Of a stretch of 64,000 bases of DNA, positions 1-64,000 are shown piece by piece. This DNA is from Chiloscyllium plagiosum (Eukaryota). Made by a program: the position numbers and the translations under genes. The notes beneath the pieces were generated by a model, which saw only the letters and a program-made list of their open reading frames with translations, had not been told where the DNA came from and did no database searches. Every line of letters begins with the position of its first letter. Position 1 is the stretch's first letter. The stretch covers positions 27,944,094 through 28,008,093 of the forward strand of contig NC_057722.1 in assembly GCF_004010195.1 (NCBI RefSeq). The letters run 5' to 3'.

Positions 1-1049
1 GCTTACATAATGGTGCCACAGGGATAAACTTTTAAAGAGACAGTCATCCCTTTTGATGGAATGTGCAGACTTGATTTCAAAACTACAACCAAATAAATTT
101 ACACATTATATTTCGCACCCTTGCAGTGTCATGAAGACTTTCAAAGTCTAAGTGAATGTAATTGAAATAATGGCAGAAAAGTAACCTGCATAAAGACCAA
201 AAAAATTTAATCAAAAGGAATCAATTAATTAGATAACATTCAAGCATCTTGTAAAAACATTCAAAACTTAACTCCAGGTTATTCATATTTTGAAATGGCA
301 TTATTGTACAGTCACAAATTCTGATGGCTGATAAAGTGATTAAGAACATCACAACTAATATTTCCTCTTGATCCAACTTCATATGTTAATGTTTTCTAGA
401 ATTTGTTAAAACTACTGTTTTTATTGAAATTAAATTATTTACTCATGAACAAAATGCTCTCACAACAGATCTGAAATGTGTGCTGCTATGCTACAGATAA
501 ATTCAGTTTACAACTTCATGATGGGAGATATATCATCACTTTTCCTTTATCCCACAGATGCTTGGAACAAGGTCATAATCATACCATTGGTTGAGGAACA
601 CCTGCAATCTTTTGCTTTACAACTTTAGACAGAGTTCATAAAGAAAAAGTGTTTTGTTAGAAAACTGGATGCACTCAATTTTTAGAAAGAGCTCAAGTGA
701 ATTTTGCTTTTCACTGCTTCATTCTAACATTTTGGCATCTCCCAAATTTTAGTGCTTGCCCCAGATTTGTTTTTCCTTTTTCCCTAATTCAGTTATGCCA
801 TATTTCAAGGTATTAATACTGTCCAAAACTGTGACATGTGTTAGTTCTAAAAAGAAACATCAGGGATAAAGATTGAGACTTGTCTAACTGATTTAGGCAA
901 CAAAAACCATGTAAAATTGTGATCTGATCTGACAGGATTGGATATAGGATTCATCAGATGAATCTGACATCTGTGTTCCTGAACGCTTATAGAGCTGTCC
1001 TTTTATACTACAGTCAGTTTCAGGTGGTGGCAGCTAAAGCAATAATGGT

Positions 1050-1214
1050 AAAACAAGAGCAAAATGCCGTGGTACTGGAAATCTCAACTAGGTTCTAAAG
1101 AAGAATCATGTTAGACACAAAAGCTAAACTCTCTCTCTTCCCCCCCACCAACCCCGATTCCCCCCCAAAATTCTGCCAGACCTGGTGAGTTTCTCCAGCA
1201 CTTTCTATTTTTAT
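1050..1214 (+). mobile_element. Short Penelope-like insertion with decayed hammerhead and inverted 5' piece
   Basis: Resembles the 47639-47786 family; flanked by TAAAGCA(T/A)AATGGT-type 15-bp repeats at 1035-1049 and 1215-1229. Confidence 0.55.
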
Positions 1215-2719
1215 TAAAGCAAAAATGGTGCCTGCTATCCCTGAATGCTTCTACTCTCCTCTAACTAAATAGTACTTCTGCAAAAAGGTCTGTCTTGCTA
1301 AATGTGATTTTTAAACATGAAATAGAAGAATCAAAACCATGCTTCTGAGAAACCAAATGTGGACAAAGATAAGAGACTTGTCTATGTGAATATATATATT
1401 GTACAACTGAGCTTGGAATTCATGCTCCTTGAATGATGCCTGATCTGCTGTGCATTTCTGGTGCCACACTTTTCAACTTGGAATGTATTTCCATTGCTTA
1501 ACTTTCTAATGTTGATAGCAAAATAAATTCCTCTAAATCTTCACATCAGTCAAATTGGCTCAAAGAAAAAAACATTATACAAAGTGAAATCCAACAATGG
1601 GGAATCAAGAGCCATCAAAGAATTTACAAGAGGTGGAAATACCTGGGGATGTCACGACAAAATTCTAGCGAGAAATTCAACAAATACTCTAGTTGTGGAA
1701 TTAGACTCTATAGTACAACTGAGGTTTGCACAACAGAAACAAGAGACAAGATACAAGAAGAGATGGGATTCAGCCATCTTGGTATGAATAAACTATACCA
1801 ATGACACCATGTCAATGAATACCAGCAACCACAATGCATTCATCCAGTTGCATCCATATATTTGGGACTCCAGAGAAGATCAGTAGCTGGCTTTTTGCTC
1901 TACTTGGACTGTATGTCAGAGAACACATTCTCAATCTCCAGTTTCAATAAACTTATTTGTCTAATCACTAAAGTCTTATCATTCCCAAACCACCCACCAA
2001 GCAACCCTTAGGCAGTACTCCACAATAAAAGTTAACAAACAAAAATCATTTTAAAACATTTGCAGATACATACAATACATATACAATAATATAAGTTGCC
2101 TGATTTGCATCTGTACTGTGCTACCCCAGTGGCTGGAGCATGGCTAGTGAAAGTCTGCTGACTTTCAAATGGAGTGACTGCAAACTGTCATGACAGACTC
2201 TTTTGAGCAACTCCGAGCCTTGAAGAATTGGTTACAAGCTTCATCATCTTGCCGTGGGGGTTGACGGATTGGGTTAAGGGACATCAGCAAGACTATAGTA
2301 GGAGTGACAATAGTTGGAGTAAAAATGTTCTGGCTTTCAGATAGAACAACAGCTTTGTCTCTAAAAAGGCTACTGCCACAGGTGCAACATTTCTGTAATC
2401 CTCATGCTCTGTGGGATGATTGCTAAACTGCCATAGCAGGCTTTATGCCCCTGTCAGCACTCAGACCTGCAACCATGATGCCAGAAATCTGAACCTACAG
2501 GTAGCATGCACAGATCTGATAACATCAGCTTGAGCTCCCATTACAGCATTGAGAAGGTAGGTGACTTTTTGCCTTGTGTTGAAATGGAAACTGAAACAAA
2601 GTCCACCAGACACTCCATCATGGGGTCATGGAGTTGTTCATGAATTTCACAGTGGAAACCTCCAGGTTGTGTGATTTTCTCTACCTTGTTGGATCGGAGT
2701 ACAAGGCTGTCTGGTAGAC

Positions 2720-3470
2720 CGAGGTGAAAGTGAGTACTGGCAGATGGTGGAGATCAGAGTCAAGATTAGAGTGGTGCTGGAAAGGCAAAGCAGGCCAGGC
2801 AGCATCCGAGGAGCAGAAAAATCGATGATTCGGGCAAAAGCCCTTCATCAGGAATGAGGCTGGGAGCCTTAGGGGTGGAGAGACAAGTGGGAGGTGGGGC
2901 TGGGGGGAAGGTAGCTGAGAGTGCAATAGGTGGATGGAGGTGGGGGTGAAGATGACATGTCGGAGAGGAGGGTGGAGCAGACAGGTGGGAAGGAAGATTG
3001 ACAGATGGGATAAGTCATTCACATGTGATTTACTGTATCCATTGCTCCCGATGCGGTCTCCTCTACATTGGGGAGACTGGACATCTACTCGCAGAATGCT
3101 TCAGAGAACATCTCTGGGACACCTGCTCCAATCAACCCCACTGCCCTGTGGCTGAACATTTCAATTCCTCCTCCTACTCTGCCAAGGACATGCAGGTTCT
3201 GGGCCTTCTTCATCACCACTCCCTTATCACCTGACACTCTGAGGAAGCACGCCTCATCTTTAGCCTCAGGACCCTTCAACCCCATGGCATCAATGTAGAC
3301 TTCACCAGTTTCCTCATTTCCCCTCCCCAACCTTACCCCAGTTCCAACCTTCCAGCTCAGCACCGTCCTCATGACATGTCCATCTGTCAATCTTCCTTCC
3401 CACCTGTGCCAATGCACAACCACCTCTATGTACTTCATCAGCACCATCACGCCTGTCACCCCCATCAAAG
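2720..3470 (+). mobile_element. Penelope-like element fragment: inverted pseudo-LTR (2720-3010), GIY-YIG endonuclease 3' end, partial pseudo-LTR
   Basis: ORF 2998-3234 gives VIYCIHCSRCGLLYIGETG..LAECFREHL (GIY-YIG with CxxC); a decayed hammerhead lies on the minus strand at ~2822-2851. Confidence 0.8.
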
Positions 3471-3873
3471 TCCTCAACTAGGTCACTTATAGGAGAACTC
3501 AATTTTCACCTCGACCTCCAGGGAGATGGCACATAAATCATCTTTTTCCCAAGAGCCGGTTGCAGTGCAATTATGTCCAATGGCCCACCATGTAAATCCC
3601 AATCCTATACCCATCCCTCAGTCTATCAACTGGTGAATATGCAAAGTGAATGACAGGTAAGGTGATAGTACTTCTTCATCATTGTGATGTTGTTTTCTTT
3701 ATCTTCCTCCTTGGCATGCTGTGGCTTGGCAGGCAATAGGTTTTGGCTATGCAAAAGCAGAGGGTTGGGGTGAGAAAGGGGGCCATGTGCTATATAGCAA
3801 TATGCCCATAGTCATTTCTGAAGAAGTTCTGAAGATGAGTCATACAGGACTTAAAGCATTAATGTTTCTCACA

Positions 3874-5306
3874 GTACCAGGCCGTGCACTCAGAGAATGT
3901 GCAGATCAACTTGTACATGCCTTCTTGGACATCTTCAACCTCTCCCTGCAGCGCCACTGTAACCGCCTGTTTCAAGATGGCCAACATCATCCCTGTGCCT
4001 AAGCATGTCTCAATGACTACCACCCAGTGGCCCTAACTTCAGTGGTCATGAAGTGCTTTGAAAGGCTGATCATGGCATTAATCAACTCCAGACTCCCCAC
4101 TACTCTTGTCCCACTCCAATTTGCCTATCAGACTAATAGTTCCACGTCAGATGCCATTTCACTTGCCCTTCACTCCTCCCTAGAACATCTTGACACCAAG
4201 AACAGCTACTTAAGAATCCTACTCATTGACTACAGTTCAGCCTTCAACACTATTATCTCCTCAAGACTGATTACTAAACTTAGTGATCTCGAACTAAGCC
4301 CCACTCTCTGCAACTGGATTCTCAGTTTCCTGACCCACAGGCCACATCAGTGAAGATTGGGGGCAATATTTCATCCTCACTAACACTCCACACTGGACCC
4401 CCAGGGGTGTGTACTCAGCCCCCTACTGTACTCACTGTATACCCATGACTGCATCGCCAGATACCAGACTAATGCCATTTACAATTTCGCTGATGACACC
4501 ACCATAATCGGTTGAATCTCAGATGGCAACAAAACAAACTACAGACGGAAGGTGAAAGACCTGGAAAAATGGTGCACTGAGAACAACCTAGCTTTCAATG
4601 CCGGCAAAACCAAAGAACACATTATTGACTTTTGGCAGAATGCTACTCATGCCCCCCTACACATTAACAGCACAGAGGTGGAATGAGTGGAGAGTGTCAA
4701 GCTCCTGGGAGTGGTCATCCACAACAAGCCTTCTTGACTCTTCATGTGGACGCATTGGTTACAAAGGCCCAACAACGTCTCTTCTTCCTCAGGCAGCTGA
4801 GGAAATTTGGCATAATGGCAAATACGCTTGCCAACTTTTATAGGTGCGCCATCGAGAGCATTCTGTCTGGATGTATCACTACCTGGTATGGCAACTGTAC
4901 CATTCAAGATCAGAGACTGTGACAGAGAGTGGTGAACTCGGCCCGGACAATCATAAAGGCCAACCTCCCATCTATAGGATCCATCTACCAAGCCTGCTGT
5001 CAAGGAAAGGCTGCCAGCATTCTCAAAGATCCATCCCACCCTGGCAATGCTTTTCTACAACCTCTACCATCGGGGAGAAGGTACAGAAGCCTGAACACAT
5101 GCACCAGCCGATTTGATAACAGTTTCTACCCTACTGTTGTTAGAATACTAAATGGGCTCACAAACTCTTAACATTCGCCTGTACCTGTGTTTTTGTTTTT
5201 GCCACTGTTTACCTATTATTTACTTAGCTATGCTACTTAACTACATGATCTGCCAAAGCTTTTCACTGTGTGTTGGTACACATGACAATAAATTCAATTC
5301 AATTCA
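3874..5306 (+). mobile_element. Rex1/Babar-type LINE, 5'-truncated, disrupted RT
   Basis: [59 protein letters not shown] motifs with frameshifts; AATAAA(TTCAA)n tail. Confidence 0.8.
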
Positions 5307-5464
5307 GATGCTTCCAGACCGAATAAGTTTCTCCAGCATTTGCTCTGCATGTTGCCATGGTCACACCATCACTGTGCCAGATATCAGGGTGAGTATGAAG
5401 AGAGTTAAGAATAGCAGTAACATACCATCATCCTGAATGATCTTAACTACTCAACATGTGTTTA

Positions 5465-6090
5465 GTAGTTGTACCAGCCTCCACCACTTCTTCTGGCAGC
5501 TCATTCCATACATGCACCACCCTCTGAATGAAAACGTTGCACCTTAGGTGCCTTTTATATCTTTCGCCTCTCACTTTAAACCTTTGCCCTCTATTTTTGG
5601 ACTCCCCAACCTGGGGAAAAGACCTTGTCTCATTACCCTATTCTTGCCCCTCAAGATTTTAGAAACCTCTGTAAGGTCACCCCTCAGCCTCCAATGCTCC
5701 GGGGAAAATAGCCCCAGCCTATCCAGCCTCTCTGTATAGCTCAAACCCTCCAACCCTGTAAATCTTTTCTGAACCCTTTCAAGTTTCACATCTTTCTTCT
5801 AGGAGGGAGACCAGAACTGCACACAGTACTCCAAAAGTGGCCAAACCAATGTCCTGTACAGCCATAACATGACCTGCCAACTCCTATACTCAAATGCACT
5901 GACTCATAGGCAGGCATCTCAAACGTCTTCTTCACTATCCTATCTACGTGCAACTCCACTTTTAGGAAAAACAAACCTGAACTCAAATGTCTCTTTGTTC
6001 AGCAGCACTTCCCAGGACCTTACCGTTAAATGTATAAGCCCTGCCATGATTTGCCTTTCCAAAATGCAGCACCTCACATTGATCTAAATT
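5465..6090 (-). mobile_element. CR1 LINE 3' fragment
   Basis: [30 protein letters not shown] (ORF 5571-5789). Confidence 0.85.
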
Positions 6091-6561
6091 GTGTGCACAA
6101 GAGTGCAGTGAGTAAGGTGGTGACCTCACTGAGAGCATCACAGAGGACATGCCCATATGGGGAGGCCAAGCCCCATCAGAGTAAGTCCAGCTAACCAGTC
6201 TGCTGCGTGGAGGGAGTGGGGATTTCAGAAGTGGTATGTCTGATGATCCATTTCCTTTGTCTTGAATTGCTGTATTATAATTCAGCAGCTACCTCCAGCA
6301 AATCAGTGCAGCTTCTTTTTAAGAGGGGAGGACTTCTTTTAGACACCAACCTTGCATGTTAATTGACATCCAGAATTCATGAATTTTACTCCAAAAATTG
6401 GGTGCTCATCAGTTTTTCACATTCTGACTCCAGCAATTCCCATTTTTCAGAACTAATTATTTGGGAGTTCCAAAATTTTTCATAAATATATTTCTGTCTC
6501 CTCAATGCTCCAGAATTTTCCCAATACTGTATATTCAATATAATTTTGTATCTAAAATATG

Positions 6562-8097
6562 GGGCAGAATTTTCCCAGTGTCTGAATAATGCCCACAATG
6601 GCAAGACAGTTGGGAGAATGCAGCAAAAATGAAAAAAAATGAGATTTTCAACATGGCAAAGAAAATATCTGATCTTTTCCTGGAGATTTAGACAGCTAGA
6701 TGAAAACCTCACTCATGAGTGATGAGGGCTATTTTCATGCATTAGCATCTCATGATTATATGATCTTGCCTCATTTATATGCAGGCAAGGTTCTCCCAAG
6801 AGCTGGTGAGAAACTAGACAGCACCAATTGCTGACTTGAAAGTCAGAGTGGTAATCTAGCAGCTACAGCTCACGGGCCTCCATTCACCAAAACCTCAGGG
6901 AATGTGCAGCAACCAGCACCCTCCATCCACAATCCACCAACCTCACCACATCATCATGGCATATCTTGGATTCACTTACAATACAGTTCACTTCATTATT
7001 GCACTTAGAGCTCACTGGCATTTTACATTACAATGCTGCCAGGCTGTCTTGCTTGCAGGGACAGGCATCCGTCGCATGCATCAGAACAACGTGCAACTTG
7101 GGGCTATTAGCTTGTTTTCCTCGCACTCAATCATTTTTTACTGCATGGACACTCCTGCATTGCCTTGCCTTTTAGCACAGACAGAAAGCCAGGCATGTCA
7201 TACCTTACAGCACTGAGTAGACAAAGGGATTGACAAGTTGGTGTATGGCACCATGCCATATATCAATGTCTGAAAAACACACTGCGATCTGCTTTGACCA
7301 AATAGCCTGGTCTGAAAGTCTAAAGGTAGTATCCTTAGTCCAGTCAAGGGATCTGTGGTCAGTCAGTGGATTGGTCTGTGCTCAGTCAGGAAATGTGGTG
7401 TGGTATTCCAAGTGAATTAATAGGAAGCACAGAGGGCATGAAGATTTAATAACTTGGGCAGAATGTGGTGGTTGAGAGCCAATGAGGAAAGGTGCTTCAT
7501 GTATTAGTTAGAATAATTGACTCATACTTTGGTGGAGGTTGAGTGATGTAGCAGAGTTAGCAAAAGTATGAGATAGCAGAGGGATGACAGTGCAACTTGT
7601 CCATTTAGAGGGCAAAAGACAACATTGCTGCATGTTCCTTTTGACTGTGAACACTGCACTGACCCAGGTGGCTATATTAGACCAGGCTGACAGCATCTGG
7701 TGCTGTGGTCTCCTCCAGTGGTTCTGAGGAAAAAGGACAGCTTGCTTCTTCACCACCTGATCCCCTAGAATCTCCAGGTCCCTGCCTGCAAAGCCAAGTG
7801 CCACTTTGCTTCTCTCCAACATATCCTTTGGAATTGCACAGCAACACCTGGTTTGGTGAACAGCTGGGGCTTAAATACGGTACCTGCAGAATGGATATGT
7901 AAGTCCCCAGCACCAGAGAGCACTTTCATTGCTGCTGAACACAAAATAGCATAAGAGTGATGTGTCAAGGTGGGATGCATAATTGATTGTGAGCAACAAA
8001 AAACTGTATGAGAAACATCCTCAGGGCTCACAGAGGGAAACCCTCAAAGAAATTTCTTGAAAGTGACATTCTGCCAAAACAGAGGAATATTCAGCCC
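6562..8097 (-). mobile_element. PIF/Harbinger-like DNA transposon remnant with Myb/SANT-like ORF
   Basis: Imperfect TIRs GGGCAGAATTTTCC / GGAATATTCAGCCC, ATG on both flanks (3-bp TSD), and FAGRDLEILGDQVVKKQAVLF...WSNIATWVSAV...R..QC in ORF 7508-7822. Confidence 0.65.
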
Positions 8098-9799
8098 ATG
8101 GTGATTAGCAGTTCCAGAGATGGGTGAGCCTGCTGGTATCAGGATTACTCTGTTCTGTAACATGCATACTTCACACAGTCTTTCCATCAACTCTGATCCA
8201 ACTATTAGTAAAAAAAAAGGTTAATTGGAAGCTTTTTAAAAACAACCCAGCTGCCAGGAACATATAAAGTAGAAATGCAGTTAACAAAATTCACTTCACG
8301 TCCAGCACCCACATAGTCAATGGCAAGCTAAATTTGGAGGTGTGGTATGGGGAGTAAGGGAACAGAGCATAAGGAACCTAGGTTGGCAACAGTCCAGATT
8401 ATCTTTGTGAGACACTCTTGCTTCTTTCAGCCCTGCAAAAATAATTTTAAATTTAACCTTTGCAGCTTCTTCAACTCCATGATAGAAAAGAAATTTTCAA
8501 CTGCAGCATTACATGTTCTGACTAGTTCTGCCCTAAAATCAAGACATTCTCAGTCAAATGACCTGCATTTGATATTATAATGGGTCAAATATCTGAAGTG
8601 ATAAACTTTTCATCCATTCATGAATAGGTGTTTGTAGATTTGATAGTGGCAGAGTATTGGTATTAATAGAGTGGCAAAGGGTGGATCATCCCTTAGTGTG
8701 AATTTTGCAGAATTTAAGATCAATTCCTACGAAATTCACCTTGAATTTGCTAAGGCAGTCAATCAAGGTCTTAAAAACCTAAACTCCAAAGACTAATCAC
8801 AATTATAATTAAGTAGCAACAAAGTGACTGCAACTGGGGATGTTATTTTCTCTCAGGAAATTATTCATTTGCCTTTTAAAGAACTGTAATGATTCTGCAC
8901 TCATCACATTTCTCAGCGGCTTGTTCTATAATACATGACTTTGTGTGAACAGAAGTATTAACTGGCATTGAAATGAACTCCTAGCCTATGGATTTTATAG
9001 GTATGACCTCTAGTCCTTCCAGCCCCTGTTTTGAACAACGTTACTAGCTGACTAACTCAGTCTGTTCTATGTTTTAAACATTTCAAGCGTCTATTTCCTG
9101 AGCTTAATATTTGTCCAAAGTAAATAATGCAAGGAGACTTTTCATTGAATCAAATAGCAAAACATACAAATTATTTTGAGAATATTGTTATTATTTATTT
9201 TGCAGCAACATTTCTTTCTTATTCTTTATCCTAATCAGTTTCTTTACTCTTTAAGAAAAAAAACACTCACTCTAAGTTATTAGAATTGATCACTGACCAA
9301 TCTTATTTAGTGTACCGAATCTAAGTAGATCCAGACTACCAGAGGAAAGGTAATCAAATTAAAGAGAATAAATAAAAGGTTACCAAGGGCAGGGATGGAG
9401 ATTGCCAAAAAATTAAATAAGCTTCAGTTTTTAAAATAATTTGTTATGCATTTGACATTTTGATGATGTCCGATAGTTTTTATTATGCATTATCTGTTAT
9501 AATTAAAATTATAAAGACAGTTATAAAAATAATTAAATGAAATAAAAGGGCTCATTTAAAAGTGTCAGCAATAAAAGACTTCTCCAGTTCCCCTACCCCT
9601 TGGTATCTACCCAGTGCAATATCAACATATATTTCTTTTCTGTCTATGATGCTGTTGGAACTTGTTGCTTTCAGTATCACATGCAAATTTACACCGTTAG
9701 ATGCTGTTGAGATATTGAGCGACAAAGGTGTCATTGATATTTCTATGAAACATCTGTAATATCGGGAGGGTTTCATTTGAAACATGCTGGTACTAATGT

Positions 9800-11363
9800 C
9801 CTGGAGAATTGTATGACTTGTGTTGTAGTTAGGGAATTAAACTAATTAGAGGGAAGGAAACAGCACAGTGAACAGGTTACTGATAAAGTGTAACAGGTAG
9901 GGATAGAAAATATTCATAGAGTAATGCAGCAAAAAATTAGAACCAGAGACAGTAATAATAGAAAAGGTCAAAGCTTAAGGTTCTAAATCTGAATGAATGT
10001 GGCATTTTGAACAATAGATTAGTTGACAGCACAAATAGAAATAAACATGTATGGCTAGATAGCTAATACAATGCCATAGTTACAGAGTGATCAAGACTGA
10101 GAACTCAATATTCAATATTTGGGATTATTCGAAGAATAAGCAAGACAGAAAAAGAATGTGGGTATCTTTGTTAACAAAGATTAGTATCAATGATCTGATG
10201 AGTAGTGAGTAGGTGCAATAGAGCATGATGCAGAAACAATTTGGGCAGAAATAAGGAATGATGAGGGAAACAAGTCATGGATGGGAGTCATCTATAGACT
10301 TTCAAAGGGTTGCCTCACTATAAGACAATACATAAACTGGCAAATAATGGAGACATGAAGGAAGGGCATTACAAGTGTCATGAGTAATTTTAATCTGTAC
10401 ATTGATTGTACAAATCAGATGGGCAAGGGTGACATGGAAGACAAATTTGTACAGTGTACCTGGATTGTTCCTTAGAGTAGTAAATTCAGAATCTACCTAG
10501 GAACAGAGGTAGGATTAAAAGGAGATCTTCTGGAAATAGCAATCACAATGTGGTAGAATTTTAAAATCAGTTTAAGGGACAGCCACTCGAATCTCAAACC
10601 AGTGTTCTCAACTTAAATAAAAACAATTACAAAGGTATAAAGAAAATGTTGTACAAAGTGAACTGGGAAAATAGACTAAGGGGAATGTCAGTAGATGAGC
10701 AGTGACAGATATTTAGGCAGATATTTCACAATGTCAACAAAAAAAAATTCCAGCCAAAAAGGACTTTGTGGGAAGGATGAACTATATGTGATTAACAAAG
10801 GAGGTTAAGGAGAGGATCCAATCAAAGGCTATGGCATATAAACAGTGAAAACTAGTAGTGGGCCACAGAAGTTTATTTAGAAACCAGCAACAGATGACTG
10901 AAAAACAAAATAAAAGGGAAAGAAACTTGACTGTGAGAGTAATTTGCCAAGATATATAAAAACTAACAGCAAGAGATTTTATTGGTTTATACAAAGTGAG
11001 TACCTAAGCTAGGTGTGGGATTGTGGTCAAATGCAACTGGGAAATCGGTAATAGGGAACAGGCAGATAAACCAACATTTTGCATTGGTCTTCACCATGGA
11101 TGACACTATAAATACCCTAAATAGAATAGATAAACAAGGTGCTAATGGGAGGAATGAACTTGCAACAATCTCTATCACAAAGATCACAGTATTTGACAAA
11201 TTAATGGAACTGAACACAGACAAGTTGGCAGGACCTGCATCCAAGGATTTTAAAGGAAGTGATTGCAAAAATAGTGGAGGCATTGGCTAAAATATTCCAG
11301 AATTCATGGATTCCAGGTGGATTCCAAAGGATTGGAAAACAGTTAATATGATGCCACTGTTTA
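9800..11363 (+). mobile_element. Old CR1-type LINE, endonuclease-to-RT region (resumes at ~12341-12385 and ~13610-13720)
   Basis: Degenerate ORF2, e.g. NQHFALVFT..VFDKLMELNTDKLAGP (ORF 11015-11290). Confidence 0.7.
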
Positions 11364-12340
11364 ATCTGTCATTTACATAAATGATTTGGATGTGAGCATA
11401 AAAGGTATAGTTAGCAAGTTTGCAGATGACACCAAAATTGGAGATGTAGTCGACAGTGAAGAAAGTTACCTCAGATTACAATGGGATCTTGATCAAATAG
11501 GCCAATAGGCTGAGGTGTGGCAGATGGAGCTTAATTTAGATAACTGCGAGGTGCTGCATTTTGGGAAAGCAAATCTTAGCAGGACTTATACACTTAATGG
11601 TAAGGTCCTAGGGAGTATTGCTGAACCAAGAGACTTGGAGTGTAGATTCATAGCTCCTTGAAAGTGGAGTCGTATGTAGATAGGATAGTGAAGAAGGTAT
11701 TTGGTATGTTTTCCTTTATTGGTCAGAGCATTGAGTACAGGAGTTGGCAGATCATGTTACGGTAGTACAGGATGTTGGTTAGGCCACTTTTGGAATATTG
11801 CATGCAATTCTGGTTTCCCTCCTATCAGAAGGATGTTGTGAAACTTGAAAGGATTCAGAAAAGATTTACAAGGATGTTGCCAGGGTTGGAGGATTTGAGC
11901 TATAGGGAGAGGTTGAATAGGCTCGGGCTGTTTTCCCTGGAGAATTGGAGGCTGAGGGGTAACTTTATAGAGGTTTATAAAATCATGAGGGGCATGGATA
12001 GAGTAAATAGACAAAATCTTTTCCTGGGGTGGGGGAGTCCAGAACTATGGAGCATAGGTTTAGGGTGAGAGGGGAAAGATATAAAAGAAACCTAAAGGGC
12101 AACTTTTTCACGCAGAGGGTGGTACGTGTGCGGAATGAGCTGCGAGAGGAAGTGGTGGAGGCTAGTACGATTGCAACATTTAAAAGGCATCTGGATGGGT
12201 ATATGATTAGGAAGGGTTTGGAGGGATATGGGCTGGGTGCTGGCAGGTGGGACTAGATTTGGTTTGGGATATCTGGTTGGCATGGACGAATTGGAACGAA
12301 GGGACTGTTTCCATGCTGTACATCTCTATGACTTTATAAC
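11364..12340 (+). mobile_element. Younger CR1 LINE 3' part nested in the older LINE
   Basis: KFADDTKIG, LVRPLLEYC..KLERIQKRFTRMLPGL, GNFFTQRVV; tail CATCTCTATGACT. Confidence 0.88.
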
Positions 12341-12389
12341 TCTATTGGGAAAATGTTGGAGTCCATTACTAAAGAAGCAATGCATTGAA

Positions 12390-13605
12390 GAAACATAGGA
12401 ACTAGGAGCAGGAGAAGGCTTTTCAGCCCTTTGAGCCTGCTCTGCCATTCAATATGATCAAGGCTGATCCTCTATCTCACATCCATATGCTCAGGTGCCT
12501 TGATGCCCTTAAAATCAAAACGTTTATCAAATCTTTCCTGAATATATTCAGCGACTTTGTCAGTACAGCCTTCAATGTTAGAAACTTTTACAGGTTCACT
12601 TTTGATTGAGAAAGCAGCTTTTGACTGAAAATTATTTTCCTCATCTCAGTCATAAATGGCATACTCGATATCCTGAGACTGTCCCCTGCATCTAGTCAAT
12701 CTAGCCTGTTAGAATTGTATACATTACAATTACATCCCATCTCATCTAAACTTTAGAAAAGACAGGCCCAATTGAACCAGTTTCTCCTCATAGGCCAGTC
12801 CTGGCATGGTGGTAACAGGCTTGTGAACCTCTGCTGCACTCCCTCTGATGCAAGTATATCCTTTCCTGAGTACGGAGGCCAAAACTGCATACGATACTCC
12901 AGATATGGTTTATCCAAGGCTCTGTATAACTTCAGTAAGACATTGCATTGAAGGCCAATATACCATTTCCTATCCTAATTAATTGTTGCATCTGCCTGTC
13001 TAATTTCATTGACTGGTGAACAAGGATACCCAGATCCCCTTGTATAATCCACACTTCCCAATATATCACTACTTAAGTTAACAAAAATAAATACTGAAAT
13101 TGCGAGAAAAGGTCAGCAGGTCCGACAGCATCTGTGGAGAGAAATCAGAATTAACGTTTCAGGTCAAGCGAACGCAAACTCAGGACTACCATTTGCATAA
13201 TACTCTTCTTTTCTGATTTTCAAAGGTTTAACTTCACATTTAGCCATATTGTACTGCATTTGTCATGTGTTTTGTCACTCACTCAACTTTTCTAAATCAC
13301 CTTGAAGCTTTCTTGTAGTCTCCTCACAGCCCATAATCCCGCCCAGTTTTATGCCATCAGCAAACCTGGAAATGTCGCGTTTGATACCTTCATCCAGGTC
13401 ATACATTTATTGTGAAAAGCTGGGGCTCAATTACTGATCCTTGCAGTATACAACTAGTCACTGCTTGCCATTCAGAAAAAAATCCATTTATTTCCATTCT
13501 CTGCTTCCTGTCAACCAATTCTCAACCCACACCTATGTAATATGCCCATTCCATGAGCTTTAATTTTATCATCTAACCTCTTATGAGGGATGTTATGCAA
13601 AGTCT
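12390..13605 (-). mobile_element. Old CR1 LINE 3' part, containing a Penelope-type fragment at ~13080-13185
   Basis: Reverse-complement CR1 3' end and RT remnants (CCATCAGCAAAC = FADG). Confidence 0.7.
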
Positions 13606-13859
13606 ATCCAAAGAAAATATCTAGATAAATTTAGAAAAGCTTACCACAATCAGGCAGACAAAACATGGCTTTGTGAAAGAGACATAATGCTTGACAAATT
13701 TGATTGAGTTCTTTGGGGCTTATTTAACAATTCAGTGGACATGGCTGATCTATTTTAAATGGTTATTTTGCATCTGTCTTTATCAAGGGAAGAGATGCTA
13801 CCCAGGTATGGTGACAGAGAAGGGAACTCAGTAAATAGAAGGGGCAAATATATCCTGTT

Positions 13860-14400
13860 ATAGGATGGATGTGATTACACTATAGTGGATGCAGGCTGTT
13901 GACTGGGCTGCTTTTAGTTATGAAGAACGATTGGTCAACTGGATCTGTTTTCCATGGAATAGAGAAGACTGAGGGGAACATGATGGAGATGTATAACGTT
14001 ATGAGGTGCTTAGATGGGATGAAAAATATGGAACTTTCCTCTTTAGTGGAGATTTAAAGTAAGGGGCAGGAGGTTTAAAGGTGATATGAGGAAAAAGCTT
14101 TCAACCAAGAGTCTGATACTCGCTGCACATAACGGTAGAAGAGGCAGACACCCTCATAGCATTGTGCCAAGGCACACAAGGCTATGGGCCAAGTGCTGGG
14201 AAATCAGATGAGAATAGTTAAGTGTTTGTTTTTGACTGGCACAGACTTGATGGACAGAAAGACCTTTTTCCTGAGCTGCAGATTCTATGAGTCTAATGTG
14301 CAAGGGTAGGGAGAAAACAGGAGACTGGCAATAGGTAATGATGCTCATTTAATGAGCTAGTGCAGGCACAATGGGCCAAATGGTCTCCTTTTGCACAATA
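13860..14400 (+). mobile_element. Degenerate CR1 3' end
   Basis: AGAAGACTGAGGGGAACATGATGGAG (RRLRG..) and a CR1-like tail. Confidence 0.6.
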
Positions 14401-14601
14401 ACACTCAGAGTCATCGAGTCATTCAGCAGAGGAAGAGACCCTGCGGTCTAACCCGTTCATGCCAACCAAGTTTCCCAAACTAAACTATTCCCATTTGCCT
14501 ATATTTGGCCCATATACCTCTGAACCGTTCCTATTCATGTACCTGTCCAAATGTCTTTAAAATGTTCTAAGTGTACCTGCATCTACTACTTTTTCTGGCA
14601 G

Positions 14602-14640
14602 AAATCCCTGACGAAGGGCTTTTGCTCGAAACGTCGATTT
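14602..14640 (+). ncRNA. Minimal hammerhead ribozyme motif, intact core
   Basis: CTGACGA-A-GGGC/TTTT/GCTC-GAAA-C-GTC; palindromic ACGT stem III; GUC cleavage triplet at 14633-14635. Confidence 0.65.
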
Positions 14641-14695
14641 TCCTGCTCCTCGGATGCTGCCTGACCTGCTGTACTTTTGCAGCACCACATTCTCG
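14602..14695 (+). mobile_element. 94-bp Penelope-derived insertion
   Basis: 17-bp flanking repeat ACTACTT(TT/CC)TCTGGCAG at 14585-14601 and 14696-14712. Confidence 0.75.
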
Positions 14696-15019
14696 ACTAC
14701 TTCCTCTGGCAGTTCATTCTACATACAAATCATCCTCTGGGTGAAAAGGTTGCCTCTCGGGTCCCTTTTAAATCTTTCATCCCTCCCTTTAACGTTATGC
14801 CCTCAAGTTTTGAACTCCCAGTCCAAGAGAAAAGAACTATGCTATTCACCCTATCTGTGCCCTTCATGAACCTTTATAAGGTAACCCCTCAATTTCCTAC
14901 ACTCCTGTGAATAAAGTCTCAGTTTATCCAGCCTCTCTTTATAACTCAAACCCTCCAGACCCTGTAACAACCATGTAAATCTTTTCTGCACCCTCTCTAA
15001 TTTATTAACAATTCAATAA

Positions 15020-15670
15020 ATAACACACCACATATCCTGAGGCCAGGATCCCTGGGTTTAGACTCCCACAAATAGGGAAAACATTCTTGCTAAATCTACT
15101 CTGTCCAGCCCGGTTAGAATTTTACGCGTTTCAATCAGATCCCTACTCATCCTTCTAAACTCTGGTGAATACAGGCCTTAAATGAATTAATCTCTACTCA
15201 GGTCAGCAGCTGAAAATGTGTTGCTGGAAAATGCAGCAGGTCAGGCAGCATCCAAGGAACAGGAGAATCGATGTTTCAGGCATAAGCCCTTCTTCAGGTC
15301 AGCAGGTCTGGCAGCATCTGTAAGGAGAGAAATCTGAAACCAAAAGAGAAAATGCTGGAAAATCTCAGCAAGTCTGGCAGCATCCGCAGTAATTTGCTTT
15401 TATCTACTCAGGTCAGTCCTGCCATTCCTGGTATCAGCCTTGTGAACCTCTGCTGCACTTCCTCTATGACAAATGTATCCTTTCTTAGGGAGAGATAAAA
15501 ACTGCATGATATACAACAGGTATGGTGTCACCAAGGCCCTGTCTAATTGCAGCAAGAGGAGACTTCTGAACTCAAATCCTGTTGCAGTGAAGGCCAATGT
15601 GCCATTTGCCTTCCTCATTGCTTGTTGCACCTGCCTGTCTACTTTCATTGATTAGTGTACAAAGACACCA
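15020..15670 (-). mobile_element. Old CR1 fragment with composite Penelope insertion (15207-15402)
   Basis: ORF 15400-15648 QVQQAMRKANGTLAF..LVTPYL; 14-bp TSD TCTACTCAGGTCAG at 15193-15206 and 15403-15416; hammerhead-like core on minus at 15270-15297. Confidence 0.72.
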
Positions 15671-16939
15671 GTCCTGATAGGTTCAACATGAAAAACTTGG
15701 GCAAACTGTATGCTTTTTCACAATGCTCAAAAGTTTTTAACCTGAGAGTTGAAAGTTATTGAGAACAAGCAGGAAAATAAAGTTGAGTCCCAAGTCAGAA
15801 CAGCTACAATCAAACTGAATACTGGAACAGTTTCAAGGGCTGTGTGGCTAACGTTCCTTATATTTTTCTTGGCTTCAGTTCTGTACTCAAATTGTCACAG
15901 CAGAGCTTGAATTTACATCTTTTTGAGTCAGAGGTGAGCCAAAGTTGACAGCAGTTATTGGGAATTCACTCTCAGAAGGATAGTACAATATTACATAAAG
16001 CTTAGAAAATGACTACAAGGATGCGGAGCTTTTCAAAAATTAGAATATGAAATCAAAAATTGCCATGGCATCCACAAATTAAGAAAAATAGATTCAAGTC
16101 AGTAGTTTCAATGCAAAGCTAACGTCAGCATAGTCACAAAGGACACAATAACTACAATCGACACTACATTTTAGTGATGCTTCATGCAGACCTTTGATAT
16201 CTGTTTGCATGTGCATCCAAAATCTCCAAAGCTGAAAGCCACATCACTCGGTTAGGCAAAAAAAAAGATTTCAAATACATTTCATTTTTCACCTAATCAG
16301 GAATAAGATACTAAAATTTGACTTGGCTACAACAGTGGAATGAATAGTTAAACACTTTTATAAATGAAGGAGCCAATTACAAGGTTTTCTTGAGTGAAAG
16401 AAAATAGGATTTTATTCTTTACGAACCCCAAGAAAAGTAATAAAAATGGTATCAAACACACACTGCAGTTGCTCAATTAATGTCTTGCATTCTCAGCCGT
16501 AGCAGAAGTTTTGGATGATTTTGAGTTCTCTGTATGTGGATGTTCCTTACATTTCTTTCATCATTTGCTTTCTAAAAGCTGAGAATAAACTTGGGAGAGA
16601 GAGAAAGCCCTGCAGTTCTACTGTTACGAATCAGATTTCATTTGTGTATTTCTGAGTCTGGCTTCAATGTCTTTCATGCTGGAAATTTGCAATCAAGTCT
16701 CTCATCACAATATGTGAAACTTCCAGAAGGGTGGATGTCAGACAGGAGCTAAAGATCTGAATGACTAGTTACAGTTGTTTTGATACAATGTTAACTTCAG
16801 TTCAGCATCTTATTTATTTATTATTTGTTTATTGACGGTTATTTATTTATTGACGGTTTGATCAGCTGACTCCACTTGTGGCCAGGTGATCACTGTAGCC
16901 ATCTTAAGTTAATATTCTTCTCTTTACAGAACCATTTTG

Positions 16940-17990
16940 ATCCGTGAAAGATCCCAGTAGAAAGTTGATAGTCTATTTTTACCATTATTTGAGAGAGGAG
17001 ATCCAACACCGGATCTGTTGCATTAGTTCAGTCTTCTATAAGTGTTTGACAACACAGATCTCCAGAAGTCAACAAAAGTCTTATTTACAGAGGAGTAGTT
17101 ATCACCAAACTCCAGTACTGCTGTGAGCTCTGGACAGTGCATCAGTAACACATAGAATGCCAGAGAAATTCCATCATAAATCCCTCCAATGCCTCCCATT
17201 CAGTGAATTAACACTAGTCTCTCAGCCAGCTCCACAAACATTCAGGCAAAACTCCTGAAAAATCAAGTATAATTGACTTGACAATATTGCCAGAAGTCTG
17301 AAAAGCATTTCCACCAATAGGTCATGTTTTCCAAAATTTCAGATGGCAACATTCCCGGGGAGGACAAGAGAAAAAAATGACAAAAACCTCTTTGTAGCTC
17401 TCCTTAAAGCACAGCACTATTAACATCAATAATTGGGTGGAGCTTTAGAATTAGAATTAGCATTAGGTTTTATTGTCACATGTACTCAAGTACGTGGATC
17501 CAAGAGTACAGCAGAAAGTGTACAAAATCATCATCTTAGGTAAAAAGGTACTGAGGTACAAAAGCTTAGCAATAAGGTAGAAAATAAAGAAATAAAGTTC
17601 AAAGTTTTACATGACAGTTCTTAAGTGCTTAGCCTTGGGCCCACATCTGAGCTCTTCCATCCTGAAACTGAGATCATCACCAGCACAAGACGCCTCACCA
17701 CACCACTACTGCAGATCCATGTCACCATTCTTCAGTGCCATCTTACCTATACCAACAACATCGCTACCATGAGACCACGCTGGGCCAATCTGTCTGATGC
17801 TCTCCACAGCATCCAGGTACAACCGATGATGATAACACTATGCAAATCTACAGAATTTTATTTGGTTGCAAAATCACCCTTTAGAGATTATATTAAGCAC
17901 TTTTTAAGCTTCTAAGTCACCTCTCAACTCAGGAATAGGCAGTGGGAAAACAGATACAAAAAATCAAGGCAAATGTCTTAATCTTTATGA
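16940..17990 (+). mobile_element. RTE-clade LINE 3' remnant, interrupted at ~17446-17850 by another element
   Basis: EEIQHRI, YRGVVITKLQYCCELWT and EKFH remnants across frames; (TAGAAT)n-TTTATT tail of an antisense insert at 17446. Confidence 0.5.
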
Positions 17991-19178
17991 ATGGAAGAGA
18001 AAAGACTAGAACATATGAACAGATCTGGAGAAAAGACTGATGTTAAAATAGTTTAAAAAACAAAGACATAATTTTTGGAACAGCACTAACAGAGCAAATG
18101 CAAACAGAATTTGTGTTCTTATTATTTGAAATTGCATCTTTATTGTTTAATTTTCAAAAGCTGTTTCTGAAATTTCAGTTATTTAATACTCATTTCTTCT
18201 GAATGACAATCTCAATGTCTTGAAGGCCAATTATAAATCCTCTATGCTATCCGATCTGTTATTCAGCCTAAAATATTAGAGACTTTAGCTGTTTGTAACA
18301 TACAGTTATTTATGCACATGAATGGTAAATTTACATTATATTCTGGACATTCGTGGCTTTTCAATCAACCCATCATCTTGTATTGGTTACTGACATACTC
18401 CTCCTGCGGATTTTGCATCAACTACCTTCAAAGTGCAGACAGTGGTAGTCCTCAAGGAGAGGAAACCCTTTTAGCAAGAATTTACCCATTCACCATCTGC
18501 TGTGCTCCCATACTGCTGACTTAGATCTAGCATTGGCCAATTCCCCTGATTACCTGTAAGAAAACAACAGCTGGCACATCTGACCACAACCTCATCTCTA
18601 TCTGAGTAGACTTTTATAGTATCTTGAGACAAATAACAAATGCGGGGTTCAGCTATGTAACAGAGATAATTGGAATAGCCTCAGCTGCTTAGACTGGCAT
18701 CCTCTCTATCAGGAGGTCAGATTTTGTTTGATTTTAGATCCAAAAACAAAATATATATATAGACCATTGGAATGTCTCTCTAATCTAAAGATTCATGTCT
18801 TAGCTTTGTATCACAAATTAGTTGTTTATGAGTTGCTTGTTCTTTTTCTTTACTATCTCTTCTCTCCAGACGTCACTAAAGAATAGCCTCATAACAGTTC
18901 AGCAATTATCAGCAAGCTACTTAACCATTAAAACTGCCACATGTGAGCCTAATCCTCTTTCAAATGACAGCCATATAGACACTATTGTCAGTTGAAAGCA
19001 ATTCATGCTGAAAGGTGGGGAACTCAGCTTGCTTTTAACATGCATATATGACACTAAAATTAACTCTAGTGCTCCCATTGCTGCTACAGCGAGATTTATG
19101 AAGATATGCAACAACATAGCACTGTCCAAAAGGTACTTTGGTTTGTTGAGTGATCAGGCAAACAAAAGGACTGGAAGC

Positions 19179-19413
19179 TGAAATAACTCCACAGAAGCCG
19201 GTATCCCATCACCAAGTCACCCTTTATTTACACATGGAGAGTCATTGACACTGATCCAGCTTTCTCAGAGCCAGCTCTCAGAGTGAATCAGAAGACTAAC
19301 ACTTCTGTTCTTATCTGACAGCCAGGGCTCCCTGATTGGACAGATTAACAGCCTCAGTCAGGGGACTCACATTCTATGATGTCAACCTAGCTGACCTCAT
19401 CACAATAACTACA
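19179..19413 (-). mobile_element. Possible solo LTR
   Basis: TG...CA ends, GAAGC/GGAGC flanks, minus-strand CCAAT and AATAAA. Confidence 0.4.
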
Positions 19414-20649
19414 GGAGCAGATTTTTTATAAGTCCCAATATTGCTGTCATTGGATTGCCAGAAACCCAAGTTCAAGATTATCTCCAAGCTGCTTGATGTA
19501 AGATATGCTCTAGGGACTTGTGGAAGATGGCCAAATGTGATCCCATTGTCTTTTGTTTTAACAAAGGCTGAACTTAATTTAGCAATTCCACTGAAAACGC
19601 GATGTTGTCAAACATTGTATCTTTCAAAAAGCCTTTTGACATTCAAGATTATGTGTTCAAAACTGTGTGTGAGATAAACATCCCACTCAATCACTGACTG
19701 TTCAACAATAATGTAAAGTAGCTCGCCAATTTGCAATGGCATGTTTGTTCTAAAGCTGAAGAACTTGTTTCTTAAAGAAAGGTTGTTAAAGAACACTGAA
19801 ATCATTCAGCTCAATTCTATGTCAATGAAAACTTTCCAGTATAGATCAAGAAGGTTTAATGAGAGTGTACTGTCGCCCAAAGTTGCAACAGTTAGCTGTT
19901 GATTTTATTTCTAAACATAATATTGCAGTGAATTATTTTGTAACCCAAGGGATTAATCTATTAATTGTTTTAAAACAGAAGGCTTATTAGCTCTATGATT
20001 CTGTTGAGGTGTTCCCACACTGGCCTTGACGGCTGTTGCCTTATGTGAAACCTTTGAGATCCTCGTAAGCAGCAAATTGAGTGAGTATGAGTTTAGGAGA
20101 GACAATTGTGGATTGCAGCATTTCAGCTGCTGCTGAGGCAGTCCAGACTAACTAACTTTCTATTAGTTCACATTAGTCAAGGTTGATGGAGGCGGGGGGC
20201 AAAGGAGTAGAAATAATGACATCCTGAGAAGGAAAATGTTTAGTGCTCCTGCTGCACTATTGTTATTGGTGCTGAATTCAGCATTTCTAGTGATCCATGA
20301 GGGAGTAGATGAGTGGTGTCTTCAAAATGTTGGCCCATTTGCTCTATCAACCTCCCCAAGGCAGATGTCTGCCTCAATCTTTAACTCAAAGCAAAGTCAT
20401 AGCAGTTATTTAAGCTTCCACAACAACTATGGCAGCTATAATCATTGCCCACTAACGTAGCCTGGCGTTGTCCAAAGTAGATTGTAGAGTGCTGGCACAA
20501 TGCAATAACATATCTCATTAGGCAGTTTGGCAGTTTTACAGAGGCTCAAGTAAGAAGAGAGGCTATAAAGAATAGCAAGAACCCCGTTCACAGAAGTGAC
20601 TAGATTTCTGCATTCCTATTCAGACCGGTCTGGAGGAGCTACTGACAAA

Positions 20650-20950
20650 ACAACTAACTTGTATTTAAATTGTGCATCAACATAGCAAATATCCCAAAGA
20701 ACTTTGCAGAGTTATAGCCAAACAAAAATTGACACAGAGCCACATCAGGAAATTTTACAGCGGACCACCAAAGAAAATTAGAGAATTGGGTTTTAAGGTG
20801 CATCTTAAAGGAAGAGAGAGCAGTAGATAGATACATGGAGAAAATTTCAGAGCTTTGCCTCTTGGCAATTGAAGGCACAACTACTAAAGATTGATAATTT
20901 AAACTTAGGGACGTGCAAGAGGCCAAGAGTGGAGATATCATGAAGGGCTC
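20650..20950 (-). mobile_element. L2-like LINE 3' remnant (similar pieces at ~23410-23890 and ~32130-32230)
   Basis: Shared ...GAGCCACATCAGGAAA... segment and an L2-like tail. Confidence 0.45.
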
Positions 20951-20964
20951 TTGTCTTCTCTTTT

Positions 20965-21300
20965 ACAATGTCGGCATTTTTGGAAAAGCCAGCATTTGTA
21001 GCCTATCCTTAACTGAATTTCAGAGGCCTGTTAAGAGTCAACTACAATGCATGAGTCTAAAGTCACATGTAGGCCAGACTGGGTAAGGATGGTAGATTTC
21101 CCTCCCTAAAGTGATGAAGGTGGATTTTTATGACAATCGACAATAGTTAATAGTAACATTGATGAGACTAGATTAAAAGTCAAGATGTATTGATAGTATT
21201 GAAATAGCAACAGCTGCAATGATGTGATTTAAAACTATGTAGCCTGGGTTGCATTACTATCCCAGTAAGGATAAGATTACCACAACACCACCAACTCACA
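20965..21300 (-). mobile_element. Deu-domain SINE, degenerate
   Basis: Reverse complement of the 30441-30800 element (AGTCACATGTAGGCCAGAC..GTAAGGATGG). Confidence 0.7.
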
Positions 21301-21552
21301 CTGTAGGCTGAAGGAGTCACTGAACTAGACAGGCATAAAGTCATAGAGTCATAGAGATGTACAGCTCGGAAACAGACCCTACTGTCCAACCCATCCATGC
21401 TGACCAGGTATCCCAACCCAATCTAGTCCCCCCTGCCAGCACCCAGCCCATGTCCTCCAAACCCTTCCTATTCATATACCCATCCAAATGCCTCTTAAAT
21501 GTTGCAATTGTACCAGCTTCAACCACTTCCTCTGGCAACTCATTCCATGCAC

Positions 21553-21785
21553 GTCAAGATTAGAGTGGTGCTGGAAAGGAACAGCAGGTCAGGCAGCATC
21601 CGAGGAGCAGGAAAATCGATGTTTCAGGCAGGAGACCTTCATCAGGATGAAGGATATTCCTGATGAGGGGCTCCTGCCCAAAACGTTGACTTTCCTGCTC
21701 CTCGGATGCTGCCTGACCTGCTGTGCTTTTCCAGCACCACTCTAATCTTGACTCATCTCCAGTATCTGCAGTCCTCACTTTCGCC
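21553..21785. mobile_element. Penelope-derived inverted pair (95-bp arms) with two hammerhead-like cores
   Basis: Arms 21553-21647 and 21658-21752; flanking repeat CATTCCAT(G/A)CACGT at 21541-21554 and 21786-21799. Confidence 0.8.
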
Positions 21786-22363
21786 CATTCCATACACGTA
21801 CCACCCTCTGCGAACTTATAACTGTACCTTTTATGCTCACATCCAAATCATTTATATAAATGACAAAAAGTAGAGGACCCTGCACAAATTCTTATGGCAC
21901 TCCACTGGTCACAGGCCTCCAGTCTGAAAAACAACCCTCCACCACCACGCTTTGTTTTCCATCTTTGAGCCAGTTCTGTAACCAAATGGCTAGTTCTCCC
22001 TGTATTCTGTGAGATTTAACTTTGCTAATCAGTCTCCCATGGGGAACCTTGTCGAACGCCTTACTGAAGTCCAAATAGATCATGTCTACCACTCTGCCCT
22101 CATCGATCCTCTTTGTTACTTTTTCAAAAAACTCGATCAAGTTTGTGAGACATGATTTCCCACTCACAAAGCCATGTTGACTATCCCTAATCAGTCCTCA
22201 CCTTTCCAAATACATGTACATCCTGTCCCTCAGGATTCCCTCCAACACCTTGCCCACTACCAACGTCAGGCTCACCAGTCTATAGTTCCCTGGCTTGTCC
22301 TTACTACCTTTCTTAAACAGTGGCACCATGTTAGCTAACCTCCAGTCTTCCGGCACCTCACCT

Positions 22364-22688
22364 TTAGATTAGATTAGATTACTTACAGTGTGGAAACAGA
22401 CCCTTCGGCCCAACAAGTCCACACCGACCCGCCGAAGTGTAACCCTCCCAAACCCATTCTCCTACCTTTACCCCTTCACCTAACACTACGGGCAATTTAG
22501 CATGGCCAATTCACCCAACCTGCACATTTTTGGATTGTGGGAGGAAACCGGAGCACCCAGAGGAAACCCACGCAGAGACAGGGAGAACGTGCAAACGCCA
22601 CACAGAGAGTTGCCTGAGGTGGGAATTGAACCTGGGTCACTTGGTGCTGCAAGGCAGCAGTGCTAACCACTGTGCCACCGTGCCGCCC
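22364..22688 (-). mobile_element. tRNA-derived V-domain SINE (HE1-like) with CR1-type tail
   Basis: GGGCGGCACGGTGGCACAGTGG A box, GGTTCAATTCC B box, GGGTGCTCCGGTTTCCTCCCACA V core, (AATCT)n tail. Confidence 0.88.
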
Positions 22689-22726
22689 ATAAGTGAGTAT
22701 TGATGATACAAATATCTCAGCAAGAG

Positions 22727-23157
22727 AAAGTGAGGACTGCAGATGCTGGAGATCAGAGCTGAAAATGTGTTGCTGGAAAAGCGCAGCAGGTCAGGCAGCA
22801 TCCAAGGAGCAGGAGAATCGACATTTCGGGCATGAGCCCTTCTTCAAGAATGAGGAAAGGGTGCCAAGCAGGCTAAGATAAAAGATGGGGAGGAGGGACT
22901 TGGGGGCAGGGCGTTGGAAATGCGATAGGTGGAAGGAGGTTAAGGTGAGGGTGATAGGCCGGAGTGAGGGTGGGGCGGAGAGGTCAGGAAGAAGATTGCA
23001 GGTTAGGAAGATGGTGTTGAGTTCGAGGGTTGGGACTGAGACAAGGTGGGGGGAGGGGAAATGAGGAAACTGGAGAAATCTGAGTTCATCCCTTGTGGTT
23101 GGAGGGTTCCTAGGCGGAAGATGAGGCGCTCTTCCTCCAGCTGTCGTGTTGCTATGG
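22727..23157 (-). mobile_element. Penelope-like element 3' end (GIY-YIG C-terminus plus pseudo-LTR)
   Basis: Minus strand reads TRQLEEERLIFRLGTLQPQGMN; 12-bp TSD TCTCAGCAAGAG at 22715-22726 and 23158-23169; mutated hammerhead core at ~22820-22847. Confidence 0.82.
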
Positions 23158-23904
23158 TCTCAGCAAGAGGCCCAGCAATCACTTCCCTAGCTTCCTACAG
23201 AGTATGAGGTTACACCTGATCAGATCCTGTGGATTTATCCACAAGACATCCAGCACTTCCTTCTCTGTAATATGGACATCATTCAAGCTGTCACCATCTA
23301 TTTCCCTACATTCTATATCTTCCGTGTCCTTTTCCACAGGAAATACTGATGCAAAATACTCATTTAGTATCTCCCCCATTTTCTGCACCTCCACACAATT
23401 TAGGTACACTATTTCAAATATTGATTGTAACTTTTAAAACTAAGGTACAACCGATCCAGGAGTCAATGTCAAGCAGAGAGCACAGGAGTGATGGCTGAAT
23501 GCAACATGATGTGAACTAGGACACAGGCAGCAGTGGAAATGTCTGAACAGTGGAATATAGGAGGCCAATCAGGGTTCATTAGAATGGTCATTGAGTGGTG
23601 ACAAAGGTATGGATGAGAGTTACAGCTGCATATGAGCTTAGGCAGGGCAAAGTTGAGTGGTGCTATGAATGTGAAAATAGGTGTTTTTTAGAGCTGGCAC
23701 AGACATGAGGTTTGAAGCTCACCTTGGGATCAAATGTGACATTAAGGTTGTGAACTGTTCACAAATCCAAAATGTGAAACTGTATATTAACTGTTTCACT
23801 CGACAGATGCTGTCTGACATGCTGAATATATACAGCATTTTGTGTTTATTCATAACAGCCAAGTTCAGCTTCAGGTTATGCTAAGAAGAGGTCACTTAGA
23901 TTCA

Positions 23905-26900
23905 TAAAGTCATAGAGATGTACATCACGGAATCAGACCCTTCGGCCCAACTCGTCCATGCCGAACAGATATCCCAACCCAAATCTAGTCCCACCTGCCA
24001 GCACCTGGCCCATAGCTCTCCAAACCCTTCCCATTTATCTATCCATCCAAATGCCTTTTAAATATTGCAATTGTACCAGCCTCCAACACTTCTTCCGGCA
24101 GCTCATTCCATACACGTACCACCCTCTGTGTGAAAACGTTGCCCCTTAGATCCCTTTTATATCTTTCCCCTCTCACCATAAACCTATGCCCTCTATTTCT
24201 GGACGGCCCCACCCAGGGAGAAGACGTTGTCTATTTATCCTATCCATGCCCCTCATAACTTTGTAAACCTCTATAAGGTCACCCCTCAGCCTCCGACGCT
24301 CCAGGGAAAACAGCCCCAGCCTGTTCAGCTTCTCCCTATAGCTCAAATCCTACAACCCTTGCAACATTCTTGTAAATCTTTTTTGAACCCTTTCAAATTT
24401 CACAACATCTTTCCGATAGGAAGGAGAGCAGAATTGCATGCATTATTCCAATAGTGGTCTAACCAATGTCCTGTACAGCCACAACATGACCTCCCAACTC
24501 CTGTACTCAATAGTCTGATGAATAAAAGAAAGCATACCAAACATCTTCTTCACTATCCTATCTAGCTGTGACTCCACTTTCAAGGAGCTATGGACCTGTA
24601 CTCCAAGGTCTCTTTTTTTCAGCAACACTCTCTAGGACCTTACCATTAAGTATATAAGTCCTGCTACAATTTGCTTTCCCAAAATGCAACACCTTGCATT
24701 TATCTGAATTAAACTCCATCTGGCACTTCTCAGTCCATTGGCCCAACTGATCAAGATGCCATTTTAACCTGAAGTAATCTTCTTCGCTGTCCACTACACC
24801 TCCAATTTTGGTGTCATCTACAAACTTACCAACTATACCTCCTATACTCACACCCACATCATTTATATAAATGACAAAAGGTAGTGGACCCAGCATGAAT
24901 TCTCGTGGCACTCCACTGGTCACAGGCCTCCAGTCTGAAAAACAACCCTCTACCACCACCCTCTGTCTTCTACCTTTGAGACAGTTCTGTATCCACATGG
25001 CTAGTTCTCCCTGTATTCCGTGAGATCTAACCTTGCGAACCAATCTCCCATGGGAAACCTTGTTGAACGCCTTGTCTACTGCTCTGCCCTCATCAATCCT
25101 CGTTGTTACTTCTTCAAGTTTGTGAGATGATTTCCCATGCAAAAAGCTACATTGGCGATCCCTAATCAGTCCTTGCCTTCCCAATTACATGTACATCCTG
25201 TCCCTCAGGATTCCCTCCAACCACCAATGTCAGGCTCACTGGTCTATAGTTCCCTGGCTTGTTCTTATTACCTTTCTTAAACAGTAGCACCACGTTAGCC
25301 AACCTTCAGTCTTCCGGCACCTCAACTGTGACTATCAATGATACAAATATCTCAGCAAGAGGCCCAGCAATCACTTCTCTAGCCTCCCACAGAGTTCTAG
25401 GGTACACCTGATCAGGTCCAATGGAGTTATCCACCTTTATGAGTTTCAAGACATCCAGCACTTCCTCCACTGTAATATGGACATTTTTCAAGATGTCACC
25501 ATCTATTTCCCTACATTCTATATCTTCCATGTCCTTTTCCACAGGAAATACTGATGCAAAATACTCATTTAGTATCTCCCCATTTTCTGCGGCACCACAC
25601 AAATGCCACCTTGCTTATCTTTGAGGGGCCCTATTCTCTCCCTAGTTATCCTTTTGTCCTTAATATATTTATAGATATCTTTTGGATTCTCCTTAATTCT
25701 ATTTGCCAATGCTATCTCATGTCACCTTTTTGTCCTCCTGATTTCCCTCTTATATATACTCCTACTTCCTTTATACTTTTCTAAGGATTCACTCAATCTA
25801 TCCTGACCATACCTGACGTGTGCTTCCTTCTTTTTCTTAACCAAATCCTCAATTTCTTTAGACATCCAGCATACCCTATACCTACCAGCTTTTCTTTTCA
25901 CCCTAACAGGAATATACTTTCTCTGGACTCTTGTTATCTCATTTCTGAAGGCTTTCCATTTTCCAGCCATCCCTTTACCTACGAACATCTGCCTCCAATC
26001 AGCTTTTGAAAGTTCTTGCCTAATACCATCAAAATTGGCCTTCCTCCAGTTTAGAACTTCAATTTTTAGATCTGGTCTATTCTTTTCCATCACTATTTTA
26101 AAACTGAATCAGAAAATGTTCTTGTACACACTTAACAAATTCCTCTCCATCTATGGCAGTCCCAATCTTTGTTTGCAAAGTTAAAATCCTCTACTATGAT
26201 CACTCTGTTGTTCTTAAAGATAGCTGAGATCTCCTTATAAATTTGTTTCTCAGTTTCCCTCTGACTATTAGGAGATCCCAAAAAGGTGATTATCCCTTTC
26301 TTATTTTTCGGTTCCATCCAAATAACTTTCCTGGATGTATTTCCGGGAATATCCTCCCTCAGTACAGCTGTAATGCTATCCCTTATCAAAAAGGCCACTC
26401 CCACTCCTCTCTTGCCTCCCTTTCTATCCTTCCTGTAGCATTTGTATCCTGGAACATTAAGCTACCAGTTCTGTCCATCCCTGAGCCATGTTTCTGTAAT
26501 TGCTATGATATCCCAGTCTCATGTTCCTGAATTCATCTGCCTTCCCTGTTAGGCCCTTTGTATTGAAATAAATGCAGTTTAATTTATCAGTCCTACCTTG
26601 TTCTCTGCTTTATCCCTGCCTGCCCTGACTGTTTGACTCACTTCTGTTCTCAACTGTACCAATCTCAGATTGATTTCTTTCTTCACTATCTCCCTGGATT
26701 CCACTCGCCCACCTTACTAGTTTAAATCCACCCAAGCAGCTCTCACAAATTTCCCTGCCAGTATATTAGTCCCCTTCCAATTTAGGTGCAATCCATCCTT
26801 CTTGTACAGGTCACTTCTACCCCAAAAGAGATTCCAATTATCCAAAAATGTGAATCCTTCTCCCATACACCAGTTCCTCAGCCATGCATTCATCTGCTCT

Positions 26901-27170
26901 ATCTTCCTATTCCTGCCCTCACTAGCTTGCAGCACCGGGAGTAATCCAGATATCACGAGGACCTCGTTTTTAAATTCCTGCCTTACTCTCTGTAATCTCC
27001 CTTCAGAATCTCAACCTTTTCCCTTCCTATGTCATTAGTTCCAATGTGGACAATGACCTTTTGCTGGACCTTCTCATCCTTGAGAACATTCTACAGCCTC
27101 TCTGAGACATCCTTGATCCTGACACCAGCGAAGCAACATACCATTCTGATTTTTCTCTGCTGGCCACAGA
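23905..27170 (-). mobile_element. Long CR1 LINE: ORF1 SGNH-esterase remnant, APE endonuclease, RT, 3' tail; disrupted
   Basis: ORF1 ISGLLP..MNAWLRNWC..YKKDGLHLN (26717-26956); GVAFLIRDSI..EDFNF; LNWRKANFD; KFVDDTKIGG; multiple stops and frameshifts. Confidence 0.9.
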
Positions 27171-28748
27171 AGATAAATCAAATGGAATTCATAGGGGATT
27201 TACTGGTCATGGTTAAAGGATGAAAAAAAAAGGTGATTTGGTGATAGGAAAAAAAAATCCATTTAGTTGTGTGTAAGAACGCTTTTTGATTAAACAAAAT
27301 TTTAAAAATCTGTGGACCTTTTACTGGAAGCAAGAAATCTACACTTCCCCCAGAAAGATCAGTCCAAAGAGAGTTTCTGGGAGTTAAAGCTAAATTCATT
27401 TGACAGCATTTGGTAAACTCCAAAGGAGTGTAAAATCCATTTATTTCATCAGACCAAAAAAAAATTAAATGATGGATGGCTAACCTAAAAGTGTCTTCAA
27501 GAATACTCCAGAACATCTTACATCATCATGAAAATGGATAGAGCTTCAGAAGGTTGTCTGGTTTCACTTTATCGAAGCTCTTGTTGAAAAATTAGTTTGA
27601 ATTTGAAGTGCGCAGTTGCGACTCACTAAGACAGTCAATGTAAATGACAGTCATTTACACTGCAGTGTAAACAGAAATAAATCTGCCTTCATAGTTAGCC
27701 ATGCGGAATGCAGGTGAGGCTTGATTTCAGTTTGAACATTATGTAGGAACTGAAGATGAAAGATGGCCAAATTTTAAGCTAGCACAAAAATATAGCAATC
27801 TTCATAGAATCCTGTGGCAAAAGAAAACAATCAGCAGGATTAGTTGCAAAGTATTGAGAAGACAAGCAGAACAAAGAACTAAGACATCCACAGTCCAGAG
27901 GTGCCAAAATAAACTTTTCCTTCGAAAATAGCTGGAACACTGGGGAGAATTAAAGTGGAATTCTAGAGGACTGGGACAGACTTTTCAAGATCCTTTCAGT
28001 AGTTAATAACTCATAGCTTTTGCCATAAAGTATTTGAAAATTCTTGGGGGAAGTATGAAGCAAAACTAAGTGAACAACGCTTCTAGTTATAAACCATATT
28101 GTTAAGTTAATAGTGCTTGCTTTATGTACTGTAGATACATTTGTTTATGCTTAAAATGTAAAATCTTGGGACTTGGTTCTTTTGGTTAAAACAAGGTGCT
28201 CAGATTTTGCTTTGAATATTGATGGTTCTAGACCAGTTGGATAGCAGTAAGACAAGTTAGAGCATTTGAGTGTTTGAGTGAGTTGCTAGTGTTGAAGAGA
28301 TGAGTTTTCAATGCTTGCTGCTCCAGGTCCAACAGTGCATCTGATCTTCTCTTTGACATATGTTGTTTAGACCTTCAAACAGAGAGGACAAATTTTGATG
28401 AATGTCTTCTTCAGAGGAAAGTACAGACATGAGGGTATTCTGTTTGTAGAATGGAAGCTAAACGTAAGACAAAGAAATAAGCAATCCTGGTTCAGTTTTA
28501 TTGAAGATAAAACAAGGATTGTTATCGGGCAGTGAGTACCCACACATTCAGCTGAAAAGTCAGTGGGAAGCCCACACACAGGATTTTGGCAGGATTTTCA
28601 TCCCTCCAGAACAGAAAGCCTGCCTCAGAGAGATGCTGCCAATTAGAACTCTGTAGTCCGAACGGTGCCATGTGTGACTGGTGGCCACTAACACTACAGA
28701 CAGTCCTCAGTGAAGATAAACACTGGAAACTAGACACCACGATAAGCA

Positions 28749-29116
28749 CTGTCCTCATGACTTGTCCTACCTGCCAATCTCCCTTCCCACCTATCTGCTC
28801 CACCCTCCCCTCTGACCTATCACCTCCATCCCCACCCCCATTCACCTATTGTACTCTTTGCTACCTTCCCCCACCCTCCTCTCTCACCTATCACCTCCAT
28901 CCCCATCCCCATTCACCTATTGTACTCTTTGGTACCTTCTCCCCTCCACCCCCATTTATCTCTCACTCTGGAGGCTTCCTGTCTCTATTCCTGATGAAGG
29001 GCTTTTGCCTGAAACATCAATTTTCCTGCTCCTTGGATGCTGCCTGACCTGCTGTGCTTTTCCAGCATCACTCTGACCTAAATTCTGATTTCCAGCATCT
29101 GCAGTCCTCACTTTTG
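28749..29116 (+). mobile_element. Penelope pseudo-LTR with internal ~70-bp tandem duplication and hammerhead-like core
   Basis: 13-bp TSD ACCACGATAAGCA at 28736-28748 and 29117-29129; CTGATGA-A-GGGCTTTTGCCT-GAAA-C-ATC at 28991-29018. Confidence 0.82.
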
Positions 29117-30440
29117 ACCACGATAAGCAGCAGAGGTGGGGGTAGGGGTTGGATTTTCCCAGGTCAGGCTGGCAGGCCCAAGAAAGGAGTTTGGAAGACA
29201 GACCTGAGAGGCCCAAGAGGGAGGATTGCGGGAGAAGTGTGATCTTGATAAGAGGGAAGGGATATTGTTGGTATTGACAGGCACATGGATCTACAAAGGA
29301 AGTCATCTTACTTAGCATGACTCCAACCTGCACAGATAAAGTTGCCAGGCTACCAGATGGTGTAACTCTCCCTCTATTATGGCTAAAATAATAGCAGGGG
29401 ATAGGATAAGGCTATTAAATTGACCACTTACAAGCTTCAATGGGCACTAGAGTGAGCAAGCTTTCCCTCATCTCCACCAAGCCCATATAATTTTAAACAG
29501 GTCAGAAGCAGACAATTAGATGATGGGAAAACCATGCAGTTAATTTTATGAGGTCCCATCTTTAAATCTGCCAGTGAGGATGCATAAATCCTAGCTGAAG
29601 TCTGTAGAGCAAGAAATAAGGAAGGTGCCATGAGACATTTTGTACATTGCATAATAACTAGCAAGCCTGAAGAGAATTTAAGAGATGATATTATGTTGAT
29701 ATGGTGATTGAGATATTATCTGGTGTAGCCTTATGTTAAATGGTAAATGATAGAGCAGAAAGAAGGAATATAATGGCAGTGGTGGGCAGGGGAACAGGAA
29801 GGAAAGGCTATTTCCAAGAATTCTTTCTTGATGGAGTTACGAGGAATTGTAATTACTTTTGCTTATCTTGAGAGGTTATTAAAGTGCTTCCCAAGATGAT
29901 CCTAGGATTCATTCTTCTGGAGCCATCAATTCTACCTTTAGTCTTTGTGAATGGGAAGGATGAAAATCTATTCAAATAAAAACAAAAATGTTCCAAGGAA
30001 TGTTTAGACCGATATAAAAATTGTACTCATAAGTCTTCCTTTCCATCTGGTACATCAGGTAATTTTGAACTTATCATCTATAATTGCTGTCTTTTTATTC
30101 CAATAATCCTTCTTCCAAGAAATAGCTATAATCATTCCCCTGTGCACAATAGATTAACAGCAAAATTTAAAACACACAAAATTGAAACAATCCTTGTGAT
30201 GTTGTTGGGAATTGGATGAACGTTGTTGGTTCTGGTGGTTGATGACATAATGTGGTGGCACTGGCTCCAGGATCAGGCTGGTATGGAATCAGCATCCCAA
30301 GAGGGTTTCAGATCAATTGCTAGTAAGATTCAGCAGCAATGTGCCAAGCCAAACTGGTGAACCCACCACAAATATTGATATTGGAAGAATGGTTAAAGAA
30401 AGACCATGTTTAGGCATCCATTGATGCAGCTAGGAAGTAT

Positions 30441-30800
30441 TGGGGAGGTGATGGCCTAGTGGTATCATTGCTGGACTGTTAATCCAGAGACCCAGGTCAT
30501 GTTCTGGGGACCTGGGGTCAAATTCTGCTGTGGCAGATGGTAGAATTTGAATTCACCAAAAAAAACTTTGAAATTAAGGGTCCAATGATTACTATGTATC
30601 CATTGCTGATTGTTGGAAAAACCCAACTAGTTCACTAACATCCTTCAGGGAAGGAAACTGCCATCCTTACCTGGCCTGGCCTACATGTGACTCCAGACCC
30701 ACAGCAATGTGGCTGACTCTTAACTGCCCGCTGGGAAATTAGAGATGGGTAATAAATGCTGGCCTAGCCAGCAGCATCCTCATCCCATGAATGAATTTTT
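30441..30800 (+). mobile_element. tRNA-derived Deu-domain SINE (SacSINE1-like) with L2-type tail
   Basis: TGGCCTAGTGG A box; GGAAGGAAACTGCCATCCTTACCTGGCCTGGCCTACATGTGACTCCAGACCC core; AATAAATGCTGGCC..CCCATGAATGAA tail. Confidence 0.82.
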
Positions 30801-31729
30801 TAAATGAATGCTACCACCATTTGTTTAATAATCATTGTTAATAAATCACTGAGCTGATTTATACACATACTTGCTGTAGTTTGGGAACAAAATAAATTAC
30901 TACTAAAAACTGAATATGGTTAACATGAATATGCTCTCATATAGGTGATTATCAGTTTTGAACCATTTTGATGGGATGGATTGCAATTACAGAAAATACC
31001 ATTTTGGATGGCACACTCATAGTGGTGTAATATTATAGTGATGACAAATATCTCAGGATTTCTTTTCATGGAGCAACATTAATGATATAATTTGTCAATG
31101 CTTCCCACAAATTAGTTTAGCCTTTTAATACTGTATAATACAGAGTGATGCCAACAGCATGGGTTCAATCCCCATACCAGCAAACATTACCATGAAAGAC
31201 GCTCCTCAATCTTGTCTCACCTGAGATGTGAGAAAACAGCCTTATGTTTCACTAGAATTATGGCTACTTTACTTACTGTGGCAGTTCTAAACTACACTAA
31301 CAATGCTTCTGAATAAGCTTATAAATTTAACACTTGTCTAAAATTTGTATAATTTCCATCCACAAAAAAACATTGCAAACATATCAATGAATGAGGTAGA
31401 AGTCAATTGGGAAGTAATTCTGATGAAAATTCATCAACTTGAAATGTTAACTGTGATTGTTTCTCCACACATTCCATCTGACTTGCCCAGTATTTCCAAT
31501 ATTTTATGTTCTGATTCAAAGAAGACCTCTTTGGGAAATTACATCAGGAAAGGTTATTCCATAGATTTCAGTAACTAAAAGATTAGCTTTCTTGCATTAA
31601 TGTTGAAAGTAGAATTTACATTTATAGAAAATTGTAGGTTATTTCCTACCTTGTAAACATTTTAAGAGAAAAAGGCTGAAGTCAAAGATGGTGCAGTGCT
31701 GGTATGGATTGAATCTCAGAATATCTGGA

Positions 31730-31926
31730 GGTGCCGGTGTTGGACTGAGGTGTACAAAGTTAAAAATCACACAACACCAGGTTATATTCCAACAGGTTTA
31801 TTTGGGAGCACTGCTCCTTCATCAAGTGGTTGAACACGACCACCTGATGAAGGAGTAGCGCTCCGAAAGCTAGTGCTTCCAAAACAAACCTGTTGGACTA
31901 TAACCTGGTGTTATGTGATTTTTAAA
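31730..31926. mobile_element. Fold-back Penelope-type mini element (second family)
   Basis: Inverted arms ~31760-31830 and ~31839-31925; perfect 14-bp TSD TCAGAATATCTGGA at 31716-31729 and 31927-31940. Confidence 0.8.
31841..31875 (+). ncRNA. Minimal hammerhead ribozyme motif, intact core
   Basis: CAC-CTGATGA-A-GGAG/TAGCG/CTCC-GAAA-G-CTA-GTG: stem I CAC/GTG, stem II, palindromic AGCT stem III, CUA triplet. Confidence 0.72.
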
Positions 31927-34900
31927 TCAGAATATCTGGATAGCATATTACAGTACAATATTTGCAAAGGAAATTGTTCTGGTAAACAACTCTATTGATA
32001 CTGGACTAGAAAATAACAGTGAAAACAAATTATTTTGTGAGTAATGCTTGCCTATACAGAACAGTAGTCATAGTGCGAAAGGAGAAAATATATTTATCTT
32101 TCACCAACACATGATGCAGCAGCTCCAACAGCAATGACTTGTAATTATGTAGCACGTTGAAAATAATAAGGCATGGAAAGACACTTGAGAGGAATTTTAT
32201 CTAAACCTTTGGCCCTGAGCCACATCAGGAAAATCTTTCCTACACCCGATATTCATATTTGTCTCTAACCTAGAAAAAAACAGTTGCCCATGAGAGGTAT
32301 GCAGCAATGACAAGAAAGCAGGAAAGAGGTAAAAGCAGCAATGAAACACAATCAACATAGCTGCAGTTGTTACAGAGTGACGATGAAGTATAGTATTGAG
32401 TTAGGGAGTCATCACAGCATTGTGCAATAATGTCACACTTAATCCACTGTAATGTAAAGTTAATACTTATATATATTTCTCAAAAACTAGAATGGACCCA
32501 ATGACTCAGAGGATAGGTCCCAGGAATAATTTCATGTAATGAATTCTCACATCAAATTTACATTACCACAAAATCTTGAAAGTAAAATATTTGCTTGAAA
32601 ACAGGTTTACATGTGGTCTACTAAATAAATATAAGTATTAGGACTCCTGGCAATAAGAGACAGAGTAACAATGAGCTGGATTTTCAGTCCAGGGTCGAGT
32701 GGCTGGATAATTCCGAGGTCCCTAATCACCAATACTGACACCAAGAGAATCCAAGAAGTGGACCTTGGGATGGAAGGCAATTTGCAAAGCAAATAATAGT
32801 TATTAATGGGCTTGACATTTTGTTGAATGGAACAGGCAAGACATGGAGCAGATAGCCAACAGTCTCATAATCCAAACAAATGCTTAAACATTCCTGTTCA
32901 GATGCACAAGCCATCCTGATCAAGTGGCAACAACTTATGCCACTGCATTTGTACCTCAGTGTGACTATTCCTTCTTATATATATTTTTCCATCAGCAGCT
33001 ACAATGAATAATGGCTTCATGCCATGCTTTGAACAGCTGTGCACTAATGTGCCCCAGATCATTTGCTCTTCCCATTGTAAAATTTGAAAGTTTGATTCTG
33101 CCCCTTTCCAGATTGTTAATAAGCTCTTTAAGGAGCTGAACAGCAAATTATAGATGGTGCAGGTGGTAGATGCCATCCCTGTAAAAAAAACTGAAAAATA
33201 TCTAAGTGTGAAATTTCCTATTCATGAACCTCACCCCATTGCCAAATTATATCAACCTCATAATGCATGGCAAAAAAAGATATGGCAAATAGGTTAGAAT
33301 TTATAAAATGTTTCCTCAAACAAGTTGTGGTAAAATCTAAATTGTAATTTTGTTCAAGTATTTTATGACTGTAAATACCTGATTATAGTAACACAAAAAG
33401 AAATCAGGCAGCACCATGATACTCAATAGGTTCTATTTTCCATTTGGGGATAGACTTTGTCTTTTCACAAAATATTCCTTGGTATTTGCAAAAGAACCAT
33501 GGTGAAAATATGCTGTAGTGTTCTACTAGACACTGTAGGCCATGGGTAAGGGTGAAGGAACTTTAACCAAGTTCACCCAACAAGTAACTGACAGGATTGA
33601 GTAGCCACAGATTTGGCACCCTATCAAAATTAATATCAGGCAGGATAGAAAATGTACTGCAGATCCCACCATGTCAGTTTCCTATTAGATGCACTAGTTT
33701 AAAATTTATCTCTTCATCATCTCCATAAGGTACTGTGTCATATGAAATGTATTACTGATTGACAATCAGCTGTTTTGCAGTTCTGTTAAGGTTCAGTTTT
33801 AAAAACTTCTCAACCTTAGGATTAGCTAAGAAAAAAATTGGAAGGTAGTCACGTTATCACCAACACTCCAACCTCCCCCCATCCTACCTTTCCAGGAATG
33901 TCTGAATACCTTAGCGCAATAATCTTGAGCTGTTTAAATTTTCCTTCATCACAAAATCTGAAGTTGGCCAGTTCACTGATAACTCACGATATTCAGATCT
34001 AAATACAGTTTCTCAGATAATGAATCAATCCTCATCTATTTGCACCATGGCCTAACCAACATTTAGCTTGGGTTAGTTAATTGCCAGCAAAATTTCTAGG
34101 ATCATTTGTCTGGCAAAAATTACTTTCCATAAGATCCTTGCATAACCAGTTCCGCTTGCCATTCAATGCTATTACCACAGTGGAGTTCCTACTATCAACA
34201 TCCTCAGAATCACCACTGACCAGAAACTCCACTAATTCAGCCATATGATTAGTTAGCTAGTAAAGTAGGAAAGAGATGCTCTGCCACAAGCAGCTCACCC
34301 CTGACTTGCCAAAATCTCTCCACTATAATAAAGGCATAGAGAATGGATGTGATGGAATCTGCATGACTTGTTAGATATGCATGTAGAAGAACAAATAGAT
34401 AACTTGAACTATCCAGGTTAATGTAGTTTCCATGAGGTACACCATTCACTGTTCCAAATGTATCATGCATTTCAGTCAAAGCATCTTCAGCAACATGGTC
34501 CAAACCAACAACTTTTACCACGTTGAAGAATAAACATGGGCAAGGCTTGCCTTCATCAAAATGTGGCACTCACCACTATGCACCTCATGTGGGTATCCAC
34601 ACCAAACTGGTGGCATGGCTACAATACTACGATTTGGTCAGAACAATTGGCAAAGGGGAAGAAATGATAACCTTGTCAAATAGTAATATCCTCAGAATGA
34701 TATGTCTTTTAAAAAGTTTCAAGTTCCCAATAGGAAGGTGCGGAGTGAATTGCATATTAAAAGAGATGAACTGACTGAAACAAACAGGGTCTTGGCAGAT
34801 TATCCCAGCTACTGAAATCGCCATTAAGCATGTGAAATAAACCAACCCCGCGCTGGGGGTGTTATCGCCCATTAACGTCGATTTTACCAAGTTTGAAATA

Positions 34901-36399
34901 GACGCACTGCCTTCCAGCCAAATCGGTACCATGGCAACTTCAAAACAAAATGTCATAACAAACTTGAAAGGAACTGGCTGTGGAGTTGAGCTTCAGTAAA
35001 CAAAGCAGGATGCCGCTGGAAGGAGGCTGCAAAAAGACTGGGCAGAATCCCTTACCAGTTTCCCCTGCCCCGGGCACCTCGGTGGCCCACCGGTCACTGT
35101 GCGACTCCAGCTGCAGCTGTCTCCTCTCCCCGAGGCCTCTGGAACCCAAACCTTGCAGTGGCTCAGAGAATATTCTGCTTTCCGAAGCGTTTCTTGTCTT
35201 CATATTAAACAGCAGTTCCTGTATCCTCTGCGCTCACACAGCAGGTGAAATGAGTTTTGCGAACGGAACACTTTATGATATAAAGTCTTACTAGTACATG
35301 ACTGGAGATTAATTTTGAATGTTATGCGCTCTTAGTGAGATGCAACACCTTAACATCCACTGTTCCCTCCCCCAGTGAACTGAGCAGATGACGAATTCCA
35401 GTAACTCTGTCAAGTGAATACGCAGCTCTTTTCACTTTACAGGTATGGTCAGTGTGCATATCCGCGCTAATCCCTGAGGGCCTCATGTACACCTTGTTTG
35501 TTGAATCAAGTGGAATTTTCCACTTTTCGGACAGTTTGACACCGAAAGTGTTGAGGCTGGAACATCTGAAATTGAACAGTTTATTACTGAATAGGCACAT
35601 TTATTTTCAAGGTGAAGTATTAAGAGCTGAAATGGAATGCTGGATATGGTCTCTATGAACCTCTCGTTCACGGCATTTTATTTTGCGAACCCTTCCTGTG
35701 TCAAATTGAATTGATATAGTTATATTGTTCATTCGTCATACTTACCCTGAAGTAAGAATTACTTTACCAGGTTCTGTTTTAAACGTCAGTATAAAAGTTT
35801 ATAAATGCAATTTCTTATTAAAATGCGCTGAAATCAACCTAACCATTAGGAAGTATATGAGTGGTAGATGTTTTTCCATTTTATCTTTGCCTGTCTTTCC
35901 CAGATCAGCTGTTTTTGTATATCGATGTGACGATTTAATGATCAGTTTCTGTTGTTCCATGTACTTATCCTTCAGTTTTTTTAAAACGACATATTAATTC
36001 CGAGAAGTACAACCAATGAGGAATGAAAATAACGTTAACATTAATTTAACATACGATAAGAACATCGCACTCTCACCATTGTTTAAGAATATAGTCTTGT
36101 AGACAAATCAGATGTATCTAAAACCACGCAAATTTTTGACATATATACGTGTATCACTGACGAAAGTTGGAGCGTGTGACGTTTCCTTGCCTTTTGTACT
36201 AAAAATAGCAATTAAACGAAAATGCCATAACAAAAGTGTAAAGAACAGCATCAGTGAAAAGGATACCCCTTCTTATTTAGGCTGCGATAGTGAATTCAAA
36301 AATATCTTCATATTCTTGAACACAAAAATGCCATGCACAAAATTTAACAATGCAACTTCAAATTTGAAAGTCGTGTCCAGGGAGGTATAAAAGAAAAAC

Positions 36400-37578
36400 G
36401 ATGATGAATTCAACATATTTTAATTAAATATATAAAACCATTTCACTCTTTCTTGGCACTTGTTGCAATAAATGCAACATCAGATCAATATCAGTTGATT
36501 TTCGTTAATCAATTTCATTCAAATTAATTGCATTGACATTAAACCATAGAACTGTACAACAGCGAAGGTTTTGTTCCATTTTAGAGTCATCGTTGAACAC
36601 TTGTACAAATAGTCTGTTCATTTTATTATAAATAATCCTAGAATGGCGCAGCATCTACGAACTGCAAAACATCTTTGCTTTCAAGGTTTACCATGACGTT
36701 GGGGAAAGGCAGTATTACTCTGAGCAATATTCCTTTACAATTAGCTCTTCAAATTCTGATCTTCATTGATTGAATCAAGGTTTCAATGAAACCAACACCT
36801 TATAGAAATACATCCCATAAACATCTATGTGAAATAAATTCCCACAACAGCACAAGAGAAATATTTATGAATAAACACACTTCTATGAAATAAAAATTAA
36901 ATACTGACAGTCTATCAGCCATACACAATTTTAACCAAAATAAATTTTGTTCGTGTATCAACATTTTTTTACAGAGGGCCGTACCTTCTCTTGTAGTTTA
37001 AGCTACAAGAGGTAAGAACGGTAAGAATGTAGAATACATAATTTATATCTTTTTGATCTAAAACAAATGGACATCTAGGTAGAATAGTTATAATTATCCA
37101 TTACTTATGTTATTGGAAGAAGAAAATAGTACACATGAAAATTCTAAAATGAGAACCGTTGAAACTATTTTGCTTCTCCACACTTGCAAAAGCAATGGTT
37201 TGTTCCATCTAACATAAACCAAGTGCAATTCTGACTCAAAGGACATAAGCATCATTGAAAATAGTATAAATATACATGCAAGAGTAATTCTTCGTATTTC
37301 ATTTGATTGTTCACTCTTGACTCTCATAAACAGTTCGTGACTGATTTGCGATCTATTTTCCATTTCTGAATAATTATTCCAATGGTGTATGGGAAGCAAA
37401 AGCATACGTAAGGAATTTCCATTATGCTACAGGAGACCAGCCCCCAGGTGTATCAAGTAAAGTTGTGCTAAAATGGATTTGCAGAAAGTTCACTTCTGAA
37501 CTTTTCCCAGCTGCGAGTCCTTCCTCCTTCGGAGGGTTTTGTTTTGAAAGATCTGTGGATTTGGAATCACTGTTCGGA
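36400..37578 (-). other. Probable SHOX2 3' UTR with candidate poly(A) signals
   Basis: Repeat-free AU-rich sequence after the stop; minus-strand AATAAA at 36627-36622 and ATTAAA at 36424-36419 followed by a U-rich tract. Confidence 0.6.
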
Positions 37579-37857
37579 TCACAGCCCTAGTGCTGCAGCG
37601 TGTTTTTTCGCTTTAAGTCTCAAGTCCGCAATGCTGGAGTTTTTACTGGTGGTTTTGGCTGCTGCTGCCGCTGCCACCACCGTGGCGGATTCTGCCAAGG
37701 TGGCCAGGGGCAAACCAAAGGGCGGTGGAGGGAACATCATATAGGGCGCATGTGCAGCCAGGTGTGGGTGGAGGTGATGGTGCGCATGCGCCACGCTGTC
37801 CAACTGCAGCTGCGCCTGGACCTGAAAGGACAAGGGAGTCATGTTGCAGTGATTCTC
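37579..37857 (-). CDS. SHOX2: SHOX2 last coding exon (OAR domain); alternative in-frame acceptor at 37821
   Basis: Acceptor TTTCAG|; [55 protein letters not shown]...[25 protein letters not shown] at 37581-37579. Confidence 0.95.
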
Positions 37858-40800
37858 CTGAAACAGAATAAGGAGAGAACATTGTTATAAGATACCCTGT
37901 TCGTCAAAAATAGGCAGTGGTAACAAATACTTAACTGATTAAAAAGCGAAAACGTTACTGTATAGTATTGGTGCATTGATCAATAGACGAGAAGGAAATA
38001 AAAGGGTTAAGGAGAGTTTGTCCAGTGCCTGGCTCTCTCAATGCTGCATCCAGTAAGCTGGGGGCAGCACAACAGATATTGTACACAGTTCCAAGACTGT
38101 ATGGTTAATGGACTCTTATTTCTTCGAACGCGTTAAACCACGAAGAGTAACACAAGAGTTTTAAACAATTGCTTCTGAGGAACTGAAAGAGACAATGAAA
38201 GTGGCTCGTTGAATACGGCATTTCCCCACATTTAGCGATTCTACTATTTGAACACAGTCATCGAACGGACAATATAGTGGGGTCGCAGGCTGTGGCAAAC
38301 AGATTGTCTTACCAACACACTGCAGTTAGACTCTATTGTTTCCAAGAATGGTGAACGCTTTGCCTCAGAAGTGATAACGATGCCGGTGAGCTATAACATA
38401 TTCCCTGGAATGCAACAAAATGTGTCCTCCAGGGCGCCTCGCCATGCAAATAGCTCTAACCAAAAACGGAGTAAAGTATGAAAATACCACTTGAAACAAC
38501 ACTTTGCTCTCCCACACCACGATGGAGGAAAACCTTTGTGGAAATTCGCTAAAGTGAACAAAGTATTTGAAAAGCATTAAGAAATCTCGATTTTAAAAGT
38601 GGTAGAGATGTTAGGGACAACACCAGAATTTAGAAATTTTTTTAGTTAAAAATCACACAACACCAGATTATAGTCCAACAGGTTTAATTGACCTGGTGTT
38701 GTGTGATTTTTAACTTTGTACACCCCAGTCCAACACCAGCATCTCCAAATCATGATTTTTTTTTGAGTCTTTCTTAATTTGTTGAGAAAAAAAAACTTTA
38801 AGGGCACTATCAGAAGGATGTTGTGAAACTTGAAAGGGTTCAGAAAAGACTTACAAGGATGTTGACAGGGTTGGAGGATTTGAGCTATAGGAAGAGGCCG
38901 AATAGTCTGGGGCTATTTTCCCTGGTGCGTCAGAGGCTGAGGGGTGACCTTATAGTGGTTTTAAAAATCATGAGGGACATGGATAGGGTAAATAGAAAAG
39001 GTCTTTTCCCTGGAGTGGGGGAGTTCAGAATTGGAGAGCATAGGTTTAGGGTGAGAGGGGAAAGATATAAAAGGGACCTAAAGGGCAACTTTTTTTCACA
39101 CAGAGGGTAGTGCCTGTATGAAATGAGCTGCCAGAGGTAGTGGTGGAGGCTGGTACAACTACAACACTTATAAGGCATCTGGATGGTTATATGAATAGGA
39201 AGAGTTTAGAGGGATGTGGGCCATGTGCTGGCAAATGGGACCAGTTAAGGTTTCGAAGCTCCTCGGATGCTGCCTGAATTGCTGTGCTCTTCCAGCACCA
39301 CTGATCCAGAATTAGGATATCCTAAGACGAGTTTGTCCGAAGAGTCTGTTTCTGTGTTGTACATCTCTATGCACTGCAGAAATTCATCAAAGCTCCTTCA
39401 ACAGTACATTCCCAACGCGTCACCACTTCCATCTCCAAGAACAAGGGCAGCAAATATATGGGAACAACCCTTGGAAGTTCCCCTCCAAGCCACTCACTAT
39501 CCTGACTTGGAAATATATACTTCCTTCAGTGTCCCTTTGTTAAAATTCTGGAATTACCTCACTTAAGGGCATCAAATGGATTGCAGCAGTTCAAGAAGAC
39601 AGCTCACCACCACCTTCTCAACGGCAAATAGAGATTGGGCAATACACACTGGCCCAGCCAGCAAGGTCCACCTCCCATGAATAGACTTTAAATCTCACAA
39701 TTTGTCAATGAAAGATTTTAAAAGTTGTATTTAAAATGTACAGTTAGATGTGTGCAAATGAATAAAATTCCGTTTCAATTAGTCGAACGTCTGGATAGCC
39801 CACACAAAGGGCAATCCGAATAAACGCAGTGCCGTTCAAATCTAATTCATTGACGAGATGCATAGGCAAAATCAGGTTATTCTACGATATGGGAGTCCTT
39901 TGAGCAGGACGGCAATCATAAATAAGGAATACCGCAACTGTTCAACAGTTTTTGCAAGAGTTTAGACATTTAAAAACAGCTTTCTACGCTAAGAATGTGT
40001 CAGTATTAGCAGCATTTACTGATAAAAGGCAGAACACGCCACATAACACGGACAGTTAGGGATTAATTGAAAATGGTGACAAAAGTGGAAAAAAAACTCC
40101 CCGAACATATCAGAGAACCTCATAGGTTTTGCTCCCCCATCAATGGTTACTTATCCTCATTTTGGGACAACATCCAAGGAGAATTATTGATAGTATGTGT
40201 TCATTATCAATATCGTGTTAGCAATAACATGGTGAGAACTGCTCAAAAGATGAGGAAGATGACATATTTAAATAATTAGTGGAATTTTATTTCCAAAACA
40301 AGTTTCGTTAAAGCAGCGACAGTACGTTAAAAGATCGTGCATCTTCCCTAATGGAGATTGTATGCAATGAGCTTTGATGCATTTATACTTGCCTGTTGAA
40401 ATGGCATTCTCAAGGCTCCCACGTTAACGTATGGTGCCACTCGACAAGCTTCGAACTGACTGGTGGTACCAATGAGTACACCTACAGTAGTAAAAGGAAG
40501 TTCAAATCTAAGGAAAAAGTTCTCACGTCAGAGTCTGGAGCCATTAATCTTAATAGTTTTTGTGACTTCAGATACAATGACATCATAATGATGGAAAACA
40601 TAATTCTGCTTAAAATCAGGCTACACAGTGTATGCATAATGAATGAATCAATGAATGAATGAATGATTGTAGCGTTTACTATTTTTGTTCCACTACCAGC
40701 TACCCTCAACCTCCAACGTTCACCCACTTGCCTTTCCATAACCCCCACCTTGGCCCCAAAATCCAGACTAAAATTTGTCTCTCCTTTCGTCGGCTTATAA

Positions 40801-43800
40801 CCTTGGTTGAAGACATTGCACATTTAAATTTTACATCAATGCATGTGACTGGGTATTAGTAACGTTATATCACCGGACCTGTAATTTAACAGATACCTTT
40901 ATGAAGTTGATTCTCTTGTTTTCGACATTTTGCTCTTCTGTTCTGAAACCATACCTATACGGCAAAAAATGAAGGAATTTAGTGGCAGTGATTGGCAGCT
41001 GTATTTCAGATGTACGAGTTGGACTGCTCAAGCTGACAACTATGCTATGCAATATCCCGTCGGACTTATTAATTATTAATATGATTGACCTCGTTTATTT
41101 TAATTATCCGACTCTTACATGCACGTGCACGGCCGCCTCTTCGGAGAGAAACGATGGTTTCTCTCCGAAGCTCCGAAACCGAGAGCATGCGAGATCTTAC
41201 TTTTTCCTTGATTTTTCCTGCTTCAGGCGAAATTAGTTTCATGCCCCGTTACATTGCTAGCGTAGGTTGTCATCCCAGAAGCACTAGATAAGGTTTGATA
41301 CCTAATACTACACCGATAATGGTCCTGACATTTGAGAATGAGCTCCATCCAATAAGATTCGGCTCATTAGCAGACTAAAATAAAAGTACTATGTCTGTAA
41401 GCAAAATAAAATGTTCTCCTGATACTAAAGGATATCGATACCTGGTAATTAGCAATATTCAAGGTTAACATATCTATCTATATATTATCGAATGTTTATT
41501 CCTTTGTTGATTTTTGCAAGACAATATTGTGCTCACAAGGACACAGATTAAAACCCATACAATAAATACCACATTAATATGTTAAGCTGCTTTGCAATTC
41601 TCAAATGAAAGTCTGGTGTTTAATTATGCATGTACGATTTCGAATCATTTCTATCTGCAAGTACCATCACATGAGGAAGTTTTTCCAGAACCATACACTA
41701 ACAGAAAAATAAACGTTGCTCCGTTTCGGAACAGGAATACCAAATTTACTTTCTATCAAATTGAACTTCAGCGTTTTTCATCTTCAAATCACAATGCAAT
41801 GTTTAGTTAACAAACAGATTATTTGTTTAATATGCCACTCAATCTTATGAAAACCTTTGTTCTATCGTATTCCAGTGTCTTAATACAATATTTCATTGGC
41901 ATGTGACAAAATAGCAAATAAATCATACTGTGGGTACTAAAATGACCTTACAAAACAGTTAAAGGTATCTCTGATTGTTTCTCCAATGATTACTGTATCA
42001 AAATCCAATCTGCATAAATTTTTTTTCAGATTTTCAACACGCACGTTTGGGATTAGGTTTTGTTAACATCAGAGAGCCAATCAGGGTTGTCTTTAAAAGC
42101 GCAGAGACTGTTGGCAAAATATAGTTGCAGTTGATCTTGGCAATGCGTAAGCAATGACATTATAGCAGTATGTAGAATTGTTTTCGATAACTGGAATAGG
42201 TAACAGAGAAAGTTGATGAAGACGAATGATTTTAAGGCTCCAATTGTTATGACGCATTTTGAAATAATATTGTTTGAAATATGCAGTGCTGCATGTATAG
42301 CAAATATTGAAGACAGGAAAACTTTGTAGAAACTAATAGACACTGATCAATATAGCGTTCCATATAACAAACTAAAATTAAATTCAAATATTCGTAAAAA
42401 GGACTGCTTAGGATTTGTACAATGTACAAAGTTTATCCTCGCCCTTTCCGATGCGATAATGCAAAGACAAATGGGAATTTGAAGGAAAAATTGCAATTTT
42501 ATCGTGTACAGTGAAACTACAAGGAGTACGGAAAGCGATCGCAAAAATCTTACATCTCCCCACCCCCCAACCCCCATGGTTCTTGAAGCAACAACCTTTT
42601 TCTTTTGCAGGTCTGTTTGATGGTTTTGAACGCTGGTCGATTTGTTCAGGTCAAGTTGCTGCTAAGTTTACCTCGTTATCGTATTACAAGCTGGAAACCC
42701 CCCTAAGAATACTATACAGCTTGATGCAGATGGTACTGTAACAGAGGGCGCATGCAAGCAATTTCCCAATAGCAGATGCAGCTGCCGCTGGCCTATCAAC
42801 TACAACTTCTCCGAAACTTCCTGTAAATTAATTATCACTTCTTACGGCTCAAACATATTTAACTCATCATAGCGGTATACAGTGTCAACATCTGAAGGAT
42901 ATTTATGTAAACATATATAATTTTATTTTCATGCTGTGTAGATTTTCTCATTTGTTTCCTATGCACGTATATCTGATTATACATAGGACTGAATTACTTC
43001 TAATTGAAGTGTAACCTACAATCTTCGTTAAAAATAAATTATAAGCTCACCTAGTAAATTAAAACGTTGTGTTACCAAATTCAATTGAGATACTTTTTTT
43101 TTGCTATGTTCTAGTGTACCAGACGCATGTAACATATATTTGCCTTACTTGCACTCGGGCTTCTGACAGCCCCAGTCTCTGACTCAGCTCTTCTCTCATA
43201 AATGCATCCGGATAATGGGTTTCATCGAACAATCTTTCCAGCTCGTTTAGCTGCTCCAGTGTGAAGTTAGTCCGACTTCGCCGTTGCTTAATTTTTGTCT
43301 GCGCTTCTTCTTCTACTGGTTTGGGGTCTTCTTTTCTATCTTTAATGTCACCGCTTCCTATAAATGACCATCAAACGCTCTAATTACACAACTGTTTAAG
43401 GTCCAGTTAGCGCAAGAATGAGTTGGACCGAGCATATAAAAAGTTATCAAGTAACTGAAACTAAAAGCAAGTTGCTTCCATTGTAATTACGTTATGATAA
43501 CATTAATTAACGTAACTTCTGTCTTTTCCAGTGCACTTGTCGTTGAATTATGTGTAGCTTTCTCCATCGCCACGTGGTAACGTTTTAATCCTTAAAAGAA
43601 AGCTCATCGTTCAGTATTTTTAAGTGTTTTATTCCAGGCGACTTTCTATCATTGTCCAAGTTAACCTTCTGCTTTCATTTTTTTTTGTACTAGGACACAC
43701 TAACGTAATAAACTTCGATGTTCATGGCGTCAGCCACGTTATCCTTATTAAGACAATACACAGCACATTTGAGTATTACAAATGTATTTATCACAAATAA

Positions 43801-45827
43801 CTTGGTTTAATACATTTTAATTTAATCTCAATCATTTAAATATTCTAAATGCGTTGCTAGAAATTTACTTTACAGCTACTTTCTCTAGCTTGCTCACTCC
43901 TTTATTTGTCGACAAGAATCAAAATCTGCAACTTGTGTTAGTTTGTGACAAAAAACCAATTTTGAACAGCTGAACTGCTATGTTTACAAACCATGATGTG
44001 GAATCTGTTAAATTATAGCTAAACAAACATTTCGACCTTTAGATTTGATCATATGCTTTTGTTTTACGAAATGTATAAGCAGTGTCCCAATACGCAACGA
44101 GTTGAGGCTCGAATACTCTGGTATAACGTATACATTAACCAGGTTACATAGTATTCACAACCTATTTTGGTCATCGCATTTTCAACCAGGACACCTTGTA
44201 TTAGGACGATCTTTATTCCGATTGCTAAAGTGTTCGCATTTTTTGAAAGAACTAAAAATACAACGTTTACAAAGTGTCCACACGAAGTACTGTACAGTGA
44301 CATGGGCATTAATGCGCTTTGTTGCCCGAAGCTCCGGAAACTTGCTCACCGGTGCCATTATCATGATTATTGTTTGAATGAATAGTACGCGTTTTTAAGT
44401 GGACCAACATCTGTCAACTATATGTGTACATTAAACAGTGGTGAGAAATAAACTGTGCCACACATTACGGATAACGTTAAAATGTGAAACATTGCACCTC
44501 GCATGGGAAGGCAATCACGATTTCTTTTGTTGCTTCAAAGTATTGTGAAGTCAGATAAAAGGAGCAAAAGAAATCGAGCAAAATTGCTGTTTGAAAACGT
44601 TGTCTGCACCTAAAATGTAATGACATTCATTATATTAAGGAGAGCTGATTCATTTTATTTAACTATAAGGATCTCATTTATTATCGTAAATTAATTTACT
44701 GAAGAAAATATCGCAAAATGATTAATGAAGTGAATGTAGTTCGGGAGCTTAGTGGGTACTATATTTGCATTGTTGTAATAATGTTCGATAGTAAGTTTAG
44801 CAAACACAAATAGACAATATTCTGTAATGTGAAACATAGCCAATAAATATTGCGAAGACAAAGATTGTTTAATAAGTGCTCTTCTAAATGGCGGCCTATA
44901 TAAAGTGACAGGATTTGTTTGTTAAATCATTTCTGGAAGATGATTTGGAATTGTATTCCTATTTCAGTAACGTGGGGGAAACTTAGTTGTACAGCGTCTA
45001 CTCTAAATATGTGAACAAGATCTGTGCCGTCATTGTCATCTATCTATCGGCAAACGTCTATAAAAAAAGCAATGCATTGCAACTGACGTTGAATGTTTCT
45101 TTGCTAAACCACAACCGTGATACTATTCTCAGTATATCCAAATCAAATCTGTTTAAAACCGATATTAAGCAAATTACACATTCTTTAAAAACAGAAACCT
45201 GAAGAAGCCATTAAGTTTTTCGCAATAATCAGATTGACCGAATCTTTCTGTAAACATGCTGGCCTCTCGGTATTATCGCGGACACATTCCGCTTTGCTTA
45301 CTACCATGCAACTTTCACTATTTTATTTAAATCATGAATTGTATCGTAATTAAACACCAATCGTATATAGTTACGATGATTTGAGTTATAAAAAGAACCA
45401 CTGACTTTTAAATGAGTACGTTAACAACTCTATACTTCGCTGTAAATTTGCTCATACTCTTTGAATTTAAGAACAAGGTTCACATCGAGGAAAATAGTAA
45501 GTCCATACAATGACATCGCATCACGCGGGCCGTCTAAAGACACGCTAACTACCGCGTGTAAGAGTATGAGGCTTGTTTACCCGGATCGGTCAGTTTCGGT
45601 GTGCCGCTGTCCCGCGGTCTTTCTGGCCCGATCTCTGGCTCACTGCTCGGGGATCGAGACGCCCCACGCTGCGCGCTGATCATTTCATCCCGGCTGCCTT
45701 CACTCAGACTCGGCTCCCGAGCCCGCACAGGTCCGCTCTCCAGAACTTCTCGATACGTGATCCCATCCTTCTTTTCTTTCACCTTTTGATCAAAAGACTT
45801 CGAAACAAAAGCTGTAAGTTCTTCCAT
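37579..45827 (-). CDS. SHOX2: Short stature homeobox 2, complete 5-exon CDS join(45827-45581,43357-43149,40954-40897,40481-40393,37857-37579), 293 aa
   Basis: Hand-spliced exons of 247+209+58+89+279 nt stay in frame: [20 protein letters not shown]..., paired-type homeodomain [61 protein letters not shown]-terminal OAR motif [42 protein letters not shown] and the [11 protein letters not shown] segment match SHOX2 rather than SHOX. Confidence 0.96.
38645..38752. mobile_element. Fold-back fragment of the same family as 31730-31926, in SHOX2 intron 4
   Basis: GTTAAAAATCACACAACACCAG...CTGGTGTTGTGTGATTTTTAAC inverted pair; no hammerhead retained. Confidence 0.72.
38808..39370 (+). mobile_element. 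CR1 3' end in SHOX2 intron 4 (antisense to gene), small Penelope piece at ~39255-39310
   Basis: [26 protein letters not shown] (ORF 38823-39110). Confidence 0.87.
39375..39690 (+). mobile_element. L2-like LINE 3' end
   Basis: GCAGTTCAAGAAGACAGCTCACCACCACCTTCTC..CCCATGAA tail, shared with the Deu-SINE tail. Confidence 0.65.
40393..40481 (-). CDS. SHOX2: SHOX2 coding exon 4 (89 nt, GC donor)
   Basis: Acceptor CTGTAG|; [29 protein letters not shown]; donor CAG|GCAAGT. Confidence 0.94.
40897..40954 (-). CDS. SHOX2: SHOX2 coding exon 3 (recognition helix, 58 nt)
   Basis: Acceptor GTATAG|; [19 protein letters not shown](G); donor AAG|GTATCT. Confidence 0.96.
43149..43357 (-). CDS. SHOX2: SHOX2 coding exon 2 (homeodomain N-terminal part, 209 nt)
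   Basis: Acceptor TTTATAG|GA; [31 protein letters not shown]...LSEARVQ; donor CAA|GTAAGG. Absent from the ORF track. Confidence 0.96.
45581..45827 (-). CDS. SHOX2: SHOX2 coding exon 1
   Basis: ATG in strong Kozak context (ACAGCCATGG) at 45827; [32 protein letters not shown]...PKLTDP; donor G|GTAAAC, phase 1, matches the next exon. Confidence 0.93.
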
Positions 45828-46320
45828 GGCTGTTCGGAGGAATATGTCCCTGTCTGTTCTTATTCTCTCCAATACATCAACCGTGCAATGTTTATCTGTG
45901 GTACGTCGTCTTGGAGTTGAAATGCAAACCTGATCTTCCAGAATTCGGTTGCTCGGAGATGTAGATCTAGTACTGATGTGCTATTGAAGTCAGACTATTT
46001 ATACTTTGCAATGCTTGCCCAGCTGCGCCCCTTGTACTCAGCAATTACCTCCCCTTGTAGTCTTGATGTGTCCCCACTCCTGGAACACAGTTATCATCAG
46101 CCCCTGGGCTGCAACTCATACCTAGCGGCTGCTATTGGCCATTAATCCACCACTGACAAGCATTCGTAATTAATTTAATTAGCGAGTATTACTGCTATTG
46201 TTATTACTTAGCTAAACACGGGGGAGCTGGGATGGCACCGGGGTGGGGCCAAGAGGAATGACACATCGGAGAGCGCGGTGACTGGATCGTCCCTAAAGCC
46301 GGCGACATTAAAACACCAAA
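45828..46320 (-). promoter_or_regulatory. SHOX2 5' UTR / proximal promoter
   Basis: CpG-rich, directly upstream of the ATG; CCAAT (minus, 46138-46134), TAATCC (46143-46148), TGACA (46154-46158), TAATTTAATTA (46171-46181). TSS not determinable from sequence. Confidence 0.55.
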
Positions 46321-47638
46321 GCACGCTAAAATCAGGTAAACTTTTGATTTGCTTATGGTAGATCAACATGTTATTTACAGGTTACACAACGGTTAACAGC
46401 AGGATGTTTACACAATACACGCACACTTATGGAATACTTTCAAAAATGCATACATAATGCTTGATCTTTTTTCTCCTGAATCGTATCGGTTTACGTTAAA
46501 TGCTTCGCAGTTGTTTTCATTGCTAATTTACATTAAATGAATGCTTACGTCGTAAATATCAAGATTGTGGTCACGTTTCTTTATTGTTGCTGGAAATAGA
46601 AATGTACAAAAAAGATTGTATTACTTCAGTTGCTGTGTTCTTGAAAGTATTTTAAATCATCAGCTGGCAGGTATTGCACCTGATAACGTGTGGAAACATT
46701 TTTTAATGTCGAATTTTTTGAGAGAAGCGTACACATTATGGAGACATCCGCTGCTCAGTGCAACGTATGTGGAGATGCTTTATGTGTGTTGTATGTACAG
46801 TATTTATACTTTCCTTAACTACATAGAAAGTACAAAATTGACCATTCATCGAGGCCAGGTTATGAACCAAGCTTTCTCTTTGTCCAATACGTTTGTGCAA
46901 AACATGAAACATTAGAAATTTTATAAGTATTGAAGAATATGTCGTTGCTGTAACGTTTTTTAAAAATGTTTATGCAGTTTTTTCCTCTTAAGTACTGACA
47001 CTGGCATGCGTAGTTGACTGAAACCCGAAGTAACTTAGCTTGCAATACCAACATTTTCAAATATCTCATGACGGTTTGAAGATGAACAATTTGCACTGTT
47101 TAGGTTGTATCTCGATTGGATCAATCACGTGCATTTCTCTTATATTTTTCGTCAACTTAATATTTGGGGATATCAAATCTCGACCCTTCGTAGAAAATGT
47201 ATCGAATTATCACAAAGGTGACAATAGCATTTAGTTGGATACATAACTGTGCTCTATCTCTTTAGATGCATTTTCTGACTGATTGAGACTAATATTTTGT
47301 TGAACGTTCCAACAGGGTTGCATTTATTTAAAACATATTCCATGTTCCCCATCTGAAAAAGCCGATTTGATGAAATTTGCCTGTGATTTTAATTAGTAAA
47401 AGAAAACTAGAGGGAACCAGCGATGAATGCGTCATCGTCTTAACATTGATGTGGAGATCTAATATTTTAATGCAGTATGCCAAAAATGTACGTACACAAA
47501 TTTGTTTTGCTAAAACAGAAACGTTGCAATTTCTAATGGCTAATGTTTACATAGATCCTGTAGTTCTGGATGTTTTGAAAAAATGAATTCGAAGTTTACA
47601 ACAAGTTGAACTGTCAAATGACGAACACAATTTTATGG

Positions 47639-47786
47639 ATAAATAAAGCAAAGAACTGAAAATGCTAAAAATCTGAAACAAAAATAGAAATTTATTGGGA
47701 AATTCAGCAGGTCTGGCAGCATCTGAGGAGAGAGAAATGGAGTTATCGTTTCGGGTCTAGTGACCCTTCTTCAGAACTTTCTTCAT
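47639..47786 (-). mobile_element. Penelope-type mini element (third family) with hammerhead-like core
   Basis: Minus strand AGTT-CTGAAGA-A-GGGTC/ACTA/GACCC-GAAA-C-GAT-AACT (triplet mutated); 10-bp TSD AATTTTATGG at 47629-47638 and 47787-47796. Confidence 0.72.
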
Positions 47787-48302
47787 AATTTTATGGGTGT
47801 TCTGGACTTCACAGAGAAACACTATTTGGATTGTACCAAACACGTACCACCATCTTCCAGTGTTTTTCACGGGCACATGCAACATTGCGTTTTAATTCTG
47901 ATGTTTTTCTTATTACTTCACAAATAAAATACAAATCGTTCTCAAATTTGTTGAATACGAAAAACAATGTCAATGGGCACTAAATTAAAGATGGCTTGTG
48001 AAAACCACCACAAAAAAATCCTACGTATGCGAAAGCACAACATCGTTCCGAATGCGATTTTGGTTTAAAATTACGCAAGGTAATTACTGTCAGTGTATGG
48101 CAAATACTAAAATATAAATACCATAAATTCCTACGCGTTGTCCTGAAGTTATTTAGGGCAGACATTGGTTCAGTCTACAAAACTAACTGATCTGTTAGTG
48201 TTTGATAATTTGATAAATAAATTTAATATTCATATGTCTGCAACATCTATTTGAACATTATTTTAATCCACAAATCACAGTTTTATGTGCAAGTTGTTTC
48301 TT

Positions 48303-48802
48303 NNNNNNNNNNNNNNNNNNNNNNNNNNNNNNNNNNNNNNNNNNNNNNNNNNNNNNNNNNNNNNNNNNNNNNNNNNNNNNNNNNNNNNNNNNNNNNNNNN
48401 NNNNNNNNNNNNNNNNNNNNNNNNNNNNNNNNNNNNNNNNNNNNNNNNNNNNNNNNNNNNNNNNNNNNNNNNNNNNNNNNNNNNNNNNNNNNNNNNNNNN
48501 NNNNNNNNNNNNNNNNNNNNNNNNNNNNNNNNNNNNNNNNNNNNNNNNNNNNNNNNNNNNNNNNNNNNNNNNNNNNNNNNNNNNNNNNNNNNNNNNNNNN
48601 NNNNNNNNNNNNNNNNNNNNNNNNNNNNNNNNNNNNNNNNNNNNNNNNNNNNNNNNNNNNNNNNNNNNNNNNNNNNNNNNNNNNNNNNNNNNNNNNNNNN
48701 NNNNNNNNNNNNNNNNNNNNNNNNNNNNNNNNNNNNNNNNNNNNNNNNNNNNNNNNNNNNNNNNNNNNNNNNNNNNNNNNNNNNNNNNNNNNNNNNNNNN
48801 NN
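48303..48802. other. Assembly gap (500 N)
   Basis: Run of N; the round length suggests a placeholder size. Confidence 0.99.
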
Positions 48803-49394
48803 GCGATGGTGACCAGGAGACACCTGAGTCCTGTGGTTGAAAAGTGCACAAGGGGTGTGCTGCTGCTGTCTGCGATCTGCAATTTGTTTTTTCTAACTTG
48901 TGTTTTCTGGCTTTGCCTGTACAGTACAATGACTCTGGCATGACTAATATTTCCATTACACAAATCAGAAAATGCTGTTTACAAAAATGGGCACTGCTAT
49001 TCAAAGCGCAGCTTTGAGCTTTACCTTCAAAGATTATAGAACAACTTGAATCTGCTGCATTTCTGATATATTTTTATTGTGTTTCAGCTTCAAAAAAATC
49101 TCCTTTACCTGTCAAAGATGTGATCTCTCTTTTTTTTGTTGACAGGATAATAGACTGGAGTATCTTATTGTTTAATGTGCCCCCTGTTTGGCATGGGTTC
49201 ATACAGTGTAAAAAGTACTATTTTAAAAGTCAGTGACGTCTTTTTGCTGGAACCTAAGAGAATAATCCTTTAATCCACCCATGCAAATTTTATTACTTCC
49301 CAAACCTACAATTCTGTTTCAAAAGCAAGACATTGTGGAAATCTTTAAACAAAACACAGAAAATACTGGCAATACGTTTTTTTTAAAAAAAGAA

Positions 49395-49625
49395 TTCTTT
49401 CATGTCAAGGCTGGCATTTGTTGCATAATCACCCTTGAACCAAATGGCTTTCGAGGCCAGTTTAGAGCCAATGATATTGTTTCAAGGCATGTGGGCCAGA
49501 ATAACAGATTTATTTCCCTAAGAAGCGTTAGCAAACCTGTTGGGTTTTTACAGGAATTAAGAATCTAAACATATAAATTAGAATCGCCTGCTCTCTGGCT
49601 CCAGAACATACAGTTCTCAGCAACT
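49395..49625 (-). mobile_element. Degenerate Deu-domain SINE
   Basis: GGCTGGCATTTGTTG..GCATGTGGGCCAGA similarity to 20965-21300. Confidence 0.5.
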
Positions 49626-50429
49626 ATCCCAAAACATCCTATGACCTCCCCATATAGGCTGCAATTGCCCATCTTATTTATCCAGTCTCTATAATGTAGT
49701 TTAAAATCAGACATGATTATTGCTGAGCCTTTCAGACAAGCTCCCATTACATTTTCCTTTACAATCCATCAAACCATGGGATTACTATTAGGAGGCCTGT
49801 GCACGATTTTCACAACTGACTTTTTGCCTGTTTAATTCCTTGTCTGTACCCAAACACTTCTACCTCCTAGTTTTTTTAACTTAGGTCATTCCTCTGCACT
49901 GACCTATCCTTCCCCTTTTCCTGTCTTCCTGCCAGTACACCCTCTAATGTTGTTTTCAGTGTGTGAACCTCTGAGATCTGTGTGTGACACCACCTTCTGA
50001 AACTAGAAGTCAATGCATTGGCTTGGCATGTGTGCATCATCAGACAAACTTTGGAGCAGCTACACAACTTGAAAGGGAGTCTTGCTTCCTGTCTTTACTG
50101 AATATCATGTGCCCTCCAATATTCAAATCCCAGTTGATGTCATCCCGAAACCAAGACTTTACAATGCTGTGATTGTATTTATTTATTTCTATTTGCATTA
50201 TAAATTCATGGTGGTCATACCGAGGCTGGCTTTCAATTCAGATTTATGAATTGAACTTCACTAGCTACCACGGCAAGGTTTGAATCCAACTGTGGAAAGT
50301 GAACCAGAGTTAATATTTCTAATTCTTTCATTGGATATCATTGCTCAATGTCCCTGAAATTGTTGCAGTGAACCTCCTTCAACTGGTGCAATCCATGTAG
50401 TTTAGGTAGAAGTAATTAGGGGAGGAAAT

Positions 50430-50825
50430 ATCTTAGTAAAAATTGAACATGTTTGGCCCGTAATCGTTGGAGTTTAGAAGAATGAGAGGTGATTTTATTG
50501 AAATGCATATGATTGTGAAAGAATTAGTTCTGAAAAGTTTTTTTTCCCCTTTGGGGAGAGTAGAACTCGGGACTACCAATAAAAAGTAGAGTCTGAGGAT
50601 GATCACATGGACAACTGTTTTCATGAGGGTTGTTAGTTTAGAATTCTCTTCAGTGGTGGGAGGTAATTGAATGTTTAAATCTGCTGTGGATAGATTCTTC
50701 TTTACGAAAGAGTCAAATGGAATGGAAGTAGACAGCAAAATAGAAACCACAATCTGAGCGACCATGATCTTATCAAATGGTGGAGCAGACTCGAGGGCCT
50801 ATTCTTGCTTTTAATTCATATGTCT
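50430..50825 (+). mobile_element. Old CR1 3' end
   Basis: TTGGAGTTTAGAAGAATGAGAGGTGATTTTATTGAA (LEFRRMRGDFIE). Confidence 0.65.
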
Positions 50826-51654
50826 GGAAGCATGTTCTAGAAGTTTCCTCCAACCACATTGAAGGAAAAGTGATATAGTTCCAAGCCACTTAGTGTATAA
50901 CTTGGAGTAGGAATTTGCAGGTGCTTCTGTTGTCATGCATATCTGGCTACTACCCACATTCTTGGTGGGTGGTGGGGATTGTGGATTTGCATGCTGTCAA
51001 CTGAGTAAGTTACAGTACATCTTGTACATGGTGGAAGGGGTGCATACGAATGATTGTGGACAGATGCTTTGTTCTGGATGATGTTGAATTTCTTGGGTTT
51101 TGGATCTGCACCCATTCTGATTGCAGGAAAGGATTGCATTACCCTGTGGACTTGTGGATGGTGGACGAGTTCTGGCAAGTCAGAAAATGAATTGCTCTCA
51201 TCTGTGACTTTCTCTTGAAATAACAGCAGTTATTATTGATACCAAAGTATGATTTTAAAATACTAAACTGTTTTTTGAGTTCTCTCAATTAGCACAATTT
51301 TTCTCAATGTCACAGTCCTTCACCCTAGTGTGGTATAACTCTGCACATAAGCCAAAACTTTGGAAGGATGAAATCTGTAATTTTATTATGAGGTCATTCT
51401 TGCAATTCAGTTAGATATTATTTGAAAAGTTCATGCAGACACTTTATGTTGTACTGAAATCTGAGGAGAAAAGCCAGAGTCTATCTGCGTGAAAATTCCA
51501 CATACGGTGATATTGAACAGGAAATATAGTATCATCATTTGTTTTGGACTGAATTCATATCTATTTAATAAATGTAGATATCCTTGTCAATCTACTATAT
51601 TAGGTTATTGAGCAGATTTTCTGGATGAGTTTTAAAGTGTTTTTTTCATTACAA

Positions 51655-54045
51655 GTATATGAGTTAGGAACAGGAATGCGCGACTTTGTCCTCCGAACTT
51701 ACATAGCCATTCAATAAGATTGTGGCTGTTTTGATTGTAACCTCAAAGCTGTATTCCCACCTCCTTTATAACCTTTATCTCTTTGCTATCTCTAATCTAT
51801 CAACTTCTGTCTAAAAATATTCAAAGATTTTGCTTCCACCACCTTTTCAGGAAGGGAGTTCCAAAGGCCCTCAGAAGAAATGTTTAGCCTAATCTTGTTT
51901 TTAAGTGATGAACCCTTATTGTTGAACGTCAAACTCTAGGAATAGATTCTTTCGTGAGAGGATGTATCACCCTCTTAAAACTCCTGAGGTTCTTGTATGT
52001 TTCGATTAAGTAGACTCTTATTCTTATAACTTCCGGCAGATACAAGTTTAGCCTGTCCAACCTTTGCTCATAGAACAGCCCGCCTATTCCTGGTATTAGT
52101 CTGGCAAACCTCCTTTGAACTGCTTCCAACACTTTCTTTATACATACTTCCTAAATAAGGTGACTAATACTGTACACAGTGCTCCAGATATGATCTCATT
52201 AGTGCCCTATATAAGTGAAACACAACCACGTTACTTTTGTGTTCAAATGCCTTTGTAATAAACAATACATTCTATTAGTTTCCTTGATTACTTGCCATAC
52301 CTGCATATGCCTTTTGTTTTCATGCACTTGGATCGTCAGATTATTCTGCATGTCAGCTTTTTAATCTCTTGCCATTTAGATAATATAATTTATTTTTCTA
52401 AAATGGACAATTTTGCATTTTCCCACATTATGCTCCATTTCATCATTCTTTGTCTGTTCACTTAATCTATTTTCTTTTGTAGTCTCCTTATGTCATCTTC
52501 TCACCTTATTTTCCTAACTACCTTTTGTTATCAGCAGACTTAACAACCGTACTTTCGGTTCCTTCGTCCAAGTATGAGTTGTAAAAACTTGAAGCTCCAG
52601 CATTGATTCGTGCGCCATACCACTTGTTAGATTTTGTCAACCAGAAAATGGCCCTTTTATGCCTATTGTTTTTAGTATAAGCTAGCCAATTTTCTGTCCA
52701 TGCCAATATGTTACCTCTTACACCATGCAACAGCCAGGTTTTGCAATAGCCTTTGATGTGGTGACTTATCAAATGCCTTCTGGAAATCTCAACAAAGTAC
52801 TTTCTCTGGCTCCCCTTTACCCACTGAGCATGTTCTGACTTCAAATATCTCCAATACATGGTTTTTCTTTTACAAAATCATTTGAACTCTGCCTTCAATG
52901 TTTTTATATGCCCTGCTATAATGTCTCTAAAACAGCTTGCAGTGTTTTCTCTATGACATGTTCAGCTACCAGTCTTGTAGTTTCTGTTTCCCTCCCTTTA
53001 GATTAAAGGGGTTTCATTGGTTACTTTACAATCTAATGGGACCATACCCAAAGTCTAGGGAAAATTAAAATCAATGCATTGACAATCACACTTGCCACTT
53101 GTTTTAAATGTTTGGATGAAGTCCATCAGGACTGTCAGCCTGCAGTTCCAACAGTTTACCACTTAAGTGGTAATTGAATTTTTCTGGGGTCCTCCCTCAC
53201 ATTTATTTCCTGATTTTCAACTATTTTTGGGATGTTACTTGTATACTCTATGATAAAGATGATTGCAAAATATCTGTTCAGTTCATTTGCCTTATTTTCC
53301 ATTGTTAATTCTCCAGATCCATTTTGAATTGTGACTATTGCTCAATTTGTTAACTCTTATTTTTAGCAAATCTATAAAACCTCTTACTATCTGTTTTTGT
53401 ATTTCTAACTGGCTTTCTCATGTGTTCCTCTCCTTATTTTTCCTCCTCATTAATAGCTTAAGCATTCTTGGATGTTCTTCATATTCTGACCAGTCTCTGA
53501 CCTGTCAACTGTATTTGTGCAATTATACGGTTTTTCTTTAAATTTGATTCTACCTTTAATTTGTTAACCATAATGTTGACTCCTTGCCATGGAAATGCTC
53601 ATTCTTGTTGGAATGTATCTGTTTTGTATATTCTGAAATATCTGTCCTTTGATCTCTATTGACCTGTCCCTTAACTTTATTTTCCTGTTCACTTCAGCTA
53701 ACTCTGCCTTCATAATTGCCCTTATTAAAGTTTTAAAAAACTCGTCCTGGATCCAGTCTTCTGCCCCTGAAACTAAATGTAAAATTCAATCTTCCAGTGA
53801 TCACCACTCCCTTGGAATGCCTTCACCATGACATAATTAATTCTATTTGTTGTACAATACCAGATCTCTTAATATCTCCTGTCAGGTGATAGGTTCTGGA
53901 ACATGCTGTTCTGAGAAAGTATCCTGAAAACATTCTGTGAACACCTCATCGAGGCCAACCTTGCTTATTTGATTCATCCAGTCTACATGTACATTAAAAT
54001 CCCTTGTAATTATTGCCTTACCTTTCTGACAAATTCCCATTATTA
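51655..54045 (-). mobile_element. Old CR1 LINE (endonuclease to 3' tail), decayed
   Basis: LEAVQRRFARLIPG, GVRGNILAWTENWL, KSADNK, IITRDFNVHVDW. Confidence 0.8.
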
Positions 54046-54959
54046 TTTTGTTCTTCGATTTTATTTTGAATTTTAAAAATCCTGATATTTGTATGGAGTG
54101 TTTTAAGTTTTTTTTTTCAACTGTCATCTGATAAACATCTAAGTATGTGAGTTCCTGAAGCTGGATTGAATATCTCAATTGGTTAAAGATTTGAAAGTAT
54201 ATGCTGTTTTCTAGGATACTCCAGAGCAAATCGTTTTGACAATAGGATTCCATTTCCAGGTTAGTAAAATTGAAAGTGTACTCACATAGAATAATATTTT
54301 ATATTCATATAGTAACATTGTTAATATTCTATATGTTTTCAGTTACCTTTATATGTATTTTCTTCTAAAATTCATGACACAGTAATGTTGTCTTTTTATA
54401 TGTCCTCATATTGTCATCAGATTTTATTTGGCATCACTTTCTTGCCATGCATTTGGGCAGGTGATTCTGCAACAAAAATGTGTTATATAATTCCATTTCA
54501 GAATAGGGAATATCTGTGTAATTCTTTGTTGTAGAAACACTTTATTTTCTTCCAATTGGTGTTATGTCCCTTACATCGATTTTTCTTAGCTGCAAAAAGC
54601 AATTTTTCCAAAATGTGGTAGTAGTCCATCAATTTAGTTTTTCGCTTCCTGTTTTTATATCATCTGTCAGTTTTAGGTCTGATGGCAGGAGGGAAATAGC
54701 CTACATCCTTATTCTCCTGGTGCGTGATTTTGAAGTTGCAGGTGAAACATTTAAAATAAATTCCTAGGATGTTGAAGTCTCTGGCAAGGACAGCATTTGT
54801 TGTCTACCACTAGTTGTCTTAAGAGCTTGTTGGTACAAGTCAGTGGCTTGTTCAATGGCAAGCTCCAGAGCAGCTTCCCCTAAAAAACCATTCTATACAT
54901 CCATTCAAAGTATTAGTTTTGGAAATATTCAGGACTGCTTCCAACTGATTTACATCTTT

Positions 54960-56760
54960 CCTTAAATAAGAATACTAACACCATACACAGTACCACAGGA
55001 TGTAGATTCTCAAATAGCGAGTGTAACTGAAGCATAACTTTCACTCTTGTATTGAAATCCTCCAGCAAATAATTATAACATTTTAATGCATTCCTAATTA
55101 CTTGCTATACCTGTATACCTACCTTCTGTGATTAATGCTGGAGGCAATCCAGATCACTTGCATTTCAGAGCTCTGCAATCTCACTTTTAAATGATTTGCT
55201 TCTTTTTCATTCTTCCTGACAAATGGACAATTTCATATTTCCTGCATCATACTCTACTTGCCAAATCTTGGTCCACTCATTAACCTATCTGCATTTTTCT
55301 TTTCAGCCTTGTCACAACTTACTTTCCTAACTATCTTTGTGTTATCATCAAATTTAACAAGCTTCAGCCTATAAGTGCAAGTCATTGATTTGAATTGTAC
55401 AAAGTTGAGACCCGAACACCAATCATTGTGGTATACTCGTGCCAACCAGAAAATGGCCCATTTATGCTTACTATTTCTTGTTAGCTAACCAATCTAACAA
55501 TCTATCCATGCCAATATGTTACCCTCTACATTAGGGTCTTACTTTCCACAATAGCCTGTGATATGGCATCTTACTGCCATCTGGAAATCTAAGTACAGTA
55601 CACCAACTGATTTCCCCTTTATCCACAGCACATATTATTTCCTTAAAGAACTCCAATCAATTTGTTAAACATGATTTCCTTTTTGCAAAACCATGTTGAC
55701 TTTGCCCAAGTACTTTGGACTTTATTGAATAACCTATCATAATGTATTTATTAATGGCTATCAAATCTTTCCCATGACTCATGAACCTTCCCTGAACCTA
55801 GGGAATTTTGGACTGAAAGACAACTCATCAACTATCCCAATAGCTGTTTCTTTTAAGACTTATCAGCACCTGTGAATGTCTCGGTATACATCTCCAATAA
55901 TTTGCTCAGGACCACTTCCCCGATAATTCTAATTTTCTTGAAATAGGTGGGAGATAGGAATTCATGTTCTGTATCTCCTCTATAGTTCAGATGCAAAATA
56001 CCTGTTCATCTGCTGTATTCTTGTTTTCCACAGTTCATTCTCCACCCCAGATTCACTTTCTGTAGGACAACTAACTTTGTTAAATTTTCTTTTTTACATA
56101 TTTGTAGAAATTCTATCTTTTTATATTTATAGCTAGCTTTATCACGTATTGTATTTTTCCTTCTAATTAATTTAAACATAATTGTTTGCTTTTTTGTCTG
56201 ACCTTTTTGACGAACCACAGATTTTTGTGTAATTTCCAGAGAATGATACAGTACAGAAGAGGCCTGTCAGTTCCTGTGCAGCCCTGATCAAATGGCCTAA
56301 ACTGCAGGCAATACTGCCTTTTGTCTCTCACTCTTTGCTACAGAGAACAGTATAATTCCTCTGCATTTATTGTTCCCTCCTTACCAAAGCATTTGTTTTT
56401 GCTCTCCCAGCTTGAACGTTTTTATATCCATGACGCCTTGGACAGTTAATTCATCCACTTTGAAGCCCTTATTCTCATCCGTGCAAGCTGAAAGAGTCTC
56501 AACCGATTGGACAATTGCAATAGATGCTCCTTCCCTTAGGGTTCCCTTACCTGCCCCACTTACAGTCACAGCTTCCTTTCCCTGACCAGTGACCAAATCA
56601 GAATACTATGTCCCAGGGAATGTGATCACCCCATGGAATAAAGTGGTCCAGGTAACTCTTACCATTCTGATATGTTGCAGTGTCTGGAAGTTTTGAGCCA
56701 AAACTGTTTGATCTGCGAATACTGCAGCCAATGGCTTCAAGTGCTACAACATTCTGCAGT
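54960..56760 (-). mobile_element. Old CR1 LINE, heavily decayed
   Basis: KFDDNTKIVRKVSC (ORF 55254-55445); parallels 52100-53500. Confidence 0.65.
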
Positions 56761-56839
56761 CGCAACACACTACCTGTCCTACCATCTTTATTATGTGATT
56801 AATTGATCAATCAATCATAAAATGATTTTAATGTTTTTG

Positions 56840-58155
56840 GACACAGTCCTACAGCATGGAAACAGACCCATCAGACCAACCAGCCCAATCCCCAACTAAA
56901 CTAGTCCCATCTGTCTGCTCCTGGCCCATATCCCTTCAAACCTTTCCTATTCATGTACTCATCCCAATGTCTTTTAAACATTATAATTATACCCACATCC
57001 ACCACTTCCTCAGGAGGTTCATTCCATACGTGAATCACCTGTATAAAAAATTTGCCCCACATGTCTTTTTAAATCTCTCTCCTCTCTTCTTAAAATGTCT
57101 TGTCTTGAAATTTCCCATGGGAGGAAAACTGATTTATACCCCGCATTCTTTTATAACTTCAATAAAGTTGCCTCTCCACCTCCCATGCTTCAGTGAAAAA
57201 ATGTTCTAGCCTATCCAGTCTTTTTTTATTATAACTCAATCTTCCACACCTGGCAACATCCTGGTAAATCTCTTCTGAACCCTCTCCAGCTTGATAATAT
57301 CCATCTTATAAATGGGTGACAAAAATGGACACAATATTCCAGAAGAGGCCTCACCGAAATCCTGTACAACCTCAACATGACTTCCCAACTCCTATACTTA
57401 AAGGATTGAGCAATGAAGGCAAGCGTGCTAAATGCCTTTTAACCACCCTGTCTATATGTGATGCAAACATTAACGAATTATGTTTCTGAACCCCTATGTC
57501 CCTCTGTTCTACAACACTAACCAAATGCCAACCTCTAATTGTATAAGCCCTACCCTTTGTTTGTTGTACCAATATGCAATACTTTGCATTTATCCAGATT
57601 GAACTCCATCTGCCATTTGTAAGCCCATTGACCCATTGATCAAGATCCCTTTGTACTCTTAGAAAACCTTCCTTACTGTCTACTGTGCCAACAATGTTGG
57701 TGTCATTTGCAAACTTACTAACCGTGCCTTCTATATTCTCATCCAAATCATTTATATAAATGACAAACAAAAGAGGACCCAGAACTGATCAGTGTGTATC
57801 ACCTCTGGTAGCAAGCGTCCAGTCCAAAAAGCAACTCTCCACCACCATTCTGTCTCCTGCTCTTAAGCCAATTATGTATCCAATCGGCAAGCTCACCGTG
57901 AATTCCATGTACCTAACTTTACTAATTAGTCTATCACGTGGAACCTTGTTGAAGGGCTTTGCTAAGGTGCAAAAGTAAACGTCTTCTGCTCTGCCCTCCT
58001 CAATCTTTTTGGTAACTTCCTTAAAACAACTTTCATCAAGTTTGTGGGACACAACTTTCCTTGCACAAAACTGTGCTGACTGTTTTGCCTTTTTTTTTGC
58101 CTCTTTAAATGTCCATAAATCCCATCTATTAAAATCACCTCCAACAATTTACATG
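56840..58155 (-). mobile_element. CR1 LINE RT plus 3' tail
   Basis: FVIYINDLDENIEGTVSKFANDT, KPFNKVPRDRL. Confidence 0.87.
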
Positions 58156-58879
58156 TTATGATTAGGACAGGTTGGACTTGAAAATGAACCTTCTGGCCCA
58201 GAGTTAGGACCCTACCACTACACCAGGAGACCCTTATGAATTGAGAATGATTTATCATTAACTATTATTTAAATTGAAGTCTCTATTTCCTAGCACTTGC
58301 GGTGCTAACTGAAACCTTAGCACCAAAAACACTTTATCACTTAAGAATAAGATAAATTCTGAAATTGCTAGTTTTTTGCTTCCTTTCTCCCTTCTTCTAA
58401 AGTCCCAGGGTATTCCAGATGCTGCTGACACCCTGTCTTGGGTCCTCCACTTGCTTGTTCACCTGAGAGCTACTACTCATCCACCTCTCTAGATACAGCT
58501 GCTTAATTGTCTGAGTACTTCAGTTGCCATCTCCTTGTGGTGCTGCCAACTGTCTTGTGGCCACTTTTATTGACTTTGAGTATGGCTAAATTCTTGTGAA
58601 CTTGATTTGCGCCCTAATGAGATAGATGTTACATTTTTAAAACGCTTGGCATAGAAATGTGATAAGCTGGAGCTGGAGGCAACCATTGGAGGAAATTGAT
58701 ATAAAAGTAAATGACTTAGGGTAAGAAGAAAAGGAAGCTTGATTCTGTACTGCACTCCTGTGATGAACAGTTGTCAATAAAACTGCATGGCAATTTAAAA
58801 AAAAATTCTTTGTGACTGATGAGGCAATACAGAGGCACCGCTACCACTAACTGAATGGGTGATAATTAGAGGACACTAA

Positions 58880-59080
58880 TCGTAGTTCTGGATATGTTCG
58901 CTGAGCTGGGAAGTTGATTTGCAGGCGTTTAGTCCCCTGTCAAGGTGATATTTTCAGTGCCTCCTGTGAAGGGCTGCTGTACTGTGTCTTCTAGAATTAA
59001 TTTGGTTCTGTTCCTGCTGCCTCCAGTTACGGTTCTGGTTGTTCGTTGTAGTAGCCGGTATACGCAAACCTAGGACACCA
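58880..59080 (-). mobile_element. Penelope-type remnant (fourth family) with decayed hammerhead
   Basis: Minus strand GCA-CTGAAAA-TATCACCTTGACAGGGGAC-TAAA-C-GCC-TGC at ~58921-58960 keeps the hammerhead layout but with mutated boxes. Confidence 0.4.
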
Positions 59081-59196
59081 ATGTGATTAATAATGATCTG
59101 GATTGCATAGCTGGAAAGTGCTGTGAAAGCAACTTCAATCATAACTTTCAAAAGGGAAGTAGATTTAAATTTTTACCAATTCCCTGCTCTTTACTG

Positions 59197-59502
59197 ATCA
59201 TACAACATAAAGGGAGGTCATACATCCATCTCACCTGTGTCAAATCATTGATAGATTTCAATTTTTACCAATTCCCTGCTCTTTACTGATAATCCTGAAA
59301 TTTTCTTTCCTTGGAAGTTCAGAGGAACCTCAATTATCCGAATATCAATTATCTCGTTCGGATAATTGAGGCTCCCCTGTACTTCCAAGGAAAGAAATTT
59401 TCAGGATTATCAGTAAAGAGCAGGGAATTGGTAAAAATTGAAATCTATGAATGATTTGACACAGGTGAGATGGATGTATGACCTCCCTTTATGTTGTATG
59501 AT
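59197..59502. repeat. 306-bp palindrome (146-bp arms, 14-nt spacer) centred on a MITE-like core 59320-59379
   Basis: 59197-59342 is the reverse complement of 59357-59502 with about five mismatches. Confidence 0.93.
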
Positions 59503-62094
59503 TCTGTGATTAGTATTTGAATCGATGTTCCCTTATGAATTTTAAGTAAAACACACTATTCACAAGGAACTAATTTGTTCCCAAGACTTTTATTCACAAG
59601 TAAAATAATTCCAATGATGCGCTTATTCAAGTATTTCTTAGATGTTAAAATTTGTGGAAAAACAGTGATATGTGATCATCACAATTTCTGAATATTTTCT
59701 CATATATGATATCTTTTGAACTTGCACCTAAATCACCCAGAATCCAAAATTACATAGCTGGCATTGTTACTTGTGAGTAAAAGTCCTCCAATGAATTAGT
59801 TTACTGTGAATTGTGTTTTTTTTTAAGCATTCTGATGAGGGAACATACCTCCTTGGATGGGGTGAAAGAGTGAATACTTAGAATCATAAGTTCTTACTGT
59901 AGACGAATGCCCAACATGTCTGTGTCAGCTCAATGATATTTATTCAAGTAACCCCACTTCCCAGCTCTACACTAAATTCTGTAATTTCCACACCTTGATG
60001 TGTATATCCAATTCCCTTTGAAAGTTATGATCAAATGTATTCTCAGGCAGTGCAGTTCAGATCTCAATAACTCAGATCTGTGTAATCAAAGCTTTTCATC
60101 TTGCACTCAACTGTACAAATGGCAAATTTCAAATAATCGCAACAATTTTTATGACAGGAGGCAAAAAAGTACTGATTGATGAACAAGTCAACTATGATTG
60201 GCTAAGGCCAGTAAACCTAGAAGCTTGGGGAGGATTTCAATCCCTGTTGTGGTCCTCAAAGCATTATATTAGCCAATCAAAATTGATTTGTCAACCAAAC
60301 AGCAACCTTGTCTCCTGTCAGATACATTGCTATGCTTGTTTGAAATTTAGCATTCTTGCATTTGTTCTGATCACTGCAAGATGAAAAGTTTTAGCAACAT
60401 ATTTCTCATTGTTAAAATATTCAAGATTGATATTACGAAGTGACCCAAATTTGTGAACTGCAAATATTACTCCAGTGAGTGAGATCACTTTCTCTTCATT
60501 TGTTCTATAATATTTCTTCCCCATGAAGTTTCTCTCTACCCTTATCTGCTACCAGGCAAACAAATCCAGCTTCTCTTGTCCATTCCTTAAAATTGATGTG
60601 TCTCATTTCTGATATCAATCATATAATTCTGTGTGCATTCTCCAAGGCCTTGACATCCTTACTAATGTGTGATGCCTAAAATTAAACACAGTACTTCAGC
60701 AGAGGCCTATGTAGTGATGTTTAAATGCTTAGCATAATCTCTGTCAACTCCATATTCCTCTGGAGGTGCTCCCTTTCAAAATATCTCAGGCACTGTGCAT
60801 TGGTATTTTTCATATAGCTGTTCATTTTCCATGTGAAGACTTTAAATTAATGGAAAAATAAACAGACAGACAAGATGGTCATAGTCTTTTTCTTTATAAA
60901 GTGCTTTAGATTACTTATTGCAAAAGCAAAAACTCTTTACAGGTAAATTCCATGCGAAAAACAATAATTACTTTGCAGTTTTATTCTATCCCAGAATTTA
61001 GTTTTGACATTCCTTGACCATTTTTCTGTGAACAGGCTACCCTGCAGAGTCTTGTGTATGAGCAGATCCATTGTGACATCCAGTGTACATTTTCTGCTGA
61101 ACTGATCCATTTGCTGGAAGATATAGCATTCTTTCTGAAAAATGAAAATGAGGTGGATTTATTTTAATTTGCTTGTGGGATTTGGCGAGTGATGACCAAT
61201 AAGAAAGCAGCTAAAGATGCCCGAAACAAGGCAAAAAAAACCCCTTAATGGAATCCTGGGTAGATTTCATTGAAGTATAGCTCACCTCCTGCTTCGTTCA
61301 GCTGTTGTGTACTGAGCTTTTAAATTAAGCCAAAAGGACCATCATGGCAGCGATAAAATAGTATGCGATGTGGGAGAAATAAAGGAAAAAATACATTGAG
61401 CAGTTGAACAAATTGCTGAAGGTTGACTATAGTGGGACTGCATCTCCCCTTTCAACTAAGCTTTGTAAAACTTTCTGCACTTTGTTTTATCCAGGCAAAA
61501 TACATTGATTGAGGTAAACAGATTTAAAAATATTTAGATATAATTATGAAATGAACTGGAATAGTGCTGGTGTACATTGATCTCTTTAATTCACTCACTA
61601 GATATAAAGGGTTAAAATGAACATTACTCACAGAATTGTTTTAACAGCTTATTTTTGTTGCAGCAGTTCATGAATTTGTCTGAAAAAGTAGGTCTCCAGG
61701 AGTGACCAAGACATTCTGTTCAGTGATTCTATGGATGTTTTCCCAAAATATTTGATTCATGTCCTTTGGAATTCAACAAAGTTATTTAAATTGACATGAA
61801 ATAGATACGAATTTATTAATCAGACAGCTATTTTCAAATTGATGAGTTTATCTGGAACCTTGAAGTGAGTTAGTTAAATCAAATATTATGTTGTTGAGAA
61901 AAAGGACTCTACATATGTAAATTAATTCTATGTAGCTGTAGAGCGAAATTGTAAACTATTTTTGATTTTCTACTGTAAAAAGAAATTATTGTTTAAAAAA
62001 AGTCACTGCTGTGGCACTTATGAAAGTACTGTGACTCCATATTCTCTACAAAACTACATAGTAATTCGTTTTCATATGCAGAGGTCCTTTAAGA

Positions 62095-63190
62095 GACTGG
62101 CTAGCATGGTTAGATCTCATGGAATACAGGACGAACTAGCCATTTGGATACAGAACTGGCTTGAGAGTAGAAGACAGAAGGTGATGGCCTGGGACCAGTG
62201 GAGTGCCACAAGGATCGTTACTGGGTCCTCTACTTTTCATTATTTATATAAATTATTTGGATATGAAGATAGGAGATATAGTTAGTAAGTTTGCAGATGA
62301 CACCATAATTGGAGGTATAGTGGACAGCGCAGAAGGTTATCTTGGGTTACAACAGGTTCTTGATCAGATGGGTAAGTGGGCTGAGGAGTGGCAGATGGAG
62401 TTTAATTTAGATAAATGTGAGGTGCTGCATTTTGGGAAAGCAAATCTTAGCAGGATTTATTAACTTAATGGTAAGGTCCTAGAGAGTGCTGCTGAACAAA
62501 GAGCCCTTGGCGTGCAGGTTCATAGTTCCTTGAAAGTAGAGTCGCAGATAGATAGGATAGTGAAGAAGGTGTTTGGTATGCTTTCCTTTATTGGTCAGAG
62601 TATTGAGTCCAGGAGTTGGCAGGTCATGTTGTGGCTGTACTGGATGTTGGTTAGGCCACTTTTGGAATATTGCGTGCATTTCCAGTCTCCTTCCTATCAG
62701 AAGGATGTTACGAAACTTGAAAGGGTTCAGAAAAGATTTACAAGGATGTTGCCAGCATTGGATGAGCTATGGGGAGAGGTTGAATAGGTGGGGTCAGTTT
62801 TTCCTGGAATGCGAAGGCTGAGGGGTGATTTCATAGAGGTTTGTAAAATCACGAGGGGCATGGACAGGGTAAATAGACAAAGACATTTCCCAGGGGTGGG
62901 GGAGTCCAAAACTAGAGGGCAAAGGTTTAGGGTGAGAGGGGAAAGATATAAAAGAGATCTAAGGGGCAACTTTTTCACACAGATGGAATGAGCTGCCAGA
63001 GGAAGTGGTGGAGGCTGGTACAATTGCATTATTCAAAAGGCATCAGGATGGGTATATGAATAGGAAGGGTTTAGAGGGATATGGGTCAAGTGCTGGCAAA
63101 TGGGACAAGATTAGGTTGGGATATCTGGTCGGCATGGATGTGTTTGACCAAACGGTCTGTTTCTGTGCTGTACATCTCTGACTCTGTGAT
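62095..63190 (+). mobile_element. CR1 LINE RT plus 3' tail
   Basis: PQGSLLGPLLFIIYIN..KFADDT..; LVRPLLEYC; RRLRGDFIEV. Confidence 0.9.
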
Positions 63191-63797
63191 TGGTTGCCAA
63201 ATAGCTGAGCAACTTGGAGGAGTATGAATGTTTAGGTCAGAAGTAATTTGATCTCTGGAACGGAAGAAGCTGTATTTGTTGTGCAATTAAAAAGCATCTC
63301 AGGTGGAGATCAAAGTTGAAACTTTATTGCTGGAACAGCACAGCAGGTCAGGCAGCATCCAGGGAACAGGAGATTCGACGTTTCGGGCACAGGCCCCTCT
63401 TCAGGACTGAGCAGAGAGTGTTCAGCAGGAGAAGATAAAAGGTAGGGAGGAGGGACTTGGGGGAGGGGCGTTGGAAATGTGATAGGTGGAAAGAGGTCAA
63501 GGTGAAGGTGATAGGTCGGAGTAGGGTGGAGGCGGAGAGGTCAAGAAGAAGACTGCAGGTCAGGAAGGCGGTGCCGGGCTGGAGGGCTGGCAAATGGGAC
63601 GAGATTAGGTTGGGATATCTGGTCGGCATGGATGTGTTTGACCAAACGGTCTGTTTCTGTGCTGTACATCTCTGACTCTGTGATTGGTTGCCAAATAGCT
63701 GAGCAACTTGGAGGAGTATGAATGTTTAGGTCAGAAGTAATTTGATCTCTGGAACGGAAGAAGCTGTATTTGTTGTGCAATTAAAAAGCATCTCAGG
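63092..63797 (+). repeat. 212-bp direct repeat (63092-63303, 63586-63797) flanking a Penelope fragment
   Basis: Copies differ at one visible position (GGGACAAG / GGGACGAG). Confidence 0.92.
63304..63585 (-). mobile_element. Penelope pseudo-LTR fragment with intact hammerhead core (63404-63377)
   Basis: Similar to 22740-23030; minus strand CTGAAGA-G-GGGC/CTGT/GCCC-GAAA-C-GTC. Confidence 0.82.
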
Positions 63798-64000
63798 CCT
63801 GAAGAAAGCTAGTTTAATTGCCCACATCAATTAATAAGTCACTGTGGCCACTGTATTAAGATCTGCACAATGAATGAGCAATGCATGCACCTGGGAGCCC
63901 AAGACGAGCATTACCCATCAGCTGATGAGTGGCCCTCTTCAAGTGTGGAATTTCAAGCCATAGGTCATCTCAGTATTCAGCAAAGTTACTCATCTATCAT

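Follow-up and report, generated by a model that had tools for sequence, protein, structure and literature searches.

Hammerhead ribozymes are known from the pLTRs of metazoan Penelope-like elements (PLEs). The sections consulted of the main survey describe a type I minimal core with an unpaired base before stem II, a G10.1-C11.1 pair, and a palindromic 15.2-16.2 segment, and they note that a genome has several consensus families, where most motifs occur singly and come from truncated PLEs and some are dual, on opposite strands (Cervera and de la Pena 2014, PMC4209133). The copies analyzed here are alike in all of these points. They also share 5′ truncation, partial tandems, an inverted 5′ copy, target site duplications (TSDs), solo pLTRs, and an optional 30- to 40-bp tail on one arm with endonuclease-bearing (EN+) PLEs of the Neptune and Penelope/Poseidon clades, for which a TATA/Inr-like motif in a rotifer pLTR and a zinc finger-like linker in Neptune are also on record (Arkhipova 2013, PMC3846280; Craig 2021, PMC8557442). 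In Drosophila virilis, the sections cited report that Penelope uses a TATA-less internal promoter and starts transcription well upstream of the hammerhead (PMC2377424, PMC4209133). A further related class, the non-LTR retrozymes, is noncoding, hammerhead bearing, and PLE derived, as are the short copies studied here, and was found in the one chondrichthyan sampled (Li, Clavereau, and Pollet 2026, 10.64898/2026.07.22.740005, in the part consulted). The route of tandem and inverted PLE insertion and the purpose of the hammerhead are named as open questions in the sections at hand (PMC8557442, PMC11167929).

Hammerhead copies in the window

We analyzed a 64,000-nucleotide stretch of the Chiloscyllium plagiosum genome (the window; contig NC_057722.1, positions 27,944,094 to 28,008,093). 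A strict descriptor (CTGANGA, a stem II of at least 4 bp, GAAA, and UH) matched six times in the window; 100 dinucleotide shuffles averaged 0.06 matches (maximum, 1). In a 664-kb sample, it matched 52 times, against 0.2 in 10 shuffles. An earlier note on this DNA had listed about a dozen short hammerhead inserts at 13 sites, and 12 of these are clear copies of hammerhead-bearing PLE ends, the site at 3828 being marginal. The profile search exceeded that list, with 22 hammerhead or tail matches at an E value of <0.01. The ribozyme region is near complete at 10 of the 13 sites, the remaining three being 58921, 1095, and 3828. Counting positions from the C of CTGA, which puts the cleavage site at +28, this C lies at 2851 (−), 14608 (+), 15297 (−), 21645 (−), 21660 (+), 22847 (−), 28991 (+), 31844 (+), 47774 (−), and 63404 (−) in the ten clear copies. 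The common layout CTGANGA-R-stem II-GAAA-N-NUH that the note described belongs to real copies, but it is fully intact at only three sites (14608, 31844, and 63404); at the other sites, a core base is broken or stem III shows CpG-type decay. Intact hammerheads make up 33 of the 201 copies in the 664-kb sample. An Rfam scan of the sequences returned no hammerhead family at an E value of ≤5, and its miRNA matches were rejected as products of an unrelated hairpin. An exact-pattern search for the tail of one subfamily, A3, gave 19,461 matches, and by extrapolation the genome holds about a million homologous stubs.

The conserved core, stems I and II, and a palindromic stem III identify a minimal type I hammerhead and support the reading as the PLE type. 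As the note had observed, stem II differs but still pairs (GGGC/GCCC, GGAGC/GCTCC, and GGGTC/GACCC) and stem III is ACGT or AGCT; stem I also covaries among families (ATTC/GA(A/T)T, CAC/GTG, and AGTT/AACT). Several families with distinct stems can be told apart, but calling at least three of them unrelated went too far, as families A and C detect each other at an E value of 1e-10. When monomers and dimers were folded by energy, stem II emerged in several copies but the active fold did not.

A long family A copy at 2723..3500 (minus strand; the outer end near 3500 is approximate) has its core C at 2851, a mutated GAAA, and an inverted GIY-YIG remnant at 2995-3303 (tblastn E value, 2e-17), and a second long copy at 28749..29116 (plus) comprises a 3′ untranslated region (UTR) with an internal duplication, the hammerhead at 28991, and a long tail within a 13-bp TSD. 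The solo stub at 14604..14695 (plus) runs from −4 to the short 3′ end, with an intact hammerhead and a 17-bp TSD (2 mismatches). A head-to-head pair occupies 21554..21787 within a 14-bp TSD (1 mismatch); its minus arm extends from −2 to the short end (core, 21645), and its plus arm extends from −4 to the long end (core, 21660). Subfamily A2 contributes a solo stub at 15208..15298 (minus; 5′ end at −1, short 3′ end, and 12- to 14-bp TSD), which is nested in C-type tail fragments (15298-15388), and a long copy at 22724..23160 (minus) with a GIY-YIG C-terminal remnant, a 3′ UTR, a hammerhead with C3 mutated (22847), a long tail, and a 12-bp TSD. A young A3 copy at 63304..63582 (minus; about −180 to +101) has an intact hammerhead at 63404 and lies between 215-nt direct repeats (63089-63303 and 63583-63797). 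The profile search added a subfamily A5 tail fragment from about +30 at 39251..39312 (plus).

Family B is present as a head-to-head pair at 31723..31926 in a 14-bp TSD, with an internally deleted, long-tailed minus arm and a plus arm running from −5 to the short end with an intact hammerhead (31844), and as a tail fragment at 38646..38690 (minus; profile search). Family C comprises a solo stub at 47641..47778 (minus; 5′ end at −4, long end, U16.1 mutated, and 12-bp TSD with 1 mismatch); a decayed stub with a broken core at 1092..1214 (plus; the site listed as 1095; nhmmer E value, 3e-14); and two stubs absent from the earlier list, one from the profile search beginning within the hammerhead at +11 (13085..13171, minus) and one decayed (31418..31512, plus; E value, 1.5e-11). 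The marginal site is a heavily decayed C-like remnant with a broken core at 3826..3870 (plus; nhmmer E value, 0.013) that the first profiles did not match. Family D, of Poseidon type, has one decayed copy at 58881..59071 (minus; listed as 58921; E value, 3e-5), with a broken core at 58957, an upstream reach of about 114 nt, and an 11-bp TSD (1 mismatch).

Element layout and coding remnants

Both links to GIY-YIG coding remnants proposed earlier were confirmed, at 2995-3303 and at about 23070-23155. In all four families (A, B, C, and D), open reading frame (ORF) remnants with GIY-YIG lie upstream of long copies on the same strand; a PLE ORF remnant matches GIY-YIG PF01541 at an E value of 1e-4, and the N terminus of the PLE ORF lies downstream of the tail. 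Read along the element, the ORF end is followed by the 3′ UTR, the hammerhead, and two fixed 3′ ends (+91 and +126 in A3), after which, in partial tandems, the ORF starts again. In A3, the fixed ends fall at +90 to +92 in 33 of 101 copies and at +125 to +127 in 57. The ORF of family D appears to begin inside the hammerhead, and that of family A starts about 160 nt downstream, behind a 42-codon upstream ORF. As in EN+ PLEs, the reverse transcriptase (RT) precedes a C-terminal GIY-YIG endonuclease, both lie upstream of the terminal repeat, partial tandems form pLTRs, and there is an inverted 5′ copy with an optional 30- to 40-bp tail. A cysteine-rich, zinc finger-like linker joins RT and endonuclease at loci L013 and L004 and also occurs upstream of a family C copy; judged by linker and layout alone, families A and C would belong to the Neptune clade. 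No intact full-length master was recovered, and several long loci have assembly gaps. The inserts are best explained as 5′-truncated pLTR copies of several endonuclease-bearing PLEs, produced in very large numbers by their RT-endonuclease.

A sharp upstream limit of 5′ ends

The suspicion that the short copies are something other than random truncations holds: the 5′ ends are sharply bounded on the upstream side, near −4, in A3, A, B, and C. For A3, we surveyed the first 100 scorable copies, chosen by a tail 23-mer only, and measured the peak against a long natural copy of 98% identity. Thirty-seven copies end at −7 to −3, 30 at −2 to +9, 16 at +10 to +66, and 17 further upstream, so that the end hazard at the −7 to −3 peak is 46-fold elevated (0.227 versus 0.0049 per nt). 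Ends at −7 to +1 versus −20 to −8 in the 664-kb sample number 39 versus 9 for family A (n = 114), 7 versus 0 for B (n = 29), and 22 versus 1 for C (n = 46). The templates were uncut by the ribozyme; only 2 of 100 A3 copies end at +26 to +30, and cleavage as the source of the 5′ ends was rejected on this count. The limit is not universal. Family D2, with its own Poseidon-type hammerhead, has no such peak (1 of 23 ends near −6) and a weak cluster at −20 to −28 (4 of approximately 23 to 25), and the peak of subfamily A5 is much weaker (3 to 4 of 12 to 13). The downstream units of partial tandems start at −4/−5 in loci L245, L249, L251, and L258. Tandem units at L261, L262, L265, and L268 extend past the limit, as do the 17 further-reaching A3 copies, which implies that 3′-copy or read-through templates also exist.

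The earlier proposal of a separate SINE- or retrozyme-like class is not supported, as the stubs match the ends of long ORF-bearing copies and their 5′ junctions vary from copy to copy. Short young copies are 100% identical to ORF-bearing ends in a pair at C13 162734-162956 of the sample. A SINE would have its own lineage, with a fixed 5′ end and short masters, and the junctions here are varied; a retrozyme would consist of tandem hammerhead units, and copies in the window stand alone or in head-to-head pairs. Elsewhere, a 224-nt tandem sublineage looks like a remobilized, retrozyme-like nonautonomous element: one junction has 40 matches on many contigs (about 0.2% of A3 tail matches; none in the window), and most of the 20 loci mapped have two to three tandem hammerhead units, with nested shared junctions.

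Target site duplications and head-to-head pairs

The report of TSDs at most inserts stands for 8 of 12 (11 to 17 bp, with 21645/21660 counted as one insert); no mismatch-free duplication of at least 8 bp was found around 1095, 2851, or 3828. One insert of the 12 has the 215-nt duplication. Head-to-head pairs consist of one long-ended and one short-ended arm in one 12- to 17-bp TSD, and their junctions nearly always differ. For A3, the arm rule held in 24 of 24 pairs and the TSD in 18 of 24. Sorted by arm type, the further-reaching arm was split 7 versus 15 with two ties (P = 0.13). By inspection, the centers of 30 family B palindromes differ, as do most A3 centers, many of which have small overlaps of 1 to 3 nt; the exceptions are two identical A3 palindromes and one head shared by three loci. 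A MITE-like palindrome moving whole would have identical centers, and these do not.

Promoter-like motifs at the limit

The 5′-end peak coincides with an initiator-like motif, and a TATA-like box stands about 30 nt upstream of that motif. YYANWYY with its A at −4 occurs in five of six long A and C copies examined, and TATA-like words occur at −33 to −37 in five of the same six and at about −38 in two B copies; D2 has TATAAA at −53. The initiator consensus is loose, with further matches upstream, and the family A box (TTTAT/CTTAT) is not a canonical TATA. A motif-list scan of the A1 and B copies tested found no TATA-like word. Stubs have no upstream TATA-like box, the candidate boxes lying outside the stub. 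Because the predicted start falls exactly where stem I begins on its 5′ side in A, B, and C, these families do not separate a start site from a ribozyme edge; the D2 cluster, which could do so, is weak.

Among 1,268 RNA reads from one run, on both strands of L013:700-1900, there was no pile of starts or ends, and a second run had zero reads there. At the long 3′ end, reads end loosely, in the way that copies lying within host transcripts would produce. An extra G, as copied from a cap, occurs in two of eight solo copies that end at −4, giving no clear signature. A splice acceptor at −4, an idea taken from the D. virilis intron, was rejected for A3 because the upstream flanks of 18 solo peak copies have no exon in common (their longest common word is 9 nt) and no AG stands before −4.

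Discussion

With somewhat better than even confidence, we favor a run-off cDNA model that combines an initiator start at −4, strong-stop-like stubs, twin priming, and jumps. Transcription from the initiator-like A at −4 would place the hammerhead first in the mRNA, and RT would initiate internally, 95 to 130 nt downstream of the RNA start; an internal start has been demonstrated in vitro for an Anolis PLE (PMC11167929, section cited). When RT begins on the 5′ copy of the start site, it would run off at the RNA end, and the stub would be integrated. Priming from both nicked target strands, one per start site, would give the palindromes, and a jump to another RNA after run-off would give the partial tandems. 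Stubs, lacking a TATA-like box, would mostly be dead on arrival. The ribozyme itself probably works at another stage, before or after this one, to cut tandem read-through RNA or to take off the cap, for which it would need a dimer or a protein.

The limit at −4 could instead be set by enzyme or structure, with RT on the 3′ pLTR stalling or dropping off as it leaves a hammerhead/protein complex or the endonuclease trimming the newly made DNA at its ATT site. The coincidence with the stem I edge in A, B, and C, the absent cap signature, and the ATT at −4 to −2 in family A fit this idea, the Anolis enzyme favoring 5′-ATT-3′ on its own ORF-pLTR junction DNA (PMC11167929, in part). Yet C has AGTT and B has AACCAC at the limit, the D2 hammerhead has no peak, and A5, with the same ribozyme and ATT, has a weak one. 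Moreover, RTs usually stall on entry into structure, not on exit, and we regard this alternative as unlikely. Still less credit goes to ordinary random truncation with an alignment artifact where subfamily conservation stops at stem I. The A subfamilies do all have ATTC at −4 and diverge upstream, and alignments of old copies may stop there, but the peak is sharpest in A3 against the 98%-identical copy, and TSDs and inverted partner arms delimit ends without any reference; this reading is largely refuted and very improbable.

That the stubs form a separate nonautonomous SINE- or retrozyme-like class, transcribed and recopied, possibly via cleavage and circles, would suit their very high copy number and preferred size, the remobilized composites (the 40-fold junction, nested shared junctions, and two identical A3 palindromes), and the internal promoter of D. 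virilis Penelope (PMC2377424, in part). Against it, young stubs match long ORF-bearing copies, the 30 family B centers differ, 5′ ends miss the cleavage site, window copies are not tandem, and the remobilized lineage is about 0.2% of A3 tails, which makes such a class decidedly improbable. For the palindromes, fold-back self-priming of the first cDNA, proposed for PLEs (PMC3846280, section cited), would explain the 1- to 3-nt overlaps at many centers, but its simple version predicts a constant further-reaching arm, where 7 versus 15 was observed, and the variant of a MITE-like unit moving whole predicts identical centers, which differ; we think either quite unlikely. A fuller form of the run-off model, which we offer tentatively and below even confidence, is that stubs are integrated strong-stop DNAs mapping the PLE mRNA at base resolution, four bases before the hammerhead; that a dimeric RT-endonuclease twin-primes both target strands at two start sites within a single event; and that run-off jumps build the partial tandems that serve PLEs as promoters, sometimes recopied as nascent retrozyme arrays (the 40-match lineage). 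If true, one rule would cover solo pLTRs, inverted pLTRs, tails, tandems, and retrozymes. For a subfamily with ~19,000 tail matches, such as A3, a fixed 5′ limit makes sharp predictions: the RNA should be capped 4 nt ahead of the ribozyme core, the templates should be uncleaved, and twin priming should occur.

Left unrecognized, the roughly one million extrapolated stubs would be mistaken for SINEs or MITEs in genome annotation. Retroviral minus-strand strong-stop DNA is analogous to these stubs, in that it too is a short cDNA that extends from an internal primer site as far as the 5′ end of the RNA; the stubs differ in that they would be target primed and integrated as such, and they involve neither a tRNA primer nor an integrase nor a true LTR.

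The elements as such belong to a familiar type, and solo hammerheads, inverted copies, and tails are already published. Among the papers listed by literature searches, no title or abstract described these shark families or a 5′-end pile-up; the families may already be in the catalogs Dfam and Repbase. The sections consulted of the metazoan survey count motifs by the thousand in each genome, do not mention sharks, and leave 5′ ends unmapped (PMC4209133), whereas the homologous stubs here number about a million when extrapolated and have a fixed upstream limit. The Anolis Poseidon element PAc in vitro is alike in its two internal RT start sites, which define the tail, in nicking and extension of both strands, in its predicted dimer, and in its use of uncleaved RNA as the template; it differs in that its ORF begins inside the hammerhead and that the sections consulted give no start site or genomic 5′-end distribution (Frangieh 2024, PMC11167929). 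The 224-nt tandem sublineage fits the non-LTR retrozymes, which are defined, in the part consulted, by tandem units with a hammerhead in each, unlike the solo or inverted window copies (10.64898/2026.07.22.740005). Finally, the cited sections on EN+ PLEs report few solo pLTRs, ascribing them to recombination or deletion and inversions to self-priming (PMC3846280, PMC8557442), whereas in this shark stub-only insertions with their own TSDs dominate.

Abundance of the hammerhead copies

A strict hammerhead descriptor matched 6 sites in the window (C13:27944094-28008093; shuffle mean, 0.06) and 52 sites (shuffle mean, 0.2) in a 664-kb sample made up of the window, the preceding 200 kb, and four arbitrarily chosen 100-kb blocks from contigs C1, C3, C6, and C20. 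Hammerhead-plus-tail profiles gave 223 matches in this sample, of which the 201 scoring at least 25 were analyzed; extrapolation from these five blocks to the genome (3.56 Gb) gives a rough estimate of about 1.1 million copies. Exact patterns for the tails of subfamilies A3, A5, and D2 occur at 19,461, 15,436, and 8,566 places in the genome, and a pattern just beyond the tail occurs at 844. An Rfam search did not detect the minimal hammerheads of these elements.

Twelve of the 13 window sites listed in the earlier note are clear family members, and that at 3828 is marginal. The full ribozyme layout claimed for them holds at three sites, where the core is intact, and not at the remainder; target-site duplications (TSDs) of 11 to 17 bp flank 8 of the 12 inserts. 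Stems I, II, and III change in sequence between families while keeping their pairing, as the note had proposed for stem II, but the families are not all unrelated, as A and C are related.

Other features share the window. A 215-nt direct duplication (63089-63303 and 63583-63797; 99% identical) flanks a young A3 copy without the long tail and may be a TSD of exceptional length, the result of local duplication, or an artifact of assembly. A MITE-like hairpin element (59197-59502; 146-nt arms, 97% complementary, with a 14-nt loop) has no hammerhead and is the origin of the Rfam miRNA matches. The minus-strand open frame at 37579-37884, with an OAR-type motif at its end, presumably resembles the last exon of the homeobox gene SHOX/SHOX2. 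Many LINE fragments, which we take from their RT-like translations to be of the CR1/L2 type, lie at 11357-12344, 23897-26461, 56888-58148, and 62186-63170, and several host stubs (short 5'-truncated copies). An assembly gap of 500 bases lies at about 48300-48800.

The repeats are PLE terminal repeats

Penelope-like element (PLE) ORF remnants lie upstream of long copies in each of families A, B, C, and D, on the same strand as the copy, which bears out the earlier link to GIY-YIG sequences; in A3, this frame comprises the RT thumb, cysteine linker, and GIY-YIG. Among named proteins, the one nearest to the parent ORF comes from a bamboo shark (75% identity over half of the query). Beyond the long 3' end, a 42-codon upstream ORF (from +46, counting from the C of CTGA) is followed by the main frame, whose start resembles the N terminus of a full-length relative. 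Since the module order thus continues into the ORF start, the repeat module is a PLE terminal repeat (pLTR) comprising the 3' UTR, hammerhead, two 3' ends, and ORF start. In family A (L192 and L243), the upstream ORF overlaps the main ORF start, and its first codons lie within a motif common to families A and C. A2 stubs occur inside family-C copies at two places (window 15208-15388 and 4300-4560 of the C13 sample [L031]), a possible preference for related pLTRs.

The 5' ends of copies pile up near -4

We took the first 100 A3 tail matches listed on C1, added one more from the fetched DNA, and left out one that adjoined an assembly gap. Every copy was then aligned to one long natural copy, a method blind to ends downstream of +67. 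Among these 100 copies, 16 ended at +10 to +66, 30 at -2 to +9, 37 at -7 to -3, and 17 from -10 to -319, so that the 5' ends are nonrandom, as had been suggested, with a hazard in the -7 to -3 peak 46 times the background. As only 2 of the 100 ends lie near the cleavage site (+28), the RNA templates were not cleaved by the ribozyme. Uncleaved RNA is also the template in the Anolis PLE system (PMC11167929).

In the unbiased 664-kb sample, families A, B, and C have the same upstream edge and D does not. In the A5 control the peak is weak: of 13 copies that reach -3, 4 end in it, one of these doubtful. In the D2 control, 1 of 23 ends lies near -6 and 4 lie at -20 to -28, with 5 of 25 copies running to the edge of the fetched DNA. 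Given the hammerhead-bearing D2 without a peak and the weak A5 peak, the stop is not forced by the hammerhead by itself.

What sets the limit

We infer that -4 is the 5' end of the RNA and that the stubs would be cDNAs made by run-off when RT begins at the internal start site in the 5' copy, much like retroviral strong-stop DNA. Of six long copies from families A and C, five carry an initiator-like motif with its A at -4, and five have TATA-like words about 30 nt upstream of -4. Family D has such words at -48 and -53, and two further B copies have one near -38; none was present in the A1 and B copies scanned with the motif list. In partial tandems, four downstream units start at -4 or -5, joined to a copy extending to +190 to +270.

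Against a start site, -4 coincides with the stem I edge, the initiator-like motif is loosely defined, and the Drosophila virilis Penelope promoter is described, in the sections consulted of PMC2377424, as internal and TATA-less. An extra cap-derived G was not supported (2 of 8 solo copies), and RNA reads showed no pile of start positions (1,268 reads from one run at one long locus, L013). That the limit is instead set by an enzyme or structure, including trimming at ATT, is a less likely possibility. A splice site at -4 was excluded, as no upstream exon common to the copies was found among 18 solo A3 peak copies. Neither the 5' limit nor its reading as a start site was found in the hammerhead and PLE literature searched.

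Palindromes

All 24 head-to-head A3 pairs combine a long-ended and a short-ended arm, and 18 have a 12- to 17-bp TSD. Among 30 family-B palindromes, picked by likeness to the window's palindrome, the centers differ by inspection. The long and short arms in every A3 pair and the differing centers fit a model in which each target strand would prime its own cDNA, at the two RT start sites known from the Anolis enzyme (PMC11167929). A MITE does not fit, as the centers differ, and a simple fold-back fits poorly, since either arm may reach further (7 versus 15, with 2 ties). Two A3 palindromes 3.5 Mb apart (L133/L134 and L153) have identical centers and the same sequence past one arm, likewise found in L026, indicating a recopied composite or a duplication. 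At L253, L263, and L273, the inverted head junction is identical; here the palindromic head itself was recopied.

A remobilized tandem lineage and comparison with known elements

One junction, which forms a 224-nt hammerhead unit, has 40 matches across many contigs. The 20 loci mapped (16 new and 4 earlier) mostly have two or three hammerhead units in tandem; subsets share further junctions, and several upstream units extend past -4. These remobilized loci are L192, L247, and L259 to L276; in L247, two consecutive units carry the junction. Of the SINE- or retrozyme-like class proposed in the earlier note, only this nonautonomous minority holds up; it accounts for about 0.2% of the A3 tail matches, and none of it lies in the window.

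The elements themselves are of a known PLE type: PMC4209133, PMC3846280, and PMC8557442 already describe truncated PLEs with a solo hammerhead, dual motifs on opposite strands, inverted pLTRs, and tails. The tandem lineage appears to be a real nonautonomous minority and matches non-LTR retrozymes, which the sections consulted of 10.64898/2026.07.22.740005 present as PLE derivatives.
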